This document shows, in pieces, positions 1-64,000 of a stretch of 64,000 bases of DNA. Under the pieces are notes generated by a model that saw only the letters and a list, made by a program, of their open reading frames with translations, was not told the DNA's origin and did no database searches. Each line of letters opens with the position of its first letter. Positions within the stretch are counted from its first letter, which is position 1. The translations under genes and the position numbers were made by a program. The DNA is from Candidatus Marinacidobacterales bacterium. Its GTDB lineage: Bacteria > Acidobacteriota > Vicinamibacteria > Marinacidobacterales > DATDRI01. Location of the stretch: NCBI GenBank assembly GCA_965219415.1, contig CBDCNP010000002.1, positions 5,568,001-5,632,000 of the forward strand. The letters are read 5' to 3'.

Positions 1-1172
1 CCGGGAGTTTGATGACGAGTTTAAGGCAGGCGCGGTCCGGCTGGTGCTTGATGAGGGCCAGAGCGTGGGTCGGGTGGCCCGGGAGCTTGACCTCACCGAA
101 TCGGCGTTTCGCAACTGGGTCCGTCAGGCCCGGGCCGATCGGACGAAGGGCCGGACGGGCTTGACGGGCGTGGAACGCGAGGAGCTTCGGCGGCTCCGCA
201 AAGAGAATCGGCGGTTGCGGGTGGAGCGCGACGTTTTAAAAAAAGCCGCGGCCTTCTTCGCGAAGGAGAGCGAGTAAGATTCGCGTTCATCCAGGCGGAG
301 AAGGCCACCGTACCGGTCGTTCACCTGTGTCAGATTCTCAACGTCTCTCGGAGTGGCTTTTATGCCTGGGTACGTCGGCCGCCGTCGGCCCACGCGCGCC
401 GGGACCGCCAGTTGCGCGTGTTGATTCGTGCCTCCCATGAGGCGAGTCGCCGCACCTATGGGAGTCCGCGGATTTATCACGACCTGCACGAGCAGGGGTA
501 TCGAGTGAGTCGGGAAGCGGGTGATTCGGTTGAAACAGGCAGAAGGCCTCATTGCTCGAGTACGCAAACGCTTCAAGCGCACGACGGTAAGCGGTCATGG
601 CCAGCCCGTCGCGGCCAATGTGCTCGGGCAAGACTTCGTCGCCGATGCGCCGAACCAACGGTGGGTCGGGGACACGACCGAGTTCGTGATCGGCAGCGGC
701 GGGAAGCTTTATCTCGCGGCGCTCCTCGACCTCTACTCGCGATTCCTCGTTGGGTGGGCCGTAAGTGCTATTAACGACCGTCACCTGGTTATCAAGGCGT
801 TGCGGATGGCACTGAAACGTCGCCAACCGGCCGCGGGGCTCTTGCATCACTCCGATCAGGGCAGTCCGTATGCCAGCAAAGACTACCAACGTCTCCTTGA
901 GACGCATGGCATGACCGGGAGCATGAGCCGACGGGGCAACTGCTACGACAACGCCGTCATCGAGAGCTGGTTCTCCACGGTCAAGCACGAGCTTGGGGAG
1001 CATTTCCTCAGTTGCGGCGAGGCCAAGATGGCCCTCTTCGACTTCATCGAGGTATTCTACAACCAGAGACGACGACACTCGACCCTCGGCCAGGTCAGTC
1101 CGGCCGAGTTTGAACGACGGATGAGGACTTCGCCAGCTTAACTAAACCGTCTACGAAACCGGATCAAGCCCA
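1..1172 (+). mobile_element. IS3-family element (5' end outside window); orfA <1-277, orfB ~274-1141 with an extra frameshift near 518
   Basis: HTH orfA (SVGRVARELDL); slippery TTTTAAAAAAAG at ~234-245; DDE motifs WVGDTT, HHSDQGSPY, DNAVIESWF; right end ...GGATCAAGCCCA at 1172. Confidence 0.9.
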
Positions 1173-1710
1173 ACGTGGGCTCTTGAGAGATTCAGGTGTG
1201 AAGCCCCTCCGCCTTCCAGCGAACAGTCCGAATCTGAACGCATACGCGGAAAGATTCGTTCTCTCCATACGTCGAGAGTGTCTCGACCGCTTCGTACCTC
1301 TCAGTGAGCGACACCTGCGCACAGCGGTAACCGAATACGTAGTGCACTATCACACAGAACGGAACCACCAAGGTCTCGGCAACGAGCTCCTCACTCCTCT
1401 GCCGGCAAGCGCGAATAGCGCTGGCCCCATCGTGTCGCGAGAGCGACTTGGGGGCATTCTCAACTACTACTGCCGTGCCGCGTAGATTGTGGCCGGGACG
1501 GTAGCCCCTCGGTGGGCCCGCTCGGCGTAGCGTGAAAACAGCTTCAGGAACACGCTTGGATATTCGCTCTCGACTAGGTGGTCATCTGCATGGTGACGAC
1601 CCGTCCAAAGGGTAGCTCTGCTCAATGGTTGTCGCGGGCCTCACCGCCCACGCCGCGTCAACTGTTCGCTTGTAACGTTGCATGTGGATCAAATTTTGGC
1701 ACAGGACGGG
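1173..1710 (+). mobile_element. 3' fragment of rve/IS481-like transposase (1183-1485) with right end TTTTGGCACAGGACGGG
   Basis: [21 protein letters not shown]...[11 protein letters not shown]; near-identical to the reverse complement of 5388-5680. Confidence 0.8.
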
Positions 1711-1787
1711 ATCATGCAGGCACGGTGCCGGTAGATCGGAGACTAATCAAAGTTCGGGGCGCGCGGATGAATAAATAGAAGGTACAC
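1711..1787 (-). repeat. orphan left end of rve element type C (TGTGCCTTCTATTTATT family)
   Basis: matches 43490-43560, which lies upstream of the transposase at 42802-43488. Confidence 0.8.
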
Positions 1788-1788
1788 C

Positions 1789-1932
1789 CAAGCCACCCTT
1801 GACGAGGTCCTTCGTTTTGTGGTCTTTTCCTTCATGGCGGTGTTTCCTTCTGTAGGCTCCTTCAGGCCGTGTTCGACAACGCGGAAGGTTACTCCACCTT
1901 TACTCTATTTCTACACCTTCTGAGGGTAGCTC
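1789..1932 (-). mobile_element. orphan left end and first codons of IS256 element
   Basis: diverged copy of 41808-41951 ending CACCTTCTGAGGGTAGCTC. Confidence 0.85.
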
Positions 1933-1933
1933 T

Positions 1934-3337
1934 ATGGACATCGTCCTTGCCTTTAGCGCGTTATGCATCCTGCTGGTGGTCGGCAAGATCCTGCGAGTTA
2001 CGATCCGTCTGTTCCAGAAGCTTTACCTGCCGGCATCGGTGATCGGTGGTCTGCTTGGGCTGGCGCTCGTGCAGACGATCGGTGGCTTCTTACCCGAAGC
2101 GACGACGGCGGGCTGGACTCGACTGCCAGGATTCCTCATCAACATCGTCTTTTCGGCCCTCTTCCTGGGAGTCTTCATTCCACCGATCAGACGCATCTGG
2201 GGGATTGCCGGGCCGCAGTTGGCGTACGGTCAAATCGTCGCCTGGGGGCAGTACGTCTTCGGCCTTGGGGTGGCAATCGTGCTTCTAACACCGGTTTTTG
2301 ACGTCCCGGGGGCCATCGGCACCATCATTCCGGTCGGCTTCGAGGGTGGGCACGGCACGGCCGCTGGTCTGGAGCCGGTCTTCGATGCCTATGCCTGGCC
2401 CGAGGGCAGGGACCTAGCCCTCACGTCGGCGACCTGCGGCGTCCTGTTTGCCATCATCGTCGGGATGGCGCTCATCAACTGGGCGGCGCGCCGGGGCTAC
2501 ACCCAGCAACTGAAGCGCATTGAGGACATGCCTGAGAGCAGTATCGTAGGCGTCTACGACCCAGCCGAACGGCCGAGTGCCGGGAGCCAGACCGTGTCGG
2601 CGGCGTCAATCGACAGCCTCAGCTTCCATCTCGCCATCATCGGTCTCGGTGTCTTCATTGGCTATCTGATCCACAGCGGCTTGGTGCGCGTTGAGCTCCT
2701 GGTGCGGCCTCCGAGCGCCGACGGTCGCGCCTTTTTCAACAGTTTCCCGCTCTTTCCGCTGTGCATGATCGGTGGTCTGGTGGTGCAGGTCTTTTTCGCC
2801 AACTTCACCAAGCGCAATCCGCTCGACCATCGCCTCATGCAGCGCCTCTCGGGCACCGCCATGGATTTCCTGGTGGTGGCTGCGATCTCGACCATCAATG
2901 TGAAGGTGGTGCTGGGGGGGCTCGTGCCCTTGGCGATCCTGGTCGCCGCCGGAGTGCTGTGGAACGTCTTCTGCGTGGTGTGGCTGGCGCGTCGCCTCTT
3001 GCCAGCGGATTCGTGGTTCGAGCGCTCGATCGCCGAGATGGGGCAATCGATGGGCGTCACCGCCACGGGCCTCCTGCTGTTGCGCGTCGTAGATCCCGAG
3101 GGCGACACGGACGCCACCTCGGCCTTCGGTTACAAGCAACTCATGCACGAGCCGTTCATGGGCGGCGGGCTGTGGACCAGTGCCGCCATTCCGCTGGCGC
3201 TGGCCTACAATCCGGTGTTGGTGCTCGGTATCAGCGCCGGGGCGGTAGCGCTCTGGTTGCTGGTATGGGCGCTGTTGTTTCGCGGTCGGCTCGGCCTCGG
3301 GCGAATCGGCACCGCCGGGCGTGGGGTAAGTGCCTAG
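1934..3337 (+). CDS. sodium/glutamate symporter family (GltS-like)
   Basis: about 12 TM segments; GFEGGHGTAAG and MGVTATG re-entrant loop motifs. Confidence 0.85.
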   Translation: MDIVLAFSALCILLVVGKILRVTIRLFQKLYLPASVIGGLLGLALVQTIGGFLPEATTAGWTRLPGFLINIVFSALFLGVFIPPIRRIWGIAGPQLAYGQIVAWGQYVFGLGVAIVLLTPVFDVPGAIGTIIPVGFEGGHGTAAGLEPVFDAYAWPEGRDLALTSATCGVLFAIIVGMALINWAARRGYTQQLKRIEDMPESSIVGVYDPAERPSAGSQTVSAASIDSLSFHLAIIGLGVFIGYLIHSGLVRVELLVRPPSADGRAFFNSFPLFPLCMIGGLVVQVFFANFTKRNPLDHRLMQRLSGTAMDFLVVAAISTINVKVVLGGLVPLAILVAAGVLWNVFCVVWLARRLLPADSWFERSIAEMGQSMGVTATGLLLLRVVDPEGDTDATSAFGYKQLMHEPFMGGGLWTSAAIPLALAYNPVLVLGISAGAVALWLLVWALLFRGRLGLGRIGTAGRGVSA

Positions 3338-3410
3338 TGGAGCAATCCCTAGGGAGCGCGCCCCCCAAGCCGACCTTATTCCTCATTCCTCCCTCTTTAG
3401 GCCGAGGTCT

Positions 3411-3463
3411 CAGCTGTTGATTTTTAGTCTGTTGCAAAAGGGCCGAGTTTTGGCACAGGACGG
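3411..3463 (-). repeat. orphan left end of rve element type B (CCGTCCTGTGCCAAAACTCGG)
   Basis: GGCCGAGTTTTGGCACAGGACGGG; same end precedes the transposase at 40030-40579. Confidence 0.85.
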
Positions 3464-3979
3464 GGTGCCGGTTGCAGCGATGTACCGGGCACAAGCGCGC
3501 CAACTTGCTCCAACATTGCCCGGCGCACGCACGCCGTGAGCTCCGGCGTGACTACAACCGGATCGTCTACGCCAAGAACGGGTTCGATGCTCGCAAAGCC
3601 TATGACGAGCTCGTCGCCAAGTGGACGCCTCTCGCGCCGGCCGTCGTCCGAAGCCTAGAGGAGGCCGGTAATCAGCTGCTGACCTTCTATGAATTCCCTC
3701 GTGCCATGTGGAAATCGATTCGAACGACCAATGCTCTGGAGAATCTCAACCGCGAATTTCGACGCCGGACGAAAACCCAAGCGTCGTTCTCCAGCGAGGA
3801 GTCCGCGGTCGCTTTGCTGTTTGGGCTTATCGCCTCTGGCCAGATTCAACTACGACGCATCGACGGCTACCAACGTCTGAGCGAGGTTCTCGAACACGCG
3901 GAGGTTACCGCCTGATATGATACTCTGATGACAGGGTGGAGGGCGCCGTTCTTTTTCCACGGACCTCGGGACACATCCC
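3464..3979 (+). pseudogene. IS256-family transposase 3' fragment (different element from the 40580 copy)
   Basis: QRCTGHKRAN and IRTTNALENLNREFRRRTK motifs; 5' end cut by the type B end. Confidence 0.8.
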
Positions 3980-4052
3980 GGGTGAGCGGCCGAAGCAACT
4001 GACGCGCCCTGGCGCACGGGCGAATCGCGTGGACTGCTGTTGTTCGGGGGCA

Positions 4053-4156
4053 GGTGCTTGCGCTGTTTGCTGTTGGTGATGTGTACGCATCCCTTTGCAA
4101 AAAAAGTGCTTACGTTCCATTTAGCGTGCAGCGATGGTCACGAGCGCTATTTTGGG
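4053..4156 (+). repeat. truncated ~165-bp IS1-type MITE
   Basis: GGTGCTTGCGCTGTTT...GAGCGCTATTTTGG; matches copies at 17204, 28996, 53603 and 61940. Confidence 0.85.
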
Positions 4157-4169
4157 CAACTATTTAACT

Positions 4170-5053
4170 GGGTTTACGCGGATTCGTGTGGGTAAGTTCT
4201 GACGGAAAAACAGTGTAACTCATTGTGTGGAAAAGGTATCGAGTACTTCATCAGGTGCTGAAAAGTGGTCCATTTTTAGGATAGGCTAACCGAGTGAAAA
4301 ATTCCCAGTCGATCCGCTCGCTGTTTGCGCTGCCAGGTTTCGTGGTTGGTGCCGGATTGAAGGGTCTATTCGGTGACCGATACGCCCGCGTCATCCAGCT
4401 CAAGAGGCGAAAAAAACAGCTGTGTGCTCTTACTGTGGGCAACGGTGCCGGGGGCGCTATGACAAGCAAGTGTGCCGGGTCCGCGACCTGTCGTTGGCAG
4501 GCTGGCGGATCTATCTGGAATACGAGCGTTGGCGCGTCAACTGTTCTGGGTGCGGCGGTGTGCATGTAGAACACCTAGACTGGCTGGCGAACAACTCGCG
4601 CTACAAGCGTTACACTTTGCTTTCCCGGCGGGAGAACCTGAGCCTAGACGGTCGCCGCGCACTCAAAAAGTTGCTCCAGGCCAACCGGCGCCTGAACACC
4701 GCCTATATTTTGAAGGAGGTCTTCGGGCAACTCTGGGATTACCGCACCGAACGCGGCGCTCGCGCCTTTTTCACTCGTTGGAAAGACAGCCTCAAATGGC
4801 AACGCCTGCATCCGTACCAGAAGTTCGCCGGTATGATTGAGTCCCATTGGGATGGTATCGCCTCCTACTGTCATCCGGAGAACAAAGTCAGTCTCGGCCT
4901 AGTTGAAGGGGTCAACAACAAAATCCGTGTTCTGCAACGACGCGCCTACGGGCTATCGCGACGAGGAATATCTCAAGCTGAAGATCGTGGCGGCTTTCCT
5001 TCCGCCATTACCCAGAAATGCAGTTTTCAACCCACACGAATCCGCGTAGACCC
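4170..5053 (+). mobile_element. ISL3-family element, internally deleted
   Basis: 24-bp TIRs GGGTTTACGCGGATTCGTGTGGGT / ACCCACACGAATCCGCGTAGACCC; zinc finger CSYC..CSGC; EGVNNKIRVLQRRAYG; A7 run near 4410. Confidence 0.85.
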
Positions 5054-5156
5054 ACTTTTTTAGGGAGTTGGATTCTGCTCTACCCTTTGTTGTACTGGCC
5101 TACACCAGCGGCTGGTACCCGAAGGAAACAGCTCCGGAATCGACGGGGCGATGGAC

Positions 5157-5260
5157 CCCGTCCTGTGCCAAAACTCGGCCCTTTTGAAATAGGCCATAAA
5201 TCAGCAACTTAGTGTCTGTGTTTGCGACCGGGCCAAGGGCCGTGGGCTTTACAATCGTCT
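5157..5260 (+). repeat. orphan type B left end
   Basis: CCCGTCCTGTGCCAAAACTCGG...GGCTTTACAATCGTC. Confidence 0.85.
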
Positions 5261-5387
5261 TGGGCGGGCGGGTCGTCACCATGCAGATGATCACCTAGTC
5301 GAGAGCGAATATCGAAGCGTGTGCCTGAAGCTGTTTCCACGCTACGCTGGTCGAGCGCACCGAGGGGCTACCGTCGCCGGCGACCAT

Positions 5388-6127
5388 CTACGCGGCACGG
5401 CAGTAGTAGTTGAGAATGCCCTCAAGTCGCTCTCGCGACACGATGGGGCCAGCGTCATTCGCGCTTGCCGGCAGAGGTGTGAGGAGCTCGTTGCCGAGAC
5501 CTTGGTGGTTCCGTTCTGTGTGATAGTGCACTACGTATTCGGTTACCGCTGTGCGCAGGTGTCGCTCACTGAGAGGTACGAAGCGGTCGAGACACTCTCG
5601 ACGTATGGAGAGAACGAATCTTTCCGCATATGCGTTCAGATTCGAACTATTCGCGGGAAGGCGAAGGGGCTTCACGCCTGATTGTTCGGCGCGATCTTGT
5701 GGCCCAGGTTGGCCATAGCTCCTTGGATTCGAGCGTAGCCCCAAGACGGACTCGACTTGGCCATGCGCACGACCAACTCCTCGATTTCCGACGAGATGGG
5801 CGGACGCCCCGTTTGACGACGAGGGTACGTCCATTTCCTCGCGATGAGCTCACGGTGCCATCGGAGAAGCGTATCCGGGGTGACCAGAGTTGCCACTTCC
5901 CCGAGGAGTTTCCGTCCAAGCTCTTTCCCCTTGGCCGCAAGCCGTCGACGCTGCTCGTCGCTCAAGCGCAACCGCTGACCGAGCTGCGCCTTCAAAACAC
6001 GGTTCTCCTCCTGCAGATACTCAAGGATCTTCTGCTGCTCCTGGTTCAGCCAACCGGCCAGGAGCGAGACCAGGAAGATTTGTGGCGAGACAAATGGGCT
6101 CATCGCAAGCATCGTAGCCGAAGTCAC
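5388..6127 (-). pseudogene. rve/IS481-like transposase with central deletion
   Basis: N-terminus LLAGWLNQEQQKILEYLQEENRVL...WGYARIQG joined near 5680 to the C-terminal integrase core. Confidence 0.8.
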
Positions 6128-6161
6128 TTACGGCTGCGAAAGATGACCGGCTGAGTTTTTG

Positions 6162-6323
6162 GGTGCTTCCGCCATTATTGGTGAGATGACGCTAAGACTT
6201 TACGCTGCATTAAATCACAGCCAAAATAGCGCTCGCGACCTTCGCCGCGCGCTAAATGGAGCGTAAGCGCTTTTTTTGCAAAAGGATACGTACACATCAC
6301 CAACAGCAAACAGCGCAAGCACC
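6162..6323 (-). repeat. ~165-bp IS1-type MITE
   Basis: ends GGTGCTTCCGCCAT... and ...CAGCGCAAGCACC. Confidence 0.85.
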
Positions 6324-6384
6324 AAATAGATCATAAATCCAGTAGCTTAGTGTCTGTGTTTGCGGACGTGCCAAAGGCTGAGCG

Positions 6385-6476
6385 CGAACAAACGACGAAA
6401 CCATGCAGGCATGGTCCCGGCAGACCGGAGACCGATCAAGTTCTGGGCGCGCGGATGAATAAATAGAAGGCACAGG
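6385..6476 (-). repeat. orphan type C left end
   Basis: ...GCGCGCGGATGAATAAATAGAAGGCACAGG. Confidence 0.85.
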
Positions 6477-6814
6477 CCAGAATCGAGGCCGGAGTGACCA
6501 CGAAATATAGCAGGCTAACACGTTCTGGTCTAGGTGTACCTGGACACCCTTGATGTCCTTACTTTTCTAGGATTGGGCCTCAACCTGGGTCCCGACCTCC
6601 TGCGGCTCTTCCCCGGCACACAGCACACGCTGAATCTGAGTCTTTCAACCAACGGTCACGATGCTCCCGCGCTGGCCGCCGCGTGGGGTCACTCTGGCGT
6701 GCCTTTTGCCCGCCCAATGCGGTCACCATGATCCCATGTCCCCAACTTCAAAGTGCTACAATTCTTGTCGGCAGGTCAATCGTGCCGACGGCACCAGCTG
6801 GCCCTCGCAACGTA

Positions 6815-9220
6815 ATGATGGAGAGACGAATCGGCACGCTTGTCCTGATGCTGCTAGCATTTGGCGCAGCTTGCAGCGACCCATCGAGAGAGCGCGCTGT
6901 TTCCCTTCTCGCTCCTTCTCAGCCTTCCATGGAAGTGGAGTTGGAAGGAAAGTCCCGAACAGCGTTTGACGGATCGAGGTGGGTGTCCCCGCTAAGGGTA
7001 CCACAGAACGCCGTTCTCCAGTTCTCGATGGCTGTATTGGGCACACCCAGTGCAGGCCTGCCTGCGACAGAGTTCCTGATCGAGATCGAAGCCGATAGCA
7101 AGCGGAGCCGCGTGTTCCGCGAGACCCTTGCTGCACAGGAGGGGAATCGTTGGAACGACCGCATGGTTGATCTCACTCCGTGGGAGGGGAGAGCGGTCTC
7201 GCTGGTATTCACGGCGCGGCCTGTGCTGGACGTCTCGGGCGCGGTGCATCGGCAGTCACTGGTTCCGGTTTGGGGCGATCCGGTTCTTGCGAGCGCACCT
7301 GCGAACGCCCGGTTGGGACAATCGGTCGAGCTCTTCAATGATTGGCATCGCCGACCCGACCGGATGGACTCAGTAGGCGATACGAAGTTCAGCCACGACC
7401 GCGGCTTCTATGAGACCCCTTTCGAAGTGATCCTCACCACCGCCACTCCCGGCGCAACGATCGTCTATACCACCGACGGCAGTAAGCCGAGCGTAAGTCA
7501 TGGAATCGTCGGCAACAAGGTTCTTGTGGATAAAACGACTGTCCTTCGGGCCGTGGCGTACAAGCCTGGTGCGAGGAGCACGAACGTTGACACCCATACC
7601 TATATCTTTCCGACCACGGTGAAGGACCAGGCGACCTTGCCATTCGATTATTCGGCTTCGTTTCGCTCCTTCAATATGGCTCCGTACGCAGATCTCGACA
7701 TCGGGATCGATCCCGATGTCGTGAATACGAGCAACCAGCGGGAGTTCGTGGAAGGACTGACGTCGATTCCCACCCTCTCCATTGTCATGGACATGGACCA
7801 TCTCTTTAATGAGAGCCAAGGGCTCTACTTTGGAAAGGGCCCACTGACCCGTCCCGCCTCGGTTGAGCTCCTCTATCCCAGTAAGTTTTCCCACTTCGAG
7901 GGCTTTCAGGTCGATTGCGGAGTTAGAAGGCATAGTTGGTCGCATCCCAAGGAAAAGAACTCGTTCCGCCTGGTCTTCAGCAAAGATTTCGGTCCAGGAA
8001 TGTTGAGATACCCTTTTTTCGAGAGCGCCGTGCATCATGCCGAATCTGCAGTGAAAGAGTTCAATACCATCGTTCTTCGGGCAGGGGGGGAAGAAAACTG
8101 GTCGAGAGGCAGGATCCTCGTCTGGCCGGGAGTGAGCGAATTGGCGGTCTATGTCCGCGACCAACACGCTCGAGACTCGCAGCTTTCTTTGAGCGGTACG
8201 GCTGCGCACGGCATTTTCGTGCATCTCTATCTGAACGGGATTTACTGGGGCGTATATAACGCGGTGGAGCGTCCAGAGCGACGTTTTCTCGCTTCGTACT
8301 ATGGCGGCGATCCGGCTGACTGGTTTGCTATCAACCATTCGGGCGTAGTCGGCAAGCCGAACCACCCGCGCTGGTATACCACCATGTACCGTTATGCGCG
8401 TGAGCATGACCTCTCGGAGCCCGCAAAATACCGGGAGATGAAAACCCTATTGAATACGGCCCAGTTTAGCGACTACATCCTGCTGAATTGGTTTTCCGGT
8501 ACGGGAGATTGGGGAAAACGAAATTGGTATGGAGGGATTCGGATTCACCCTCCCGGTGCCGGATTGTATTTCTGCTGGGATTCGGAGAATACCTACGGGC
8601 TTGCTGACAAAGTTGGGCATGCGGGGGCTTGGGTTCCACCCAAGTTCGTATCGGGCGGAACGTCCGTGCTACACCAACTATGGATGGCTTTGGCGGACAG
8701 CCCAGAGTTCCGGCTGGAGTTCGCGGATCGCGTCTATCGTGCCTGCTACAATGGCGGTCCCCTCGCGGACCATATAAACCAAACCAATTTTCGAAAGCTA
8801 GCGGACTACGTGGAAGCGGCGATGTTTTGTGAGTCGGCCCGCTGGGGCGATGCGGGCCCCGGAAGGGAGAATCGTCCCCGCACGCGGGATGTGCATTGGA
8901 AGCAGGCGCGGGACTATGTTCTAGACTTGATGGACGGAAACGTGGAAAGGTTCATTCGAGCGCTTCGGGACCATGATTACTATCCCACCCTCGACCCGCC
9001 GGTGTTCGAACGAGCTTCTGACAGCGTCACTATCCGACGCCCGGCGGGAGCGGAAAGGGTCTACTACACCCTTGATGGAAGCGACCCACGAAACCCCACA
9101 GCACACAGTTTCAGCGAAGCCATTTCGACAATTCCTTTCTCTCCCAATCTCAAGGGACGTTCACGGCGGGGCGACGAGTGGAGTGCTCTGAACGAATACA
9201 GGACTTGGGAACGAGATTAA
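6815..9220 (+). CDS. CotH-kinase family protein with chitobiase/FN3-associated domains, probable lipoprotein
   Basis: signal ending FGAAC; FSHDRGFY...IVYTTDGSKP repeat also at C-terminus (YYTLDGSDP); FVHLYLNGIYWGVYNAVER, DWGKRN and WDSE motifs. Confidence 0.75.
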   Translation: MMERRIGTLVLMLLAFGAACSDPSRERAVSLLAPSQPSMEVELEGKSRTAFDGSRWVSPLRVPQNAVLQFSMAVLGTPSAGLPATEFLIEIEADSKRSRVFRETLAAQEGNRWNDRMVDLTPWEGRAVSLVFTARPVLDVSGAVHRQSLVPVWGDPVLASAPANARLGQSVELFNDWHRRPDRMDSVGDTKFSHDRGFYETPFEVILTTATPGATIVYTTDGSKPSVSHGIVGNKVLVDKTTVLRAVAYKPGARSTNVDTHTYIFPTTVKDQATLPFDYSASFRSFNMAPYADLDIGIDPDVVNTSNQREFVEGLTSIPTLSIVMDMDHLFNESQGLYFGKGPLTRPASVELLYPSKFSHFEGFQVDCGVRRHSWSHPKEKNSFRLVFSKDFGPGMLRYPFFESAVHHAESAVKEFNTIVLRAGGEENWSRGRILVWPGVSELAVYVRDQHARDSQLSLSGTAAHGIFVHLYLNGIYWGVYNAVERPERRFLASYYGGDPADWFAINHSGVVGKPNHPRWYTTMYRYAREHDLSEPAKYREMKTLLNTAQFSDYILLNWFSGTGDWGKRNWYGGIRIHPPGAGLYFCWDSENTYGLADKVGHAGAWVPPKFVSGGTSVLHQLWMALADSPEFRLEFADRVYRACYNGGPLADHINQTNFRKLADYVEAAMFCESARWGDAGPGRENRPRTRDVHWKQARDYVLDLMDGNVERFIRALRDHDYYPTLDPPVFERASDSVTIRRPAGAERVYYTLDGSDPRNPTAHSFSEAISTIPFSPNLKGRSRRGDEWSALNEYRTWERD

Positions 9221-9270
9221 CCGTACAGCGATTCGATATCGGCGAGGTCGGCTTTAGTTGTGGCGGGGGC

Positions 9271-10469
9271 GGTGCTTCCGCCATCAAGTGTTGCTACGCG
9301 GCTGCGGGCAGTGGTACAGGTGCGGAAGAGAGCGGGTTGCGCGCCCCAGTGAGCAGGAAAACCTCGATCCGCGACCACAAAGGAATCGTCGTCGCCAAGA
9401 AGATGTCTCGAAAGGTGAGCCGTCGCGTGGTGAGACCGGCCTGCATAGCCGGAGTTCGGATCTCACGTCCGAACTTCAGAGCTCCGTGCGGTCGGACGAA
9501 GTTGTAATAGCAACGGAGCAACTCCAGGTGCTCATCGAGCCTCTCCGTCGAGCGAGCGTGGGAAAGCGTTCGTCTCGAAAGGTATGCCGAGCTTTGCCGG
9601 ATGGTCAGATTCAACCGCTCGATGAATGACGTGTTCAATGTTGAGGAGTCCTCGGAGTTATTGAGCGCGTCATCAAATCGCCACGCGGCTCCGTGCAGCG
9701 CTCTGCGTTCGACCTTGATGATACGATCGTTCCTGCGCGTTTTGAGGACTTGGCCGTAGAGACACGCTGGCCCGAAGAAGCGACGGATGACCTTCTGGTA
9801 GAATTCGAATCCATCCGTAACGATCAAGGGAAGACCCTCGAAATTCATCCGCCTCGAAAGGTCGTGAAACAGAGCGTGAGTGTTCCGGTAGCTTCGCCTT
9901 CCCGTCACCGTCGATGGCCAGAGCCGAGACCAGACCTCGATCGTAACGAAGACCCAACTCGGCGTCTTCTTGTTGCCCGCGAACGTGCGAATCTCGTCGG
10001 CTTGAAGCTCTTCGGCAGCGAAGCCAGCGATCCTTGTGTGGTTGAATCGACGACACACTTGGGCTGCCTTCTCAAGCCAGCGGGCGACGGTGTTCCAGGC
10101 AATCCCTTCGATCCGGGAAATCGCGGAAATGCTGACACCCTCGACTCTGAGAGCGATGACCCCGTCGAAAGTAGCTCTTCGATGTTGGAGACGGTAGTAG
10201 GGCGTGCCTTTCGTCGAGGAGAACGTCTTTCCGCACTCGCCGCACCGGTATCGACGGCGTTTCCCAGACTTGGTTCGGTAGAATCCGTGGCGAACGATGT
10301 TTCCGGAACTGACTTTGCCCCGCAACGCACATGCGGGATTGAGACATCTGCTATTCTTCACTTCGGATTGCCCTTACGATGAGAGAACTGTGTCTTCGGA
10401 ATTCTGGCTCAAACTCTAGCACGCGAGCGGGTTACGCGGCGGCCACCAACACTTGATGGCGGAAGCACC
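9271..10469 (-). mobile_element. IS1-family element, intact; transposase 9294-10361
   Basis: perfect 23-bp TIR GGTGCTTCCGCCATCAAGTGTTG; zinc ribbon CLNPAC..CGEC, HTH, ADE/VTDG/IERLN DDE, YNFVRPH, TPAMQAGL; no target duplication. Confidence 0.9.
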
Positions 10470-10990
10470 CAAAGGCGACCAGGTCTCCTGCCGCCGCGAT
10501 GAGACGGTGGGAGCCACCTTCGATGGCAAGCGACTCACCTTGTCAGACGGGGCGAGCTTTCAGGTGAAATAGCAAAGCAACGTTCCGAGCTCCACACAGT
10601 ACTCGGTATACGACCTCCGTCGTGGCTCCGCCGGGCCAGTCGGTGCCTCCGCCGACAATCCACTTGACTGGCGTCAGCGAACCGCTTAGGATCTGGGGCT
10701 TGATCGGGGAGGGGCCTCGATGCTGAGGCTCTTTCGCTCGCCGGCTGAAAGCGCCACGGTGGGTCAAAACCGATATCGCTACTTTCACCCCCTGGTTCGG
10801 CCGTGAGGCTCCTCGATCGGAGTCATATGGGCGCGCTGTTATCCTTTAGTAAGGTCTTCTCACTGGGGTCGTCTTCCCGTTGCCCTGAGCTGCCTTGTTC
10901 ATACATGCGAGAGAAGGCGTACGCCCGGACCCATTCGCAGCAAACCTTCGTTTCCCTTCAAACTCGGGCGATCCCCGAAGGAGGTTCGGC

Positions 10991-13900
10991 ATGAGGTTTT
11001 TCTACGTTCGAATTCCTATTCTTTTCGCTGTGCTGCTGCTAATGGCAGCACCTCTGGTTTCGGCGCAAGGTATTACCGGTGTTATCGCCGGGACGGTCGC
11101 CGACCAAGGTGGTGCGGTGTTACCTGGTGCGAGTCTGACCGCCAGTAGCCCGGCGCTGGTTCGCGGCAGCGTCACGGTGACGACCGACGCCCAGGGCGCG
11201 TTTCGGATTCCGGGTGTTCAGGCCGGAACCTACCAGGCGATTGTGGGAGCTCTCCGGCTTCGCGACTGAGACGGTGACGGACATCATCGTCACGGTCGGT
11301 ACGACGGTCCGCGTGCAGGTCATCCTCCAACTCGCGGGAGTGGAGGAGACGATCACGGTCATGGCGGACTCGGCACCGGTGCGGGTCAAGGAATCCGGTC
11401 TCGGCGTTCCCATCGACAACACGACCATCGATTCGATTCCGCTCAAGGGCCGTGAGTTCATCGATCTCGTCGAGCTCGTACCGGGTGTGGCCAAGCGTCC
11501 CTCGGCTTCAGACCAGGGGACCTCGTTCACCGTTTTCGGAGAGCGGGCGATCTCGAATTCGTTTCTGATCGACGGCAACGACGCCAACGACCTCTGGACG
11601 CGTGAGGCGGCGGAGTTTTTCGTCCAGGACGCGATCCAAGAGTTCAAGGTCTATCTGGCGGGGTACCCGGCGGAGTACGGCCGGGCTTCTGGTGCGGTGA
11701 CGAACATCGTCACGCGCTCTGGAACGAACCAGGTCGACGCACGGGGCTTCTTCTTCATCCGTAACGATTCGCTGAACTCCTCGAACGTGGAGGGGCAAGA
11801 CCCTCAGGCGCTCGAGCGCATTGAGGTGGGCGGCACCTTGGGCGGTCCCATAAAGTCGGACAAGTCCTTCTTCTTCGATGCGTTTCAGTATGTGAAGGAA
11901 GACCGGGGGTCCAACTTGGACCAGTCGATCCTGACACCGATTCTGCTGTCCGGCTATTTCGCCCCTGCCACGGGGGGGGAGCCTCTGGACGCGGTCCCTC
12001 AGGAAAAGAGGATCACAAACCTCTTCAAGTTCGATCACCGGTTCAATGCCCAGAATCAACTGTTCGTGACCTGGAACCTGAACCGCCGTACGGATAGTGA
12101 CTTCCAACCGGCCGCCAGCGAATTGTTCGCCGGGCCGCCTCCCGGGACGATTACGCTTCCTTCGATCGCTTCGGACATCGACCGGAACACCAAAAGCATC
12201 AACGGACGCCACACCGCTTTTTTCAGCGATACCTCGTTCTTGGAATCCTCGCTCCGCTGGTGGAAGAGCGACTACAAGGAGAACACCGAAAAACCAGCCT
12301 CCGCCGAGTCGCTCGCTCCAATCTTATTCGTTCCCAACTTCCAGATATTCATTTCCAACGCTGGCATTGGCGTCGTCGATCGCGAACAACAGCGGTGGCA
12401 ATGGCAAGAGCATTTCTCCTATTTCGCGGACACCGAAGGGACGGGCACGCACGCCTTTAAGTTTGGACTGGATCTGGATCACGTGTCGATCGATCATTTC
12501 TTCAGTCCGCCCGATTTGATCATCATGGGCAACACCGCCCTCGAGAGCAACTTCGAAAGGCTTGGCTACGACATCAGCGTGCAGATAGGCGGTTCCGTCA
12601 TCGTGGACGGCCAGGGGCCGAACAACGACCGCGCCATCGGCAGCACGGACAATTGGGCGGCGTACGCTCAGGATTCGTGGGAGCCGAAACCTGGGATAAC
12701 GCTTAACCTCGGCGTGCGCTGGGATTACGCGAGCCTTTTCGGGAGCGGTGGCGTTGCGTGGCGGACGGGAATTGCATGGGACTTGAAGAACCAAGGAAGG
12801 ACCATACTCCGTGCCGGCTGGGGTCGCTTCTATGATGTGAGTATTGCCGAGGTGATCGCATTTACGCCGGAGTTGGGCGGGATCCAGTTCGCCGATCTGG
12901 GGGTGCAGAGCATTCCCCGGGGGGCTTCCTTCTACAACAATCCGGCACTAGGCGCGTTCGGGCCCTTGCAGGCGTCGAGCAGCCGGGTGCTCACGAACCC
13001 GTCGCTTTTCGAGCAAATCATGCCAGTTGGCTTTACGCTCACTTCACCGGGCACGTTCACCATCAAGCGCGATGGGGTGACCATGGAAGACTCGGTGATC
13101 AACGGACAGGGCAATCCCTACGTCATCTACGACCTTCTCGGCATCAAGGTCGACGATCCGACGCTTCCCCCAGTGCTGACTTACGACAGCATTCCCGAGC
13201 TCACCGGGGGGAGGCTCTCACCGGAAGAAGCGGTGGCCATTCTCAATGACGCCTTTCCCCACCCGTTCGGCCTAGGCGAGCAGTTCACGTTTCTCGATCA
13301 GAGAGGGGACGCCAGTATCGTCAACAACCGTCCGTTGGCGTTCTTGTTCCGGCAGCTCGACGTCGAGGTGACGCGCATCACGACGCTATCGGACGACCAT
13401 ACACTGCCATACACCGATGCCTTGAACTTCGGAGTCGAGCAGGCCCTCACCGACGACTTCACCATCGACGCCGAGGTTCACATCCGACGTTCGAAGAACC
13501 TTCTGTCGCGTCGGGTGGTGAACCTGCTCCCCGCGCCCATCGCGGGAAGCTGCACCCTGAACACAATCGATGGTCCCGGGCCTTGTCTCAGTGAGATCGA
13601 GAACCTCGGGTTCCTGGATACCAATGCTTTTACCCTCGCTTTGCAGAAGCGCTTCCGCCAGAACTACAACTTCTTGCTGAGCTATACGTTCACTGACGCG
13701 ACCGACAACTTCTCGACGTTGAGAGTTCCCCCGCGCGGAGCGGAGATCAGCTTTTTGTTCAACAACTTTCCGGAACGCGACATCGGCCGGAGCCTGAACG
13801 CGCCTGAGCACGTCATGGTCTTCAGCGGTCTCTATCGTCTGCCGGCTGGCTTCGACATTTCGGGTGTGTTGAACTACCAGTCGGGACGCCCGTTCAATGC

Positions 13901-14234
13901 GGCGGGGCTTCCGTTCGACACCGACGGCGACGACATCTTCGATAACCGTCTCATCGAAACCGAGAAGGGTCAGTTCCAAGGGCCTGACTTCTTCAACATC
14001 GATTTCCGGATCGCTTGGAATCTCCCGTTCGGTGAAGGGAACACCTTCACGGCATTGATCGAGTTCTTCAACCTGACGAATCGTGCGAACCCGTTCGTGT
14101 TGAACTCGACCTGTCAGGACTCGACCGGCGACAGCCTGCCCGACCCCGGCGGATGTGCTGGTGATGTCTTCGGCAGTACCGTCGAGCCCTTCCCGGGTCG
14201 CGAGATCCAGATCGGTTTCAAGGTCGACTTTTAA
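10991..14234 (+). CDS. Oar-like TonB-dependent receptor with carboxypeptidase-regulatory N-domain; one frameshift near 11245
   Basis: signal peptide and GTVADQGGAVLPGA from ATG 10991; continues in ORF 11214-14234 (AEYGRASG..VTRSGTN; C-terminal IGFKVDF). Confidence 0.85.
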
Positions 14235-14317
14235 CAGGCTAGGGAGGTTTAGGTAGTCTTACGTCTGAGAAAGGGGGGGAGCAAGCTCGCTCCTCCCGAA
14301 ATCAATCGCAGCTCCGA

Positions 14318-14359
14318 GGCCGGCTGCGGACTTAATCGCCGCGGCCGGTCTTTTTTCTT
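14318..14359 (+). terminator. rho-independent terminator-like hairpin
   Basis: GGCCGGCTGCGG-9nt-CCGCGGCCGGTC followed by TTTTTTCTT. Confidence 0.65.
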
Positions 14360-14375
14360 GTAAAGGCTCGTACCA

Positions 14376-15674
14376 TTGTCCCTGAAAGCGGAATCTTTCG
14401 GTGTCGACGCCGTTCCCGCCGCTCACCGCACCCGGGGTTGGTTCTCGCTTTTCGCTATGTATGCGGGAATCAACGTTTGCCTGCCTATGATGATGATGGG
14501 GGGAATTCTGCTCCCCGGCCTTTCCTTCAAGCAAGCGGTCCTGGTGGGTCTCATCGGAAATACCGTGGCCGCCGCGATCATTAGCTTGACTGGCTACCCC
14601 GGAGCGGATCATGGTCTGCCCGCGACGGTGCTCACCCGTTCATCCCTGGGGTTTCCTTCGGGAACTTGGATCGCATCGCTGGCGATCACGGTTTCCGGGG
14701 TCGGCTGGTTCGCGTTTCAGGCGGAGCTCGCAGGTTTGGCCGCGGACGGCGTGGTGGAGCGGATGACCGGCTTCTCTTCGCCGATTCTCATGATATCCGT
14801 CATGGGGGCGCTCAACGTGGTCATCGCGGTCATGGGCTTCGGCTGGATTCAAAGGCTGGCCACCTGGTCGGTGCCGGCTCTACTCGTTCTCTGCAGTCTC
14901 TTGTTCTGGAAGATCGTCTTGGATCATCCGTTCCGGGAGCTCATCAATCGGCCGGGCGACGGGAGCCTGACCCTTCTGGCCGGAATGAACATCATGGTGT
15001 CGGGCCAGTTCGCGGCCGCTTTCACTTCGTCCGATCTCTCTCGTTACTCGAAAGATCATCGATCGATATGGCTCGGGATTTGGTCCGGGATCGTGCCGGT
15101 CTCGGCCTTCATGATCGGCCTCGGCGCACTTTCTCGCCTGGTCAGCGGAGAGTGGAATCCGGTGTTGGGCGTTCAACAACTTGGTCTTGGAATACCGGCG
15201 CTGGTGCTCATCATCTTCGCGACTTGGACGACGAACGACAAGAACTTGTACTCGGGTGGGTTAGCTTTGACGAATGTTTTCCCCGGCCGCTCCCGTTGGC
15301 TTCACACCTTGATCCTGGGCACCCTGGGCACGGCGCTCGGCTGCGTGGGCGTGACGCGTTACCTAGCGGAATTCCTCGTAACCGTGGGGGCTATGTTTGC
15401 GCCCCTGGTGGGCGTCGTGATCGCGGATTATTTCTTGGTACGACGTCGGCTCCCCGCCATGCAGGATCTTTACAATAAGGATGGGCGTTATCGATACACC
15501 CGCGGGGTGAATCTGGCGGCCCTCGTTGCTCTGGCGGCGGGGGTGGTGGCTGGCCGTCTCGCGCCACCCGAGATGATCCAGCCTCTAGTGTCACTCTTCG
15601 TGACGATGGTGGCCTATATCGGTGCGATGAGGCTGCTCTACCCGCTCCAGTTTCATGAGGAGGCTTCCACATGA
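14376..15674 (+). CDS. NCS1 / cytosine-purine permease family transporter
   Basis: 12 TM; GADHGLPATVLTRSSLG, SDLSRYS and WTTNDKNLYSGG motifs. Confidence 0.85.
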   Translation: MSLKAESFGVDAVPAAHRTRGWFSLFAMYAGINVCLPMMMMGGILLPGLSFKQAVLVGLIGNTVAAAIISLTGYPGADHGLPATVLTRSSLGFPSGTWIASLAITVSGVGWFAFQAELAGLAADGVVERMTGFSSPILMISVMGALNVVIAVMGFGWIQRLATWSVPALLVLCSLLFWKIVLDHPFRELINRPGDGSLTLLAGMNIMVSGQFAAAFTSSDLSRYSKDHRSIWLGIWSGIVPVSAFMIGLGALSRLVSGEWNPVLGVQQLGLGIPALVLIIFATWTTNDKNLYSGGLALTNVFPGRSRWLHTLILGTLGTALGCVGVTRYLAEFLVTVGAMFAPLVGVVIADYFLVRRRLPAMQDLYNKDGRYRYTRGVNLAALVALAAGVVAGRLAPPEMIQPLVSLFVTMVAYIGAMRLLYPLQFHEEAST

Positions 15675-15963
15675 CCGTACTGACCAACGCACGGATCCTC
15701 GATGTTCGGGAGGGCGTCTTCAAGGAGGGATCGCTGACCCTCGGCGACGGCAAGATCGCTTCTATCGATCATGCGGCTGGTGCCGCAGGTGCCGCAAATG
15801 TTGGAGACGCGATCGATCTTGAAGGGGCCTACCTACTGCCCGGCATCATCACTTGTCATACCCATCTATCCATCGTCTTCCCTTTTCATGAAACGGACGA
15901 AAACGAGAGCCCGGCGATCACCGCGCTGCGGTGTCAGAAGAGGGCAAATGACGCACTCCAAGC
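15671..15963 (+). pseudogene. amidohydrolase family protein, 3'-truncated by IS1
   Basis: IDLEGAYLLPGIITCHTHL metal-binding HxH; IS TIR starts at 15964; remainder absent from the window. Confidence 0.85.
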
Positions 15964-17164
15964 GGTGCTTCCGCCATCAAGTGTTGCTACGCGGCTGCGG
16001 GCAGTGGTACAGGTGCGGAAGAGAGCGGGTTGCGCGCCCCAGTGAGCAGGAAAACCTCGATCCGCAACCACAAAGGAATCGTCGTCGCCAAGAAGATGTC
16101 TCGAAAGGTGAGCCGTCGCGTGGTGAGACCGGCTTGCATAGCCGGAGTTCGGATCTCACGTCCGAACTTCAGAGCTCCGTGCGGTCGGACGAAGTTGTAA
16201 TAGCAACGGAGCAACTCCAGGTGCTCATCGAGCCTCTCCGTCGAGCGAGCGTGGGAAAGTGTTCGTCTTGAAAGGTATGCCGAGCTTTGCCGGATGGTCA
16301 GATTCAACCGCTCGATGAACGAGGTGTTCAATGTCGAGGAGTCCTCGGAGTTATTGAGCGCGTCTTCGAATCGCCACGCGGCTCCGTGCAGCGCTCTCCG
16401 TTCGACCTTGATGATACGATCGTTCCTGCGCGTCTTGAGGACCTGGCCGTAAAGACACGCTGGACCGAAGAAGCGACGGGTTGACCTTCTGGTAGAATTC
16501 GAATCCATCCGTGACGATCAGGGGAAGACATCCGAAATTCATCCGCTTCGAAAGGTCGCGAAACAGAGCGTGAGTGTTCCGGTAGCTTCGCCTTCCCGTC
16601 ACCGTCGATGGCCAGAGCCGAGACCAGACTTCGATTGTAACGAAGACCCAACTCGGTGTCTTCTTGTTGCCCGCGAACGTGCGAATCTCGTCGGCTTGAA
16701 GCTCTTCGGCAGCGAAGCCAGCGATCCTTGTGTGGTTGAATCGACGACACACTTGGGCTGCCTTCTCGAGCCAGCGGGCGACGGTGTTCCAGGCAATCCC
16801 TTTGGTCCGGGAAATCGAGGAAATGCTGACACCCTCGACTCTGAGAGCGGTGACCCCATCGAAAGTAGCTCTTCGATGTTGGAGACGGTAGTAGGGCGTG
16901 CCTTTCGTCGAGGAGAACGTCTTTCCGCACTCGCCGCACCGGTATCGACGGAGTTTCCCGGACCTCGTTCTGTAGAATCCGTTGTGAATAATGCTTCTGG
17001 AACCGACTGTTCCATACGACGAACATGCGGGATTGAGGCATCTGCGATTCTTCACTTCGGCTCGGCCCTGACGATGAGAGAACTGTGTCTTCGGAATTCT
17101 GGTTCAAACTCTAGCACGCAGACCGGTTAGGGGCTGGCCGCCAACACTTAATTGCGGAAGCACC
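15964..17164 (-). mobile_element. IS1-family element, transposase frameshifted near 16480
   Basis: both TIRs present; ORFs 16351-17055 and 15987-16508 are the two halves. Confidence 0.9.
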
Positions 17165-17203
17165 GGTGAAAGACTGTGCGAGCCAATACAAGGCCGCAAG
17201 TGC

Positions 17204-17369
17204 GGTGCTTGCGCTGTTTACTGTTGGTAATGTGTACGCATCCCTTTGCAAAAAAGGCGCTTACGCTCCATTTAGCTCGCAGCGAAGGTCACGAGCGCTA
17301 TTTTGGCTGTAATTTGATGCACTGTAAAGTCTTAGCGTCATCTCACCAACACTTGATGGCGGAAGCACC
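17204..17369 (+). repeat. ~165-bp IS1-type MITE
   Basis: GGTGCTTGCGC...CAACACTTGATGGCGGAAGCACC. Confidence 0.9.
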
Positions 17370-17576
17370 GCCAAAAGGTTCAAGAAAGTCGAGTCCGCCA
17401 CTGCGACAATCTTCAAACTGCTTCTGGTTGCGGAGAAGAATTTTCGCCGGCTCAACGCACCGGAGCTGATGCGAGAGGTTCACCTGGGCGTTCGATTTGA
17501 AGATGGAGACAGGGTAACGGAGTCGTCGAAGGTTGCTGCTGCCTGAACTTTTTTACACACCTATTGACAAGAGCTC
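17370..17576 (+). mobile_element. IS256 right-end fragment
   Basis: reverse complement of 40580-40787 ending CCTATTGACAAGAGCTC. Confidence 0.9.
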
Positions 17577-17592
17577 TTCGCTCGCAACCTAT

Positions 17593-17858
17593 TGTGTGCT
17601 TCGCAAAAACTCGATCCGTCGTTGATTCCGCAGTTTAGACCTGCCAGGATTGGCCGTTTCGTGGCGAACGGATGACGTGATCCGACGTCATTGTAACCGT
17701 GGAAAGGTGCAGTCTTGCGTCTGCTCTCGAATATTGTGCCCGCTTTCGTCAACGCCCTCGCGTTCGCTCGGAATCTTGTCCGTTCGCAGGGTGCCCTCGC
17801 CGCCGAGAATCTCTTTCTCCGTAAGCAGCTCACCTTTTTTGTCGAGCGTGAGCAGACG
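17593..17858 (+). mobile_element. left end and 5' transposase codons of rve element type E
   Basis: TGTGCTTCGCAAAAACTCGATCC...; LAAENLFLRKQL; also at 55457-55874 and 60318-60533. Confidence 0.8.
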
Positions 17859-17889
17859 CCTGTGCCTTCTATTTATTCATCCGCGTGAT

Positions 17890-18035
17890 GGAGATCACGG
17901 ATATACTCATCCAGAACGTGCCCCTGGAGGACGTGCAGTATCTGGCCGGACACTCCAACCCCTCGGGCCACACAGATCTATGACCGGCGTAGACAGCACG
18001 TCACTCGCAACATCGTGGAGCGTGTCTCGATATGA
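17890..18035 (+). pseudogene. tyrosine recombinase C-terminal fragment
   Basis: reads VPLEDVQYLAGHSNP/..TQIYDRRRQHVTRNIVERVSI* (box II His and catalytic Tyr) across one frameshift; preceded by a short type C end at 17859-17886. Confidence 0.65.
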
Positions 18036-18589
18036 AAGAAGGACCAGGGAAGAGAGACATCCTTTCGAGGCCTGCTAGCAAGAAAGCCGCTGCACGGCCT
18101 CGTTCGGCTCCCCGCAATGAACCCAAGCCGGTGCCGGTTCCTCTGCCCGAAGGTGTCCGCCACCAGCGGGCGGGTAAAACGACGGAACGTTCCGCGCATC
18201 TCGAAAAACTCAAACAACTCTTCGAGGCGGCTCCGATCAGCCGCTACCTGGGCATGACACTCAGCTATTGCGAGAACGGCGTGGTGCGCGTGCGTTTGCC
18301 GTTTCGGGCCGAGTTCGAAGAAAGGCATGGCGTCATCCACGGGGGTCTCATCGGTCTGCTGGCGGACACGGCGGGCAACTTCGCGGTGGGTTCGGTCTCG
18401 CCGGGCTCCACGGTCAAGACGGTGGAGTTCAAGATGAGCTTGCTGGCGGGAGTCCAGGGAGACCTGCTCGCCATCGGAGAGGTCGTCCGCAAGGGACGCT
18501 CGCTCGCCACCTGCCGGCTCGAGGTCGTTGGGGGCAACGACCATGTGGTGGCCATCGGGCTGGCCACTTATGCCCTCCAGGCTGTTTAG
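18032..18589 (+). CDS. PaaI-family hotdog thioesterase
   Basis: HGVIHGGLIGLLADTA and VVRKGRSL motifs. Confidence 0.85.
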   Translation: MKEGPGKRDILSRPASKKAAARPRSAPRNEPKPVPVPLPEGVRHQRAGKTTERSAHLEKLKQLFEAAPISRYLGMTLSYCENGVVRVRLPFRAEFEERHGVIHGGLIGLLADTAGNFAVGSVSPGSTVKTVEFKMSLLAGVQGDLLAIGEVVRKGRSLATCRLEVVGGNDHVVAIGLATYALQAV

Positions 18590-18654
18590 CCATCTGCACC
18601 TGCTTGTTGCAGTCCAGGCGGGTCTTGAGTTCGTTTGTGTTTTTGGACACGACG

Positions 18655-19094
18655 CCTTATAGGCTCCGGGAGTCTCGTCGAGAACCCTCACGTCCTTGCG
18701 GCACTCGACCCCGGCTGTCGCCGCGGCGTGATCGTCTAGAGTGAAGCGCTTCTTGGCTTCGTTGCGGGACATGACGCGCCCGGCACCGTGACTGCACGAC
18801 TCGAAGCTCTCACGGTTTCCTTTCCCCCGGACGATATAGGAGCGCGCCCCCATGCTTCCGGGAATGATGCCCAGGTCGCCCCGCCCCGCCCAGCCCGCAC
18901 CGCACCCTTCCGCGTGACAAAAACCTCCGACCCGTAATGGTGCTCCTTCGCGACGTAGTTGTGGTGGCAATTGACGACTTCTTTCTTGAGCCGAAACGCG
19001 GGCACGAGGCCGGTATCGTGAACCGCCTCGACGATCGCCTCCATCATCAGTCGACGATTCGTCGCCGCGTAGCGCTGGGCCCAATCGATGGCGA
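18655..19094 (-). pseudogene. rtcB: RtcB RNA ligase internal fragment
   Basis: NCHHNY, TRKGA, IPGSMG, SCSHGAGR and DETPGAYK motifs; cut by a type D end (18621-18654) and the MITE at 19095. Confidence 0.9.
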
Positions 19095-19338
19095 GGTGCT
19101 TCCGCCATCAAGTGTTGCTACGCCGTGTTTGAATGCTAATGTCAGCTGGCCTGCCTGTGTCGGCGAACGCCATCAATAAGGATGTCGGCGTGCACACGAA
19201 GGTGTCCCTGAACGTCAGGCACCGTGTGGTCAGCCCAGCCCGCATCGCCGAAAGAACTGCGTCTCCAGAAATCAGGCTCAAACTCTAGCACACGAGCGGG
19301 TTACGCGGCAGCCACCAACACTTGATTGCGGAAGCACC
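19095..19338 (-). mobile_element. ~240-bp IS1-derived MITE (internal deletion derivative)
   Basis: both IS1 TIRs; keeps AMRAGLTTRCLTFRD transposase tail. Confidence 0.85.
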
Positions 19339-19574
19339 GTTGACACGCACAAGTACGTGCAGGCGACGAGGGTGTGATCCGCAAAAGGAAGATCGCGTAT
19401 TGATGGGCTGTCCACCCTCTCCCAAAGGGAGAGGGATAAAGGATAGAAGCCAAGCGATTGCGCATCGACGCGCGTCATACCAAAATGCTAGGCCTTCTCC
19501 AAACGGGGCTCCTCTACCCCGGGAGCCCGCATCAGGTGATAGGCTTGGCAATCGAAATATGGAGGTCTAACCAT

Positions 19575-21206
19575 ATGCGCACAGTCGCCACCTTGGTCTG
19601 CCTATTGTTCGGCGTCATCGCCATCGCGTGTCAAGAATCATCCCAAGAGCCGCATTCCGATGCGATCAACGCCGAGTCCCTTATGAACCGAATCCAGCTC
19701 CTCTCCTCGGATGCGTTCGAGGGGCGGGCTCCCGGCTCGGCGGGTGAGGAAAAAACCGTCGAGTATCTCATCGAGAGCTTCCGCTCATTCGGACTAGCTT
19801 CCGGCAGTCCCGATGGAAGCTTCATCCAGCAAGTTCCGTTGGTGAGCTTGACGCCGACCACGCTCAATCCTGTTGTGGTGAAGAAGGGAACGGTCACGGC
19901 CGAGCTGGAGCCCAAAGTGGATATTGCGGCAAGTACTCAGCGCGTGGAAGAGCGTGTCGAAGCGGAAGGTGAGCTCGTCTTTGTGGGCTACGGCACCTTG
20001 GCTCCCGAATACGAGTGGGACGACTTCAAAGGCTTGGACGTCTGCGACAAAATCCTGCTCGTCTTGGTAAATGACCCACCCGGCGAGGACATCTTTGGTG
20101 GCAAGGCAATGACGTACTACGGTCGTTGGAGCTACAAGTTCGAGATCGCCGCTGAACTCGGCGCAGCAGGTGCCTTCGTAATCCACGAGACCGAGCCAGC
20201 CGGCTATCCCTGGGAAGTGATCGCCGACTCGGGTTCCGAGAATTTCGTCTTGGCCACAACCGGTGACACCGGAGACCTGCTTGCTGCAGAAGGGTGGATC
20301 CACGTCGATGCGACGCGTCAGGTCTTCGAGATGGCAGGGTTGAACTTCGACGAGATGAAGCAGGCGGCGACCGGTCGTTCCTTTGAGCCCGTCGCTCTTG
20401 GAGTCACCATGAGCGTGGCGCTTCAGAATTCGATCCGAAAGCTCGAGTCAGCCAACGTTGTGGCGAAGCTTCAGGGCTCGCTGTCGCCCGACGAATGGAT
20501 CATCTACGCCGCCCACTGGGATCACATGGGGATCGATCTCGAGCTAGCCGGGGACAACATCTATAACGGCGCCCTCGATAACGCCAGCGGAACGGCCGGC
20601 CTACTGGAGATTGCCCAAGCGTTCGGAAGGCTCGACCAAGCCCCGGCTCGGAGTCTCCTCTTTCTTGCGGTTACCGCAGAAGAACAGGGCCTCCTCGGCT
20701 CATTACACTATTCTCGCAATCCGCTTTATCCGCCCAAGGACACCGTCGCGGTCATCAACATGGACGGGCTCAACCTACTGGGGCCGACACAGGATATAAC
20801 CGTCGTGGGAATGGGGCAATCGGCGTTGGACGACCTCGCCACGAGGCTCGCTTCACAACAAGGCCGCATCTTGCGCGCGGACCCGGAGCCCGAAAAAGGC
20901 TACTACTATCGATCCGATCACTTCGAGTTCGCGAAGGTCGGCATTCCTGCTTTTTACCCTAACGCGGGCATCGAGTTTATCAACCAGCCGGAAGGTTGGG
21001 GTATCGAGATGCGGGAGAAGTACGTCAGCGAGGACTATCACAAGCCCTCGGACGAGGTGAAGGACTACTGGGATCTATCGGGGGCTGTAGAAGATCTGGA
21101 GCTCTTCTACCTCATGGGGTACGAGCTGGCCACCGGCACGGAGTGGCCGGAGTGGAGCGAGAAGAGCGAGTTCCGAGCGACCAGAGAAAAACAGCGCAGC
21201 CCCTAG
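19575..21206 (+). CDS. M28 family peptidase with PA domain, lipoprotein
   Basis: GGAGG RBS; IAIAC lipobox; AHWDH, GALDNASG, TAEEQG, NMD, RSDH and YHKPSD motifs. Confidence 0.9.
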   Translation: MRTVATLVCLLFGVIAIACQESSQEPHSDAINAESLMNRIQLLSSDAFEGRAPGSAGEEKTVEYLIESFRSFGLASGSPDGSFIQQVPLVSLTPTTLNPVVVKKGTVTAELEPKVDIAASTQRVEERVEAEGELVFVGYGTLAPEYEWDDFKGLDVCDKILLVLVNDPPGEDIFGGKAMTYYGRWSYKFEIAAELGAAGAFVIHETEPAGYPWEVIADSGSENFVLATTGDTGDLLAAEGWIHVDATRQVFEMAGLNFDEMKQAATGRSFEPVALGVTMSVALQNSIRKLESANVVAKLQGSLSPDEWIIYAAHWDHMGIDLELAGDNIYNGALDNASGTAGLLEIAQAFGRLDQAPARSLLFLAVTAEEQGLLGSLHYSRNPLYPPKDTVAVINMDGLNLLGPTQDITVVGMGQSALDDLATRLASQQGRILRADPEPEKGYYYRSDHFEFAKVGIPAFYPNAGIEFINQPEGWGIEMREKYVSEDYHKPSDEVKDYWDLSGAVEDLELFYLMGYELATGTEWPEWSEKSEFRATREKQRSP

Positions 21207-21229
21207 TGGGCATTGTCAAGTTTTTCACG

Positions 21230-22002
21230 GCCTGACGGCCACCCCGAATGAATGAAACGCGGTAGTCTCTGGAGGTGGCACCGGCTCAGAGGTCGGCTCA
21301 ACGTTGGTGCGACTGAGCCCGTTGTCAAGTTTGGCTGGGAGTCCTGCGCGTACCCCCGATTGCGTTTTCTATCCAGCTGGGATTGTTGAGCGCGTCTATT
21401 AGATTACAAGTTCGTGGGCTCCACGCCGGTGCGACGTGAAGGAGGCTGCGATGAGAGTGGTTCATAAGCGATGCGCCGGATTGGACGTCCACCAGAAATC
21501 GATTACGGCTTGCGTGCGGGTTGCGTCGAAGCGGAAGGTGGTGCGCGAGACGCGTGTGTTCGGTACAGCCACGAGCGAATTGCTGGAAATGGCAGATTGG
21601 CTGGGGCAGAGCGGTTACACGATTGTAGCGATGGAAGTGACCGGAGTGTATTGGAAGCCGGTGTGGCATGTGCTCGAAGGTCATTTCGAGTTGGTGTTGG
21701 CACAACCGGCCCACGTCAAGAACATGCCGGGTCGTAAGAGCGATATCAGTAATGCCTTCTGGATAGCGGATCTGCTTGCCCATGGTCTCATTCGTGCTAG
21801 CTTCGTTCCGCCAACACCGATCCAGGAACTGCGAGAGCTGACCCGAACGCGAAAGCAGTTCCTTCGAGAAATCGCTCGAGAGACCCAACGGATTCAAAAG
21901 ACGTTGGAAGATGCGAACATCAAATTGACGAGCGTGATGAGCAGCATTTTAGGAGTAAGCGGGCGAGCGATTATCCGAGGGATTATTGCGGGAGAAAGCG
22001 AC
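21230..22002 (+). mobile_element. IS110-family element, 3'-truncated (transposase from 21451), with upstream non-coding region
   Basis: CAGLDVHQK, VAMEVTGVYW and PGRKSD RuvC-like motifs; left boundary approximate. Confidence 0.8.
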
Positions 22003-22127
22003 CCCGTCCTGTGCCAAAACTCGGCTCTTTTGAAAGAAACCACAAATCAGCAGCTTAGTGTCTGTGTTTGCGACCGGGCCAAGGCGGCGCAAGGGTCTTG
22101 GGTTCGTTTGTGTTTTTGGACACGACG
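22003..22127. mobile_element. ~125-bp hybrid miniature element (type B end + type D end)
   Basis: CCCGTCCTGTGCCAAAA...GTTTTTGGACACGACG; second copy at 26321-26446. Confidence 0.8.
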
Positions 22128-22135
22128 TGTTCTGA

Positions 22136-22577
22136 CTAATGCTCGAGTGTTTTGAGCATCGCTTCCCACTCGGCCTCAAGCTCGAAGAAGCCTTGCCCGA
22201 ACGCAGAGCGGGCAGCAGCATCAATGCCGACTTTCTCTGCCCGCTGAAGGAAACGCCACAGACGCTGCATCCCCTGCCTCTCGAAGAGGTATTGGACGAA
22301 AGAGCTGAACAATTGGAACTGGATCTCATCGGTAGCGCGTTTGGAGGCCTGACGGAGATGGGTCAGCGCAGTGGCAGCTCTCTGATGGAGAGAGGCAATG
22401 GATCGGTTCGAGAACCAGATGAAGGTGGTGAGACCTCCGCGGAGCCATTTCATATTCACTGGGAAACCCTGCGGTCCGCCGAGTACCGGTCCGAGCTCGC
22501 CTATCGAAACAGAAGGGGCGTTTTTCACCGGTCCATCTCCTTTGTCTGTCAAACAGATCCCTCGGAAACTCCGACAT
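22136..22577 (-). pseudogene. degraded hypothetical gene, peptidase-like C-terminus
   Basis: SFVQYLFERQG...AFGQGFFELEAEW; frame broken upstream. Confidence 0.35.
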
Positions 22578-23147
22578 CTATTAGTGCAATCTGCGTACCA
22601 GAGAACGCGATGCTCCAGGGGCTGTAACTCACAGATACAAGGTGTTCTTTTTAGATCGGAGGCTGGCGAGCCGTAGAAGAGTGTAAAAATGTTGGGAATT
22701 TTATACCAGTTAGCCCAGAGGGGGCGGTTAGGCCTTCCGACGGTATTGTCAAAAATTGAGGCTGACGGCCGTTTCTAACGCCCAGCATGGCGTGTTTCCG
22801 ACGGCCTCGAACTCAGTATCTTGGGGGTCGGTCAGCTAGCTTTTCGTTAACTTTACAGTACCCCGTCCTGTGCCAAAACTCGGCCCAGCCGGCATCGACG
22901 GAAGAACTGCGCCTCTCGAAATCAGGCTAAGACTCTAGCACGCGAACAGGTTACGCGGCGGCCGCCAACACTTGACTGCGGAAGCACTGTTTTTGTCCAC
23001 CCGGTCTGGCCCACTTTGATCATTTCATTTGGCCCACCCTAAGTTATTGATTACACACGAAGAGAAGTAATAAGTGCCCCTTTCCTCTGTTGCGGCCGGA
23101 GCTAAGTGAAGGCCGCCTCGAGTGAAACCGGAGCAAAGCGTGTTCTG

Positions 23148-23918
23148 TCATGATGTTGCCGTCTTTTTCCGGGTTTTGAGCGAGCGACGGAAGCGATAGG
23201 ACTCGGTACCGGTTTCGAGGATGTGAGCCTGGTCGGTGAGCCGGTCCAGTAGCGCTTTGCACAGCCGGGCGTTTGTGAACACTTGCGTCCATTCCGAGAA
23301 AGGCAAGTTAGTGGTGATGACGGTCGCGGCGCGCTCACATCGTTCGGAGACGACCTGAAACAACAGTTCGGCACCGACCTCGGCGAGCGGTACGTAGCCG
23401 AGTTCGTCGATGCACAGCAGTTCGAAGCGGGCGTGCTTGCGAATAGCCTTAGAAAGCTGGAGCTCCTCCTTGGCCTCGACGAGTTCGTTGACGAGCCTCG
23501 ACGCGGTCGTGAACCGCACTCGACGACGCTGCTGGCAGGCCTCTACACACAGCGCGGTGGCGAGATGGGTTTTGCCAGTGCCGGCATCGCCGAGAAAAAT
23601 CACCGGCTCTGCCCGCTCGAGGTATCTACCCTCAGTGAGTTGGCGGATTCGCTGAGCGGACAGCTTCGGTGACAGCGAGAAGTCGAACTCGTCGAGCGTC
23701 TTCGCTCTCGGCAGCTGTGCTTCCTTCAGCCGTCTCTGAACCGTTCGGTGTTCTCGCTCTTCGACTTCAGAGCTGAGCAGAACCTCCAGATAACCCACGT
23801 GGGTTTGTTTTTCGCGGCTAGCTTGTTCTGCGAGCTTGTGGAACTGAGCTGACACCGTTGGCATCCGAAGCGTCTTGCAATGCTGCTGGATCGTCTGAAT
23901 CTCGACGGGTTGTCTCAT
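23148..23918 (-). CDS. istB: IS21 helper ATPase IstB
   Basis: GDAGTGKTH Walker [10 protein letters not shown] Walker [11 protein letters not shown]. Confidence 0.95.
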
Positions 23919-25470
23919 CGACTTACCTCGTGTGCCTGCTCATCCACGAGTCGGTCGTAGTGACCCACGTGAGGTAGAGGACGTTCGTAGCGCGCCAGCT
24001 CACCGAGTTGAGATTGGACTAGCTCTGACGATGCCGCGCGCGAAAGCGATGGAGACTCGACAAGGTGCCGAATCGCGTCTGCATCGATACAGCCGATCTC
24101 AAGCGCCACACGCAACGTATCTCTTAGCTGGTCGTAACCGTGTCGGCGTCCAAGCTGCACGAGTTCGATCATCTGACGCGTGCCTTCTTGCTTGCCCGTG
24201 ACGACGATTCAATCGCTTCCACACTTCATCGTAGCTCGCTGGCCACCGTCCTTGCTCGCGCCACTGCGCCAGAGGCGTCGACCCGGCTAAGGCTCCGGGT
24301 TTGCGCTCGAGGACGTCCAAGTAGTGTTCAAGATCTAGTACTTGTTTCATGCGGTCGTAGCAGCGTTCGTGACGCGCCACCCGGCGTCCCTCGTGCCAGA
24401 CCTCAACTTCAAGCGGCATCAGCTTGGCCACCGCACGTTGGCCGCGCTTGAGCGGCGTCGAGTACCAGTTCGTGCCCGCACGGACGCAACCCTTCTTATC
24501 CACCAGACCGATTCGTCTTTCTTCGAGCTCGAAACCCTGCGTCGCCAGTGGCAACAGGTGCTCGCGTTCGTACTCCATCCCAACACCAACCGTATGTGCT
24601 TTGCCGGAGATGTGACGTTTCTCCTCCTTGCGGCAACACGTCAGCAGGTAGTCGTTCAGCTCTTCCCAATCCGTGAACTCAGGGACCGGCGTCCAGTGAT
24701 TGCGGCGGAAGTAGCCGACCTCGCTTTCCACACCGCCTTTCTCGTTTCCACGGCTCGGATTGCAAAATTCCGACTCAAAACTCCAATGCGAGCGAAACAT
24801 GATGAACCGTTCTGTTTGCTCACGTTGGTGACCCCGAAGGATCTTCCTCACCGCCAGCGATAGGTTGTCGTAACGCAGCCGGTGGAACACCCCGCCGAAA
24901 AACTCGAACGCCTTCTCGTGCGCTTCGAAAAACGCTTGCTGCGTCGGACGCGGATACCCTCGATGCAACGCCCCTCCGCTTGCCATGCTCCGAACCACCA
25001 GCACGTAGACCTTCTGCTCTCGCCCTCCGATCCGTGAGTGAGCCTCGTACCAGTCCACTTGGCCTTCACCGCCCCACTCGTAACTCTGGGGCACGAACAC
25101 TTCGGCGTCCTTCAACCCCAGCTCTCGCCTCCGACGACCTACGTAGCGACGTATCGTTGGTTCCGCTATCTCATGTCCCGGATACTCCTCAATCACACGA
25201 CTCCAGATTCGATGAGCCGTGTGACGCTGTTTGCGCGGGGCTCGCTTGTCTCCTTCCAGAATCCCGTCGATGAACTCGACCACTGGACCCAGTTTCGGTG
25301 ACGCCCGTTCTGGACATTTACGCTCCCGTGGCACAGCCTTCTCCAGGGCCTGTCGCAACCATTCGTCGGTGAACACCGTACTTCGTTGCAACTCCTTGAA
25401 TCGTTCCAACTCCGCGTTCGTACTCTCGCCTCATCTGCTCGAACAGTCGCACTTTGGCACCCCTTTCCAA
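23915..25470 (-). pseudogene. istA: IS21 transposase IstA with frameshifts near 25360 and 24190
   Basis: QVDW, RYDN, EKGGVE and NWYS motifs; C-terminal ERPLPHVGHYDRL in ORF 23915-24172. Confidence 0.9.
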
Positions 25471-25743
25471 CCGACACCTCCTTCCCGGGACTTCGCCCCG
25501 GGAAGACTAACGGTTCGATACGGGTGGGCCAAATCAGACGATCAATATGGGCCAAAACAGAGTAGCAAACACAAAGCACCCATCGGTGGATCGGTTGCGT
25601 GTCCTTCATCATCATTATAATCGGCACCCTGAGCATCAGCGGGGGAACCGTCCGGCGCAGCGGGCTTCTGGTCAGGCGCCATCGTTGTCCTCCGCCGTGA
25701 TTCGGCCACGGGTGCTCCGCAATAGGCGGGGCGCACACGGACT

Positions 25744-26320
25744 CTATGCAGTCGGACGCGGATGCCCGAACTCGTCTACTGGATGACCCGCCGCCAAGAG
25801 CGTCTTCTGAATACTCCGCAGAAAATCGGGTGCTTTCAGCATTTCGCTACTAAAGTGAGGATTGGAGGGGAGCACCAAGTCGCATACACGTCCATTTTTA
25901 TCCCGTTTGTAGAATATGACAGTGGCTTGTCTATCGGGAGCCTTTCCTTCGTGAGCTGCTCCTTTTGCTTGTGGCCCCCACCTCTCGGGGAACCGCCGCG
26001 CGAGCAGCCACATCGAAGCCTCCGCCTTCGGCGGGCGAAACTTCGACCCGATCGTAGCGTACTTGACCTTCCCGTTTTTCAACTGGCCGTTTAGGATTTC
26101 GCCGCCCTTGTATTTCACCGTCTGCTGGATAATCTTGCTCTCCTCGAGGGCGCTCCGCTCGATGTTCTCGAGGTGAACCCATTCGAAGTGTGCCAGGGCC
26201 TCCTGGACGGACTCGTAAAATTCATGAAATAGGCCGCTCTCTACCTTCCCACGTGCGATCCACCTGCAAAGTGTCTCTGGGGTTATGCCAGCGGACTGCG
26301 CTGCATCCTTATAGCTCATC
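25744..26320 (-). pseudogene. HTH protein resembling phage terminase small subunit, 5'-truncated
   Basis: SYKDAAQSAGITPETLCRW HTH and ASMWLLARRFPERWG; cut by the type B end at 26321. Confidence 0.5.
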
Positions 26321-26446
26321 CCCGTCCTGTGCCAAAACTCGGCCCTTTTGAAATAGACCATAAATCAGCAGCTTAGTGTCTGTGTTTGCGACCGGGCCAA
26401 GGCGGCCCAAGGGTCTTGAGTTCGTTTGTATTCTTGGACACGACGG
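26321..26446. mobile_element. hybrid B/D miniature element, copy 2
   Basis: same internal junction CCAAGGCGGCcCAAGGGTCTTG as 22003-22127. Confidence 0.8.
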
Positions 26447-26483
26447 CCACGTCAGGAACAATTCGGGCTTCATCTACCTTGCG

Positions 26484-26612
26484 CGTCGTGTCCAAAAACA
26501 CAAACGCGTTGCCCAGCCCTTGATGGTTGTGCTCTCCACGATAATGATAGATGAACTCGGCGACGGCCCGTCGCGCGGGTCTTAGAGTTCGTTTGTATTT
26601 TTGGACACGACG
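26484..26612. mobile_element. ~128-bp MITE with type D TIRs
   Basis: CGTCGTGTCCAAAAACACAAACG...CGTTTGTATTTTTGGACACGACG; inverted copy at 32176-32303. Confidence 0.8.
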
Positions 26613-26615
26613 CGG

Positions 26616-27093
26616 TCAATGCACTTTGTATTTCGGCGGATCGGGCTCGAAGCTCTCGGGTCGGCTGTCCACCACCGGGCCCGAGTCGGCCTCGAATCCC
26701 ATCCCGGAGACGTGCACGTGCAATCGATTTTCTTCGACCGCTTTACGGAAGCGCGCCAGCAAGGTGTCTTTGATGAGGGTTGCGGAAGCCGGGCACGAGC
26801 AACGAGAAGCCGAATGCGTCGGTGAAGATCCCCGGTGTCATCAGCAGTGCGCCCGCGACGAGGATCATGACGCCGTCCGCAAGCGAGCCTGCGGGGACCT
26901 CGCCACGGGCCATCTGCTTCTGAGCGCGGGTCAAAACCGAGAGACCTTGCCGCCGTGCCAGATACGCACCCACGATGCCGGTGAAGACGATCAAGGCGAG
27001 CGTCAGCCACGTACCGAGATAGATTCCCGCTTGGATGAGAAGAGCGAGCTCCGCGGCGGGGACGATGACGAACAGCAAAAGAAGCTTTCCCAT
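26616..27093 (-). CDS. fxsA: FxsA family membrane protein, frameshift near 26780
   Basis: LFVIVPAAEL...GAYLARRQG...GALLMTPGIFTDAFG. Confidence 0.85.
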
Positions 27094-27410
27094 ACCGTCA
27101 TTATAGGAACGTTTTCCGGCCGCCATTGTAAAAAAGAGCTACAGATGGATAACTCTTTGCAAAGTCTACGGTTTGACACCGGCGTCCGCAGCCAACGATG
27201 CGGATGGTGGAACCACGATGTTGGCGAGCTACTTGTGCCTTCTATTTATTTATCCGCGCGCACCAAACTTGATTAATCTCCGGTCTGCCAGCACCATGCT
27301 GCCTTGGTGGGTGCTTCCGCCATCAAGTGATGGAATGGACTCCTCCACTGACATAGACGGCATCGATGTGCCAAAGTCAGTCGAATACGCATCGAAAAGG
27401 AGGAGTCCGA

Positions 27411-28442
27411 ATGAAAGATACGACAATCGCTGTGGATCTTGCAAAGAACGTCTTCGAGATTGCCATCTCGGGAGAAGCGGGGAAGGTGTCCAAGCAACTC
27501 CGTGTGAGTCGACCCAAATTGGTGTCGTTCTTTGCCAAACAGAGCGCTGCCACCGTGCTTCTCGAAGCCTGCGGCTCGGCTCACTTCTGGGCAAGGACGT
27601 TCCGAAGGTTGGGACACGACGTCGTCCTGCTCCCACCTCACCTCGTGAGGCCGTATCGACGCGGGAGCAAGAACGACCGCGCCGACACGAAGGCGTTGCT
27701 CGAGGCCTACAGGAACGAGGAGCTTCTTCCCGTACCCATCAAGTCCGTGCACCAGCACACCCTCGCTGCGCTCCATCGCCTGCGCTCAGGATGGCTCTCC
27801 ACACGGACCGCACGCATCAATGCCGTACGCGGGCTCCTGCGCGAACTCGGATTCATCATCCCAAAGGGCGCTCACTTCGTCGTGCCCGCCCTCTTCGAAC
27901 TCGTCGAAGACGCTGATTCTGATTTGCCCGACGTGCTCCGTTCGCATCTCCGTGATGCCTGCTCCGAGATTCGAGAACTCAAGGACAAGTGCGCTAGCAT
28001 CGAGCACGAGCTCAAGGCGCTCACCAAGCAGCTTCCTGAAGTCCAACGACTTCTCGCCATTCCCGGCATCGGACTTCTGGCCGCGACCGCCATCGTGGGC
28101 TTCGTCGGCGATCTTCGCCGCTTCCCATCGGGGCGCCGCTTCTCGAGCTACCTCGGCCTAGTTCCCAAGGAAAACTCCAGTGGCGACATTCGCCGCCTCG
28201 GACGCATCACCAAGCGTGGCGACTCCTACCTCCGTATGCTCCTCACCCAGGGCGGGCGCGCCGTGCTCCGCGCGGCGAACGTCAGCAAGAGCCCGCCCGA
28301 CAAGCTCCGCGCCTGGGCTCGGAAGGTCCACCGCTCGCGGGGACACAACAAGGCCGTGATTGCTGTCGCCAACAAACTCGCCCGGATCGTCTGGGCCGTC
28401 TCCACCCGCGAGAGTGAATTCCAGTCGCCGGTGGCCGCTTAG
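27411..28442 (+). CDS. IS110/IS1111 DEDD recombinase
   Basis: AGGAGG RBS; IAVDLAK, LEACG, KNDRAD, IPGIG and GLVP..NSSG motifs. Confidence 0.95.
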   Translation: MKDTTIAVDLAKNVFEIAISGEAGKVSKQLRVSRPKLVSFFAKQSAATVLLEACGSAHFWARTFRRLGHDVVLLPPHLVRPYRRGSKNDRADTKALLEAYRNEELLPVPIKSVHQHTLAALHRLRSGWLSTRTARINAVRGLLRELGFIIPKGAHFVVPALFELVEDADSDLPDVLRSHLRDACSEIRELKDKCASIEHELKALTKQLPEVQRLLAIPGIGLLAATAIVGFVGDLRRFPSGRRFSSYLGLVPKENSSGDIRRLGRITKRGDSYLRMLLTQGGRAVLRAANVSKSPPDKLRAWARKVHRSRGHNKAVIAVANKLARIVWAVSTRESEFQSPVAA

Positions 28443-28499
28443 ATTTAGAGGCTCCACTTTCGTGTTTTCCTTTTTCCCTTCCAAAAGAGGCTGCGACGA

Positions 28500-28680
28500 T
28501 ACCCATCCAACTGATGGCGTACCGGTCGGACCGGCGCGGGGTCAAGCCAATAGCAACACTGGCCCTAAGAGGTCGTTCAAAGTGATTGGCTCCTCGCGCG
28601 CGGATTTTCCATCATGGCCCGGAGCACCCAAGACGCTCCTCACTGAGGCCGAAGATACGTTTGCAGTCTGACCCACTCGT
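28500..28680 (+). ncRNA. predicted bridge/seekRNA of IS1111 copy 1
   Basis: two stem-bounded internal loops carrying target matches (TAGCAACACT, AAGTG) and donor matches (TTCCATCAT, AGATA); RNA ends approximate. Confidence 0.75.
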
Positions 28681-28772
28681 CACGACGCGATGGATGCGCA
28701 GCTTCGATGGAAGATTTATTAAGAAAGGGGCGTGACTAGAAAGAAAGGGGCTTGACTAGAGGAGTCCAGATA

Positions 28773-28995
28773 TGTTGCTACGCGGCTGCGGGCAGTGGTT
28801 CAGGTGCGGAAGAGAGCGAGTTACGCGCCCCAGTGAGCACGCAAAGCACGCAAACCTCGATCTGCGACCACAAAGGCATCGTCGTCGCCAAGAAGATGTC
28901 TCGAAAGGTGAGCCGTCGCGTCGTCAGACCAGCCTGCATAGCCGGAGTTCGGATCTCACGTCCGAACTTCAGAGCTCCGTGCGGTCGGACGAAGT
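28773..28995 (-). pseudogene. IS1-family 3' fragment
   Basis: homologous to 9289-9502; cut by the MITE at 28996. Confidence 0.85.
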
Positions 28996-29161
28996 GGTGC
29001 TTGCGCTGTTTACTGTTGGTGATGTGTACGCATCCCTTTGCAAAAGAGGCGCTTACGCTCCATTTAGCGCGCAGCGGAGGTCACGAGCGCTATTTTGGCT
29101 GTAATCTAATGCACCGTAAAGTCTTAGCGTCATCTCACCAACACTTAATGGCGGAAGCATC
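28996..29161 (+). repeat. ~165-bp IS1-type MITE
   Basis: same family as 17204-17369. Confidence 0.9.
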
Positions 29162-29204
29162 GATTTATGGGCTATTTCAAAAGGGCTGAGTTTTGGCACA
29201 GGAC

Positions 29205-30007
29205 GCCGTCGCCCGCTGGCTCGAGAAGGCAGCCCAAGTGTGTCGTCGATTCAATCACAGAAGGATCGCTGGCTTCGCTGCCGAAGAGCTTCAAGCCGAC
29301 GAGATTCGCACGTTCGCGGGCAACAAGAAGACACCGAGTTGGGTCTTCGTTACGATCGAGGTCTGGTCTCGGCTCTGGCCATCGACGGTGACGGGAAGGC
29401 GAAGCTACCGGAACACTCACGCTCTGTTTCGCGACCTTTCGAGACGGATGAATTTCGAGCGTCTTCCCTTGATCGTCACGGATGGATTCGAATTCTACCA
29501 GAAGGTCATCCGTCGCTTCTTCGGGCCAGCGTGCCTCTACGGCCAGGTCCTCAAAACGCGCAGGAACGATCGCATCATCAAGGTCGAACGGAGAGCGCTG
29601 CACGGAGCCGCGTGGCGATTCGAAGACGCGCTCAATAACTCCGAGGACTCCTCGACATTGAACACGTCGTTCATCGAGCGGTTGAATCTGACCATCCGGC
29701 AAAGCTCGGCATACCTTTCGAGACGAACACTTTCCCACGCTCGCTCGACGGAGAGGCTCGATGAGCACCTGGAGTTGTTCCGTTGCTATTACAACTTCGT
29801 CCGACCGCACGGAGCTCTGAAGTTCGGACGTGAGATCCGAACTCCGGCTATGCAAGCCGGTCTGACCACGCGACGGCTCACCTTGCGAGACATCTTCTTG
29901 GCGACGACGATTCCTTTGTGGTCGCGGATCGAGGTTTTCCTGCTCACTGGGGCGCGCAACCCGGTCTCTTCCGCACCTGTACCACTGCCCGCAGCCGCGT
30001 AGCAACA
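29205..30007 (+). pseudogene. IS1-family element, 5'-truncated by a type B end (29162-29204)
   Basis: VARWLEKAA...PVPLPAAA*. Confidence 0.9.
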
Positions 30008-31450
30008 TATCTGGACTCCTCTAGTCAAGCCCCTTTCTTTCTAGTCACGCCCCTTTCTTAATAAATCTTCCATCGAAGCTGCGCATCCATCGCGTCGTGA
30101 CGAGTGGGTCAGACTGCAAACGTATCTTCGGCCTCAGTGAGGAGCGTCTTGGGTGCTCCGGGCCATGATGGAAAATCCGCGCGCGAGGAGCCAATCACTT
30201 TGAACGACCTCTTAGGGCCAGTGTTGCTATTGGCTTGACCCCGCGCCGGTCCGACCGGTACGCCATCAGTTGGATGGGTATCGTCGCAGCCTCTTTTGGA
30301 AGGGAAAAAGGAAAACACGAAAGTGGAGCCTCTAAATCTAAGCGGCCACCGGCGACTGGAATTCACTCTCGCGGGTGGAGACGGCCCAGACGATCCGGGC
30401 GAGTTTGTTGGCGACAGCAATCACGGCCTTGTTGTGTCCCCGCGAGCGGTGGACCTTCCGAGCCCAGGCGCGGAGCTTGTCGGGCGGGCTCTTGCTGACG
30501 TTCGCCGCGCGGAGCACGGCGCGCCCGCCCTGGGTGAGGAGCATACGGAGGTAGGAGTCGCCACGCTTGGTGATGCGTCCGAGGCGGCGAATGTCGCCAC
30601 TGGAGTTTTCCTTGGGAACTAGGCCGAGGTAGCTCGAGAAGCGGCGCCCCGATGGGAAGCGGCGAAGATCGCCGACGAAGCCCACGATGGCGGTCGCGGC
30701 CAGAAGTCCGATGCCGGGAATGGCGAGAAGTCGTTGGACTTCAGGAAGCTGCTTGGTGAGCGCCTTGAGCTCGTGCTCGATGCTAGCGCACTTGTCCTTG
30801 AGTTCTCGAATCTCGGAGCAGGCATCACGGAGATGCGAACGGAGCACGTCGGGCAAATCAGAATCAGCGTCTTCGACGAGTTCGAAGAGGGCGGGCACGA
30901 CGAAGTGAGCGCCCTTTGGGATGATGAATCCGAGTTCGCGCAGGAGCCCGCGTACGGCATTGATGCGTGCGGTCCGTGTGGAGAGCCATCCTGAGCGCAG
31001 GCGATGGAGCGCAGCGAGGGTGTGCTGGTGCACGGACTTGATGGGTACGGGAAGAAGCTCCTCGTTCCTGTAGGCCTCGAGCAACGCCTTCGTGTCGGCG
31101 CGGTCGTTCTTGCTCCCGCGTCGATACGGCCTCACGAGGTGAGGTGGGAGCAGGACGACGTCGTGTCCCAACCTTCGGAACGTCCTTGCCCAGAAGTGAG
31201 CCGAGCCGCAGGCTTCGAGAAGCACGGTGGCAGCGCTCTGTTTGGCAAAGAACGACACCAATTTGGGTCGACTCACACGGAGTTGCTTGGACACCTTCCC
31301 CGCTTCTCCCGAGATGGCAATCTCGAAGACGTTCTTTGCAAGATCCACAGCGATTGTCGTATCTTTCATTTGGACTCCTCCTTTTCGATGCGTATTCGAC
31401 TGACTTTGGCACATCGATGCCGTCTATGTCAGTGGAGGAGTCCATTCCAT
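30006..31450 (-). mobile_element. IS1111-type element copy 2 (transposase 30338-31369; predicted guide RNA ~30100-30280) in the IS1 right TIR
   Basis: near-identical inverted copy of 27330-28774; outer TIR half CACTTGATGGCGGAAGCACC at 31451-31470. Confidence 0.92.
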
Positions 31451-31589
31451 CACTTGATGGCGGAAGCACCGGTCTATTTCTAAAGGGCCGAGTTTTGGCA
31501 CAGGACGGGGGATCTCGGAGGATCCAGTCTCGGAAATAGCACCGCCGCGCCCAGCTCTCGACATGCCCGGGAGGTGCTACAATGTGGGC

Positions 31590-31874
31590 ATGTTGAAGGT
31601 TCGCGAAGTTCGAGCGCTGCCCAAATACCAGATTTGGGTGCGTTACGAGGATGGCACCGAAGGCGAGGTGGACCTCATTCCCTTCGTCGGCAAGGGCATA
31701 TTCTCGTCGTGGGGTGATCCTGCATTCTTCGAGACCGTCCACGTGAGCCCCCACGGAAGCATCGCGTGGAACAAAGACATCGAGCTATGCCCGGACAGCA
31801 TCTACCTCGAGCTAACCGGAAAGAAGCCGGAGGAGGTTTTCCCTCGAATATCGGTCGCCGATGTAGATGCCTGA
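31590..31874 (+). CDS. DUF2442 family protein (putative antitoxin)
   Basis: VRALPKYQIWVRYEDGTEGEVDL...SIAWNKDIELCPDSIY. Confidence 0.8.
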   Translation: MLKVREVRALPKYQIWVRYEDGTEGEVDLIPFVGKGIFSSWGDPAFFETVHVSPHGSIAWNKDIELCPDSIYLELTGKKPEEVFPRISVADVDA

Positions 31875-32127
31875 GCTAAGCCGGTTTTATGGCATCGTCG
31901 TGCGGATGTTCTTCAACGATCATGCCCCTCCTCATTTCCATGCGTATTACGGGTCCGACGAGGCTCTCTTTGCCATCGAGACGCTATCGCTGACGGCAGG
32001 CCGCCTTCCCGCTCGCGCGACCGGTCTCGTTGTGGAGTGGGCCTCTCAACATCAGGATGAGCTCATGAGAGCTTGGAAGCGAGCCCGAAGTTTCGAGGCT
32101 CCCGGTCGGATCGATCCACTCCCTTAG
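31867..32127 (+). CDS. DUF4160 family protein (putative toxin)
   Basis: MPELSRFYGIVVRMFFNDHAPPHFHAYY...RIDPLP. Confidence 0.85.
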   Translation: MPELSRFYGIVVRMFFNDHAPPHFHAYYGSDEALFAIETLSLTAGRLPARATGLVVEWASQHQDELMRAWKRARSFEAPGRIDPLP

Positions 32128-32175
32128 GCGCCCGCTACATTTTCGCTGCCGGCCGCACAATCGTTTGAGTGAGCG

Positions 32176-32303
32176 CGTCGTGTCAAAAAACACGAACGAA
32201 CTCTAAGATCCTCGCGCCGGGCCGTCGCCGAGTTCATCTCTCATTATCAAGAAGAGCACGACCATCAAGGGCTTGCAACGCATTTGTATTTTTGGACACG
32301 ACG
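32176..32303. mobile_element. type D MITE, copy 2
   Basis: inverted homolog of 26484-26612. Confidence 0.8.
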
Positions 32304-32432
32304 GGCTAGCGGATCGAGATGTCCATCGATGGCGACGGAACCCTGGACATTCTGGCAACAAACACCGGCACCCCCGCCACCGCCTACTCCCATACCCGCC
32401 TGACGGCCGGGGCGACGCGGTACTACCGAGTC

Positions 32433-32628
32433 CGCCGTGGCCGTTTCACCGAACGGTGGAGGACGGCGAGCTGCTGCCGAAGAGCGACATTCTCAAGAGC
32501 CAGCTCGCGACGAGCCTTGAAGGCAGAGATGAGAGCGCGAACAAACGACAAAATCACGCAAGCATGTTGCCGGCAGACCGGAGACTAATCAAGTTCAGTG
32601 CCCGCGCATGAATAAATAGAAGGCACAG
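32433..32628 (-). mobile_element. type C left end with first transposase codons
   Basis: homologous to 43365-43560. Confidence 0.85.
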
Positions 32629-32718
32629 GTTAGATTTAACTGATCGAACCTAAGCAGGTCAGGTTAGCGCTAGCTGTAACCCCTGTCCTACCAGATTGTT
32701 GGCCGCCGACCACGCATT

Positions 32719-32750
32719 AAATTGAACTGAGCCGTTCAATTTGGTATTCT
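32719..32750 (+). promoter_or_regulatory. sigma70-like promoter overlapped by a palindromic operator
   Basis: AAATTGAAC-N6-GTTCAATTT; TTGAAC-17bp-TATTCT ending 6 nt before the ATG at 32757. Confidence 0.6.
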
Positions 32751-32756
32751 AGCTGC

Positions 32757-33608
32757 ATGGCTGATGAGAAGTCATTCACCGCGAAGGACGCGAAGGAGCT
32801 GGCGGGGCTGTCCTACCGGCAGCTCCACGATTGGGAGTCCCGGAACGCAATTCCCAGCGACCGTACACGAGAACGGAAATGGCGAACATTTAGCTCTAAG
32901 CAACTTTTCGTACTCATGGTCTGCAGCGAGATTCGACGCCGATATGGCATTCCTGTTGAGAAAATTCGCTACGTCAGCGACTTCATGGCTAGTGAAGAAG
33001 CTGACCACTTCGCGGCCGCGGTCAGGATGATGAGCTTTGGGTTTCACGTATTCCTGTTGACCGACTTCGAGACGACGTTTGTGATGGACTCCGATCTGGA
33101 GTTCAACGATCTGATGCAGCATGGTTACTTTCGCGACGAGGACACAAAGCCGTTCATCTTTCTCCGACTTAACGGAATCGTGAATCGCCTTCTCAGTTTA
33201 CTGAAAGAGCCGATCGAAATAAGACCAGACGACGCTATCTACGACACTATATCCGTGCACAAAGCGCTCGACGTCCACACTCAAGCAGAACTGGATCTAT
33301 TGCAAGCCGTGCGAAGTGGACACTTCGATCAGGTCACGGTCAAGCTAAACCACGGAATGATCAGCGTTATCGATAAGGAGGGCGAAGTCGCCACGGAGGA
33401 TCTGAACAATGCGGACGACACCATAAGCGTGAAGCGAGAAAATGAGTTCGAGACGCTCATGGTGAACTCGCGAGACGGTCAGATCGTACGCGCTCGGAGG
33501 AGGCTTCCGAAGAAGTACACAAAAGCAGACAACGAACACATGGTGTTTGATGGTCTTGGCAAGAAACGTGGAGCCAGAAAGAAACGTCGCAAGTGGCGAG
33601 CTGGGTGA
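32757..33608 (+). CDS. MerR-type HTH regulator
   Basis: FTAKDAKELAGLSYRQLHDWE...WRTFS..L..L...RRYGIPVEKIR. Confidence 0.7.
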   Translation: MADEKSFTAKDAKELAGLSYRQLHDWESRNAIPSDRTRERKWRTFSSKQLFVLMVCSEIRRRYGIPVEKIRYVSDFMASEEADHFAAAVRMMSFGFHVFLLTDFETTFVMDSDLEFNDLMQHGYFRDEDTKPFIFLRLNGIVNRLLSLLKEPIEIRPDDAIYDTISVHKALDVHTQAELDLLQAVRSGHFDQVTVKLNHGMISVIDKEGEVATEDLNNADDTISVKRENEFETLMVNSRDGQIVRARRRLPKKYTKADNEHMVFDGLGKKRGARKKRRKWRAG

Positions 33609-33854
33609 CGGTACGCAGCCGAGCCCAATTCGTCCAATCGAAATGACAAACCGTGTTGACAGGATGAGCCTGAGCTACGGGAACTACGGTGCGTTACGTG
33701 CTCACATGAAAGCTCCTGATGCTCAGCTTGAAACGATGTCGCGAGATTCTGGGACGCGACAACGCGCTCTCGGATGAAAATCGCGTGAACTTTAGGAACG
33801 AACTTGACTCCAGCGGCTCCGGTTCAGGCGACCAAGATGGAAATCCCGAATTAA

Positions 33855-36512
33855 TGGCCGTGTTGCGTTCCGGAGAACCGCCGCTCGTTGTGTTCGTCAG
33901 CAGTCGAATCTCTACACAAACACGATGGGCGCGTGACGCGGTGGCCGACACGCTTCAGCAGTCGAACCAGTTCAAACCCTGGTTATTCGAGCACGCACCC
34001 GCCAGCTCCGAGATTCTTGCTGACAGCTATTTGGCCAAGGTGCGTGAGTCAGACTTGGTTATTTGGCTTGTTGAGCAGGAGACGACGGAGCCCGTTCGAG
34101 CCGAAATCACCGCGGCCCTTGAGGCCACTCGGCGAATCTTGATGTTCCGAATCACCCCTCCCCCGAGTGACTCCGCGACCGAGTCACTGATCACGTGTGT
34201 CGGCACCAAGTGGGACTACGTCGCCGACGCCGCAGATCTGAAGGGAAAACTGCAGGCGGCGCTTGGGGACGAAATCGTACGAGCGTGACGTGCCGCAGGT
34301 CGACCGACGAAGCCTCCAATCCTAGATACTCTGAGCGCTCAAAGTCGAAGCCGGTGTATCGACCGATGGTTGGCTGCCGGGATTTCAGACAGGATCGCCG
34401 AGTGCTTTGCCGACGATCCATCGATTGGACTGTTGCAGGTCCCGGTATTCGCATCGAACCGACTCGCCATCCTCCGCGCAGAGATAGGTGCGGGAAAGTC
34501 CCTAGCTGCTGAACGACTGTTCCAAGATGCTCTTAAGCTGGCGCGCATACACGAGAACGAAGAAATCCCGATTTTTCCTCGAAGCAAAGAACATCATTGG
34601 ATCACTTGAGCAGAACCTAAGCGGGTCGGGATATAATAGCGTCCCGGTCGGCAGCGTTCTGGTCGTCATCGACGGTCTAGATGAGGCACCAGTAGAACGG
34701 CGCGTTGAGCTTGCGCGAGCTGCGAGACGGCTAACATTCGAGTACCCATCGGCTCGAGTCTTGGTCACGAGCCGGCCGCTTTCCGATCTGAGTCCTGAGT
34801 TCGATGACTTTTTCATTGATGTCCCGCCGTTAACCCGCGAGCAGACTTTCGCGTTAATAACTCGTGTCGCCGGCCGCGATGTCGATGAATGGACGTTCCG
34901 GGACTTCCCAGAATCATTCATCCAAGCTATCGCACGGCCGCTTTTTGCGATTCTCGTAGGTGTGAGTCAACGCGGGGAAGCGCTCGTACCCGTCCCAAAG
35001 GGTCGCTTACTCTCCCAATTGGTGGAAGCGAGCCTCGGGCGTGCCAATGCAAGACAAGAGAGTGCTGATCCACTTCTGAGAAAACTCGCGCGCCTAGTGA
35101 TGGACCGTGGTGGCGCGCCGGTCCCCATTTCGGACGTCTCGACGTACGCTGAAGCTGCGCCGCTTCTACAATCACGGCTCATTGTGGAACGCAAGGGTTC
35201 GCTCGTGTTTCCCTTGGCGATCCTCGCGGAGTGGTTTGCGGCGCGCGAGCTCGAAACGGGAACACCTAGGGCGGACGAAATGGCTGCCGACGCTGTCCGG
35301 CTTCGAAATTGGATAGTGCCGCTTGAGATATGTGTATCCGAAGCGAGCGAGCCGAATGTATCTCGGCTCATGCGACCGCTTGCATCCCAGCGTCCAGCAT
35401 TCGCGGCGAATATCCTGGCGGAAGCATTTTCCGAGTGGACGCACGATGACACCGATCAACCGTTGCCGCACTGGCGGCAGTTTGGCGAACAGCTTCGCGA
35501 CGCGATGAAGGCATGGGCTGTAGGCATGGGTCCTTTGGCACCTCTGGTCGCTCCGGTCCACCGCGATGGGCGCCTTCGAACGATCGGAGTTCGCCTATCC
35601 GATCCTTCGACCGTTGTCGTCTCTTGGGCGCGCCGCACCGCAGCCGAAGAGGTAGTTGAACTGCCAGACGGCTTTCACGTCGATGAGGAATGGTTGGAAT
35701 TTAACGCAACAATACGGCTTCGCTGTGCACAACGGTTGGGCTTGGCAGTGGGCTCTCGATCATCTGCAAAGCGAAGTGTGCACGTTGTTAAAACGCCGCG
35801 TCCTGCCGCAGATCGAGGCACTTCGCGCGGAATTCGGCTGGCGAGTGGCATTGTCGGTCGCTCGACGTAGTGGCTCATTGGATCCAACACCAATCCCGAA
35901 GAATCTGCTTGAGAAGCGCCTTAGGTCGTACCCGTCTCGTGGAACCTACGTGGATAGTGGAGACTCATTTGAGGTCGATCGGGTTCATGAGGTACTTGCA
36001 CGGTTGATGGAGGAAAACGGTGAACGCCATCTGTGTCCACCTTGGCCAGGCCCCGAGAACCTCATCGGACCGTATGTATGGAGCGGATATTCTCCCGAGG
36101 CCTTGCTGGCACGCACGCACGCCGTCTACACCGCAGCGTTGGGGGCGTACTTTGAGGTGGTCGACGCTGGTTTCCCCGTTTTTGCGGCGACTTACGGCTC
36201 GAATCCAAACGTCCGTTCAAGTTGATTGGCATGGTCAGGACTGCGACAGAACCTAAGGTGTGGCATAGGGGGCCTTGTATTTGTTATTACCGAGAGCCGA
36301 ATCTAAGTGGCCCTGACTTCACAGTAAATCTACAACTGGGGAATGAGAGCGCGTGGAAGACCTTCCTCGATCACGTCAACGACGGACTTGAGAATCGGCA
36401 GATCGACAGCTTCAGGTCTTCTGTGCTGGACGTATTCGACTTAGACGCAGCTGAAAAATTGACATACTCGTGGCTCCTTGATGATCTGCGGCAAGTTCAC
36501 TGGATTCGATAG
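33855..36512 (+). pseudogene. DUF4062-like domain fused to NACHT/STAND NTPase, disrupted
   Basis: VFVSS..YLAKVRESDLVIWL..VRAEI; in-frame TGA at 34286; Walker A AEIGAGKS; Walker B LVVIDGLDE; VLVTSRP; frameshifts near 34575, 35715 and 36215. Confidence 0.7.
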
Positions 36513-36520
36513 CCGAGAGG

Positions 36521-36856
36521 TTGTGCCTTCTATTTATTCATCCGCGCGCCCCGAACTTGATTAGTCTTCGGTCTACCGGCACCATGCCTACATGATTTCG
36601 TCATTTGTTCGCGCTCTCATCTCTGTCTTCAAGGCTCGTCGCGAGCTGGTGCCCGCGGATGATTTAAGACGATAGCGGCCTGTTGGTCACGCTGGAGCCA
36701 ACCAGCGACGGCAACCATCAACAGTGTCAAGGGCTGGATCGGCGTCCTCATGACCGAGGATTCTAGCTCCCATCGGCCAACCAAGCGTATACACGACTAT
36801 TCCGAAACGTCCCGGCGTGCCGATCTTGAGTTCGTTTGTATTTTTGGACACGACGG
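36521..36856. repeat. type C left end (36521-36650, +) and type D left end (36688-36856, -)
   Basis: TGTGCCTTCTATTTATT... and ...TTTTTGGACACGACGGG; D part homologous to 51773-51941. Confidence 0.8.
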
Positions 36857-36883
36857 GCAAGGTCAAGTGAGCTGAGCCCGAAT

Positions 36884-38407
36884 TCACGGATCCGCGGGTT
36901 GCTTTTTCAACTTTACCCAATGGCTGAGCGCGTTGGGGAGCTTTTCGTTGGAAGGAGTCATCGCGGTGGCGGAGCCGCTGAGAGCTTGCTCTCTTAGCTC
37001 GAGCGAGAAGATAAGGGAGTAGCGCTGGCGGTTGGCATCGACAGTGCCAATGTCGCCGTTCGCCCATCCCCATAAAACGTTCATTCGAAACATCGGTCGC
37101 CAAAACTTGCTCTCTGGTTGCTCCCCCAGTCGGATGCGCATCCCGTTCGATTCGCTTACCACAAGCCTGAGCGGTATAGGACCCGCGTAAGTATGCACAG
37201 CGCCCGCCCAGGTGCCGACGATTTTCTGCGGCGGCTTGAAGGGGTCGGATCTGATATCCGTGTCGGAGCTCACTCCGATGGTCGCTTTGGATCGTGGAGA
37301 GGGACGTGCGTAGCTAGGTAGCAGATCAAACAAGATCTCCTCGCTCACCCTCATCGGAAGGCTCGTACGGCTCGTCGCGAGCACCGCGACCGCGATCTTC
37401 TGCGAGGGGATAAGAACGAGGGACGTGGTGACGCCGCTCATGCTGCCCCGGTGAGTCACCACCCGATATCCGCGCCGGTCGCTGTGTATTTCCCAGCCGA
37501 TACCGTAGTCGGCTCCCTCGTTGGTGCGAGCGGTCGCCTTTTGCATTTCCTTGATCGAACGATCTGAGAGCACGCGCCCTTGCTCAGCCTTCAATCTCAG
37601 GTGCAGCATCCCGAACCGTATCAGGTCATGGGCACAGGAGAAGGCGGCGGATGCACCTCGGTGATCGAAATCGTAAAAGGGAAGCGACTCTCCCTTGAAA
37701 TCATAGCGCACCGCGAGTTCTTCGCGGTTTTTTGGATCGAGGACGATAGCGGTGTGTTCTAAGTCGAGTGGCTCGAAGAGGTGGTCTTGCATAAAAGTCG
37801 CATAGGTTTTTTGGGATACGGTCTCGATGGCGTGTTCGAGGATTCCATAGCCCAGATTGGAGTACTGATACCGTTTTCCTGGCTCGGTGACGACGTTTCC
37901 GTACCGCCCGATGGTGACCGCCATCGGTGGGCGGGGGTAAGGCTCGTCGTTCGGGAAGAAGTGGTGGTGAAGCGGGAGGCCGGCGGTGTGGTTTGCCACT
38001 CGCCGTACGGTGACGTCTTGGGGCTCACCGACTCGGACCTTCAGCCTGGCTTCACCGAGGTAGTCGTTCATCGGCCGATCCAAATCGATAGCGCCCCGCT
38101 CGACGAGGATCATCAGTGCGGTCGCGGTCATCGGTTTGGTGACCGAGGCAAGGGAGTACATCGTATGCGGTGTGGCGCGAATCCCTCGCTCTCGATCCGC
38201 CCAGCCAAAGGCCTCCTCCCATAGGATCTCGTCCTTGCGTGAAACCACGACGGCGAGGGACGGTGTGACGCCCTGTTTGAGCTCTGTCAGTATCTTTTCT
38301 CTGATATGTCGGAATCGTTCTTCGGAGCTTTTCGCGGGTGTGGAAACGAGGATAGAAGCCACCACCCACACCCACGCGAACCGGCTTCTAGACCCCCGCA
38401 AAATCAT
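36884..38407 (-). CDS. secreted serine hydrolase, beta-lactamase class C-like
   Basis: signal peptide; SVTK (SxxK), YSN and HRG motifs. Confidence 0.85.
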   Translation of the reverse strand: MILRGSRSRFAWVWVVASILVSTPAKSSEERFRHIREKILTELKQGVTPSLAVVVSRKDEILWEEAFGWADRERGIRATPHTMYSLASVTKPMTATALMILVERGAIDLDRPMNDYLGEARLKVRVGEPQDVTVRRVANHTAGLPLHHHFFPNDEPYPRPPMAVTIGRYGNVVTEPGKRYQYSNLGYGILEHAIETVSQKTYATFMQDHLFEPLDLEHTAIVLDPKNREELAVRYDFKGESLPFYDFDHRGASAAFSCAHDLIRFGMLHLRLKAEQGRVLSDRSIKEMQKATARTNEGADYGIGWEIHSDRRGYRVVTHRGSMSGVTTSLVLIPSQKIAVAVLATSRTSLPMRVSEEILFDLLPSYARPSPRSKATIGVSSDTDIRSDPFKPPQKIVGTWAGAVHTYAGPIPLRLVVSESNGMRIRLGEQPESKFWRPMFRMNVLWGWANGDIGTVDANRQRYSLIFSLELREQALSGSATAMTPSNEKLPNALSHWVKLKKQPADP

Positions 38408-38419
38408 GGATCGCCTTTT

Positions 38420-38777
38420 CGGGAGGTAGGGGAGCCCGTTCAGTCATGCCCCGACATTTTAGGGCCTTCGCCGCGTTGGCAAAGCAAGTGGCCAGCTCGG
38501 GAGGCTCGTTCAGGGAAAAGCGGTCGGCCGTCGACTTCAGCAGGCTCCCCTTGACCATCCGTCGCATCAAGTCCGACACATCTACCTGCTGGCGGTTGAC
38601 CCAGCCAACCAGAACGAGCAATAGGAATTGCACGTGGTACGTCATCATGGATCTGAAGATAACACCCTCGGGCCAGACGATTGCAAAGCCTACGGCCCTT
38701 GGCCCTGTCGCAACACAGATACTAAGCTGCTGATTTATAGTCTATTTCAAAAGAGCCGAGTTTTGGCACAGGACGGG
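38420..38777 (-). mobile_element. type B left end plus deleted transposase remnant
   Basis: MMTYHVQFLLLVLVGWVNRQQ; terminus GGCACAGGACGGG. Confidence 0.75.
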
Positions 38778-39229
38778 GAATTTGAAATAGGCAAACAGGG
38801 AATTGCTCTGGAGGAACAGGGAATTAAAGTCAGCGAACAGGGAAATGCCACGGTCAGCACATGAGGGGTTCCATTCGACCGCACGGATGGTTTTCCGCCC
38901 CGCCGGTCAAAAGAGTCCCATCTCCGACCTCGGAGCAAGAATGCCCGGGTCGTCGTTCCGAACGCTGTTTACTCTGGCGCTAACGGCACGCTTCTCTTAA
39001 GGGCCGGCCACCATAGGGTTCACGCACCAAGTCTGTCTGCCCGTCAATATTCGATCTTCTTTTCTGCAGATCACAACCTCCTTGCCGTCAGAAGACGGGT
39101 CTAGGTATTCCTGTTCACGGAGGCACACAACCCGGTCTCTTCCGAGATCGTGCCACTGCACGCAGCCGCTTAACAACACTTGATGGCGGAAGCACCCTGG
39201 CGGTTGACCCCGTTGTGTCCAAGTCCCTC

Positions 39230-40000
39230 TTACGAAGAGCCGCCCTTGGCCGGATTCAAGAACTCCTGCATCAGCTCGATCGGAAGTGGGAATACGAGCG
39301 TTGAGTTCTTTTCGGTTGCGATCTCGGTAAGAGTCTGTAGATAGCGTAGCTGGATCCCCATCGGGTGTTGGCCGACGACCTTCGCCGCAGCCGTCAACTT
39401 ATCCGAGGCTTCGAACTCACCGTCGGCGTGGATGATCTTGGCTCGCTTCTTCCGTTCCGCCTCCGCCTGCTTGGCCAGCGCGCGCGTCATTTCCGCCGGC
39501 AGATCGACGTGCTTGACCTCCACGGAGGTGACTTTGATGCCCCACGGGTCGGTGTGTTTGTCCAGGAGATCCTGGAGCTGCATGTTGAGCCGCTCACGTT
39601 CGGATAGAAGATCATCGAGCTCCACTTGACCGAGGACGCTGCGGAGCGTCGTTTGCGCAAGCTGAGAAGTCGCATGGAGAAAGTTCTCCACCTCGACCAC
39701 CGCCTTGATCGGATGAACGACACGGAAGAAAACCACCGCGTTTACCTTCACCGAAACGTTGTCGCGCGTGATCACATCCTGGGGCGGCACGTCGAGAGCC
39801 ACCAGTCGGAGACTCATCTTCACCATGCGATCGATCGGGCTGAAGACGAAGATGAGTCCCGGCCCCTTAGGATAGGGCAGGAGCTTCCCGAAGCGAAAGA
39901 TGACTCCTCACTCGTACTCGTTGAGAACCTTGATCCAGTTGAGGAAGAAGATTGCGAGAAGAATAAGACCAATAAACCAACCCAACGGTAGCCCAAACAT
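39230..40000 (-). pseudogene. SPFH/stomatin (slipin) family gene with nonsense codon at 39908-39910
   Basis: KVLNEYE*GVIFRFG..GPGL; [10 protein letters not shown]; [10 protein letters not shown]; LRYLQTL, all in one frame. Confidence 0.9.
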
Positions 40001-40029
40001 CGCTCACTCCTTTTCTGATTCCGTCGAGT

Positions 40030-40579
40030 CCCGTCCTGTGCCAAAACTCGGCCCTTTTGAAATAGGCCATAAATCAGCAGCTTAGTGTCTGTGTTTGCGC
40101 CGGGGCCAAGGGCCGTAGGCTTTACAATCGTCTGGCCCGAGGGTGTTATCTTCAGCTCCATGATGACGTACCACGTGCAATTCCTACTGCTCGTTCTAGC
40201 TGGCTGGGTCAACCGCCAGCAGCAGGATGTGATCGACTACCAGCGAGAGGAGAACCGTGTGCTCCGCGCCGGGCTTCGGGGCAAGCGTCTCAGGCTCTCG
40301 GACGACGACCGGCGCAGGCTCGCCGTCAAGGCCCAGGCTTTGGGCCGCGAGGCGCTGGCCGAGATTGCGTCCGTTGCCACACCCGCTACGCTTCTGCGTT
40401 GGTACCGCTGCCTCATCGCAGCCAAGTACGATGGCAGCAAGAACCGGAGCCCAGGCCGACCTCCGACGGCGAAGGACATCCGTGAGCTCATTGTACGCAT
40501 GGCGCAGGAGAACCCGACGTGGGGATATGCGCGCCTGCGAGGCGCACTCAAGAACCTAGGACATGAACTCGGACGCAAC
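40030..40579 (+). mobile_element. type B rve element: left end and 5' transposase, cut by IS256
   Basis: LAGWVNRQQQDVIDYQREENRVL...WGYARLRGAL. Confidence 0.85.
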
Positions 40580-41951
40580 GAGCTCTTGTCAATAGGTGTG
40601 TAAAAAAGTTCAGGCAGCAGCAACCTTCGACGACTCCGTTACCCTGTCTCCATCTTCAAATCGAACGCCCAGGTGAACCTCTCGCATCAGCTCCGGTGCG
40701 TTGAGCCGGCGAAAATTCTTCTCCGCAACCAGAAGCAGTTTGAAGATTGTCGCAGTGGCGGACTCGACTTTCTTGAACCTTTTGGCCGCATCCGTTCTCA
40801 ATCTCAGTGCAGCGAACGGTGACTCCACGACGTTGCTCGTGCGAAGGTGTTGCCAGTGAGGCTTGGGAAAGGAATAGAAGCTGACCATCCGCTCCCAGTC
40901 CTCGTCGAGCACGTGCGCGGCCCCCGGAAGACCCTTGCGCAAGCACCAATCCTGGAACTTGGCCTTCTTCGTCTCGCACTCCTGCAGGCTGGTGGGGTAG
41001 GGGATCGCCGTCAACAGCGGCTTGGCCTGCGCCTGGTCCCTTTTCGGAATCCGGTCCAGTACGTTGAGGATTCGGTGGTTCCAGCACCGCTGCTCCTCAG
41101 CTTCTGGAAATACGTTTCGGGTCGCGGCACAGATGCCGAGATGACCGTCACCGATCACCAAACGGGGACATCTCAGACCGCGCTTCTTCAGTCTCCGTAG
41201 CAGCGACGACCATGACGCTTCGGATTCTCGATGCCCGGCCTCCAGCGTCAGGACGATTTTCGTCCCGTCGGACAGGCCACCAACCGCAACTAGCACCGCC
41301 GCCTTGTCCTTCTCAAGGCCGGCCTTCACGTACACGCCATCTACCCACAGGGACACGAGCTCGAGTTCGTCCAGTGGGCGAGCTAGCCACTGCTCGTACT
41401 CTCCCTGCCATTTCTGTTTCAGCCGCGACACCGTGCTGGGAGAAAGTGGAGCGTCCTCCCCTAGAAGCCCGCGGAGCGCCAAATCGAAATCTCCGTGAGC
41501 TAGTCCATGCAGGTACAGCTCCGGAATCAACTCGCTCACCGTTTCGCTCCGACGCTTGAACAGCGGAAGCACTCGACTTTCGAACCTCTCCTCCACGTCC
41601 CCTACTCTCGGCCGGCGAACCGTCACCGTGCCCACGCTCATCGTCAGCTTCCGAGGCTTACCGTATCCATTTCGATAGCCCGCCGTTGTGTCCACGGGCT
41701 TCCGTCTCTCCGATTTCTCACGCCCGAGAAGCTCCGTGACTTCGGCTACCATCAGCTCCTGCACCCAATCCTGGATCTCGAGCCTCGCCCACTTCTCCAG
41801 CGACTCCCAAGCCACCCTTGACGAGCTCCGTCGTCTTGTGGTCTTTTCCTTCATGGCGGTGTCTCCTTCCGTTGGCCCCTTCACGCCGTGTTTCGTGACG
41901 CGGAAGGTTACTCCGCCTTTACTTTATTTCCACACCTTCTGAGGGTAGCTC
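40580..41951 (-). mobile_element. IS256-family element, intact transposase 40610-41854, no target duplication
   Basis: YRNGY, WVDG, IGDG, QRCWNH and RTSNVVES motifs; TIRs GAGCTCTTGTCAATAGGTGTG / GAGCTACCCTCAGAAGGTGTG. Confidence 0.92.
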
Positions 41952-42073
41952 CTCCCGGAAACTGTTGCAGCGTCCCGTCCTGTGCCAAAACTCGGGCTTT
42001 TTGAAATAGCCTATAAATCAGCAGCTTGGTGTCTGTGTTTGCGACCGGGCCCTTAGCTCCTGGAAACAAGATT

Positions 42074-42400
42074 TCAACCCTTGACGAGCTTGAGCGCCCT
42101 CTTGGCAAGCACGGTCACGACCCCGGCATAAAGAGAGGTACTGACCTGATCGACGATGGCGTCCAGGGAACCGCCAATCACTTGGATGTGACTCAGTACG
42201 TCCGCACCTGCAGTAGCGCCGACTGCAAGAGTCAATACCAAGTAGGCTGTCGCGTCCTCAGCGTCGATCGCCAAACCGCCATACACCAAGCCCAGAACAA
42301 CCAGTGCGAGGGCCACGATCCCAGCGGGAACTGCCTCAGCGGCCAAGCCCTGCACAATCGCCAATAGCCAGATGAGGCCAACAATGATTCTGATTGCCAT
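42074..42400 (-). CDS. small integral membrane protein, unknown function
   Basis: 108 aa with 3-4 hydrophobic segments; GGAAGGGA RBS. Confidence 0.6.
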   Translation of the reverse strand: MAIRIIVGLIWLLAIVQGLAAEAVPAGIVALALVVLGLVYGGLAIDAEDATAYLVLTLAVGATAGADVLSHIQVIGGSLDAIVDQVSTSLYAGVVTVLAKRALKLVKG

Positions 42401-42571
42401 TTTTATCTTGTCCCTTCCATAAACTCGAGCTGTATGAGATTGGCGAACTTCCTGCAACCGGAATGCTTTGGTCGTCTTCATGTAGGACGTTTTAAGAGCC
42501 GGCGTCGGCTCTACTCAGGGGTAGAGGTGTAAGCTGGTGCGAAGTCCGGCAGCCGTTCCGAGCGGATCGGC

Positions 42572-43560
42572 TCAAGCAGCGCGTCGAGTGTAGTGATGAT
42601 GGAGACCACCGACCTTTGGAATGGCACTGACCTTGCCCATCGCCGGTGACTCTACCCGGCGAGGCTCGGGCGCGTCCTTCTCAAGCGACAAATGAGTCCG
42701 GCACGAATGATAGTAGTCGACGTATTTGCGTAGGATTCGCCTCAGGTGCCGCTCGTCGAGGACGATCACGTGGTCGAGACACTCACGTCGAATGGAGCCG
42801 ATCATCCTTTCGACCAATGGATTCTGCCACGGGGAGCGCGGTATGGAAAAGCATCGGCCATTGGCTGTGCCGTCCACTCGGCAGAAGGATGTTCGGTGAC
42901 ATTGAAATGAACGATACGGCGACGGTCGTGGCGAAGGACGATGAAGACGAACAGAACTCTGAAGGTTGCGGTCGGCAAAGTGAAAAAGTCAAGCGACACC
43001 AAGTCCTTTGCATGATTATCGAGAAAGCTCCGCCAAGTATGGGACGGTGGGGTGCGATGGCGAACCATATACTTGGAGACGGCGGCCTGGGAAATGGAGA
43101 TGCCTAGCTTCGCCAGCTCGCCATGCACGCGGGAAGCTCCCCAGAGAGGGTTGGCCCTGCTCATGTTCCGTATCAGTTCACGTATTTCGGGAGCGACGCC
43201 TGGTCGTCCTGGCCTACGCCTTCGGCTCTTCCAAGTCCAATATCGTCTGAACCCACAACGGTGCCAGCGGATGACCGTCTCAGGTTTCACGATGACGAGG
43301 ACGCTCTCCCAGTCAGTCCAGATTCTGCGCAACAGCACCCAAAACACGCGGTCGACTTTCGAGAGCCGCGGCCGTTTCACGGAACGGCGGAGGACGGCGA
43401 GCTGCTGCCGAAGAGCGACATTCTCAAGAGCCAGCTCGCGACGAACCTTGAAGGCGGAGATGAGAGCGGGAACCAACGACGAAATCATGCCGGCATGGTG
43501 CTGGCAGACCGGAGATTATTCAAGTTTGGTGCGCGCGGATAAATAAATAGAAGGCACAAG
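42572..43560 (-). mobile_element. type C rve/IS481-like element with internal deletion
   Basis: [45 protein letters not shown]; left end at 43560. Confidence 0.85.
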
Positions 43561-43900
43561 TGCCAGCAGCGCGGACCGATGTCAAGCGGTGGCCTGCGGG
43601 GAAAACCCGGCTGCTAGAAGTTGTAGGTCAGGCCCAGATCGACGAAACTGTCGCTTCGCATCTCATAGTGGAGGTCCGCTTCGTCCACACTGAGAAGCGC
43701 GATTGCCTCATGAAACACCTGAACAAAAACATGAACGGCGACGATCCGGTCTTCGATCGCCTGCCCGAGGATGCGGACCTCGCGGCGCAGTATCTGTTGC
43801 TCTACGAGCTCTCGCTTCCGTTCGGCAGCGACATCAACGACCGCATCGACATCGGCAAGTCCGCCAAGCGCATGGTCGTCGCGACCGATAATTCATGGTC
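43560..43900. repeat. 340-bp inverted repeat arm (partner 46700-47040)
   Basis: near-identical reverse complement; chimera of an outer-membrane-gene 3' end and an MMPL fragment. Confidence 0.9.
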
Positions 43901-44502
43901 TCAAGAGCTGCGCGAGCTTGACGAGCGCGCACGGTCTGGCCCCGGGCGAATGCGCCTGATTTTGCGAACGAAGCATCGGGCGTCAGCGTCATCTTCGCTC
44001 ACATGTCGCAGCGCAATATCGACAGCATGCTGGGCGGCACGATATCCGCCATGGTTCTCATTTCGTTCATACTGATTTTTGTTTTCAGGAGCGTTGGGAT
44101 CGGTCTCCTCAGCCTCTTGCCGCATTTCATCCCCGCAATCATGAGCTTCGGTCTGTGGGGCTACCTCGTAGGCCACGTGGGCATTGTGTCCTCGGTGGTC
44201 GTCGCCGTTGTCTTCGGGATTGTCGTGGATGATACCATTCATTTTCTGAGCAAATATCTGAAAGTCCGGCGCGAAGGCCTTCCCGCACCGGAAGCCGTGC
44301 GCGCCGCCTTTCGCACCGTGGGCCATGCGTTGTTGACGACGACCGCGGTCCTGTCGGCCGGCTTTCTGGTGTTCGCCACATGAGATTCGAGGTGAGCTGG
44401 GCGCTCGGCGTCCTGGTGACGATGACGATCATCCTGGCGCTCGCCGCCGATTTCCTGCTTCTGCCGACGCTGCTGATTACCATAGACCAGGGAGATTCAT
44501 GA
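43710..44502 (+). pseudogene. MMPL family transporter C-terminal remnant
   Basis: paralog of ~49849-50640 (AQYLLLYELSLPFG, GIVVDDTIHF); frameshifts near 43935 and 44381. Confidence 0.85.
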
Positions 44503-45326
44503 TGCCTGCATGCCTTCCCGCACGACTGCTGTTCCTGTTATGCGCGCTGTCGCTGGCCATTGTGACGGGGCTGGGCGCACCGGTGCCCACTCACGCGGCA
44601 AACGACACGCCCGAGGAAGCCGGGCTGAAGATCGCGCAGGATGCCCGGGCGCGCGAGGAAGGGTTCGTCAACTTTACGGTCCAGCAGGTCATGGTGCTGC
44701 GCAACAAGCAGGGGCAGGAGAGCCGACGTCAGCTCCGGGTCCAGGTTCTCGAGGTGTCCGACGACGGGGACAAGAGCCTGTTCGTGTTCGATGAGCCACG
44801 CGACGTCCAAGGAACGGCGTTCCTCATTCACGCCCACCGGGAGGACGCTGACGATCAATGGCTCTATCTCCCCGCGCTGAAACGCGTCAAGCGCATCAGC
44901 TCGGCGAACCGGTCCGGCTCCTTCATGGGCAGCGAGTTTGCGTATGAGGACATGACCGCCCAGGAAGTGGAGAAATTCACCTACCGGTACCTGCGCGACG
45001 AGCCGTGCGGCGATTCAACATGCACGGTCACTGAGCGCTTCCCCGTGGACAAGAAGTCGAGCTATCGCCGTCAGCTGGTCTGGCGCGACCAGGACGAGCG
45101 TCGCATCCGGAAAGTTGAGTACTACGACCGCAAGGACGCCCATCTGAAAACGCTCACCCTGGACAACTACGCGCAGTACCTGGATCGTTACTGGCGGGCC
45201 AGCAAGATGACGATGGTGAATCATTTGACCGGGAAAAGCACGGTGCTGACCCAGACCGATTTTCAGTTCCAAACAGACCTGGACGACAGCGATTTCACAC
45301 AAACGGGGCTGAGACGGGCGCGGTGA
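44499..45326 (+). CDS. outer membrane lipoprotein-sorting (LolA-like) protein
   Basis: signal peptide; DDQWLYLPALKRVKRIS...FMGSEFAYED. Confidence 0.85.
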   Translation: MMPACLPARLLFLLCALSLAIVTGLGAPVPTHAANDTPEEAGLKIAQDARAREEGFVNFTVQQVMVLRNKQGQESRRQLRVQVLEVSDDGDKSLFVFDEPRDVQGTAFLIHAHREDADDQWLYLPALKRVKRISSANRSGSFMGSEFAYEDMTAQEVEKFTYRYLRDEPCGDSTCTVTERFPVDKKSSYRRQLVWRDQDERRIRKVEYYDRKDAHLKTLTLDNYAQYLDRYWRASKMTMVNHLTGKSTVLTQTDFQFQTDLDDSDFTQTGLRRAR

Positions 45327-46627
45327 TGCGACCCCGTGCCGCTCTTTGCCACGGACTCCTGGGCGCTGTCTGGTTCGTGGCCACCATTTTTGCCACCGAC
45401 GCACATGCCGGAACCGAGGAGACCGAGGAGACCGAGGAGACCGAGGAGACTGTCGAATACGAGTTTTCCGGACGCCTGAGCGCCGAAAGTCGGTGGTTTC
45501 CCGAAGCGGGCGCCTTTTCCGGCCAGCGCTCGCTTGCCAGCGGCTTCGTTGCGGCACCGCGATTCTATCTGGAAGACGCCGACGGCAGAAACCTCACGCT
45601 GGCGCCGTTCTTTCGCTACGATCATTCGGACCCGCGCCGCACCCACTTCGATCTGCACGAAGCCTATCTTCTGCTGTTCGGCGAAATCGGCGATAGCGGA
45701 TGGGAGTTGCGTCTGGGCGTCGACCAGGTGTTCTGGGGAGTCACCGAATCGCAGCACCTGGTCGATATCGTCAACCAGGTCGACTTCGTCGAGCATCCGA
45801 ACGGAGAGGCCAAACTGGGGCAACCCATGGTGCACGTCACCTGGTTTGGCGACTGGGGCGTATTTGAAATATTCGGTCTGCCCTATCACCGCGCGCGCAC
45901 GTTTCAAGGTCGCAGAGGCCGCCTGCGCCTGCCGTTCGTCGTGGACCACGAGCGTATCGAGTACGAGAGCGCGGCCGGGGAGTGGCACCTGGATCTCGCC
46001 TCCCGATACAGCCGCAGCTTCGGACCACTCGATCTTGGCGTGAGCGTATTCGACGGCACCAGCCGGGAGCCGTTTCTGCTGCCGGGCAGCGACCCGGACG
46101 GCGGGCCGGCTCTGATTCAGTACTACGCGCAGATCCGCCAATTCGGGCTGGACGCCCAGATGACCATCGGCTCCTGGCTGTTCAAGCTCGAGGCCATTCA
46201 GCGGGCCGGCGCTCGAAGCCTGTCCGGCCGGGAAGAGGACTACTTTGCCACCGTTTTCGGTGGAGAGTACACGTTCTATTCCGTGGCCGGATCCGCCGTC
46301 GATCTCAGCGTCGTCAGCGAATGGAATTACGATGGGCGGGGCCGAAATGCGACGCCAAGCCGTTCGCCCAATACCCTCGAGAATGATCTCTTCCTCGCCA
46401 CGCGCCTTGTGTTCAACGACGTCCAGAGCACCGAAGTCGTTGCCGGCGTTCTGGCGGACGCGGGCCGCGCCACTCGCTCACTGGCTGTCGAATTCAACCG
46501 GCGCATCACCGACCAGTGGTTACTGCACATGGAGATGATCGCCCTTCTCAGTGTCGATGAAGCGGATCTCCACTATGAGATGCGACGCGACAGCTTCCTC
46601 GATCTGAGCCTGACTTATAGTTTCTAA
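45323..46627 (+). CDS. probable outer-membrane beta-barrel protein
   Basis: signal peptide; DLHEAY, VFWG and DIVNQ motifs; C-terminal LSLTYSF; (ACCGAGGAG)x4 at 45413-45448. Confidence 0.7.
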   Translation: MMRPRAALCHGLLGAVWFVATIFATDAHAGTEETEETEETEETVEYEFSGRLSAESRWFPEAGAFSGQRSLASGFVAAPRFYLEDADGRNLTLAPFFRYDHSDPRRTHFDLHEAYLLLFGEIGDSGWELRLGVDQVFWGVTESQHLVDIVNQVDFVEHPNGEAKLGQPMVHVTWFGDWGVFEIFGLPYHRARTFQGRRGRLRLPFVVDHERIEYESAAGEWHLDLASRYSRSFGPLDLGVSVFDGTSREPFLLPGSDPDGGPALIQYYAQIRQFGLDAQMTIGSWLFKLEAIQRAGARSLSGREEDYFATVFGGEYTFYSVAGSAVDLSVVSEWNYDGRGRNATPSRSPNTLENDLFLATRLVFNDVQSTEVVAGVLADAGRATRSLAVEFNRRITDQWLLHMEMIALLSVDEADLHYEMRRDSFLDLSLTYSF

Positions 46628-47156
46628 GAGTTCCTCAACGACCGCATTTGACGTCGCCAAATCCGCTACGCGCATGACCATCACGGTCCTCGGCGTCTCG
46701 ACCATGAATTATCGGTCGCGACGACCATGCGCTTGGCGGACTTGCCGATGTCGATGCGGTCGTTGATGTCGCTGCCGAACGGAAGCGAGAGCTCGTAGAG
46801 CAACAGATACTGCGCCACGAGGTCCGCATCCTCGGGCAGGCGATCGAAGACCGGATCGTCGCCGTTCATGTTTTTGTTCAGGCGTTTCATGAGGCAATCG
46901 CGCTTCTCAGTGTGGACGAAGCGGACCTCCACTATGAGATGCGAAGCGACAGTTTCGTCGATCTGGGCCTGACCTACAACTTCTAGCAGCCGGGGTTTCC
47001 CCGCAGGTCACGGCTTGACATCGGTCCGCGCTGCTGGCACCATTCATCTGTGGCTTATTGTAGGAAGGTGAGACCAGAGAGATCAGCTCTCGAAAAAGAG
47101 GGCCTTCCATAAATCCCGTTGTTCCTTCGCCAACTGCCGAAAACTTGACTGGGACA

Positions 47157-48305
47157 ATGTCTTACGCATACCTCGAGGGGTACGAGAAGGCCCGTCTCTA
47201 CGATCAGGCCGCGGCCGACAACTATCTCAAGCACACCACCATCGGTGATCCCGAGCTCGACCCGATCATGGAGGAGCTCTCAGCGGAGTTGTCTCCAAGC
47301 GACCTGCACCGGTTCATCGGGGCCGGCATAGAGCAGAACGAGGAGGTTCTGCGCCTCGCGCCGCGTTCTCTGCGCGATTTCTTCAAGAATTTCAAGGAGC
47401 CTCCCTGGCTCTACTACGAAGGTTTTCGTTCCGGGATTCGCGCTTTTCATGAAAACGTAGACCTGATGCTCACCGCCTTCGTCACGGGAGTGCTGGTAGA
47501 AGGCTTTTCGACGCTCATCGCCAAGTCTTTCAATATTACCGGGCGAGTGGCGTCCACCAGGAGACGCCTCCAGCAGAACAACCGCCACATGCTGGAGATC
47601 TTCTTTCCCGGCAACTTGCAGAGAAACGGCGAGGGATGGAAGCTGTCCACGCGCATTCGGTTCGTTCATACTCGGATACGGGGCCTGCTGGCGAAGTCAG
47701 ATGACTGGAATCACGAAGCCTGGGGCACGCCGGTAAGCGCGGCGCACCTGGGTTTCGCCATCTCCGTCTTTTCCAAGCGCCTGCTGGAGTACTCGACGAT
47801 GCTGGGCGCGAAGTTCAGCCAGGAAGAACAGGAGAGCGTTCTCGCCGTCTGGCGCTACGCCGGCTACCTCATGGGGATACCGGAAACCATCCTCTATAAG
47901 AACGGCGAGGAGGCGGAAAAAATATACGAGATCGGTTACCTGTGCGAGCCGAAGCCGGACGCCGATTCGGTAGCCGTGGCCAATTTGTTGATCCAGTCCA
48001 TTCCAAAGGTTGCGGACGTCAAGGACCCGGCTGAGCAAAAGCAACTGGTGAAACTGGCCTACCGTCTGTCACGCGCCCTCATTGGAAAGGAGCTCGCGGA
48101 CAGTTTCGAGTTTCCACCGGATCCCAAGTGGGCGACCCTATTCAAGTACCGGATGAAGCAGCGCGTTCTGCGATTGTTGCGAACCAACAAGATGATCAGA
48201 TCGGACAATTTCACCCAGCTTCTCCAGATATCGGTGTACGACAGCGAGGGGCTGAGCTACAAGATGCCGGACCACGTCTACACGTCGAAATCGAACCCGT
48301 GGTAA
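47157..48305 (+). CDS. MpaB/Lcp-type (DUF2236) heme oxygenase
   Basis: GDPELD; RRLQQN..GEGWKLSTRIRFVHTRIR; WGTPVS; WRYAGYLMGIP. Confidence 0.75.
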   Translation: MSYAYLEGYEKARLYDQAAADNYLKHTTIGDPELDPIMEELSAELSPSDLHRFIGAGIEQNEEVLRLAPRSLRDFFKNFKEPPWLYYEGFRSGIRAFHENVDLMLTAFVTGVLVEGFSTLIAKSFNITGRVASTRRRLQQNNRHMLEIFFPGNLQRNGEGWKLSTRIRFVHTRIRGLLAKSDDWNHEAWGTPVSAAHLGFAISVFSKRLLEYSTMLGAKFSQEEQESVLAVWRYAGYLMGIPETILYKNGEEAEKIYEIGYLCEPKPDADSVAVANLLIQSIPKVADVKDPAEQKQLVKLAYRLSRALIGKELADSFEFPPDPKWATLFKYRMKQRVLRLLRTNKMIRSDNFTQLLQISVYDSEGLSYKMPDHVYTSKSNPW

Positions 48306-48336
48306 CAATCGAGTAGCTCGTCGCTCCCGGTTCGAG

Positions 48337-50640
48337 ATGGTCGAGACGCTGACTCCTTCGCTGCTGGGCCGCTACGTCGCCGCCACTGTGCGCTACCGAT
48401 GGCTGGTCGTTGCGCTCGCTGCCTTGTTCATGCTGGCCGTGACGGCCGGCGCCCGCTTCATCGTCGTTACGAACGACTACTTCATCCTGTTCAAGGACGA
48501 CAATCCGCAACTCCTCGCGTTCAAGGCCCTGGAGAATACGTACTCCGCCACCGACCGCGCGTTGATTGCCGTTGCGCCTCGAGAGGGATCGGTGTTCACC
48601 CGCGAGGCACTCGGCGCCGTTGTGGAATTGACCGACGCCGCGTGGGAGACGCCCTATTCCAGTCGGGTCGACTCCCTCACCAACTATTCCCATAGCGAGG
48701 CGCTCGGCGAGGACGATCTGGTCGTCGCCCCACTCGTCGAGGACGCGAGTTCGCTGAGCGACGCCGATCTGACCCGCGTTGAAACGATCGCTCTGGACGC
48801 AATCGAGATCGTCGGGCGTCTAGTCTCCCGTGACGGGCGTGCGGCCGGGGTGGCGATCAATTTCGTTCTTCCCGAGAACCACGACCAGGCGGTGATCGAG
48901 ATCACCGAGTATCTCGACCTGCTCCTCGACCAGGCCCGCGCGCGCCATCCCGGCATCGACTATTACATGACCGGTGACATCGCCCTGAACCACGCGTTCG
49001 CCGAAGCCACCGCGGATGATCTCCAGACGCTGACGCCAATCGTATTTCTCATCATCGTGGCCGTCACGGCCCTGTTTCTGCGCTCGATTCTCGGCACAGC
49101 GGCCATCGTCGCCGTGCTCATGTTTGCCGTCAACACTACCATGGGGTTCGCGGGCTGGATGGGCGTGGTGTTCAGCCCCACCAGTTCCGGCGTGCCGATC
49201 ATCGTCACGGTGGTAGCCGTCGCGGATTCGATCCATGTCGTCACCACCGTCCTGCTGGGCATGAGGCGCGGACTGGACAGGAATGCGGCGATCGTCGAGT
49301 CGTTTCACATCAATGCCTATCCGATATTTCTCACATCGGTGACAACCGCGATTGGCTTCCTCAGCCTGAACACCGCCGAATCGCCGCCTTTCCACGACCT
49401 GGGAAATTACGTGGCGTTCGGTGTGCTGTGCGCCTTCGTATACACCATGACGCTCCTGCCGGCGTTGCTTGCGCTCCTGCCGCTGCGCGCACGCCGCTAT
49501 CAGCCCGGCCAGGCCGCCTACTTCGACCGCTTTGCCGACTTCGTCGTCGCGCGGCGCACTGTCCTGCTCTGGTCCGTCGCGGCGGCGGTGGTTGTTCTGG
49601 CGACCGGAGTGCCGCGCATCGAGTTGAGCGACAACCTGACACAGTACTTCGATGAACGTTACGAGTTCCGGCGTGATTCGGATTACGTCGCCGAGAACCT
49701 GACGAGCCTGGACAGGCTGGAATATTCGCTGGACGCCGGGCGCGAAGGCGGCATTACCGATCCCGGGTATCTGCGCACGGTCGATGCGCTGGCCGAATGG
49801 TTCCGGGAGCAGCCCGAAGTAACCTACGTCCAGTCTTTTCCGGACATCATGAAGCGTCTCAACAAGAACATGCACGGCGACGATCCGGCCTTCCATCGCC
49901 TGCCTGGAGACGGGGACCTCGCGGCGCAGTATCTGTTGCTCTACGAGCTTTCGCTCCCGTTCGGCGCCGATCTCAACGACCGTATCGACGTCGCCAAGTC
50001 CGCGACGCGCCTGGTCGTCTCGACCAGCAGCTCATGGTCCAGGGAGCTGCGTGAGCTCGATGAGCGCGCGCAGGTCTGGATCCGTGCCAATGCGCCCGGT
50101 TTTTCGGCCGGGGCATCGGGCCTCAGCATCATGTCCGCTCACGTCTCGCAGCGAAGCATCGACAGCATGCTGGGCGGCACGATCTCTGCCATGGTTCTTA
50201 TTTCGTTCATCCTGATTTTCATTTTCCGGAGCATTCGGATCGGCCTGCTCAGTCTTGTGCCGAATTTCATCCCGGCCATCATGAGCTTTGGCCTGTGGGG
50301 CTATCTCGTGGGTCACGTGGGTATTGCCTCTTCGGTGGTCGTCGCCATCGTCTTCGGAATTATCGTGGACGACACGATTCATTTCTTGAGCAAGTATCTG
50401 AAGGCCAGGCGCGAGGGCCTCTCGGCGGCCGAGGCCGTGCGTTCCGCTTTTCACACCGTCGGCCAGGCGTTGCTTACGACGACCGTGGTCCTGTCAGCAG
50501 GCTTCATGGCGTTTGCCACATCCGGATTCGAGGTCAGCTGGTCGCTCGGGCTCCTGGTGACGATGACGATCCTCCTTGCGCTTGCCGCGGATTTCCTGCT
50601 CCTTCCGACGCTGCTGATTGCCGTCGACCGGAAAGAGTGA
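48337..50640 (+). CDS. MMPL/RND family lipid transporter
   Basis: two repeats with AVADSIH and GIIVDDTIH; TSVTTAIGF; about 12 TM. Confidence 0.9.
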   Translation: MVETLTPSLLGRYVAATVRYRWLVVALAALFMLAVTAGARFIVVTNDYFILFKDDNPQLLAFKALENTYSATDRALIAVAPREGSVFTREALGAVVELTDAAWETPYSSRVDSLTNYSHSEALGEDDLVVAPLVEDASSLSDADLTRVETIALDAIEIVGRLVSRDGRAAGVAINFVLPENHDQAVIEITEYLDLLLDQARARHPGIDYYMTGDIALNHAFAEATADDLQTLTPIVFLIIVAVTALFLRSILGTAAIVAVLMFAVNTTMGFAGWMGVVFSPTSSGVPIIVTVVAVADSIHVVTTVLLGMRRGLDRNAAIVESFHINAYPIFLTSVTTAIGFLSLNTAESPPFHDLGNYVAFGVLCAFVYTMTLLPALLALLPLRARRYQPGQAAYFDRFADFVVARRTVLLWSVAAAVVVLATGVPRIELSDNLTQYFDERYEFRRDSDYVAENLTSLDRLEYSLDAGREGGITDPGYLRTVDALAEWFREQPEVTYVQSFPDIMKRLNKNMHGDDPAFHRLPGDGDLAAQYLLLYELSLPFGADLNDRIDVAKSATRLVVSTSSSWSRELRELDERAQVWIRANAPGFSAGASGLSIMSAHVSQRSIDSMLGGTISAMVLISFILIFIFRSIRIGLLSLVPNFIPAIMSFGLWGYLVGHVGIASSVVVAIVFGIIVDDTIHFLSKYLKARREGLSAAEAVRSAFHTVGQALLTTTVVLSAGFMAFATSGFEVSWSLGLLVTMTILLALAADFLLLPTLLIAVDRKE

Positions 50641-50727
50641 GTGATGCTCCCCTCTTGAGCGCCGTCGCTGACCATCGTAGCGGGCCTGACAGCCCGACGG
50701 GCAGGTGAGAGATGCGACTCCGTGCCG

Positions 50728-51554
50728 TTATTGGGGCGCGGCGGCGCGGTCCAGGGCAGGCGGCAGACTGAAGCGGACGTTCTCGACGATGCCGTCCATC
50801 GTGGAGATTTCCAGGTCGGCGTACTCGCGCAGCTTCTCGATCAGGTCGTGCACCAGTTCCTCGGGGGTCGAGGCGCCGGCGGTAATGCCGATGCTCTTCT
50901 TCCCCCGCAACCATGCGGGACCGAGCTTCGACGGGTCCTCGACCAGGTAGCTCGGCACGCCGCTGTCGTTGCTGACTTCGCACAAGCGGTTGGAGTTGGA
51001 GCTGTTCTGGGCGCCGACCACCAGCACCAGGTCCACGATGGAGGCCAGCGTGCGCACGGCAGCCTGACGGTTCTGGGTCGCGTAGCAGATGTCCTTGACG
51101 TCCGGACCGACGATTTTCGGGAATCGCCGCCGCAGGGCCGAGATCACGTCCAGGGTATCGTCGACCGACAGGGTCGTCTGGGTGATGTAGGCGACCTTGT
51201 CGGGGTCGCGTACCTGCAGCGCTTCCACCCCGTCCACATCGCTCACTAGAAAAACCGGCCCCGGAATCTGGCCGACGGTGCCTTCCACCTCGGGGTGGTT
51301 CTCGTGGCCGATCAGGATGATGTCGTAGCCGTTGGCCGCGTAGCGCCGGCCCTCTATGTGCACCTTGGAGACCAGCGGGCAGGTGGCATCCAGCGGACGC
51401 AGGCCGCGCACCGACGCGTCCTGCTCGACCTTCTCCGACACGCCGTGGGCGCTGAACACCGTGATGGCCCCATTGGGAATCTGATCGATCTGTTCGACGA
51501 AGCGTACGCCTTTCGCCTTCAGGTTTTCCACGACCCGAAGATTATGGACGATTT
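50728..51554 (-). pseudogene. ispH: 4-hydroxy-3-methylbut-2-enyl diphosphate reductase, 5'-truncated
   Basis: IVHN, FSAHGV, DATCPLV, HPEV, QTT, DICYATQNRQ, SSNS and TAGAS motifs; first Cys region removed at the MITE. Confidence 0.92.
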
Positions 51555-51772
51555 GGTGCTTCCGCCATCAAGTGTTGTGGGCCAGCTCTAACCCGTGTGC
51601 GTGGTAGAGTTTGAGCTTAATTTCGAGAGACGCAGTTCTTTCGGCGATGCGGGCTGGGCTGACCACACGGTGCCTGACGTTCAGAAACCCCTTCGTGTGC
51701 ACGCCGACACAGGCAGGCCAGCTGACACTAGCATTCAAACACGGCGTAGCAACACTTGATGGCGGAAGCACC
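51555..51772 (+). mobile_element. IS1-derived ~220-bp MITE
   Basis: inverted homolog of 19095-19338; followed by a type D left end at 51773-51941. Confidence 0.85.
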
Positions 51773-51967
51773 CACGCTGGACCCAACCAGTGATGCCGAC
51801 CACCAACCATGTCAAGGGCTGCATCGGCGTGCTCATGACCGAGGATTCTAGCTTCCATTGGCAAACCAAGCCTAGACACCTCTCATCCGATACGGCCCGG
51901 CGCGCCGGTCTTGAGTTCGTTTGTGTTTTTGGACACGACGGCCGTCAAACTCGCTTGTCTGCTGCCG

Positions 51968-53296
51968 CTACTTCTTCGCGGGCATCAGCTCTCTGAGCGC
52001 GATGACGGTAGCGATGACGCCGCTTCGGACCGCAGGCTCGGGCGCGATCTCGAAGAGTGGCGAATGGTGTGACGGCACCGGAGGCCCGCCTGCGGCTTCT
52101 CTTTCGAAACTCTCTTTGGGGGTGCCGCCAATCCCGAAGTAGGCACTGGGGACGTAAGGCTCCATCGTCAAGAACGGAAAGTCCTCACCGCCCATCCCTT
52201 CTCGCTGATAGTCGGCGAAAACGTCATCGCCGAGCTCCGAGCGCCAACGAGCCTCCAATCTCTTGACCAGAGTGGTGTCGTTCACGGTGACGGGCACACC
52301 TCCCTTCATCTCGACGCGGGGAAGCCGCTCGTCCGGAAGTCCCGCGGCCCGGCCGATGTTCACTGCGATCCGTTCGATGCCCTCCAAGAGTTTCTGGCGG
52401 GTTTCCTGGGTGTCGGAGCGCACCGTGAGCTCGAGCACGGCTTCCTCGCCGATCACGTTACGCTTATTGCCGGCTCGGAATACACCGACAGTTACGACGC
52501 CGGGCTCTCGCGGGCTCAGCTCTCTCGAAACCAGTTGCTGGAGTGCGACGACGATCTGCGCTCCAATGAGCACGGGGTCTTTTCCGCGGTGGGGACTCGC
52601 GCCATGGGCGCCGATGCCGGACACGATGATGTCCACGCTGTCGACACCCGAGTACGCCGCACTCTCGGCGACGTGGAGCTTTCCAGCTTCGATGTCGGCA
52701 GCCACATGAAAGGCGAGGGCGTAGTCCGGCTGGCCAAAGCGCTCCCACAGCCGGTCCTGGTGCATCGCCTGAGCGCCCGAGATCTTCCACTCTTCCGCAG
52801 GCTGGCCGATGAGCATCAGCGTACCGGACCAGGAATCGAGCTCGGCGGCCATCCGTCGCGCCGTCCCCACGAGAGAGGTAATGTGCACATCGTGCCCGCA
52901 AGCATGCATCACGGGAAATTCCTGTCCGTCGTCATTGACCTGCGTGACGGTCGAGGCGTATGGAAGATCGGCGAGTTCCTTCACGGGAAGTCCGTCCATG
53001 TCGGCACGCATCATGACGAGGGGTCCGTCGCCATTCTCCATGATGGCCACCACGCCCGTTCTTCCGACACCCTCGGTAACCTCGAAACCCGCGTCGCGGA
53101 ACTCCTTGGCGAGTCGCGCCGCGGTCTTGACCTCGACGAACGACAGCTCGGGGTTCGCGTGAAAGTGCTTGAAGAGCGCGTCGAGGTGAGCATCGTAGTC
53201 CGCCTTGACCGCCGACTCGAGCTTGTCGTCGGCTCGCGATTCCACCGACAGTGTCACGAGAGTCGCAATGGCTACGCTTGTTGCTAGGAACTTCAT
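51968..53296 (-). CDS. secreted M20D amidohydrolase (hippurate hydrolase-like)
   Basis: RADMDGLP, MHACGHD, QPAEE, GGEDF and HHSP motifs. Confidence 0.9.
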   Translation of the reverse strand: MKFLATSVAIATLVTLSVESRADDKLESAVKADYDAHLDALFKHFHANPELSFVEVKTAARLAKEFRDAGFEVTEGVGRTGVVAIMENGDGPLVMMRADMDGLPVKELADLPYASTVTQVNDDGQEFPVMHACGHDVHITSLVGTARRMAAELDSWSGTLMLIGQPAEEWKISGAQAMHQDRLWERFGQPDYALAFHVAADIEAGKLHVAESAAYSGVDSVDIIVSGIGAHGASPHRGKDPVLIGAQIVVALQQLVSRELSPREPGVVTVGVFRAGNKRNVIGEEAVLELTVRSDTQETRQKLLEGIERIAVNIGRAAGLPDERLPRVEMKGGVPVTVNDTTLVKRLEARWRSELGDDVFADYQREGMGGEDFPFLTMEPYVPSAYFGIGGTPKESFEREAAGGPPVPSHHSPLFEIAPEPAVRSGVIATVIALRELMPAKK

Positions 53297-53602
53297 CGTT
53301 TCCTCCGATAGCTATCGAGTTTCAGAATTCTATCAAGATCAGCGGCCCGGTCAGGCGGTACGTCGTGCGTTCCGATCGGACGGCGCTCTCGAATCAAGGC
53401 CGGGGTGCCGCGAAACGTAAGCAGGCTTGCACGTTCTGGCCCAGATGCACCTGGGCCTCCTCACAGACAGTACGAAGCACAGCTGTGATCCGCAAAAAAG
53501 AAAACCGGCCAGAAGCAGCCGACCTTGGCGGGTCTAAAACGCGCAATCAACACTGGATAGACTTTTTGCGGAGCACAGGGAACCTAGCGTTCAGTGCGAC
53601 GC

Positions 53603-53767
53603 GGTGCTTGCGCTGTTTGCTGTTGGTGACGTGTACGCATCCCTTTGCAAAAAAGCGCTTATGCTCCATTTAGCGCGATGCGAAGGTCACGAACGCTATT
53701 GTGGCTGTAATTTAATGCACTGTAAAGTCTTAGTATCATTTCACCAACATTTAATGGCGGAAGCACC
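53603..53767 (+). repeat. ~165-bp IS1-type MITE, near type E ends (53520-53579, 54004-54051)
   Basis: same family as 17204-17369. Confidence 0.88.
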
Positions 53768-54265
53768 GGACAACATGCCTCCCAACGAATCAGGACATCC
53801 ATCAACCGCATTCGGGGAGCGGCGGCCGACGCACGCCGTAACGGGGATCGCATCCGAGCATCGCCTGGGCTAAGCCGTCTGGAAAAGGAGCGGCGGTTAA
53901 TTGCCCTTTACCAGCAGATCGATATACGAGCAAGCCTCTCCACGTTCCTAAGACGCCGGTCGCGTCGTCGGGTCGACCGGCAAGAAGGAACTGAGCGCGG
54001 CAGCTCTAAACCGCGCAATCAACGCTGGATCGTTTTTTTTGCGGGGCACAGTTGAGCGGCTACGCTTCATCAACGGCCTTCTTGATCGCGGTGAAGGTGA
54101 ATGACATCGCCCAAGATGCTCCAACTCCGAGGCGTGAGGTCAAAATACTCATGCGGCTTCCCGATGGTAGAAATGTAGCAACCCGCCAAGCCGTTCATGG
54201 GAGCGCACCTTGCGCTCGGACTAAGGGTTACACAGCGGCCGCCAACATTTGACTGCGGAAGCACC

Positions 54266-55456
54266 GAAATTAAGTGTTGGCGGCCAGCCCCTAACCGGTC
54301 TGCGTGCTATAGTTTGGACCAGAATTCCGAAGACACAGTTCTCTCATCGTCAGGGCCGAGCCAAAGTGAAGAATCGCAGATGTCTCAATCTCGCATGTCC
54401 GTTGCGGGGCAAAGTCAGTTCCGGAAACATCGTTCGCCACGGATTCTACCGAACCAGGTCCGGGAAACGCCGTCGATACCGGTGCGGCGAGTGCGGAAAG
54501 ACGTTCTCCTCGACGAAAGGCACGCCCTACTACCGTCTCCAACATCGAAGAGCTACTTTCGATGGGGTCATCGCTCTCAGAGTCGAGGGTGTCAGCATTT
54601 CCTCGATTTCCCGGATCAAAGGGATTGCCTGGAACACCGTCGCCCGCTGGCTCGAGAAGGCAGCCCAAGTGTGTCGTCGATTCAATCACAGGAGGATCGC
54701 TAGCTTCGCTGCCGAAGAGCTTCAAGCCGACGAGATTCGCACGTTCGCGGGCAACAAGAAGACACCGAGTTGGGTCTTCGTTACAATCGAAGTCTGGTCT
54801 CGGCTCTGGCCATCGACGGTGACGGGAAGGCGAAGCTACCGGAACACTCACGCTCTGTTTCGCGACCTTTCGAGACGGATGAATTTCGAGCGTCTTCCCT
54901 TGATCGTCACGGATGGATTCGAATTCTACCAGAAGGTCATCCGTCGCTTCTTCGGTCCAGCGTGTCTCTACGGCCAGGTCCTAAAAACGCGCAGGAACGA
55001 TCGCATCATCAAGGTCGAACGGAGAGCGCTGCACGGAGCCGCGTGGCGATTCGAAGACGCGCTCAATAACTCCGAGGACTCCTCGACATTGAACACGTCG
55101 TTCATCGAGCGGTTGAATCTGACCATCCGGCAAAGCTTGGCATACCTTTCGAGACGAACGCTTTCCCACGCTCGCTCGACGGAGAGGCTCGATGAGCATC
55201 TGGAGTTGTTCCGTTGCTATTACAACTTCGTCCGACCGCACGGAGCTCTGAAGTTCGGACGTGAGATCCGAACTCCGGCTATGCAGGCTGGTCTGACGAC
55301 GCGACGGCTCACCTTTCGAGACATCTTCTTGGCGACGACGATTCCTTTGTGGTCGCGGATCGAGGTTTTCGTGCTCAGTAGGGCGCGCAACCCGGTCTCT
55401 TCCGCACCTGTACCACTGCCCGCAGCCGCGTAGCAACACTTGATGGCGGAAGCACC
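54266..55456 (+). mobile_element. IS1-family element, intact transposase 54366-55433, left TIR clipped
   Basis: homolog of 9271-10469; an opposing TIR ends at 54265. Confidence 0.9.
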
Positions 55457-55874
55457 TCTAGATTTCCACCGCCAAAACGGACGAAATCCTTTCCGGTGCC
55501 AGCGGACGAGCGTGTCGGGCTTCACGACGACTAGGGCATTCTTCCAGTCGAACAGCCGAGCCAGCGCCGCCATCGTGAACCGCGTAACCCGTTGTCGGTG
55601 TGGCGCGGCGTCTGCTCACGCTCGACGAAAAAGGCGAGCTGCTTACGGAGAAAGAGATTCTCGGCGGCGAGGGCACTCTGCGAACGGACAAGATTCCGAG
55701 CCAACGCGAGGGCGTTGACGAAAGCGGGCACAACATTCGAGAGCAGACGCAAGAGCGAACCTTTCCACGTTCACAATGACGTCGGATCACCTCATCCGTT
55801 CGCCGCGAAACGGCCAATCCTGGCAGGTCTAAACTACGGAATCAACGACGGATCGAGTTTTTGCGGAGCACAAG
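55457..55874 (-). mobile_element. type E left end and 5' transposase
   Basis: LAAENLFLRKQL...VKPDTLVRWHRKGF. Confidence 0.8.
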
Positions 55875-55980
55875 TAGACGGCTGTGATAATGGAGGCGGC
55901 GACGGCGACCACAGCTTTCTTGGGGCCGCGATGAGACTTAAGCCGGAAAGAACTGGGCATGCAGATAGCTGTCGCGCTTG

Positions 55981-56213
55981 CGGCTTGCCGCGTAACCCAC
56001 TCGTGTGCTATAGTTCGGGCCTAATTTTGAGAGACGCAGTTCTTTCGGCGATGACGGCTGGGCTGACCACGCGGTGCCTGACGTTCAGGGACATCTTAGT
56101 GTGCACGCCGACGTCATTCCTATTAGACGCAATGGTATTCGTCGACACACGCAGACTAACTGACATTAGCATTCAAATGCCTCTGGCGGCGTACCAATAG
56201 CGGCAGAAGCACC
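55981..56213 (+). mobile_element. degenerate IS1-derived MITE
   Basis: homolog of 51555-51772. Confidence 0.75.
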
Positions 56214-56306
56214 CCTCTCGGGTGACGAAACACGTTGGGCCTCGGCCCGCGGAATGCTTCGCCGTCCCACGGTCGTTTTCGACCGGTTGAATCTAGCGCC
56301 AAAGTG

Positions 56307-57053
56307 ATGACCGTCGCAGATATCCAAAAAGCTCACTTCGACACCATCCAGCGTCGCTATGAAGCTCACTACGATGACACCTGTAGCCGGCGCTACCGGG
56401 ACCGGTTCTTTCACGAGCGGATGTTTCGTGGGGTCGAACTCGCCGGCAAGACCGTTCTCGAAGCGATGTGCGGGAGTGGACAGACTACGTCCTTTCTCCT
56501 TTCGAAGGGCGCAACCGTCACCGGGCTCGATGTCTCGGAAGAGAGCATCGCGTCCTTCCGCGCGCGTTGGCCCTCGTGCCGGGCGATTCGTGCGTCTGTG
56601 CTCGAATCAAATCTCGAGAGTGGAGCGTTCGATCTGATCGTCGTCGTCGGAGGCTTGCACCATCTTCATCCGCACATTTCGGCGGCGATCGTCGAGTTCC
56701 ACCGTCTCCTCAAGCCGGCCGGTTTTTTCTGCTTCGTCGAACCGCACCGGGGCTCTTTTCCCGATTGGGTACGCCGACGATGGTACCGGCGAGACGATCT
56801 CTTTGCGAAGAATGAAAATTCTGTCGATCTGGACTCGATGAAACGAGAATTCGCCGACTGCTTCGACTTCTTGCTCGAAGACTACCTCGGAAACGTGGCC
56901 TACTTGCTGGTGTTGAACTCAATGGTGTTTCGCGTTCCCTTGAAGCTCAAGCCGCTGTACACTCCCCCATTGATGGTCGTGGAGTCGGCTCTGGTGCCCC
57001 TTCAGACGAGGCTCCTGTCTTGCTTTGCGGTCAGTCGATGGCACAAGCGTTGA
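56307..57053 (+). CDS. class I SAM-dependent methyltransferase
   Basis: VLEAMCGSG, GLDVS, FDLIV..GLHH and LLKPAG motifs. Confidence 0.88.
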   Translation: MTVADIQKAHFDTIQRRYEAHYDDTCSRRYRDRFFHERMFRGVELAGKTVLEAMCGSGQTTSFLLSKGATVTGLDVSEESIASFRARWPSCRAIRASVLESNLESGAFDLIVVVGGLHHLHPHISAAIVEFHRLLKPAGFFCFVEPHRGSFPDWVRRRWYRRDDLFAKNENSVDLDSMKREFADCFDFLLEDYLGNVAYLLVLNSMVFRVPLKLKPLYTPPLMVVESALVPLQTRLLSCFAVSRWHKR

Positions 57054-57130
57054 GGAAGACGTCGCGATCCCAATAGCATGTCGACGACGGGTTGAAGCGT
57101 CGCCTCAATTGCATTTGGTGACTTCCCGCG

Positions 57131-58504
57131 GAGCTCTTGTCAATAGGTGTGTAAAAAAGTTCAGGCAGCAGCAACCTTCGACGACTCCGTTACCCTGTCT
57201 CCATCTTCAAATCGAACGCCCAGGTGAACCTCTCGCATCAGCTCCGGTGCGTTGAGCCGGCGAAAATTCTTCTCCGCAACCAGAAGCAGTTTGAAGATTG
57301 TCGCAGTGGCGGACTCGATTTTCTTGAACCTTTTGGCCGCATCCGTTCTCAATCTCAGTGCAGCGAACGGTGATTCCACGACGTTGCTCGTGCGAAGGTG
57401 TTGCACAGTGAGGCTTGGGAAAGGAATAGAAGCTGACCATCCGCTCCCAGTCCTCGTCGAGCACGTGCGCGGCCCCCGGAAGACCCTTGCGCAAGCACCA
57501 ATCCTGGAACTTTGGCCTTCTTCGTCTCGCACTCCTGCAGGCTGGTGGCGTAGGGGATCGCCGTCAACAGCGGCTTGGCCTGCGCCTGGTCCCTTTTCGG
57601 AATCCGGTCCAGTACGTTGAGGATTCGGTGGTTCCAGCACCGCTGCTCCTCAGCTTCTGGAAATACGTTTCGGGTCGCGGCCCAGATGCCGAGATGACCG
57701 TCACCGATCACCAAACGGGGACATCTCAGACCGCGCTTCTTCAGTCTCCGTAGCAGCGACGACCATGACGCTTCGGATTCTCGATGCCCGGCCTCCAGCG
57801 TCAGGACGATTTTCGTCCCGTCGGACAGGCCACCAACCGCAACTAGCACCGCCGCCTTGTCCTTCTCAAGGCCGGCCTTCACGTACACGCCATCTACCCA
57901 CAGGGACACGAGCTCGAGTTCGTCCAGTGGGCGAGCTAGCCACTGCTCGTACTCTCCCTGCCATTTCTGTTTCAGCCGCGACACCGTGCTGGGAGAAAGT
58001 GGAGCGTCCTCCCCTAGAAGCCCGCGGAGCGCCAAATCGAAATCTCCGTGAGCTAATCCATGCAGGTACAGCTCCGGAATCAACTCGCTCACCGTTTCGC
58101 TCCGACGCTTGAACAGCGGAAGCACTCGACTTTCGAACCTCTCCTCCACGTCCCGTACTCTCGGCCGGCGAACCGTCACCGTGCCCACGCTCATCGTCAG
58201 CTTCCGAGGCTTACCGTATCCATTTCGATAGCCCGCCGTTGTGTCCACGGGCTTCCGTCTCTCCGATTTCTCACGCCCGAGAAGCTCCGTGACTTCGGCT
58301 ACCATCAGCTCCTGCACCCAATCCTGGATCTCGAGCCTCGCCCACTTCTCCAGCGACTCCCAAGCCACCCTTGACGAGCTCCGTCGTCTTGTGGTCTTTT
58401 CCTTCATGGCGGTGTCTCCTTCCGTTGGCCCCTTCAGGCCGTGTTTCGTGACGCGGAAGGTTACTCCGCCTTTACTTTATTTCCACACCTTCTGAGGGTA
58501 GCTC
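57131..58504 (-). mobile_element. IS256-family element with 9-bp target duplication CTTCCCGCG; transposase frameshifted
   Basis: direct repeat at 57122-57130 and 58505-58513; near-identical to 40580-41951. Confidence 0.93.
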
Positions 58505-58724
58505 CTTCCCGCGAACACGTATCGACCGGAGACCGGCGGCTTGCAGGTCAAGAAGTTAGCGCAGCTCGTCGAGCACAGGGTTTCGCGGCCTGGGCTCAAC
58601 GATCGAGATCGGGACCGAAGCAGCGTCCGAGGAACGCGCCATCAACAAGAATTCACCGCGCGGCCAGCGCAGTACCAACAATGCCCAGACCGCAAACGGT
58701 GCTTGCTCGTTTCCGAACAACCTG

Positions 58725-59037
58725 CTTGAGTTCGTAATTCTCTCGACGTCGTTTCTCTAACCGTGTCGCCGGAAAGCCGCTTCTTTCCCGCCTCCAAGAA
58801 ATCTTTGCTCCACCGATAGTACAGATTCGATGCGATCCCTTCGCGGCGGCATAGTTCCTTGATGCTTTGCTCGCTGCGTAGTCCCTCCAGCACGATGCGA
58901 ATCTTCTCCGCAGATGTAAATCGGCGGCGGGTCTTGCGACGGATCTCGCGTACCGTCCGCCTCAGAGGATTGTTCCTCCCTTATTCATCGGACACTCTCT
59001 CCTGGAATTTCAATCCCTCATAGTGTCCATTAGCTCA
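58725..59037 (-). mobile_element. IS3-family left end and orfA remnant
   Basis: EKIRIVLEGLRSEQSIKELCRREGIASNLYYRWSKDFLEAG; end TGAGCTAATGGACACT. Confidence 0.75.
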
Positions 59038-59096
59038 TCCCCCTCCGTAGCGAAGATTCGATTTCCAGCCGCAGTTCTGGGTTAGAATAGTGCCCC

Positions 59097-60266
59097 GTGG
59101 CCGACGAACAGCAGCGGAAGCCAGAGCTTTCTATTGTAATGCCCTGCCTCAACGAAGCAGAAACGCTTGCGAGTTGCATCGAAAAGGCGTCGCGTTCCCT
59201 TCGTGACAACGGCATCGACGGCGAGATCATCATCGCCGACAACGGCAGTTCCGACGGGTCGGTTGAGATTGCCCAACGCCTCGGGGCACGCGTCGTTTAC
59301 GCTGAGACTCGGGGTTACGGAAGCGCCCTGCTGAGCGGTATCCGAGCTGCATCCGGTACCTTCATCATCACGAGTGATACAGACGGCAGCCATGACCTCA
59401 CGCGTCTCATGCCGTTCGTCGACAAACTCCGCGACGGCTACGACCTGGTGGTCGGCAACCGATTCAAAGGCGGCATCGAGCCCGGTGCGATGCCGTTTCT
59501 TCACCGCTATCTCGGGAATCCGGTGCTGACGACGATCGGCCGTATGCTGTTCCCGAATCCATGTCGCGACTTCCACTGCGGCCTTCGGGGTTTCCAAAAA
59601 GACGCTGTTCTCAGGATGGATCTCCAGACGACCGGAATGGAGTTTGCTTCGGAAATGATCGTCAAAGCAACCCTTCTCGACATGCGCGTCACCGAGGTCC
59701 CAACAACGATGTCGCCGGATGGCCGCAGCCGGCCTCCGCATCTCCGCACCTGGAGCGACGGCTGGCGTCACTTGAGGTTTCTCCTCCTATACAGCCCTCG
59801 GTGGCTGTTCCTCTACCCTGGCCTCGCGCTCGCGGCGCTAGGCCTAGGGCTCGGGGCTTGGGTCTTGCTAGGACCCCAAACCATCGGCACGGTGACATTC
59901 GACGTCTACACCTTGCTCTATGCAGTGGCGGCAATCTCCATCGGCTATCAGTCCATCGCCTTTGGTTTCTTCACTAAGATTTTCGCCATCCAGGAAGGAC
60001 TGATGCCGAAGGACCCGCGCCTCGATCGGGTCTTCCGCTACGTCACCCTCGAAGTCGGTCTGAGTGTCGGCGCGACGCTAGTGTTGGTGGGTCTGGCAGG
60101 AGTGGCGTGGGCTCTGAGTGATTTGGGAGCGCGCTCGTTCGGCGTTCTGCAATCCACCCCCACGCTCAGAGTTATCATCTCGGCCTCGCTCGCGCTCACG
60201 TTGGGCTTTCAGATCGTGCTCAGCAGCTTTTTCCTGAGCGTCCTTGGGCTCCGCCGCCACCTCTGA
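59097..60266 (+). CDS. GT2 glycosyltransferase (polyprenol-phosphate type) with C-terminal TM helices
   Basis: SIVMPCLNEA, IADNGSSDGS, DTDGSH and DFHCGLRGF motifs. Confidence 0.9.
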   Translation: MADEQQRKPELSIVMPCLNEAETLASCIEKASRSLRDNGIDGEIIIADNGSSDGSVEIAQRLGARVVYAETRGYGSALLSGIRAASGTFIITSDTDGSHDLTRLMPFVDKLRDGYDLVVGNRFKGGIEPGAMPFLHRYLGNPVLTTIGRMLFPNPCRDFHCGLRGFQKDAVLRMDLQTTGMEFASEMIVKATLLDMRVTEVPTTMSPDGRSRPPHLRTWSDGWRHLRFLLLYSPRWLFLYPGLALAALGLGLGAWVLLGPQTIGTVTFDVYTLLYAVAAISIGYQSIAFGFFTKIFAIQEGLMPKDPRLDRVFRYVTLEVGLSVGATLVLVGLAGVAWALSDLGARSFGVLQSTPTLRVIISASLALTLGFQIVLSSFFLSVLGLRRHL

Positions 60267-60317
60267 TCGGATCCCAAAGTGCTAGAGTTTCCAACGAGTC
60301 CATGAAACGACTTTGGG

Positions 60318-60733
60318 TTGTGCTCCGCAAAAAGTCGATCCAGCGTTGATTGCGCCGTTTAGACCTGCTACGATCGGCTACTTCGCGACGAACGACCCGA
60401 CGCCGCCACCGGCGTCTAATAAACGTGGAGGAGCTCTCTCTTGCGACTGTTCTCGAATATCCGGCCTATTGTCCTGAACGCCGTCGCGTTCGCTCGCAAC
60501 CTGTGCCGCTCGCGCAGCGCCCTCGCCGCAGCAACCCGTGGCACCATATCGAGGCCATCGAGTTTGCGACGCTCGAATGGGTGGATTGGTTCAACAACTG
60601 GCAGGTCCTCACGTCGATCGGCGACGTGCCGCCGACGGAGTACGAACAACAGTACTATCTGACGCAGGAGGCTCCATTCACGGTGGCCTCAGTCAACTAA
60701 TGAGCTCTCCTCTCAAGAACCCGGGGGAGCCAC
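60318..60733 (+). mobile_element. type E left end (60318-60533) fused to IS3 right end (60534-60733)
   Basis: EFATLEWVDWFNN...IGDVPPTEYE; end AAGAACCCGGGGAGCCAC. Confidence 0.75.
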
Positions 60734-61602
60734 TAAGCGAGAGAAGCGCTTGTGTGCTCTGTGGAGGCGCCCCCGAGCAGCACTCGGTCGTCTACCGCAA
60801 GTGGGGATATCCGATCTTGAAATGCCGAGCCTGTGGTCTTGGCTCCACTTTGGTCAGTAGCGACTTTGAGCCCTTCTATCAGTACAATCGGGACTACTTT
60901 CACGGCTCCAGCGGGTATGCAGACGGCTCCGGCGGGTATGCAGACTACTCCGGCAGCGAACGGGTACTTCGGGCGGAGTTTCGGCGCTCCCTTTCCGCGC
61001 TGCGCCGACATGGGTGTGAAGCGGGTCGTCTTCTGGAGATTGGCTGTGCGTACGGCTTTTTTCTCTCCGAAGCCCAGGGCTATTTCGACTGTCACGGGAT
61101 CGAAATCGCCAAGGACGCAGTCGACTTTTGCCGGTCAAGGGGCCTCGAAGTCCATCGAGGCACGCCAGAGAAAGAACTGCTGGATCGCCTCGGCCGCTTC
61201 GACGCAGTTGTTCTCATGGACGTAATCGAACATCTTCCCGCCCCTCTAGATACTCTCAGGTTTGCTACACGCCACTTGAGGCAGGGTGGTGCGGTGATGA
61301 TATCGACAGGAGATTGGGATTCTTACCTTTCACGTTTGATGGGACGGCACTGGCGACTCATGACTCCACCCGAGCACCTGTTTTTCTTCTCGCTCAATAC
61401 CCTCGCGAGAATGCTTACAAAGGTGGGCTTGCGCATCGTGCACACGGTCCATCCCTGGAAGTGGGTACCATTGGGATTGATAGCCCATCAATTAGGCCAG
61501 CGTGTCGGGGCGAGAGTGAGGCTCCTAGAAAAACCTCAAGGGCTCGCTGTTCCCATCAATCTATTTGATGCTGTCCGTGTCATAGCAGTGAAGGAGCGGT
61601 AA
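60700..61602 (+). CDS. class I SAM methyltransferase with N-terminal zinc motif
   Basis: CVLC..CRACG; LLEIGCAYG; DVIEHL; PPEHLFFF; first codons lie in IS3 sequence. Confidence 0.8.
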   Translation: MSSPLKNPGEPLSERSACVLCGGAPEQHSVVYRKWGYPILKCRACGLGSTLVSSDFEPFYQYNRDYFHGSSGYADGSGGYADYSGSERVLRAEFRRSLSALRRHGCEAGRLLEIGCAYGFFLSEAQGYFDCHGIEIAKDAVDFCRSRGLEVHRGTPEKELLDRLGRFDAVVLMDVIEHLPAPLDTLRFATRHLRQGGAVMISTGDWDSYLSRLMGRHWRLMTPPEHLFFFSLNTLARMLTKVGLRIVHTVHPWKWVPLGLIAHQLGQRVGARVRLLEKPQGLAVPINLFDAVRVIAVKER

Positions 61603-61649
61603 ACGGAAGTCGCATGAGCCAAGAGACGACACCAGCAGGCGATGTCGTC

Positions 61650-61745
61650 GGATGAGAACGCTTGAAATCGGCTCGTATCGCACGGCTTGGTATCTCTGCC
61701 ACCGCATCCGAGAGGCAATGGGTAACGACAAGCTGGACGGGCCTA
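61650..61745 (+). pseudogene. IS1595-family transposase fragment
   Basis: IGSYRTAWYLCHRIREAM. Confidence 0.65.
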
Positions 61746-61939
61746 CCCTGTTCGTTGAACACGACCCCGTTCCAAAGATCGGTTATCGCTCGGACGCTGA
61801 CGACTGGCCTAAAATGCCTGATTGTTGGGGAAAATCGACGATATTCGGCCCTCAATGTTAATCTTTGTGCCTCAAATAGCCGGAGGAGGATGTTAGGAGG
61901 AAGGGCAGGAAAATCAAGGCAGGAACTGCAGGAACACAG

Positions 61940-62105
61940 GGTGCTTGCGCTGTTTACTGTTGGTGATATGCACGCATCCCTTTGCAGAAGAGGCGCTTAC
62001 GCTCCATTTAGCGCGCAGCGAAGGTCACGAGCGTTATTTTGGCTGTAATTAAATGCACCGTAACGTCTTAGCATCATCTCACCAACACTTAATGGCGGAA
62101 GCACC
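61940..62105 (+). repeat. ~165-bp IS1-type MITE
   Basis: same family as 17204-17369. Confidence 0.9.
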
Positions 62106-62150
62106 GGTTTATGGCGTGAAGGTTCACCGTAGTGTATTCTGCCTGGCGCA

Positions 62151-63539
62151 ATGTGGTTTACTTCCGGCACACTCCGCCCGGGGTACGACTGCTATGTAAT
62201 CGGCTCTGGCCCGGCGGGCATCACGCTCGCCCTAGAGCTGGCCAAGGCAAATAAGAAGGTACTGCTCTTTGAGTCCGGCACTGCAATCGATGCGCGGGCC
62301 GACATGCCAAACGCCATCAACCAAGGACACCTCCCGGACGGCTGGTGGGATGAACACTCTATACGCACACTCGGTGGCACCTCAAAGGTCTGGTCAGGCT
62401 GGTGTGTTACGCTGATGGAACGGGATTTCGATAACCCGGCCGTCGGCGTTCGCTGGCCGATTACTCGCCCCGAGTTGGTGCCGTACTATCGGCGCGCAGC
62501 TCGAGTCCTGGACCGAGACACCTCTATCGTCGATGTCGAGACACGCCTGATGCCGGGGTTCGTCTACCGACCGTTCTCAAGAGGTGCTCCTACCCGCTTC
62601 GGACTCAAGTATTTCGATGTACTGGAGAAATCCTCGACGATTCACGTTGCGCTCGGATCCTCGGTGGTTGGCCTCGACGCCGATACGTCTCGCTCCGCGG
62701 TTCGGACGCTGACGTATTTTCATCATTCTTCAAGCACCACGCACCAGCTTGCCATCGATCCCGCACAGCCGGTCGTCCTCGCGGGCGGCGGCATCAGCAA
62801 CGCGCAACTGCTACTTCAGCCTCGCTCGGACGGTGCGGTCCCGGTCGGCAACGAGAGCGACCAGGCAGGGAAGTTCCTGATGGAGCATCCGCATTTCAGG
62901 CGTGTGGCCGAACTCGTGCTTGACGAAGACCTAAACCTGCAACCTAGGCCCGCTGCCTTTGGGGGAGCCACCCATGCGATGGTGCCGGACGATGCCCTGA
63001 CGATGCAGCACGGGCTATTCGGGTGCAGTGTGGACTGTCAGGACCAAACCACCGATCATCCAATGGTCGAGTATCTGTCCAGGGAGCATGGGAAGCCCTT
63101 CTATCACTACATCAGCACTGTACGCTCCGAAATGTTGCCCTCTGCCAGTAACCATGTGTTCCTAACCGGGGAACGCGACGCCGCAGGGTTCTACCGGCCC
63201 AGCGTCCGATGTGTCTTCAACGCCGGGGACTTCCTCAACGCGGAGACGACGTTGCGGCTCCTCGGAGAATCGCTGATAGAGTCGAAGAAGGGCCGGGTAC
63301 GTATTCACAATAGTGTCCTATACCGGTGGGCGGACGGTGGCGGGCACATCATGGGAACGACCAGAATGGGCACGAGTCGGTTGGATTCGGTGGTCGATCG
63401 AGACTGCCGGGTGCACGGCTACCGCAACCTGTTCGTGGCTGGCTCGTCCGTGTTTCCCACCGGCGGGTACGCGAACCCAACGCTGACGATTGTCGCGTTG
63501 TCGCTGCGACTGGCTGACACTCTCGCGACGTCACGGTGA
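62151..63539 (+). CDS. GMC family flavin oxidoreductase
   Basis: VIGSGPAG, LGGTS..W, GKFLMEH, HIMGTTRMG and NPTLTI motifs. Confidence 0.9.
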   Translation: MWFTSGTLRPGYDCYVIGSGPAGITLALELAKANKKVLLFESGTAIDARADMPNAINQGHLPDGWWDEHSIRTLGGTSKVWSGWCVTLMERDFDNPAVGVRWPITRPELVPYYRRAARVLDRDTSIVDVETRLMPGFVYRPFSRGAPTRFGLKYFDVLEKSSTIHVALGSSVVGLDADTSRSAVRTLTYFHHSSSTTHQLAIDPAQPVVLAGGGISNAQLLLQPRSDGAVPVGNESDQAGKFLMEHPHFRRVAELVLDEDLNLQPRPAAFGGATHAMVPDDALTMQHGLFGCSVDCQDQTTDHPMVEYLSREHGKPFYHYISTVRSEMLPSASNHVFLTGERDAAGFYRPSVRCVFNAGDFLNAETTLRLLGESLIESKKGRVRIHNSVLYRWADGGGHIMGTTRMGTSRLDSVVDRDCRVHGYRNLFVAGSSVFPTGGYANPTLTIVALSLRLADTLATSR

Positions 63540-64000
63540 TGGTGCCCGACATGACACGCCGCATCTCACGACGGACATTCGTGATGGGGTTCGGCGGCGG
63601 TGCGGCTTCCGCAGCGCTCGTTTGGGGACTCTGGGATTCTAGGCGTTGGCCGCGAACGCCCGGCGAAGAACATCCGGTCATCGCGGGGTGTTGTGCCTAC
63701 GCCGAGTACGATGGTTGGCTGGTCACGACCGAGGACAAAAGACGCCTTCCATTTTCACTGGCCTACACTAGCGGCTGGTACCCGGAGGAAACAGATGCGG
63801 AATCGGCGTGGCGATGGACCCATAAGACGGCAACGCTGTCATTTCTGAACCCGAAAGCGGACGCAACGTTCAGCCTCGACTACGCCGCACGGGCGAATCA
63901 GGCGGTCACGGTCAGCGTCGGCGGTCAACTGCTGCAGCAAGTAGTCGCCGAGGCATCCGGTCGCCGCCGCCGCCGCCGTATTCCTATCCCCGCAGCGGCG
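63539..64000 (+). CDS. hypothetical exported/membrane protein, runs off the window
   Basis: TGATG overlap with the GMC stop; open for 154 codons; SRRTFVMG Tat-like signal; GWYPEE..WRWT motif. Confidence 0.65.
   Translation, partial: MVPDMTRRISRRTFVMGFGGGAASAALVWGLWDSRRWPRTPGEEHPVIAGCCAYAEYDGWLVTTEDKRRLPFSLAYTSGWYPEETDAESAWRWTHKTATLSFLNPKADATFSLDYAARANQAVTVSVGGQLLQQVVAEASGRRRRRRIPIPAAA

Follow-up and report, generated by a model that had tools for sequence, protein, structure and literature searches.

How does a chromosome come to carry gene after gene whose borders lie close to the end of an insertion sequence (IS)? The question is raised by a 64,000-nucleotide stretch of contig C3 (hereafter, the window) of a Marinacidobacterales MAG, for which the original prediction proposed repeated capture and trimming of unrelated genes into an integron-like array. 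Most of the measurements behind this prediction held, as did its expectation that the same cargo recurs with different neighbours, whereas its deletion sign, its claim of distances shorter than chance, the discreteness of the array and any integron-like machinery did not; the integron-like reading as a whole is thus supported only in part. The window is pieced together from small operons and individual genes that many insertion sequences have cut up, copied and carried from one bacterium to another. It was probably produced by frequent IS and MITE insertion, truncation, duplication and horizontal transfer, combined with selection for intact genes.

Insertion sequences and MITEs of the window

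At least eight families of IS and MITE sequence are represented in the window, 34.5% of which matches the high-copy repeats of the genome (about 35% IS/MITE). The window ranks 15th among 492 64-kb bins in repeat content, and contig C3 as a whole is bimodal, with repeated words amounting to 1-8% up to 2.3 Mb and to 24-41% in many later bins. The window is one piece of the Mb-scale IS-rich compartments of this contig; the reading as a discrete array was rejected because the window is typical for these compartments. A paralogue of at least 95% identity exists for 15-35% of the non-IS ORFs in the IS-rich bins of 200 kb (for example, 25/102 and 19/56), and in most core bins the share is 0-3%. Element termini adjoin another repeat in 30-38% of cases. 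The closest public relatives are labelled as Marinacidobacterales and Vicinamibacterales MAGs.

Copies of a 1.2-kb IS1-family element lie at 9271-10469 (minus strand; 1199 bp, terminal repeat GGTGCTTCCGCCATCAAGTG, without target duplication), at 15964-17164 in the same orientation, and at 54264-55456 (plus strand), where the left repeat is truncated and abuts another IS1-type end. The best NCBIfam model for its transposase is the IS1 family (NF033558; 88.6 and 84.5 bits, below the cut-off of 100), and the Pfam matches to DDE_Tnp_IS1 and rve_3 are weak. MITE-A is present at 61940-62105 (plus strand, 166 bp) and 28996-29159. IR3-type elements include a 131-nt MITE at 26483-26613, adjoining the fxsA unit, and an element at 36667-36855 (plus strand); their terminus, ...GGACACGACG, is of the same kind near the stops of the serine hydrolase and M20 genes described below. 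The IS256 family is represented by a 149-nt right-end fragment at 1784-1932 (plus strand; positions 1226-1374 of the 1374-bp element), by a copy without duplication at 40580-41951 (minus strand), inside an IS481/IS3-type element (40030-40579), and by a copy with a 9-bp duplication at 57131-58504. A second IS481/IS3-type element occupies 42409-43558 (minus strand). The IS21 element (IstA and IstB; 22988-25573, minus strand) is inserted in an IS1-related end and has a 6-bp duplication, AAGCAC, a duplication of this length being found at 6/6 copies in the genome.

Two IS110-family copies in inverted orientation (27310-31470; one at 27330-28772, the other its inverted twin) enclose the shorter MITE-A copy and an IS1 fragment (29206-30007). 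The IS110/IS1111 membership proposed for them was borne out by a DEDD transposase match (NF033542; 302.6 bits, cut-off 140). Insertion is site-specific, and the element lacks inverted repeats at its own ends: each copy has entered an IS1-family terminal repeat at its position 20, the canonical site of the IS110 family. Every listed IS110 copy (27 full copies in the genome) has an IS1 repeat on its left, and among the 19 copies with listed right flanks the repeat is not resumed in one. Some IS1111-group elements target terminal repeats of other elements or attC sites; according to PMC11187229, IS4321 and IS5075 are directed to Tn21-family repeats. The element of the window likewise occupies one position of the IS1-family terminal repeat; unlike IS4321 and IS5075, it targets the end of an IS1-family element or a MITE, in Acidobacteriota. 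The assessment of IS21, the IS256 copy at 57131 and the IS110-family pair as clean insertions stands, with duplications for the first two and the canonical site for the pair.

Missing target duplications and a possible IS26-like movement

Members of the IS1 family typically generate target duplications of 8-9 bp. The duplication expected on this basis is absent from the 1.2-kb element, 29/31 full copies of which lack any target duplication genome-wide, as do 148/149 copies of MITE-A; jointly, 177/180 copies have no 2-9 bp duplication at sharply defined ends. No duplication of any length from 2 to 9 bp was enriched at IS1-family or MITE-A ends, even when the ends were shifted. All copies of both elements in the window indeed lack duplications, as had been noted. 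This lack had been taken as a sign of adjacent deletions; it is a genome-wide trait of the IS1-family lineage and therefore provides no evidence of local deletion. Since the MITEs lack duplications too, intramolecular events alone cannot account for the pattern.

Absent duplications would also be expected if the IS1-family element and its MITE worked like IS26, either by excision of the element with adjacent DNA and insertion beside existing copies, or by exchange of flanks exactly at element ends, so that cargo arrays would arise between copies. According to an IS6-family review (PMC7986276), IS26 arrays lack flanking repeats and form translocatable units; these arrays and the related pseudo-compound transposons of resistance regions resemble the window in the interleaving of element copies with unrelated cargo, the frequent lack of duplications, the nesting of elements, and the duplication of cargo and its spread between replicons and hosts. 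Several features fit such movement. Two IS1-family copies that point the same way flank a block of the window with a receptor and a permease gene (10479-15963), the cuts in cargo fall exactly on the ends of MITE-A or IS1, and the GMC oxidoreductase flank is joined at one nucleotide to a MITE-A end in the window and, in two paralogues, to another but related end. However, the preponderance of direct over inverted IS1 neighbours within 10 kb (9:3) is not significant (p=0.15), MITE-A pairs are 39 direct and 31 inverted, and different elements meet at one nucleotide in only 2-3 of 115 flank groups. Module borders are made by at least six element families, and the transposase is IS1-like rather than IS6. 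The window also differs from IS26 arrays in its setting, with borders formed by at least eight families and MITEs, no significant direct-repeat arrangement, and Mb-sized chromosomal compartments in place of a resistance island. IS26-like movement is an unlikely source of the pattern. A compound transposon formed by the IS1 copies at 9271 and 15964 was likewise rejected, as their outer flanks share no repeat.

Cargo modules and the position of their borders

The cargo begins with a GltS-like sodium/glutamate symporter module (1934-3337, plus strand; Pfam Glt_symporter, 4.5e-09), whose ATG is found, as had been noted, at a distance of 1 nt from the outer IS256 fragment end; the fragment contains GAGGG 7 nt upstream of this ATG. 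It is followed on the plus strand by a CotH-kinase-like module (6744-9270; ORF 6683-9220; Pfam CotH and CHB_HEX_C_1) and by the 10479-15963 block, composed of a TonB-dependent-receptor-like gene (two overlapping frames, probably frameshifted), a cytosine/purine permease and the start of a putative amidohydrolase. The latter is identified by a weak match (Amidohydro_3, E=0.013), and its ORF is cut by, and continues into, the IS1 copy at 15964. The M28 peptidase (19458-21206, plus strand) ends 7 nt from an IS110-family fragment and is 84-85% identical to copies in G001, in G002 and on C1. The MerR-like, TIR-domain and 447-aa genes (the last weakly NACHT-like) occupy 32757-35870 on the plus strand. 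Simple insertions of IS256 (57131-58504) and of a 213-nt element (60319-60531) interrupt the methyltransferase-GT2-methyltransferase block (56235-61602, plus strand).

Element termini mark truncations, a conclusion supported by three cases in which the missing part is not on the far side. The rtcB fragment (18655-19094, minus strand; Pfam positions 236-398 of 426, four occurrences in the genome) lies between an IR3-type end and an IS1-related end. In the conserved block at 43560-51551 (plus strand; MMPL fragment, LolA-like, DUF1302, MpaB and MMPL genes), the minus-strand ispH is cut at an IS1-type end and retains 267 aa, where a relative has 346 aa; a full copy is located at C3:5644662-5645630. 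Two more copies of MMPL-ispH, lying 26-41 kb beyond the window on its downstream side, begin 1 nt from MITE-A, and no 5' parts were found adjacent to them. The claim that the interrupted rtcB and ispH do not resume across the IS was thereby confirmed. The same block contains a 341-nt inverted duplication (43560-43900 and 46700-47040). The description of the cargo as unrelated single genes was not borne out, several units being conserved multi-gene blocks (LolA-DUF1302-MpaB-MMPL-ispH, TBDR-permease-amidohydrolase, MerR-TIR-orf447 and methyltransferase-GT2-methyltransferase).

The distances from gene borders to element ends were partly as reported. On the minus strand, the stops of the beta-lactamase-fold serine hydrolase (36884-38407; Pfam Beta-lactamase, 1.1e-62, every NCBIfam match being far under its cut-off) and of the M20 amidohydrolase (51968-53296; three genome copies with differing outer neighbours) lie 28 and 26 nt, respectively, from IR3-type ends, and the MITE-A copy ending at 62105 is 45 nt away from the ATG of the GMC oxidoreductase (with the following ORF, 62151-64000, plus strand). 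For GT2, the stop side is 52 nt from the repeat at 60319, whereas the start side, given as about 60 nt, is 590 nt from the IS256 end, with an IS3-type OrfA remnant (58645-58980) in between. The distance of 3 nt for the fxsA stop (26743-27126, minus strand; a unit with five copies, all sharing one junction to the 131-nt MITE) applies only to a shifted frame; the frame matching Pfam FxsA has its stop codon at 26743-26745, which places it 130 nt from the element end at 26613. The SPFH/slipin gene (39230-39826, minus strand; unit 39192-40032, five copies), placed about 30 nt from elements on both sides, is 24 nt away on its stop side and 197 nt on the start side of the 198-aa ORF. A premature stop shortens the window copy, and a start-side distance of about 23-30 nt is therefore obtained only for the 257-aa form of the copy at C3:3.529 Mb.

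Curated distances had a median of 117 nt (n=31) compared with 128 nt for points placed randomly in 2,379+ ordinary spacers from the genome's IS-poor part (one-sided Mann-Whitney, p=0.23). Five of the 31 were at most 10 nt, against 6% expected (p=0.04, uncorrected), three of these belonging to hypothetical ORFs. More generous calls, as in the original prediction, gave a median of 66 nt (n=33, p=0.043), with 6/33 at most 10 nt (p=0.014, uncorrected). The short distances cited there represent a selection; the full list further contains 204, 284, 306, 332, 419, 575, 911 and 936 nt. Genome-wide, 635 unique junctions lie at a median of 104 nt from the next gene border, and 20% fall within 30 nt, versus 16% of random spacer points. 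Distances clearly shorter than chance are not supported by these data.

Single-gene modules with short flanks in varying contexts do recall integron cassettes, and among automatically called non-IS ORFs 24/28 are on the plus strand in the window, versus 78/146 in the surrounding 290 kb. Dedicated capture of promoterless cassettes by a recombinase, as originally proposed, nevertheless has next to no probability and is largely refuted here. A Pfam scan of the 129 window ORFs found no tyrosine or serine recombinase; of 13 Phage_integrase (PF00589) matches in the whole genome none is in the window, and the nearest (C3:5479237) is about 89 kb off. When the borders of the GMC, CotH and GltS modules are aligned, they show no common motif and shift by 0-66 nt between genomes, at least four units contain 3-6 genes, and at the block level orientation is mixed (11 plus, 5 minus). 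Integron cassette arrays, in contrast, have an integrase, a common recombination site, nucleotide-fixed borders and one orientation.

Sharing between genomes and probable formation of the mosaic

The same cargo with different neighbours was found, as predicted, both inside the genome and across other genera and families. Genomes of other genera or families contain the GltS, CotH and GMC modules at 90-99% identity, where rpoB is only 79-82% identical (G003, 82%; G016 and G018, 79% each); their breakpoints lie 0-66 nt from gene borders, and the neighbours differ. For the GltS module the identity is 96% in G003, G016 and G018; on the 3' side, neighbours follow at 3, 29, 29 and 66 nt. The CotH module is 97-99% identical in G001, G003 and G018 (99% in G003), with borders the same within about 10 nt and four unrelated flanks, all multi-copy elements. 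The GMC module occurs at 90-92% in six other places, where breakpoints precede the ATG by 22-56 nt. G003, G016 and G018 share the stretch from LolA to ispH at 98-99% identity, and G003 has more than 40 IS256 copies at 99% identity. The TBDR-permease-amidohydrolase gene order is also found in the same-genus genome G001 at 81-82%; as a unit, the block was not found elsewhere in 20 relatives. No VirB4-family conjugation gene was found in the genome.

Such sharing could in principle be produced by misassembly, repeat-induced chimeras having joined DNA of co-resident genomes. The estimated contamination of the MAG is 8.45%, the same IS and modules exist at 96-99% in co-occurring genomes, and public runs cover the LolA-MMPL block 10-100 times as deeply as the unique stretch from GT2 to the second methyltransferase. 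An artefact is still very unlikely, since composite junctions recur in independently assembled genomes: the IS256-end-to-GltS junction in three (at 96%), 33805-37131 with its MITE junctions in G018 (99%), and 43560-46684 and 46700-51559 in G003. In four public runs belonging to two studies, de Bruijn contigs agree with the unique cargo at every position and extend 26-30 nt into the elements on its flanks, and two records bridge the 60531/60532 junction by 85 and 32 letters. The elements, of 0.1-2.6 kb, are shorter than typical long reads; linkage over long range across IS copies comes solely from the assembly.

We therefore return to insertion, truncation, duplication and transfer filtered by selection. 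On this account, elements of eight or more IS families, together with the miniature forms derived from them, insert repeatedly, often into each other's ends, and these ends are also where truncation and segmental duplication take place. Multi-kb pieces of the mosaic move among co-resident bacteria of different genera and families, and selection eliminates rearrangements that disrupt useful genes; dedicated capture machinery would play no part. If selection acts in this way, surviving breakpoints would lie in short spacers beside genes, and gene- or operon-sized modules with IS ends near their borders would follow. The data show directly the map of elements, the lack of duplications throughout the IS1-family lineage, the distances, the duplicates and the sharing of cargo across genomes with different neighbours, whereas the sequence of events, the part played by selection and the way in which DNA passes between cells are inferred. 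In line with a selection filter, termini with a unique flank fall inside ORFs in only 15-36% of cases, although ORFs cover 86-89% of the genome. Counter to this reading, very short distances are still in modest excess, both CotH borders agree within about 10 nt in four genomes, more tightly than purely random breakpoints would, and two different elements end at the very same nucleotide at the GMC module.

IS-expanded genomes of host-associated bacteria are characterized by IS-mediated deletions, inversions and pseudogenes. The genome studied here is similar in its high IS load, gene fragments, IS-bounded rearrangements and host-associated community; it differs in its large size (8 Mb), in the confinement of the load to compartments, with 2-3 Mb nearly IS-free, and in gene-sized modules shared at 96-99% across families. 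PMC11410982 mentions that transposases abound in sponge symbionts. The window is probably an ordinary sample of a Mb-scale IS/MITE-saturated accessory compartment of a sponge-type acidobacterial chromosome.

Elements and target duplications in a repeat-rich compartment

The assembly containing the window, which spans C3:5568001-5632000, comprises 8.05 Mb in three contigs (59% G+C). Its contig C3 is bimodal by 24-mer counting: most 100-kb bins up to approximately 2.3 Mb contain 1-8% repeated words, whereas many of those beyond this point, through to the contig end, contain 24-41%. The chromosome is divided into two compartments, stretches nearly free of insertion sequences (IS) and IS-rich stretches. 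The number of non-IS ORFs per 200 kb falls from about 160-180 in the former to 90-110 in the latter, and in IS-rich 200-kb bins 15-35% of the non-IS ORFs are matched at another genomic site by a paralogue that is 95% identical or more, compared with 0-3% of ORFs in most core bins. With 39% repeated words, ranking 15th of 492 overlapping 64-kb bins, the window is part of the IS-rich compartments of C3 rather than the discrete array that the original prediction had described. The 82-86% copies of core genes, namely those for a TonB-dependent-receptor-like (TBDR) protein, a permease and M28, suggested a decaying second genome copy from a congener; this candidate was rejected, because 70-95% paralogues are no commoner in IS-rich than in core bins.

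Comparison of the window with its own genome by megablast gave 3,494 alignments, and repeats cover 34.5% of the window in 45 intervals on a BLAST map against the high-copy repeats of the genome. Repeat borders were taken from such maps, as exact 24-mer borders were too coarse and missed diverged fragments; sharp termini were defined by pile-ups of alignment ends, and elements were named from family scans. A 1.2-kb IS1-family element, which encodes a 394-aa transposase, is represented by three full copies (one at 9271-10469) and one fragment, and its terminal repeat is shared by the 166-bp miniature MITE-A (e.g. at 17204-17369). Also present are two full copies and three fragments of IS256, an IS21, two copies of an IS110-family element (27310-28850 and 29930-31470), single fragments of a second IS110-family type and of ISL3, two distinct IS481/IS3-type elements, both accompanied by solo ends and MITE-like derivatives (one such end occurs about 280 times), and three or more additional end types, including IR3, IR4 and one 43-copy end. 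An element of about 0.8 kb with a 4HBT thioesterase-like ORF (17861-18621) has approximately 8-10 copies in the genome, and several copies at 97-98% identity in the related public genomes G003, G016 and G018. Rfam models at the gathering threshold and a tRNA scan gave no matches in the window.

The IS110-family element has 27 full copies, and every one included in the flank tables is preceded by the IS1 repeat GGTGCTTCCGCCATCAAGTG; among the 19 copies with right flanks listed, a single one does not resume this repeat with TGTTGCTACG. The split IS1 repeat reads ...CATCAAGTG/TTGCTACG. This location resembles that of the IS1111 group, which targets the ends of other transposons according to PMC11187229. 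The IS110 family is described as RNA-guided in NCBIfam.

The IS1-family and MITE copies of the window indeed lack target duplications, as was stated originally, and genome-wide they are likewise missing from 29 of the 31 full copies of the IS1-family element and from 148 of the 149 full copies of MITE-A (together 177/180). The ends of the IS1-family element are invariant from base one, and no duplication of 2-9 bp appeared at these elements even when the assumed ends were shifted by up to 3 nt. In the same genome, 6-bp duplications flank all six IS21 copies, and 7-9-bp duplications flank 18 of 31 IS256 copies. Insertion that leaves no target duplication is not usual for transposases of the DDE type. 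Since the duplication-free state is genome-wide and the ends are sharply defined, it is a trait of the element itself, and the missing duplications, previously interpreted as traces of deletion, provide no evidence of adjacent deletions in the window. Beyond the window, at C3:97221-103037, two inverted IS256 copies located 3 kb apart each lack their own duplication and carry the 8-mer AGAATTCC on opposite flanks, a sequence signature of IS-mediated inversion.

Cargo blocks and their borders

Approximately 17 low-copy blocks are located between the elements of the window. The single-gene blocks are GltS-like, CotH-like, M28, fxsA, serine hydrolase, SPFH and M20; the multi-gene blocks are TBDR-permease-amidohydrolase', DUF2442/DUF4160, MerR-TIR-orf447, LolA-DUF1302-MpaB-MMPL-ispH', methyltransferase-GT2-methyltransferase, and GMC with the next ORF; and the fragment blocks are rtcB' and MMPL' (a prime denotes a fragment). 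Many of these genes are duplicates with other copies in the same genome: M20 (99.5% identical), MMPL-ispH (99.95%, 26 kb away), MpaB (98.7%, on contig C2), fxsA (99.7%, on contig C1), DUF2442/DUF4160 (99-100% at the amino acid level) and the SPFH unit, which has five copies. The TBDR-like gene occupies two overlapping frames, 10895-11269 and 11214-14234, whereas the 84% paralogue at C3:478-482 kb has both as one contiguous stretch; a frameshift or a sequencing error is the probable cause. At 33719-35870, a TIR-domain gene precedes a 447-aa gene that weakly resembles NACHT/NPHP3_N, and diverged paralogues of the two (40% and 30% identity) are located at C2:9555-11399. These genes may form a candidate defence pair; PADLOC gave no match for the pair, and defence-system models applied to MerR, TIR, orf447, SPFH and DUF2442/DUF4160 gave one weak match only (mad1, E=1.6e-4, 0 stretches).

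The prediction that genes had been trimmed by IS was right as a process. The ispH gene is cut at an IS1-type end, and a full copy is found about 26 kb downstream; a Vicinamibacterales relative with the gene order of the window block encodes an ispH of 346 aa. The rtcB fragment, with element ends on both sides, occurs four times in the genome and also in G002 and G003. Behind the permease, an ORF whose N-terminus weakly resembles an amidohydrolase extends into the IS1 copy at 15964. Two further MMPL-ispH copies start 1 nt from MITE-A, and the remainder of MMPL is not nearby. From these four cases we conclude that truncation exactly at element ends is real and frequent.

Distances from genes to elements were compared with a null model, in which a random point was placed in a length-weighted spacer between ORFs of IS-poor genome parts and measured to one side (median 123-128 nt, with 16% of values not exceeding 30 nt). 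Taken together, the curated distances of the window (n=31) have a median of 117 nt (p=0.23 against the null); with the original gene and IS calls for GT2, SPFH and fxsA included (n=33), the median is 66 nt (p=0.043), and 6 of the 33 are at most 10 nt, where 6% is expected. Genome-wide, with identical junctions collapsed (n=635), the median is 104 nt and 20% fall within 30 nt. The distances are therefore at most slightly shorter than ordinary spacer lengths predict, rather than shorter than chance as had been proposed; the individual measurements behind that proposal were mostly right but formed a selected subset. In particular, the short distances of serine hydrolase, M20 and fxsA are all owed to the IR3 family (26587-26613, 36667-36855 and 51773-51941; terminus ...GTTCGTTTGTATTTTTGGACACGACG), the only end type clearly near genes, with 20 of 48 unique junctions within 30 nt and a preference for positions just downstream of stop codons (35 stop-side versus 13 start-side). 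IR3 ends are mostly solo, and no parent IS was found for them: a search for a full-length IS with such ends gave only 23 inward-facing pairs among approximately 200 termini, and above 260 nt their sizes are not consistent. Randomness is strongly violated by the scarcity of termini inside ORFs rather than by the short distances, as only 15-36% of unique-flank termini lie inside ORFs, which cover 86-89% of the DNA.

An integron-like system, in which the blocks would be cassettes of an array as originally proposed, is not supported. Counted per ORF, the orientation is suggestive of such a system (24 of 28 on the plus strand in the window versus 78 of 146 nearby), but at the level of blocks it is mixed (11 versus 5), the window encodes no integrase, and the aligned borders of the GMC, CotH and GltS modules share no common motif.

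Modules shared with other genomes

The expectation that the same cargo would be found beside different neighbours in related genomes was borne out for GltS, CotH and GMC. The rpoB identity to the genome of the window is 92% in G001, 89% in G002, 82% in G003, and 79% in both G016 and G018; with a baseline so much lower, pieces of 96-99% identity are attributable to recent transfers. The junction that places an IS256 end 1 nt before the GltS ATG (window 1784-1936) is kept at 96% in G003, G016 and G018; with the window, it is conserved in four genomes of three genera. The IS256 stump, cut by different neighbours, is 149 nt long in the window, 205 nt in G003, 118 nt in G016 and 150 nt in G018, and the next element follows the GltS stop after 66 nt in the window, 29 nt in G003 and G018, and 3 nt in G016. 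With GAGGG 7 nt ahead of the ATG, the stump may supply the ribosome-binding site; the IS256 end may thus give GltS its translation and perhaps transcription signals.

The CotH module is 97-99% identical in G001, G003 and G018; the points where homology stops agree to about 10 nt at either border, the downstream one lying 42-50 nt past the stop codon. None of the four upstream flanks is related to another, and the same is true of the four downstream flanks; the flanks tested are multi-copy elements except the right 114-nt flank in G001 (no match in the genome of the window), and the G018 border directly adjoins an IS end. The GMC breakpoints, at seven loci in four genomes, fall 22-56 nt ahead of the ATG. 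Larger pieces also move with internal MITE junctions intact: identity reaches 99% in G018 for the segment 33805-37131, and 98-99% in G003, G016 and G018 for the LolA-to-ispH block. The TBDR-permease block (81-85%) and M28 (84-85%) are older extra copies of genus-level genes, and a search of the five closest genomes at E<=1e-100 gave no match to the methyltransferase-GT2-methyltransferase block. LolA-DUF1302 is bracketed by a 341-nt inverted duplication (43560-43900 and 46700-47040); in G003 (L007) this segment is single-copy and links the block's two halves, whose relative orientation there is the opposite one; this suggests an inversion.

Among public sequences, those closest to the LolA-like gene are in long-read MAGs with the labels Candidatus Marinacidobacterales and Vicinamibacterales. 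Relatives at a greater distance come from MAGs of several phyla, many with names pointing to sponge metagenomes, and sponge metagenomes are among the public runs containing a unique stretch of the window. Relatives of the LolA-like protein at 70-89% identity (L005-L083) occur in MAGs labelled Latescibacterota, Gemmatimonadota, Nitrospirales, Opitutales, Arenicellales and others. This spread suggests a gene pool common to several phyla.

Four public runs, from two studies, include contigs that align to the unique cargo with no mismatch; runs X1-X8, which contain a small share of the words, were left out of the junction comparison. At most junctions these contigs stop 26-30 letters inside the flanking repeats, so that such junctions count as unbridged; only 60531/60532 is bridged (X10 record 8 and X14 record 24). 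Stronger support for the assembly comes from the composite junctions that recur in independently assembled genomes.

Origin and significance of the modules

In the simplest account, many element families would insert very often, commonly into one another's ends; element-associated truncation and duplication and transfer between co-resident cells would contribute as well, and selection would retain only breakpoints outside useful genes. Gene- or operon-sized modules with IS ends near their borders would then arise without a special device. A search of the whole genome for the VirB4 family gave no matches.

An IS26-like mode of the duplication-free IS1-family element is possible; its proposed terminus-exact joining would resemble the targeted conservative reaction of IS26, whose arrays have no flanking repeats and give rise to translocatable units according to PMC7986276. 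The truncations are exact at termini, one nucleotide of the GMC flank is joined to two partners (a MITE-A end in the window and an IR4-type end in two paralogous copies), and neighbouring elements form 9 direct versus 3 inverted pairs. However, the neighbour orientation lacks statistical support, many borders are made by other families, and mixed-element junctions are rare (2-3 of 115 flank groups). In its widest form, this idea would have the duplication-free IS1-family lineage, its 150-230-copy MITE and related ends of sponge-type Acidobacteriota join and exchange flanks exactly at termini and, with cell-to-cell transfer, maintain a megabase-scale exchange pool, where single genes with flanks of about 20-60 nt circulate between genera and families as integrase-free de facto cassettes; we regard this as unlikely. 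Insertion, truncation, transfer and selection remain the preferred explanation.

Resistance plasmids and host-restricted pathogens offer well-known cases of IS-mediated mosaics. The locus is a new, well-resolved example of this known kind, in an uncultured, environmental, host-associated phylum and at chromosome scale. The literature searched on sponge symbionts with insertion sequences yielded no report of IS-bounded gene modules in sponge Acidobacteriota, which is not proof of absence. For annotation, two cautions apply: the absence of a target duplication does not in itself show deletion, and ordinary spacer lengths already predict short IS-to-gene distances. The duplication-free IS1-family lineage with its MITE, the IS110-family element aimed at the IS1 terminal repeat, and the gene-sized modules common to several families are worth following up. 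One genome can combine a nearly IS-free core with compartments where recent duplicates make up as much as a third of the ordinary genes, gene-sized pieces cross bacterial families inside one community, and cassette-like modularity is possible without integron machinery.

What the first reader, a model, noticed from the sequence alone, without database searches (positions are those of the whole stretch)
27310..31470. IS1111-type recombinase inserts site-specifically into the terminal repeat of an IS1-family transposon, twice
Seen: both copies sit at the same TG of GGTGCTTCCGCCATCAAG|TG|TTGCTA. Copy 1 reads ...ATCAAGTG-ATGGAATGGACTCCTC...GAGGAGTCCAGATA-TGTTGCTA and copy 2 is the mirror image. 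The two host IS1 fragments differ in sequence while the IS1111 copies are almost identical, which points to independent recent insertions. Known: IS4321/IS5075 target Tn21 TIRs and other IS1111 elements target attC or REP sites. Inference: this element is a hyper-parasite of an IS1 end that probably immobilises its host until it excises. I do not know of a described IS1-TIR-targeting member.
Basis: partly seen in the sequence, partly recalled or inferred. Interest (0 to 1): 0.85.

Follow-up and report, generated by a model that had tools for sequence, protein, structure and literature searches.

The report
RNA-guided IS that targets another IS's end
A small jumping gene of the RNA-guided IS110/IS1111 kind sits about thirty times in this genome, always at the same spot in one end of a second, IS1-like jumping gene and its miniature derivatives; this kind of transposon-on-transposon targeting is already known for other pairs.

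Summary
A 1445-bp IS110-family element of IS1111 layout sits at window 27328-28772 (+) and 30008-31452 (-). Both copies split the 26-bp right terminal inverted repeat (IRR, GGTGCTTCCGCCATCAAG|TG|TTGCTA) of a 1.2-kb IS1-like element.

In the whole genome, 32 of 32 left ends lie behind the outer TIR part. 30 of 32 right ends are followed by TGTTGCTA.

TIRs ending TGTTGCTA are occupied 27 times and empty 84 times. The sister end TGTTGGTG is occupied 0 of 185 times.

Hosts are full-length IS1-like copies, truncated relics and a ~240-bp MITE that shares this end.

The same IS (93-98% aa) sits in the same TIR in five other genomes.

The 3' non-coding region encodes a covariation-supported RNA (26 pairs, 14 compensatory). 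One strand of its internal loop is the reverse complement of each relative's own right flank. This fits the published seekRNA/bridge-RNA mechanism.

In one other genome, copies sit in ..TCAAG|TG|TTGCT.. sites without the rest of the TIR. Recognition is therefore of a short core.

Precedents exist: IS4321/IS5075 into Tn21 IRs, and IS1383 into IS1384 IRs. This is a new member of a known kind. Host immobilisation was not tested.

The parts
27310..27327 (+). Outer 18 bp of the right terminal inverted repeat (IRR) of host IS1-like copy A, cut off from the rest of the host by IS copy 1
   Evidence: sequence. The same 18-20 nt stands before all 32 left ends in the genome, with unrelated DNA further out.
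27328..28772 (+). IS110-family (IS1111-type) element, copy 1, 1445 bp. Boundaries follow the 7/3 terminal-extension rule. The TG at 27328-29 and 28773-74 is shared with the target, so 27330-28774 is equally valid.
   Evidence: blastn: 24 full-length copies (query 1-1445) at 99.9-100% and 2 at 99.4-99.6%, plus shorter and partial ones. An empty-site contig skips exactly 1445 bases.
27336..27345 (+). Left subterminal inverted repeat TGGACTCCTC
   Evidence: Partner at 28759-28768. It is 11-13 bp in relatives.
27411..28442 (+). Transposase/recombinase gene, 343 aa, ATG behind AAGGAGG
   Evidence: NF033542 'IS110 family RNA-guided transposase' 302.9 bits (cut-off 140). PF01548 and PF02371. GLVPKENSSG motif. 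Best named relative is the ISPa25 family at 45.9%.
28513..28613 (+). Predicted seekRNA/bridge-RNA core in the 3' non-coding region: five helices around an internal target-binding loop
   Evidence: Alignment of 19 relatives. RNAalifold gives 26 pairs, 14 with compensatory changes. 95.7% of cells paired against 33-47% when slid; 0 of 500 shuffles reach the observed values.
28551..28560 (+). 5' strand of the loop, TAGCAACACT: reverse complement of target top strand AG|TG|TTGCTA (top-strand guide)
   Evidence: 10-nt match, reached in 25 of 1000 shuffles. In 11 relatives with a readable right flank, the same loop strand is the reverse complement of that element's own right flank: longest own match 4-9 nt, mean 7.5, against a cross mean of 3.8.
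28578..28584 (+). 3' strand of the loop, CAAAGTG, resembling target top strand TCAAG|TG (candidate bottom-strand guide, weaker)
   Evidence: In relatives L006, L025, L013 and L015 this strand follows their own left flank. The exact-match statistic is weak: own mean 4.3 against cross mean 3.3.
28721..28760 (+). Two tandem 20-bp repeats. The second holds TTGACT (28752-28757), a -35-like hexamer. In a circle junction it would lie 18 nt before TGGAAT of the left end.
   Evidence: Some copies and G034 carry one repeat only. Promoter function is inferred only.
28759..28768 (+). Right subterminal inverted repeat GAGGAGTCCA
28773..28998 (-). Relic of host IS1-like copy A: inner 8 bp of the IRR and the 3' end of its transposase gene. 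The rest is missing.
   Evidence: 94-99% inverted repeat with 29791-30007. blastn query 793-1009.
28999..29161 (+). 163-bp MITE ('MITE-B') with TIR variants ending ..TTGGTG. The IS never occupies this variant.
   Evidence: Many copies at 88-96%. TIR hit at 29161. Occupancy 0 for ..CATTAAG TGTTGGTG ends.
29203..30007 (+). Host IS1-like copy B, 5'-truncated. ORF 29193-30002 gives 269 aa and lacks the zinc-finger/HTH part. It ends in the inner IRR.
   Evidence: Full-length copies continue upstream with different sequence.
30008..31452 (-). IS110-family (IS1111-type) element, copy 2. Transposase gene 30338-31369 on the minus strand.
   Evidence: 99.931% to copy 1 over 1445 nt. Pfam as for copy 1.
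31453..31470 (-). Outer 18 bp of the IRR of host copy B
9271..10469 (-). Intact, unoccupied host IS1-like element (1199 bp) for reference. IRR at 9271-9296 (..TGTTGCTA), IRL at 10444-10469 (..TGTTGGTG). Single 355-aa ORF 9294-10361 with zinc finger, HTH and DDE.
15964..17164 (-). Second intact, unoccupied host element (1201 bp)
19095..19338 (+). Unoccupied 244-bp MITE ('MITE-A'). It carries the targeted ..TGTTGCTA end at 19095 and a ..TTGGTG end at 19338. Another copy lies at 51555-51772.
   Evidence: 10 of 32 IS right ends in the genome lie in this MITE class.

Best explanation
The 1445-bp element is an autonomous IS of the IS1111 group of the IS110 family. It has a DEDD/RuvC-type recombinase gene (343 aa), short subterminal inverted repeats, and a 330-nt 3' non-coding region.

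That region encodes a structured RNA of about 100 nt (window 28513-28613). The 5' strand of its internal loop (UAGCAACACU) pairs with the top strand AG|TG|TTGCTA. The 3' strand (CAAAGUG) probably pairs with the bottom strand of TCAAG|TG.

These 12-14 bases lie inside the right terminal inverted repeat of a 1.2-kb IS1-like element, and inside a ~240-bp MITE with the same end. Together these offer about 110 copies of the site in this genome.

By analogy with studied family members, the IS is thought to excise as a circle (inferred). The recombinase-RNA complex would then integrate the circle at the TG, in one orientation, without target duplication. Insertion leaves the outer 18 bp of the host TIR on one side and the rest of the host on the other.

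Shown here:
- position and orientation specificity
- discrimination between the two host ends
- independent insertions into several host classes and in six genomes
- a covarying RNA whose loop tracks the flank across relatives

Inferred:
- the RNA is made and bound by the recombinase
- a circular intermediate exists
- a junction promoter forms (TTGACT-18 nt-TGGAAT)
- any effect on the host IS
For: Family:
- NF033542 302.9 bits against a cut-off of 140; PF01548 and PF02371.
- 343 aa with GLVPKENSSG.
- sTIR TGGACTCCTC/GAGGAGTCCA, 11-13 bp in relatives.
- Long NCR downstream of the gene.
- Nearest named transposase is the ISPa25 family at 45.9%. ISPa25 is treated as an IS1111-type, attC-targeting IS in PMC11187229 (section 9 read).

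Specificity:
- 32 of 32 left ends lie behind the same 20-mer; 30 of 32 right ends lie before TGTTGCTA.
- Occupied/empty by inner octamer: TGTTGCTA 27/84, TGTTGGTG 0/185, TGTTGGCG 1/76, TGTTGGTA 0/32. Fisher p = 2e-16; copies are not independent.
- Right flanks fall into at least four unrelated classes just beyond the TIR. Outer flanks are unique except for one duplicated pair.

Other genomes:
- 23 matches to the TIR+left-end pattern against 24 left ends in G034, 16 against 15 in G018 (looser pattern), 4 against 4 in G014, 4 against 4 in G026 and 5 against 11 in G016. These are counts from two separate patterns and were not matched site by site.
- In G016, two of the six copies outside the TIR sit in ..TCAAG|TG|TTGCT...

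RNA:
- 26 consensus pairs, 14 compensatory; 95.7% paired against 33-47% when slid; 0 of 500 shuffles.
- The loop strand is the reverse complement of the element's own right flank in relatives with other targets. Examples: G008 GCAACTGCGT against flank ACGCAGTTGC; L025 against GGGCTGCTA; L033 against ACGGCGTTA.
- The top-strand match lies 5' of the bottom-strand match and they overlap at the insertion point. This is the order reported for IS1111-type seekRNAs (PMC11187229, abstract and section 9).
Against: - No RNA, circle junction or excision event was observed. The public runs are kept only as contigs. The one 'skip 1445' contig is most simply an empty TIR from another host copy.
- Rfam 15 gave no hit in 27200-29300 other than a chance miRNA match.
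- The single-sequence fold is no more stable than shuffles (z = -1.28).
- The bottom-strand guide is short here (5-7 nt with a bulge). Its exact-match statistic across relatives is weak: own 4.3 against cross 3.3.
- The 10-nt top-strand match alone is reached in 25 of 1000 shuffles.
- An 8-nt match TGATGGCG (28512-19) that I first read as a guide proved to be conserved scaffold.
- One insertion lies in an IRL-type end (TGTTGGCG), which mismatches the guide at three positions.
Confidence: 0.85

Rival explanations
1. One original insertion into a host end. The copies then multiplied because the composite (IS1-like element or MITE plus the IS110-type insert) was moved by the IS1-like transposase, or was spread by gene conversion between host copies. 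Repeated site-specific insertion would not be needed.
For: After insertion the hybrid end still matches 23 of 26 positions of the IRR, so a composite might still be recognised. Three of the ten MITE-borne copies share an identical first 45 nt of the right flank. Two copies share their outer flank, which indicates a segmental duplication.
Against: - Insertions lie in at least four host classes that share only the 26-bp TIR: the IS1-like IRR, MITE-A, a third class CGCCGCTAGA.., and one IRL-type end. That is too little homology for conversion.
- Host sequences next to the copies differ by several percent while the IS copies are 99.4-100% identical.
- G016 has copies in non-TIR sites that share only the 12-nt core.
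Confidence: 0.08
2. Target choice is made by protein, not by an RNA guide. The recombinase, or the host's own transposase bound to its end, would recognise the TIR as DNA.
For: No RNA was observed here. The bottom-strand guide is weak. One insertion lies in a guide-mismatched IRL-type end.
Against: - Across relatives at 46-61% aa identity, the loop strand changes together with the flank while the scaffold is kept.
- Insertions in G016 need only the short core.
- An RNA requirement has been shown experimentally for other IS1111 members (PMC11187229, abstract).
Confidence: 0.05
3. The flanking GGTGCTTCCGCCATCAAG and TTGCTA are the IS110-type element's own termini, so there is no second element and no targeting.
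For: They accompany nearly every copy.
Against: The uninterrupted 26-mer stands at the ends of about 30 1.2-kb elements that carry their own DDE transposase gene, and at the ends of MITEs: 84 empty sites in all. The insert is exactly 1445 bp.
Confidence: 0.01

Closest known systems
[quoted passage not shown]
   Same: IS1111-type layout. Insertion at one position and in one orientation inside the TIR of another transposable element. No target duplication.
   Different: The host here is a 1.2-kb IS1-like IS and its MITE, not a Tn3-family transposon. Only one of the two host ends is used, because the ends differ at guide positions. The transposase is only distantly related; the best named plasmid-borne relative is the ISPa25 family at 45.9%.
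IS1383 (IS110 family), whose specific integration target is the inverted repeats of IS1384 in Pseudomonas putida H (Muller, Lauf & Herrmann 2001; only the title was seen, in the reference list of PMC11208160. IS1384 is listed as IS5 family in a table of PMC5141477)
   Same: An IS110-family IS that uses the inverted repeat of another IS as its target. This is the same kind of IS-on-IS relation.
   Different: Different host family (IS5 against IS1-like) and different organisms. I could not read the paper, so positions and orientation cannot be compared.
ISEc11, ISPa11, ISKpn4/ISPst6/ISPa25: IS1111-type elements with an experimentally shown seekRNA (Siddiquee et al. 2024, PMC11187229; abstract and sections 6, 9, 13 read). 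Also the IS621 bridge RNA (Durrant et al. 2024, PMC11208160; passages read)
   Same: 3' NCR RNA with a top-strand match 5' of a bottom-strand match, overlapping at the insertion point. Natural reprogramming between relatives. sTIR and terminal extensions.
   Different: Their targets are a short linear site, REP sequences or attC sites. No biochemical evidence exists for the element described here.
IS1111 of Coxiella burnetii, inserting into the REP inside QMITE2 (PMC5896051, passages read)
   Same: An IS1111-type element that uses a MITE as its landing site, with MITE copies diverging once occupied.
   Different: There the site is a palindrome inside the MITE. Here it is the terminal inverted repeat that the MITE shares with its autonomous parent.

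Membership tests
IS110 family, IS1111 group | DEDD (RuvC-like) N-terminal domain plus PF02371 C-terminal domain | tested here: met
   PF01548 45.7 bits and PF02371 85.5 bits, both above cut-off. NF033542 302.9 bits against 140. IS621 and ISCro4 transposases are the only PDB sequence hits.
IS110 family, IS1111 group | Transposase of 330-350 aa with GL-P----S(t)G motif (PMC11187229 section 6) | tested here: met
   343 aa; GLVPKENSSG present.
IS110 family, IS1111 group | Subterminal inverted repeats: usually 11-13 bp (PMC11187229), 7-17 bp (PMC11208160) | tested here: met
   10 bp perfect, TGGACTCCTC/GAGGAGTCCA, in this element. 11-13 bp and longer in relatives.
IS110 family, IS1111 group | Asymmetric terminal extensions, 7 bp left and 3 bp right | tested here: met
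   With the sTIR aligned as in relatives (ATGGACTCC.../...GGAGTCCAT), the extensions are TGATGGA (7) and ATA (3). With the strict 10-bp repeat they are 8 and 4.
IS110 family, IS1111 group | Long non-coding region downstream of the transposase gene | tested here: met
   330 nt (28443-28772) downstream against 83 nt upstream.
IS110 family, IS1111 group | seekRNA/bridge RNA with the top-strand match 5' of the bottom-strand match | tested here: inconclusive
   Structure and top-strand guide are well supported by covariation. The bottom-strand guide is weak. No expression data. No Rfam model matched.
IS110 family, IS1111 group | Circular intermediate; insertion without target duplication | tested here: inconclusive
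   No duplication beyond the shared TG; the insert is exactly 1445 bp. The circle is not testable, because the runs are held as contigs only.
IS1 family (host element) | IS1-type DDE transposase with N-terminal zinc finger and HTH | tested here: inconclusive
   NF033558 is the best family (E = 9e-24) but at 84.5 bits is below the cut-off of 100. PF03400 gives 21.4 against 24.1. The nearest plasmid-borne relatives, at 28-32% identity, are annotated IS1 family transposase. C-x-x-C...C-x-x-C and HTH are visible in the 355-aa ORF.
IS1 family (host element) | Terminal inverted repeats of about 20-30 bp | tested here: met
   26-bp TIRs identical at 22-23 of 26 positions between the ends. About 30 elements of about 1200 bp.
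IS1 family (host element) | Target-site duplication of 8-9 bp (canonical IS1; recalled, not from a call) | tested here: not met
   Of 69 TIR pairs, 45 have 0 bp, 15 have 1, 6 have 2 and 3 have 3 identical flanking bases. I recall that some IS1 subgroups are listed with 0-10 bp; this was not checked.
TIR-targeting IS110-family elements (IS4321/IS5075, IS1383 kind) | Fixed position and orientation inside the terminal inverted repeat of another transposable element, in independent copies | tested here: met
   32 of 32 left ends and 30 of 32 right ends. Several host classes. Six genomes.

The most novel reading that the evidence does not exclude
The element is a specialised hyper-parasite that co-travels with its host IS family across at least four genera. 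Its conserved left end rebuilds 23 of 26 positions of the host TIR. The composite could therefore stay mobilisable by the host's transposase. The IS110-type element would then gain a second, piggy-back route of spread, while the RNA guide lets it colonise every new host copy and MITE. Alternatively, it disables the host end and curbs the IS1-like/MITE expansion.
Probability: 0.15. Interest if true: 0.6.

Novelty: new member of a known kind. Interest (0 to 1): 0.35.

Why it matters
It adds a third documented type of host (an IS1-like IS and its MITE) to the short list of IS110/IS1111 elements that live inside the ends of other transposons.

It also offers an unusually rich natural specificity data set for an RNA-guided recombinase:
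- about 110 cognate sites, of which 27 are occupied
- about 300 near-cognate ends that differ by 2-3 bases, with one occupied
- off-TIR insertions in a sister genome that define the minimal core

That could help calibrate mismatch tolerance of IS1111-type guides. It does not change how the family is understood.

Tried and rejected
1. I first read TGATGGCG (28512-19) as a second target guide, because it matches the bottom strand of the TIR. The alignment of relatives shows it is conserved scaffold: helix 1, pairing with CCATCA at 28609-13. Rejected.

2. I considered TTCCATCA (28607-14) as a donor guide for the left end. It belongs to the same helix and does not covary with left-end changes. Rejected.

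3. Rfam 15 scan of 27200-29300 gave only a sub-threshold miRNA match.

4. Public runs: all 24 are held as contigs. Laying four of them gave no go-back joint, that is, no circle junction. Contigs cannot show one, so this says nothing either way. Parts of the stretch without cover in the two RNA-labelled runs also say nothing.

5. An X18 contig replaces 28541-28645 by 99 other letters. This may be a relative with another guide region. Not followed up.

6. Enrichment of truncated hosts among occupied ones: 4 of 17 occupied are full-length against 31 of 59 empty, Fisher p = 0.052. Too weak to claim.

7. Search for target-site duplications of the host element: none found.

9. The two literature searches for an IS110-family element in IS1 ends returned nothing specific. 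ISfinder is not available here, and supplements of the two 2024 papers, which list targets of about 300 IS, could not be seen. A described IS1-TIR-targeting member may exist there.

Full report
**What is there**

Window 27310-31470 holds two copies of a 1445-bp element in inverted orientation: 27328-28772 (+) and 30008-31452 (-). They flank about 1.2 kb of other repeats. Each copy carries one gene, 27411-28442 in copy 1, of 343 aa behind AAGGAGG. The gene matches NF033542 'IS110 family RNA-guided transposase' at 302.9 bits (cut-off 140), and PF01548 plus PF02371. The protein has the GL-P----SG motif, here GLVPKENSSG. The element has subterminal inverted repeats TGGACTCCTC/GAGGAGTCCA. It has short asymmetric extensions, 83 nt of 5' leader and 330 nt of 3' non-coding DNA. 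These are the features by which Siddiquee et al. 2024 separate the IS1111 group from IS110 proper (PMC11187229, sections 4 and 6). The nearest named transposase among plasmid records is the ISPa25 family at 45.9% identity.

Both window copies split GGTGCTTCCGCCATCAAG|TG|TTGCTA at the same TG. The two IS copies differ at 1 of 1445 bases. The host DNA beside them is 94% alike over 154 nt.

The assembly has 8.05 Mb in 3 contigs. blastn finds 24 full-length copies (query 1-1445) at 99.9-100% and 2 at 99.4-99.6%, plus shorter and partial ones. Searching for the ends gives:
- 32 of 32 left ends preceded by GGTGCTTC(C/T)GC(C/T)ATCAAGTG.
- Of 32 right ends, 30 followed by TGTTGCTA, one by TGTTGGCG, and one by the element's own non-coding region (a nested or tandem copy).

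DNA outside the GGTG differs at each copy, apart from one duplicated pair. GGTG is therefore the tip of the element that is being hit.

**The host**

The uninterrupted 26-mer is the right end (IRR) of an element of about 1200 bp, for example window 9271-10469 and 15964-17164. The left end (IRL) of that element reads ..GTGTTGGTG or ..GGCG. It encodes one 355-aa protein with a Cys-rich N-terminus, an HTH and a DDE core.

IS1 is its best family in NCBIfam (E = 9e-24), but the score of 84.5 bits is below the curated 100. Pfam DDE_Tnp_IS1 is also just below cut-off. Plasmid-borne relatives at 28-32% identity are annotated as IS1 family. I found no target-site duplication: 45 of 69 TIR pairs have 0 bp, and the maximum is 3. 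I therefore call it IS1-like, not a proven IS1 member.

The genome holds 451 TIR-like sites within 5 mismatches. They belong to about 30 full-length copies, many relics and at least two MITE families. MITE-A (about 240 bp; window 19095-19338 and 51555-51772) has the same ..TGTTGCTA end. MITE-B (163 bp; window 28999-29161) has ..CATTAAGTGTTGGTG ends.

In the window, host copy A is a 226-bp relic (28773-28998). Host copy B is 5'-truncated (29203-30007). A MITE-B and a 44-bp repeat lie between them.

**Specificity**

Counts by the inner eight bases of the TIR, occupied against empty:
- TGTTGCTA: 27 against 84.
- TGTTGGTG: 0 against 185.
- TGTTGGCG: 1 against 76.
- TGTTGGTA: 0 against 32.

GCTA ends against all other ends gives Fisher p = 2e-16. 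Copies are related, so this overstates the case. Ends with CATCAAG but GGTG instead of GCTA are never used (0 of 34).

Hosts of the 32 right ends are 10 MITE-A, 4 full-length IS1-like elements, and 18 relics or others. The right flanks diverge into at least four unrelated classes immediately after the TIR. Together with the 99.4-100% identity of the inserts, this argues for repeated site-specific insertion. It argues against spread of one composite or gene conversion.

**Other genomes**

In 41 genomes of the same order (G000 included), the same IS at 89-98% aa identity is found in G034, G016, G018, G014 and G026. All five are in a different family from G000. It was not found in the 7 same-family genomes searched.

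All seven sampled loci from G034, G016, G018 and G014 have the same left flank.

The TIR-plus-left-end pattern matches 23, 5, 16, 4 and 4 times in these five genomes, in the order listed. The left-end pattern alone matches 24, 11, 15, 4 and 4 times. These come from two separate patterns and were not matched site by site.

The six G016 copies outside the TIR are informative. Two lie in ..TTTCAAG|TG|TTGCTTGA.. and ..TATCAAG|TG|TTGCTGAG.. with no other TIR sequence. Two lie in sequence of the IS itself. Two have flanks I could not assign. What is recognised is therefore a core of about 12-14 nt. In G000 that core occurs 83 times unoccupied, always in a TIR.

**Mechanism**

I aligned the 3' non-coding region of this element with 18 relatives. 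These were G018 at 93% aa identity, and G008 and 16 others at 46-61% from the same class. RNAalifold gives five helices with 26 pairs, 14 of them with compensatory changes. On my count, 95.7% of cells pair, against 33-47% when partners are slid by 1-3 columns. No shuffle out of 500 reaches the observed values.

The helices enclose an internal loop. Its 5' strand in this element is TAGCAACACT (28551-28560), the reverse complement of AG|TG|TTGCTA. In relatives with other flanks, the same loop strand is the reverse complement of their own right flank:
- G008: GCAACTGCGT against ACGCAGTTGC.
- L014: GAACAAGGG against CCCTTGTTC.
- L025: TAGCAGCCC against GGGCTGCTA.
- L033 and L034: TAACGCCGT against ACGGCGTTA.

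Among the 11 relatives whose right flank is readable, the longest own match is 4-9 nt (mean 7.5). The mean of all cross comparisons is 3.8.

The 3' strand (CAAAGTG, 28578-28584) resembles the left flank plus TG. It follows the left flank in several relatives (L006 10 of 12, L025 9 of 10, by eye). The exact-match statistic is weak, at 4.3 against 3.3.

The order (top-strand match first) and the overlap at the insertion point are what Siddiquee et al. report for IS1111-type seekRNAs (abstract and section 9). Durrant et al. likewise place the bridge RNA of IS1111 elements in the right end (passage read).

I infer, but did not show, that the RNA is made and that the element moves through a circle. 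I also infer that the junction forms a promoter: TTGACT at 28752-57, then 18 nt, then TGGAAT of the left end. A TTGAYT hexamer lies at the same place in the three relatives I checked by eye (G018 and G016, L013).

**What was not confirmed**

No circle junction or excision could be looked for, because all 24 public runs are contigs. One contig that skips exactly 27330-28774 is most simply an empty TIR elsewhere. Rfam has no matching family. The single-sequence fold is not exceptional (z = -1.28).

The insert removes the inner eight TIR bases and everything behind them from the outer 18 bp. However, its own left end restores 5 of those 8, so the hybrid end matches 23 of 26. Occupied IS1-like hosts are less often full-length: 4 of 17 against 31 of 59, p = 0.052. 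This is suggestive at most.

**Comparison and novelty**

Targeting of another transposon's terminal repeat by this family is known. IS4321/IS5075 hit Tn21-family IRs (Partridge & Hall 2003, cited in both 2024 papers; the paper itself is not held). Muller et al. 2001 state in their title that the inverted repeats of IS1384 are the specific target of IS1383 (reference list). IS1384 is listed as IS5 family. IS1111 of Coxiella lands in a MITE.

My searches found no report of an IS1-like TIR as target. ISfinder and the supplements with about 300 target logos were not available. I rate it a new member of a known kind. Its value is mainly as a large natural specificity data set for an IS1111-type guide RNA.

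Noticed in passing
window 29162-29205 and 31471-31507; genome-wide: A repeat of about 37-44 bp (GGGCTATTTCAAAAGGGCTGAGTTTTGGCACAGGACG) occurs about 367 times within 4 mismatches (342 on C3, 25 on C2, 0 on C1). It often abuts the outer tip of the IS1-like TIR; 4 of the IS left flanks show it. It may be a preferred landing site of the IS1-like element and its MITEs, or the end of yet another element.
   Followed up: partly
window 27236-27262 and 26592-26612 / 32283-32303; genome-wide: Two further short repeat families were seen. TGCCTTCTATTTATT... has about 225 copies and TTTGTATTTTTGGACACGACG about 240 copies. They produce the inverted repeats 26515-26618/32170-32273 and 27231-27300/32561-32630 around the finding. 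Their nature is unknown.
   Followed up: partly
whole assembly (C1 2.07 Mb, C2 0.28 Mb, C3 5.69 Mb): All these repeat families are concentrated on C2 and on C3 beyond about 2.5 Mb; TIR-like hits per 0.5 Mb of C3 run 0,3,0,16,3,41,50,34,100,97,52,28. C1 has 2 of 451 TIR-like hits and none of the IS copies. Contamination is given as 8.45%. C1 may be another replicon with a different history, or may not belong to the same organism.
   Followed up: no
G000:C3:3315126-3316854: An IS copy (positions 1-1444) is followed directly by positions 1160-1445 of a second copy. The right end is joined to GGCTGCGA of the element's own non-coding region. G016 loci L039 and L040 likewise show the IS next to its own sequence. 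This looks like self-insertion or abortive recombination between copies.
   Followed up: no
G008 loci L006, L012: A relative at 61% aa identity sits in a palindromic, REP-like site CGCAACTGCG-TCCAGA-(T/C)G-CAGTTG(C/T)G. Its loop strand GCAACTGCGT matches that site. This is a natural retargeting within the same order.
   Followed up: partly
run X18, contig over window 28521-28671: A contig from a metatranscriptome-labelled run matches the scaffold on both sides but has 99 other letters in place of 28542-28644, which is the guide-bearing part. It may be a relative with a different target.
   Followed up: no
window 31563-32127: A DUF2442 gene (31563-31874) and a DUF4160 gene (31867-32127) overlap by 8 bases right next to the IS cluster. 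I recall this pairing from small toxin-antitoxin-like or phage-associated modules. An FxsA gene lies at 26743-27126 (-).
   Followed up: no

What the first reader, a model, noticed from the sequence alone, without database searches (positions are those of the whole stretch)
28500..28680. Readable bridge/seekRNA with loops matching the target TIR and the donor junction
Seen, loop 1: stems AGCCAAT/ATTGGCT (28545-51/28585-91) and GGCC/GGTC (28561-64/28571-74) bound (T)AGCAACACT, the exact reverse complement of target AGTGTTGCTA, and TTCAAAGTG, a partial match to the top strand ATCAAGTG. Seen, loop 2: stems GCGGAT/GTTTGC (28600-05/28659-64) and GGCC/GGCC bound TTCCATCAT (28607-15), the exact reverse complement of the circle junction ATGATGGAA, and GAAGATAC, which resembles junction AGATATG. 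The same RNA occurs in copy 2 (guide at 30220-30229). Known: IS1111 elements encode their guide RNA downstream of the transposase. Inference: a complete RNA-guided recombinase with a TG core that could be reprogrammed.
Basis: partly seen in the sequence, partly recalled or inferred. Interest (0 to 1): 0.88.

Follow-up and report, generated by a model that had tools for sequence, protein, structure and literature searches.

The report
IS1111-type insertion sequence guide RNA
The flagged stretch is the guide ("bridge" or "seek") RNA of a multi-copy IS1111-type insertion sequence that aims itself at the end of another insertion sequence; the reading is correct, but this kind of system was described in 2024.

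Summary
The flagged stretch lies in the 332-nt non-coding right end of a 1445-bp IS110-family element of the IS1111 group (window 27330-28774). A second, inverted copy lies at 30006-31450. The genome holds 26 full-length copies.

Loop 1 is complementary over 10 nt to the empty target. Loop 2 is complementary over 9 nt to the inferred circle junction. Both matches together arose in 1 of 5000 shuffles of the non-coding end.

[quoted passage not shown] On the fitted alignment, 25 of 34 base pairs show compensatory changes. The target loop co-varies with the flanking DNA across 20 distinct guides, and 0 of 20000 permutations reach the observed total.

The target is one of the two unlike terminal inverted repeats of a 1.2-kb IS1-like element, cut 20 bp from its tip.

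Transcription, protein binding and reprogramming are not shown. This is a new member of a known kind, and interest is moderate to low.

The parts
27330..28774 (+). IS1111-group insertion sequence, copy 1 (1445 bp; the TG core makes the ends ambiguous by 2 bp)
   Evidence: 26 full-length copies in the genome end at the same bases. The empty site occurs unbroken in the genome.
27310..27329 (+). Left half of the target: the outer 20 nt of the IS1-like terminal inverted repeat, ending in the TG core (27328-29)
   Evidence: Near-identical in all 26 left flanks (2 of 26 carry one substitution), with unique DNA beyond it.
28775..28783 (+). Right half of the target (TTGCTACGC), continuing into the interior of the IS1-like element
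   Evidence: 25 of 26 right flanks start TTGCTA.
27337..27345 (+). Left subterminal inverted repeat GGACTCCTC, 7 nt from the left end
   Evidence: the reverse complement stands at 28759-67.
27411..28442 (+). Transposase/recombinase gene: 343 aa, preceded by a Shine-Dalgarno-like AAGGAGG, and containing GLVPKENSSG
   Evidence: NF033542 at 302.9 bits. PF01548 and PF02371. C-terminal domain aligns to IS621 and ISCro4 chains.
28534..28664 (+). Two-loop guide RNA gene (the conserved block runs 28525-28675)
   Evidence: Model R1 hits in 30 of 30 loci. 25 of 34 pairs show compensatory change. A de novo consensus fold recovers the helices.
28551..28560 (+). [quoted passage not shown]
   Evidence: 10 of 10 match to the empty site. 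Co-varies with right flanks.
28575..28584 (+). Target loop, 3' guide GTTCAAAGTG: same sense as the left flank, so it would pair with the bottom strand
   Evidence: The last 5 nt match ...AAGTG, and 4 more match after a 1-nt bulge. Cognate mean 5.64 against non-cognate 3.71 over 11 elements.
28606..28615 (+). Donor loop, 5' guide TTTCCATCAT: complementary to the top strand of the circle junction (1 nt + TG + ATGGAA)
   Evidence: 9 of 10. Covariation with the left end is weak.
28651..28659 (+). Donor loop, 3' guide GAAGATAC(G): same sense as the right end ...CCAGATATG
   Evidence: AGATA and G match; C stands where the site has T. The 92-94% variant of the element has the matching T.
28721..28760 (+). 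Two tandem 20-nt repeats in the right end; the second holds the -35-like hexamer TTGACT (28752-57)
   Evidence: Relatives have one repeat. Junction promoter candidate.
28759..28767 (+). Right subterminal inverted repeat GAGGAGTCC, 7 nt from the right end
30006..31450 (-). IS copy 2, inverted; one difference from copy 1 over the 1444 nt aligned. Its guide RNA lies at 30116-30246 (-)
   Evidence: guide at 30220-29.
9271..9299 (+). An unoccupied copy of the target, at the end of a 1.2-kb IS1-like element (9271-10469)

Best explanation
Window 28534-28664 encodes the bispecific guide RNA (bridge RNA, or long seekRNA) of an IS1111-group insertion sequence.

Proposed mechanism.
1. The element leaves as a circle in which the right end joins the left end through a TG core.
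2. The join would bring a -35-like TTGACT in the right end 18 nt from TGnTGGAAT at the left end. This hybrid promoter would drive the transposase gene and the RNA downstream of it.
3. The RNA folds into two internal loops.
4. In each loop the 5' side pairs with the top strand (core plus right half), and the 3' side pairs with the bottom strand (left half plus core).
5. Loop 1 reads the terminal inverted repeat of an IS1-like element. Loop 2 reads the circle junction.
6. The DEDD/serine recombinase exchanges strands at TG. This places the element 20 bp inside that repeat, always in one orientation.

Shown here by computation: the complementarities, the structure, its covariation, guide-to-flank covariation, homology to the RNA region of named IS1111 members, and site choice within the genome.

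Inferred only: transcription, RNA processing, protein binding, catalysis and the circle.
For: Family.
- NF033542 at 302.9 bits; PF01548 and PF02371.
- 343 aa, GLVPKENSSG motif, 9-bp subterminal repeats 7 nt from each end, 81-nt left and 332-nt right non-coding ends.
- These fit the IS1111 features listed in PMC11187229, section 6.

Structure.
- Model R1 finds a full-length match (E <= 0.0012) in all 30 loci searched. Twenty-eight of these are relatives at 30-62% protein identity. In the 27 checked, the match is on the transposase strand.
- On that model-fitted alignment, 91.4% of cells pair, against 29-40% when partners are slid. 25 of 34 pairs change on both sides.
- RNAalifold on an unfitted MAFFT alignment of 16 sequences recovers the same six helices.

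Guides.
- Across 20 distinct 5' target guides, the cognate right junction matches 7.8 of about 10 positions, against 4.35 (sd 1.46) for non-cognate pairs.
- 0 of 20000 permutations reach the observed total.
- The cognate flank is best or joint best for 18 of 20 guides.

Natural retargeting. L017 is 91% identical in DNA. It carries TAACAATCGT and sits at ...CCAGTG | ATTGTTATCC.

Known members.
- R1 scores 63.2 bits in ISPa25, 34.3 in IS5075 and 31.3 in a Klebsiella IS110-family element, in each case downstream of the gene.
- By eye, their loop-1 5' sides match their own right junctions at 8-9 of 10 positions.

Site choice.
- 25 of 26 full copies sit in the exact 14-mer class of repeat ends. That class has 76 free sites.
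- 1 of 26 sits in the other classes, which have 370 free sites.
- Fisher p = 2.9e-17.

Activity. 16 of the 26 copies are 100% identical to copy 1.
Against: - No proof of an RNA. Rfam 15 has no matching family. No sigma-70-like promoter was found in the integrated copy.
- Contigs from RNA libraries cover parts of the element only at low depth and cannot show transcription.
- The single-sequence fold is only marginally better than shuffles (z = -1.72).
- The 3' target guide matches only 5 contiguous nt.
- The 3' donor guide has C where the site has T.
- Covariation of the donor loop with the left end is weak, because the ends are conserved: 4.07 against 3.62, with 473 of 20000 permutations reaching it.
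- Siddiquee et al. found an 82-nt RNA with the target loop alone sufficient for ISEc11 (PMC11187229, section 10), so a role for loop 2 is not established for this group.
- Copies in the site-choice count may not be independent events, because a host IS carrying the element could itself move.
- Relatives are kin, so the permutation figures overstate significance.
Confidence: 0.85

Rival explanations
1. Only the first domain (28534-28599, about 66 nt) acts as a guide, as a short seekRNA. The second domain would be a conserved scaffold or processing piece. Its match to the junction would reflect conserved end sequence and not donor recognition.
For: An 82-nt short seekRNA sufficed for ISEc11, and the role of the long form was left open (PMC11187229, sections 10 and 14). 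Here the donor loop co-varies only weakly with the left end. The 3' donor guide carries a mismatch.
Against: The two loops have the same geometry: outer stem, about 10 nt, GGCC stem, then 8-10 nt. The 5' side of loop 2 is complementary to the first 4-6 nt of the left end in 12 of 15 elements placed by the subterminal repeat alone, including one with a different end (L084, TGACA). Durrant et al. report donor-complementary loops in IS1111 members (PMC11208160, passages).
Confidence: 0.12
2. The complementarities are chance, or reflect DNA-level protein binding sites in the right end and not an RNA.
For: No direct RNA evidence. The single-sequence fold has z = -1.72.
Against: Both matches together arose in 1 of 5000 shuffles. 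Compensatory changes occur in 25 of 34 pairs. Loop sequences change together with the flanks while the stems stay. The same region is the experimentally shown RNA in other IS1111 members (PMC11187229, section 8).
Confidence: 0.02
3. The elements are recent fossils: the guide RNA is genuine in origin, but the copies no longer move.
For: No circle or transcript was seen. Several truncated copies exist, covering 1-718, 1-304 and 1-121 of the element.
Against: 16 copies are identical and 8 differ by one base. The five matches scored in the genome's own assembly have open frames with no internal stop. 76 free exact targets remain.
Confidence: 0.08

Closest known systems
ISPa25 (IS1111 group; inserts in integron attC sites according to PMC11187229, section 9)
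   Same: Closest named transposase: 45.9% identity over 99% of the protein. The first 17 nt of the left end, including the subterminal repeat, are the same. The homologous RNA lies downstream of the gene (63.2 bits).
   Different: The target loop and the target differ. The host is Pseudomonas, on plasmids and integrons, whereas this element is in an uncultured acidobacterial genome.
IS4321 / IS5075 (IS1111 group)
   Same: These also aim at the terminal inverted repeat of another mobile element (title of Partridge & Hall 2003, seen only in reference lists). R1 finds the RNA in an IS5075 copy (34.3 bits), and its loop matches its right junction at 9 of 10 positions (by eye).
   Different: Protein identity is 33%. 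Their target is the Tn21-family repeat, whereas here it is an IS1-like repeat.
ISEc11, ISKpn4, ISPa11 seekRNAs (Siddiquee et al. 2024, PMC11187229)
   Same: The RNA comes from the non-coding region downstream of the gene. The top-strand match lies 5' of the bottom-strand match. Retargeting occurs naturally between close relatives. A junction promoter is expected.
   Different: These were not compared by sequence here. Their RNAs were shown to bind the protein and to be required; here none of this is shown.
IS621 bridge RNA (IS110 group; Durrant et al. 2024, PMC11208160; structures 8wt6 etc.)
   Same: One RNA with two internal loops, the target loop before the donor loop. Each loop reads both strands across a core dinucleotide. 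The recombinase is of the DEDD plus serine type.
   Different: [quoted passage not shown] Here the RNA lies in the right end and the 5' side pairs with the top strand. The core is CT in IS621 and TG here. Only the C-terminal domain aligns by sequence (E = 9e-8).

Membership tests
IS110 family, IS1111 group | DEDD (RuvC-like) N-terminal domain plus PF02371 C-terminal domain | tested here: met
   PF01548 at 45.7 bits and PF02371 at 85.5 bits. NF033542 at 302.9 bits against a cut-off of 140.
IS110 family, IS1111 group | Transposase of 330-350 aa with a GL-P----S(t)G motif (PMC11187229, section 6) | tested here: met
   343 aa. GLVPKENSSG is seen in the alignment.
IS110 family, IS1111 group | Subterminal inverted repeats of 7-17 bp (PMC11208160 passage) | tested here: met
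   GGACTCCTC at 27337-45 and GAGGAGTCC at 28759-67: 9 bp, each 7 nt from its end.
IS110 family, IS1111 group | Long non-coding region downstream of the gene, with a short left end | tested here: met
   81 nt before the start codon and 332 nt after the stop codon.
IS110 family, IS1111 group | Insertion at one specific sequence in one orientation, with no target duplication beyond the core | tested here: met
   All 26 copies share the left flank, apart from single substitutions in two. 25 share the right flank. TG stands at both junctions and once in the empty site.
seekRNA / bridge RNA of IS1111 type | [quoted passage not shown] | tested here: met
   28551-60 is complementary to the top strand. 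28575-84 has the same sense as the top strand. The rule is from PMC11187229, section 9.
seekRNA / bridge RNA of IS1111 type | Guide loops co-vary with the insertion site among relatives | tested here: met
   20 guides: 7.8 against 4.35, with 0 of 20000 permutations reaching the total.
seekRNA / bridge RNA of IS1111 type | Sequence and structure homology to the RNA region of named IS1111 members | tested here: met
   R1 scores 63.2 bits in ISPa25 and 34.3 bits in IS5075. Not tested against ISEc11, ISKpn4 or ISPa11 themselves.
seekRNA / bridge RNA of IS1111 type | Donor loop complementary to the joined ends | tested here: inconclusive
   9 of 10 in this element. Across relatives the match is present but covariation is weak.
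seekRNA / bridge RNA of IS1111 type | The RNA is made, binds the transposase and is required for movement | not testable with these tools
   RNA-library contigs are inconclusive.
IS110 family, IS1111 group | Circular intermediate with a promoter formed at the junction | not testable with these tools
   Sequence only: TTGACT (28752), 18 nt, then TGnTGGAAT (27331), matching 9 of 12 positions.
Rfam family | Match to a curated covariance model | tested here: not met
   No relevant match in Rfam 15 at E <= 1. The library seems to hold no model for this RNA.

The most novel reading that the evidence does not exclude
The element may be a dedicated RNA-guided parasite of another transposon family.

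- Its guide is tuned to just one of the two unlike terminal repeats of an IS1-like IS and MITE family that has about 480 ends in this genome.
- It already occupies about a quarter of the exact-match ends.
- Each insertion splits the repeat 20 bp from its tip, so it may cripple the host element and shape that family's spread.
- RNA-bearing 3' modules seen as tandem arrays in sister genomes may multiply on their own and supply guides in trans, as the ssr9 module of ISPpu9 does.
Probability: 0.2. Interest if true: 0.5.

Novelty: new member of a known kind. Interest (0 to 1): 0.3.

Why it matters
This is a clean natural example of an RNA-guided recombinase from a phylum (Acidobacteriota, marine uncultured lineage) far from the enterobacterial and pseudomonad models. 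The genome offers about 26 near-identical copies, 76 free perfect targets and hundreds of near-targets. That amounts to a natural specificity experiment.

The set of relatives gathered here covers 20 different target guides on one conserved scaffold. It could help define the guide rules of the IS1111 group, for which my sequence search of solved structures found no chain. It also offers further orthologues for programmable insertion.

It does not change what is known about how such systems work.

Tried and rejected
- Rfam 15 at E <= 1 on 27000-32000 gave only two chance miRNA-like matches inside the transposase gene.
- The promoter and terminator scan of 27250-28850 found 0 promoter-like sites and 2 terminator-like sites, both on the minus strand inside the gene.
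- Public runs. Four RNA-library runs were laid, all as contigs. They give low-depth pieces over parts of the gene. One 100%-identical contig covers 28346-28497 (X3). One contig (X2) matches 28521-41 and 28645-71 with 99 other letters between. None of this shows transcription, and DNA carry-over cannot be excluded.
- An outermost helix, 28525-31 with 28665-71, has only 64% of cells paired against 22-38% in slid controls. I do not claim it.
- Donor loop against a left end placed by the subterminal repeat alone gave a weak signal.
- Rows dropped before the count. Of 27 relatives with parsed loops, 6 were dropped because the right end differed from the donor-guide prediction by more than one base (L077, L083, L085, L088, L092, L096). 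Three more were dropped as duplicates of a guide already counted (L072, L078, L089). L090 was left out earlier because its loop 1 did not align. The left-flank test used only the 11 elements with a subterminal repeat run of at least 9.
- Sequence search of solved structures found only distant C-terminal matches.
- Earlier findings of the scan were not open.
- I could not check ISfinder or the supplementary tables of Durrant et al. and Siddiquee et al. These may already list this clade or its predicted RNA.

Full report
**What is at the coordinates**

- Loop 1: AGCCAAT (28545-51) pairs with ATTGGCT (28585-91), and GGCC (28561-64) pairs with GGTC (28571-74). They enclose (T)AGCAACACT and GTTCAAAGTG.
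- Loop 2: GCGGAT (28600-05) pairs with GTTTGC (28659-64), and GGCC (28616-19) pairs with GGCC (28647-50). They enclose TTTCCATCAT and GAAGATAC.
- An inner hairpin pairs 28621-25 with 28635-39.
- A further stem, GCGCGGGG (28534-41) with CCTCGCGC (28592-99), closes the first domain.

The single-sequence fold reproduces all of this except the weak outer stem of loop 2. Its energy is only marginally better than shuffles (z = -1.72).

**The element**

The stretch lies after an ORF (27411-28442, 343 aa).
- The ORF scores 302.9 bits against NCBIfam NF033542, 'IS110 family RNA-guided transposase' (cut-off 140).
- It carries PF01548 and PF02371.
- BLAST of the element against its own genome gives 26 full-length copies. 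16 are identical to copy 1, 8 differ by one base and 2 are a little more diverged.
- There are also four near-full and three truncated copies.
- All end at the same bases.

The element is 27330-28774, 1445 bp. It has 9-bp subterminal inverted repeats (27337-45 and 28759-67), each 7 nt from its end. The leader is 81 nt and the non-coding right end is 332 nt.

A second, inverted copy lies at 30006-31450.

These are the features that Siddiquee et al. 2024 give for the IS1111 group. I read sections 6, 8, 9, 10, 13 and 14 of PMC11187229. Passages of Durrant et al. 2024 (PMC11208160) seen agree.

**The target**

- All 26 left flanks share the same 20 nt, apart from single substitutions in two, and then become unique.
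- 25 of 26 right flanks begin TTGCTA. They continue into at least three different interiors.
- The joined 29-nt site exists unbroken 58 times in the genome, for example at window 9271-9299.
- A broader search finds 446 unoccupied ends of this type and 33 occupied ones.
- Inward-facing pairs of ends cluster at about 1200 bp (34 pairs) and at 150-299 bp (26 pairs).
- The 1.2-kb units encode a protein with a sub-threshold match to IS1 transposase: NF033558 at 84.5 bits, cut-off 100. Pfam gives only weak hits.
- Their two ends are unlike. One ends ...ATCAAGTGTTGCTA, which is the target. The other ends ...ATTAAGTGTTGGCG or ...GGTG.

So 'target TIR' is correct. The element cuts one specific terminal repeat of an IS1-like IS and MITE family, 20 bp from its tip. 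TG stands at both junctions and once in the empty site, as expected of a core dinucleotide.

**Is the complementarity more than chance?**

In 5000 shuffles of the non-coding end, a 10-nt complement to the empty site arose 16 times. A 9-nt complement to the joined ends arose 46 times. Both arose together once.

Within the genome, 25 of 26 full copies occupy the exact 14-mer class, which has 76 free sites. One copy occupies the other classes, which have 370 free sites. Fisher p = 2.9e-17. The caveat is that copies might spread together with their host IS, so they may not be independent events.

**Relatives and structure**

*Loci gathered.* A scan of species genomes gave 70 loci, mostly from 'Candidatus Marinacidobacterales' MAGs at 90-98% identity. 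A whole-genome search of 401 genomes of the phylum gave matches in 32. From these I took 29 loci at 30-62% identity.

*Close variants.*
- A 92-94% variant has left end ATGGGA and donor guide TTTCCGTCAT. This still pairs if G:T and U:G wobbles are allowed. Its 3' donor guide, GTAGATAT, matches the right end perfectly.
- L017 is 91% identical. It has a different target loop (TAACAATCGT and TTTGCAGCG) and lies between ...CCAGTG and ATTGTTATCC.

It found a full-length match at E <= 0.0012 in all 30 loci searched. In the 27 loci processed further, the match is on the transposase strand. In those I checked it lies downstream of the gene.

*Covariation.*
- On the model-fitted alignment, 91.4% of cells pair, against 29-40% with slid partners.
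- 25 of 34 pairs show changes on both sides.
- Because that alignment leans towards the model, I also ran RNAalifold on a plain MAFFT alignment of 16 sequences.
- That run recovers the closing stem, both stems of loop 1, and the outer, middle and inner stems of loop 2. 15 of its 30 pairs show compensatory change.

**Guides against flanks**

I placed the right end of each relative from its own 3' donor guide, not from the target loop. I then compared the 5' target guide with the right junction.
- For 20 distinct guides the cognate score averages 7.8 of about 10. Non-cognate pairs average 4.35 (sd 1.46).
- No permutation of 20000 reaches the observed total.
- The cognate flank is best or joint best for 18 of 20 guides.
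- Nine relatives were dropped before this count. They are listed under Tried and rejected.
- The 3' target guide against the left flank, in 11 elements, gives 5.64 against 3.71, again with 0 of 20000.
- The donor loop is complementary to the left end throughout. But the ends are conserved, so covariation is weak: 4.07 against 3.62, with 473 of 20000 permutations reaching it.

Relatives are kin, so these figures overstate independence.

**Link to known elements**

- The closest named protein is the ISPa25-family transposase at 45.9% identity. IS5075 and IS4321 are at about 33%.
- The model scores 63.2 bits downstream of the ISPa25 gene, 34.3 bits in IS5075 and 31.3 bits in a Klebsiella element.
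- Read by eye, the predicted 5' target guide of each matches its own right junction at 8-9 of 10 positions.
- ISPa25 shares the first 17 nt of the left end with this element.
- In both loops the 5' side is complementary to the top strand. This is the order Siddiquee et al. report for IS1111 elements. It is the reverse of IS621, where the 5' side pairs with the bottom strand.
- By sequence, only the C-terminal domain aligns to solved IS621 and ISCro4 chains.

**What is not shown**

- Rfam has no family for this RNA.
- No promoter-like site lies in the integrated copy.
- Joining the ends would place TTGACT (28752-57) 18 nt from TGnTGGAAT (27331-36), matching 9 of 12 positions. This fits the junction-promoter idea in PMC11187229, sections 8 and 14, but it is inference.
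- RNA-library contigs are inconclusive.
- Whether loop 2 is needed is open. For ISEc11 a short RNA with the target loop alone sufficed (PMC11187229, section 10).
- Reprogrammability is untested here. L017 is a natural precedent.

**Verdict**

Both the observation and the interpretation stand. This is an apparently active IS1111-group insertion sequence with a readable two-loop guide RNA. It targets the terminal repeat of an IS1-like family. It is a new member of a kind described in 2024, not a new mechanism.

**Papers**
- PMC11187229: outline and sections 6, 8, 9, 10, 13 and 14 read.
- PMC11208160: passages only.
- PMC13626964: only hits in the reference list.
- PMC12288879: abstract and outline.
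- Partridge & Hall 2003 and Prosseda 2006: titles in reference lists only.
- Supplements were closed.

Noticed in passing
window 9271-10469, 15964-17164, 28996-29161 and genome-wide: A very large IS1-like family. About 34 units of about 1.2 kb and about 26 MITE-sized units of 150-299 bp share a roughly 20-nt terminal repeat. There are 446 free ends in the genome. The two ends of the 1.2-kb unit are unlike each other.
   Followed up: partly
L001, L009, L010, L013-L016, L026; own genome C3:3315125-3316852: Tandem arrays of 3' modules (end of the gene, guide RNA and right end) follow a full copy. The right end is joined to various internal positions of the element. 8 of the 70 loci hold two or more donor-loop motifs. 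This recalls the modular circles of ISPpu9 (PMC12288879, abstract).
   Followed up: partly
window 28721-28760: A 20-nt unit holding a -35-like hexamer is duplicated in tandem in most copies in this genome. It is single in the 98% relatives and in two copies in this genome.
   Followed up: partly
window 28775-28998 versus 29791-30005: The DNA between the two IS copies is a rearranged IS1-like element with target-type ends on both sides. Its left 224 bp are an inverted copy of its own 3' end, 99% alike next to the IS copies and 94% alike further in. A MITE then follows at 28996-29161.
   Followed up: no
guide positions 28658 and relatives' junctions: The first core position is polymorphic. The 3' donor guide has CG where the site has TG. 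In several relatives the left flank ends TG, while the right end and the guides read CG.
   Followed up: no
alignment A3, columns 94-96 with 140-142 (window about 28611-13 with 28654-56): RNAalifold pairs AUC in the 5' donor guide with GAU in the 3' donor guide. The C-G pair changes to G-U in 5 of 16 sequences. This may be a closed state of the free loop.
   Followed up: no
run X2, contig laid at 28521-41 and 28645-71: A marine-sediment RNA-library contig shares the two edges of the RNA but has 99 other letters in between. It is probably a relative with different loops.
   Followed up: no
window 26515-26618 and 32170-32273: A 104-nt inverted repeat (88% complementary) brackets the whole nest of elements at a distance of 5.5 kb. 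A 21-nt motif recurs at 26592 and 32283.
   Followed up: no
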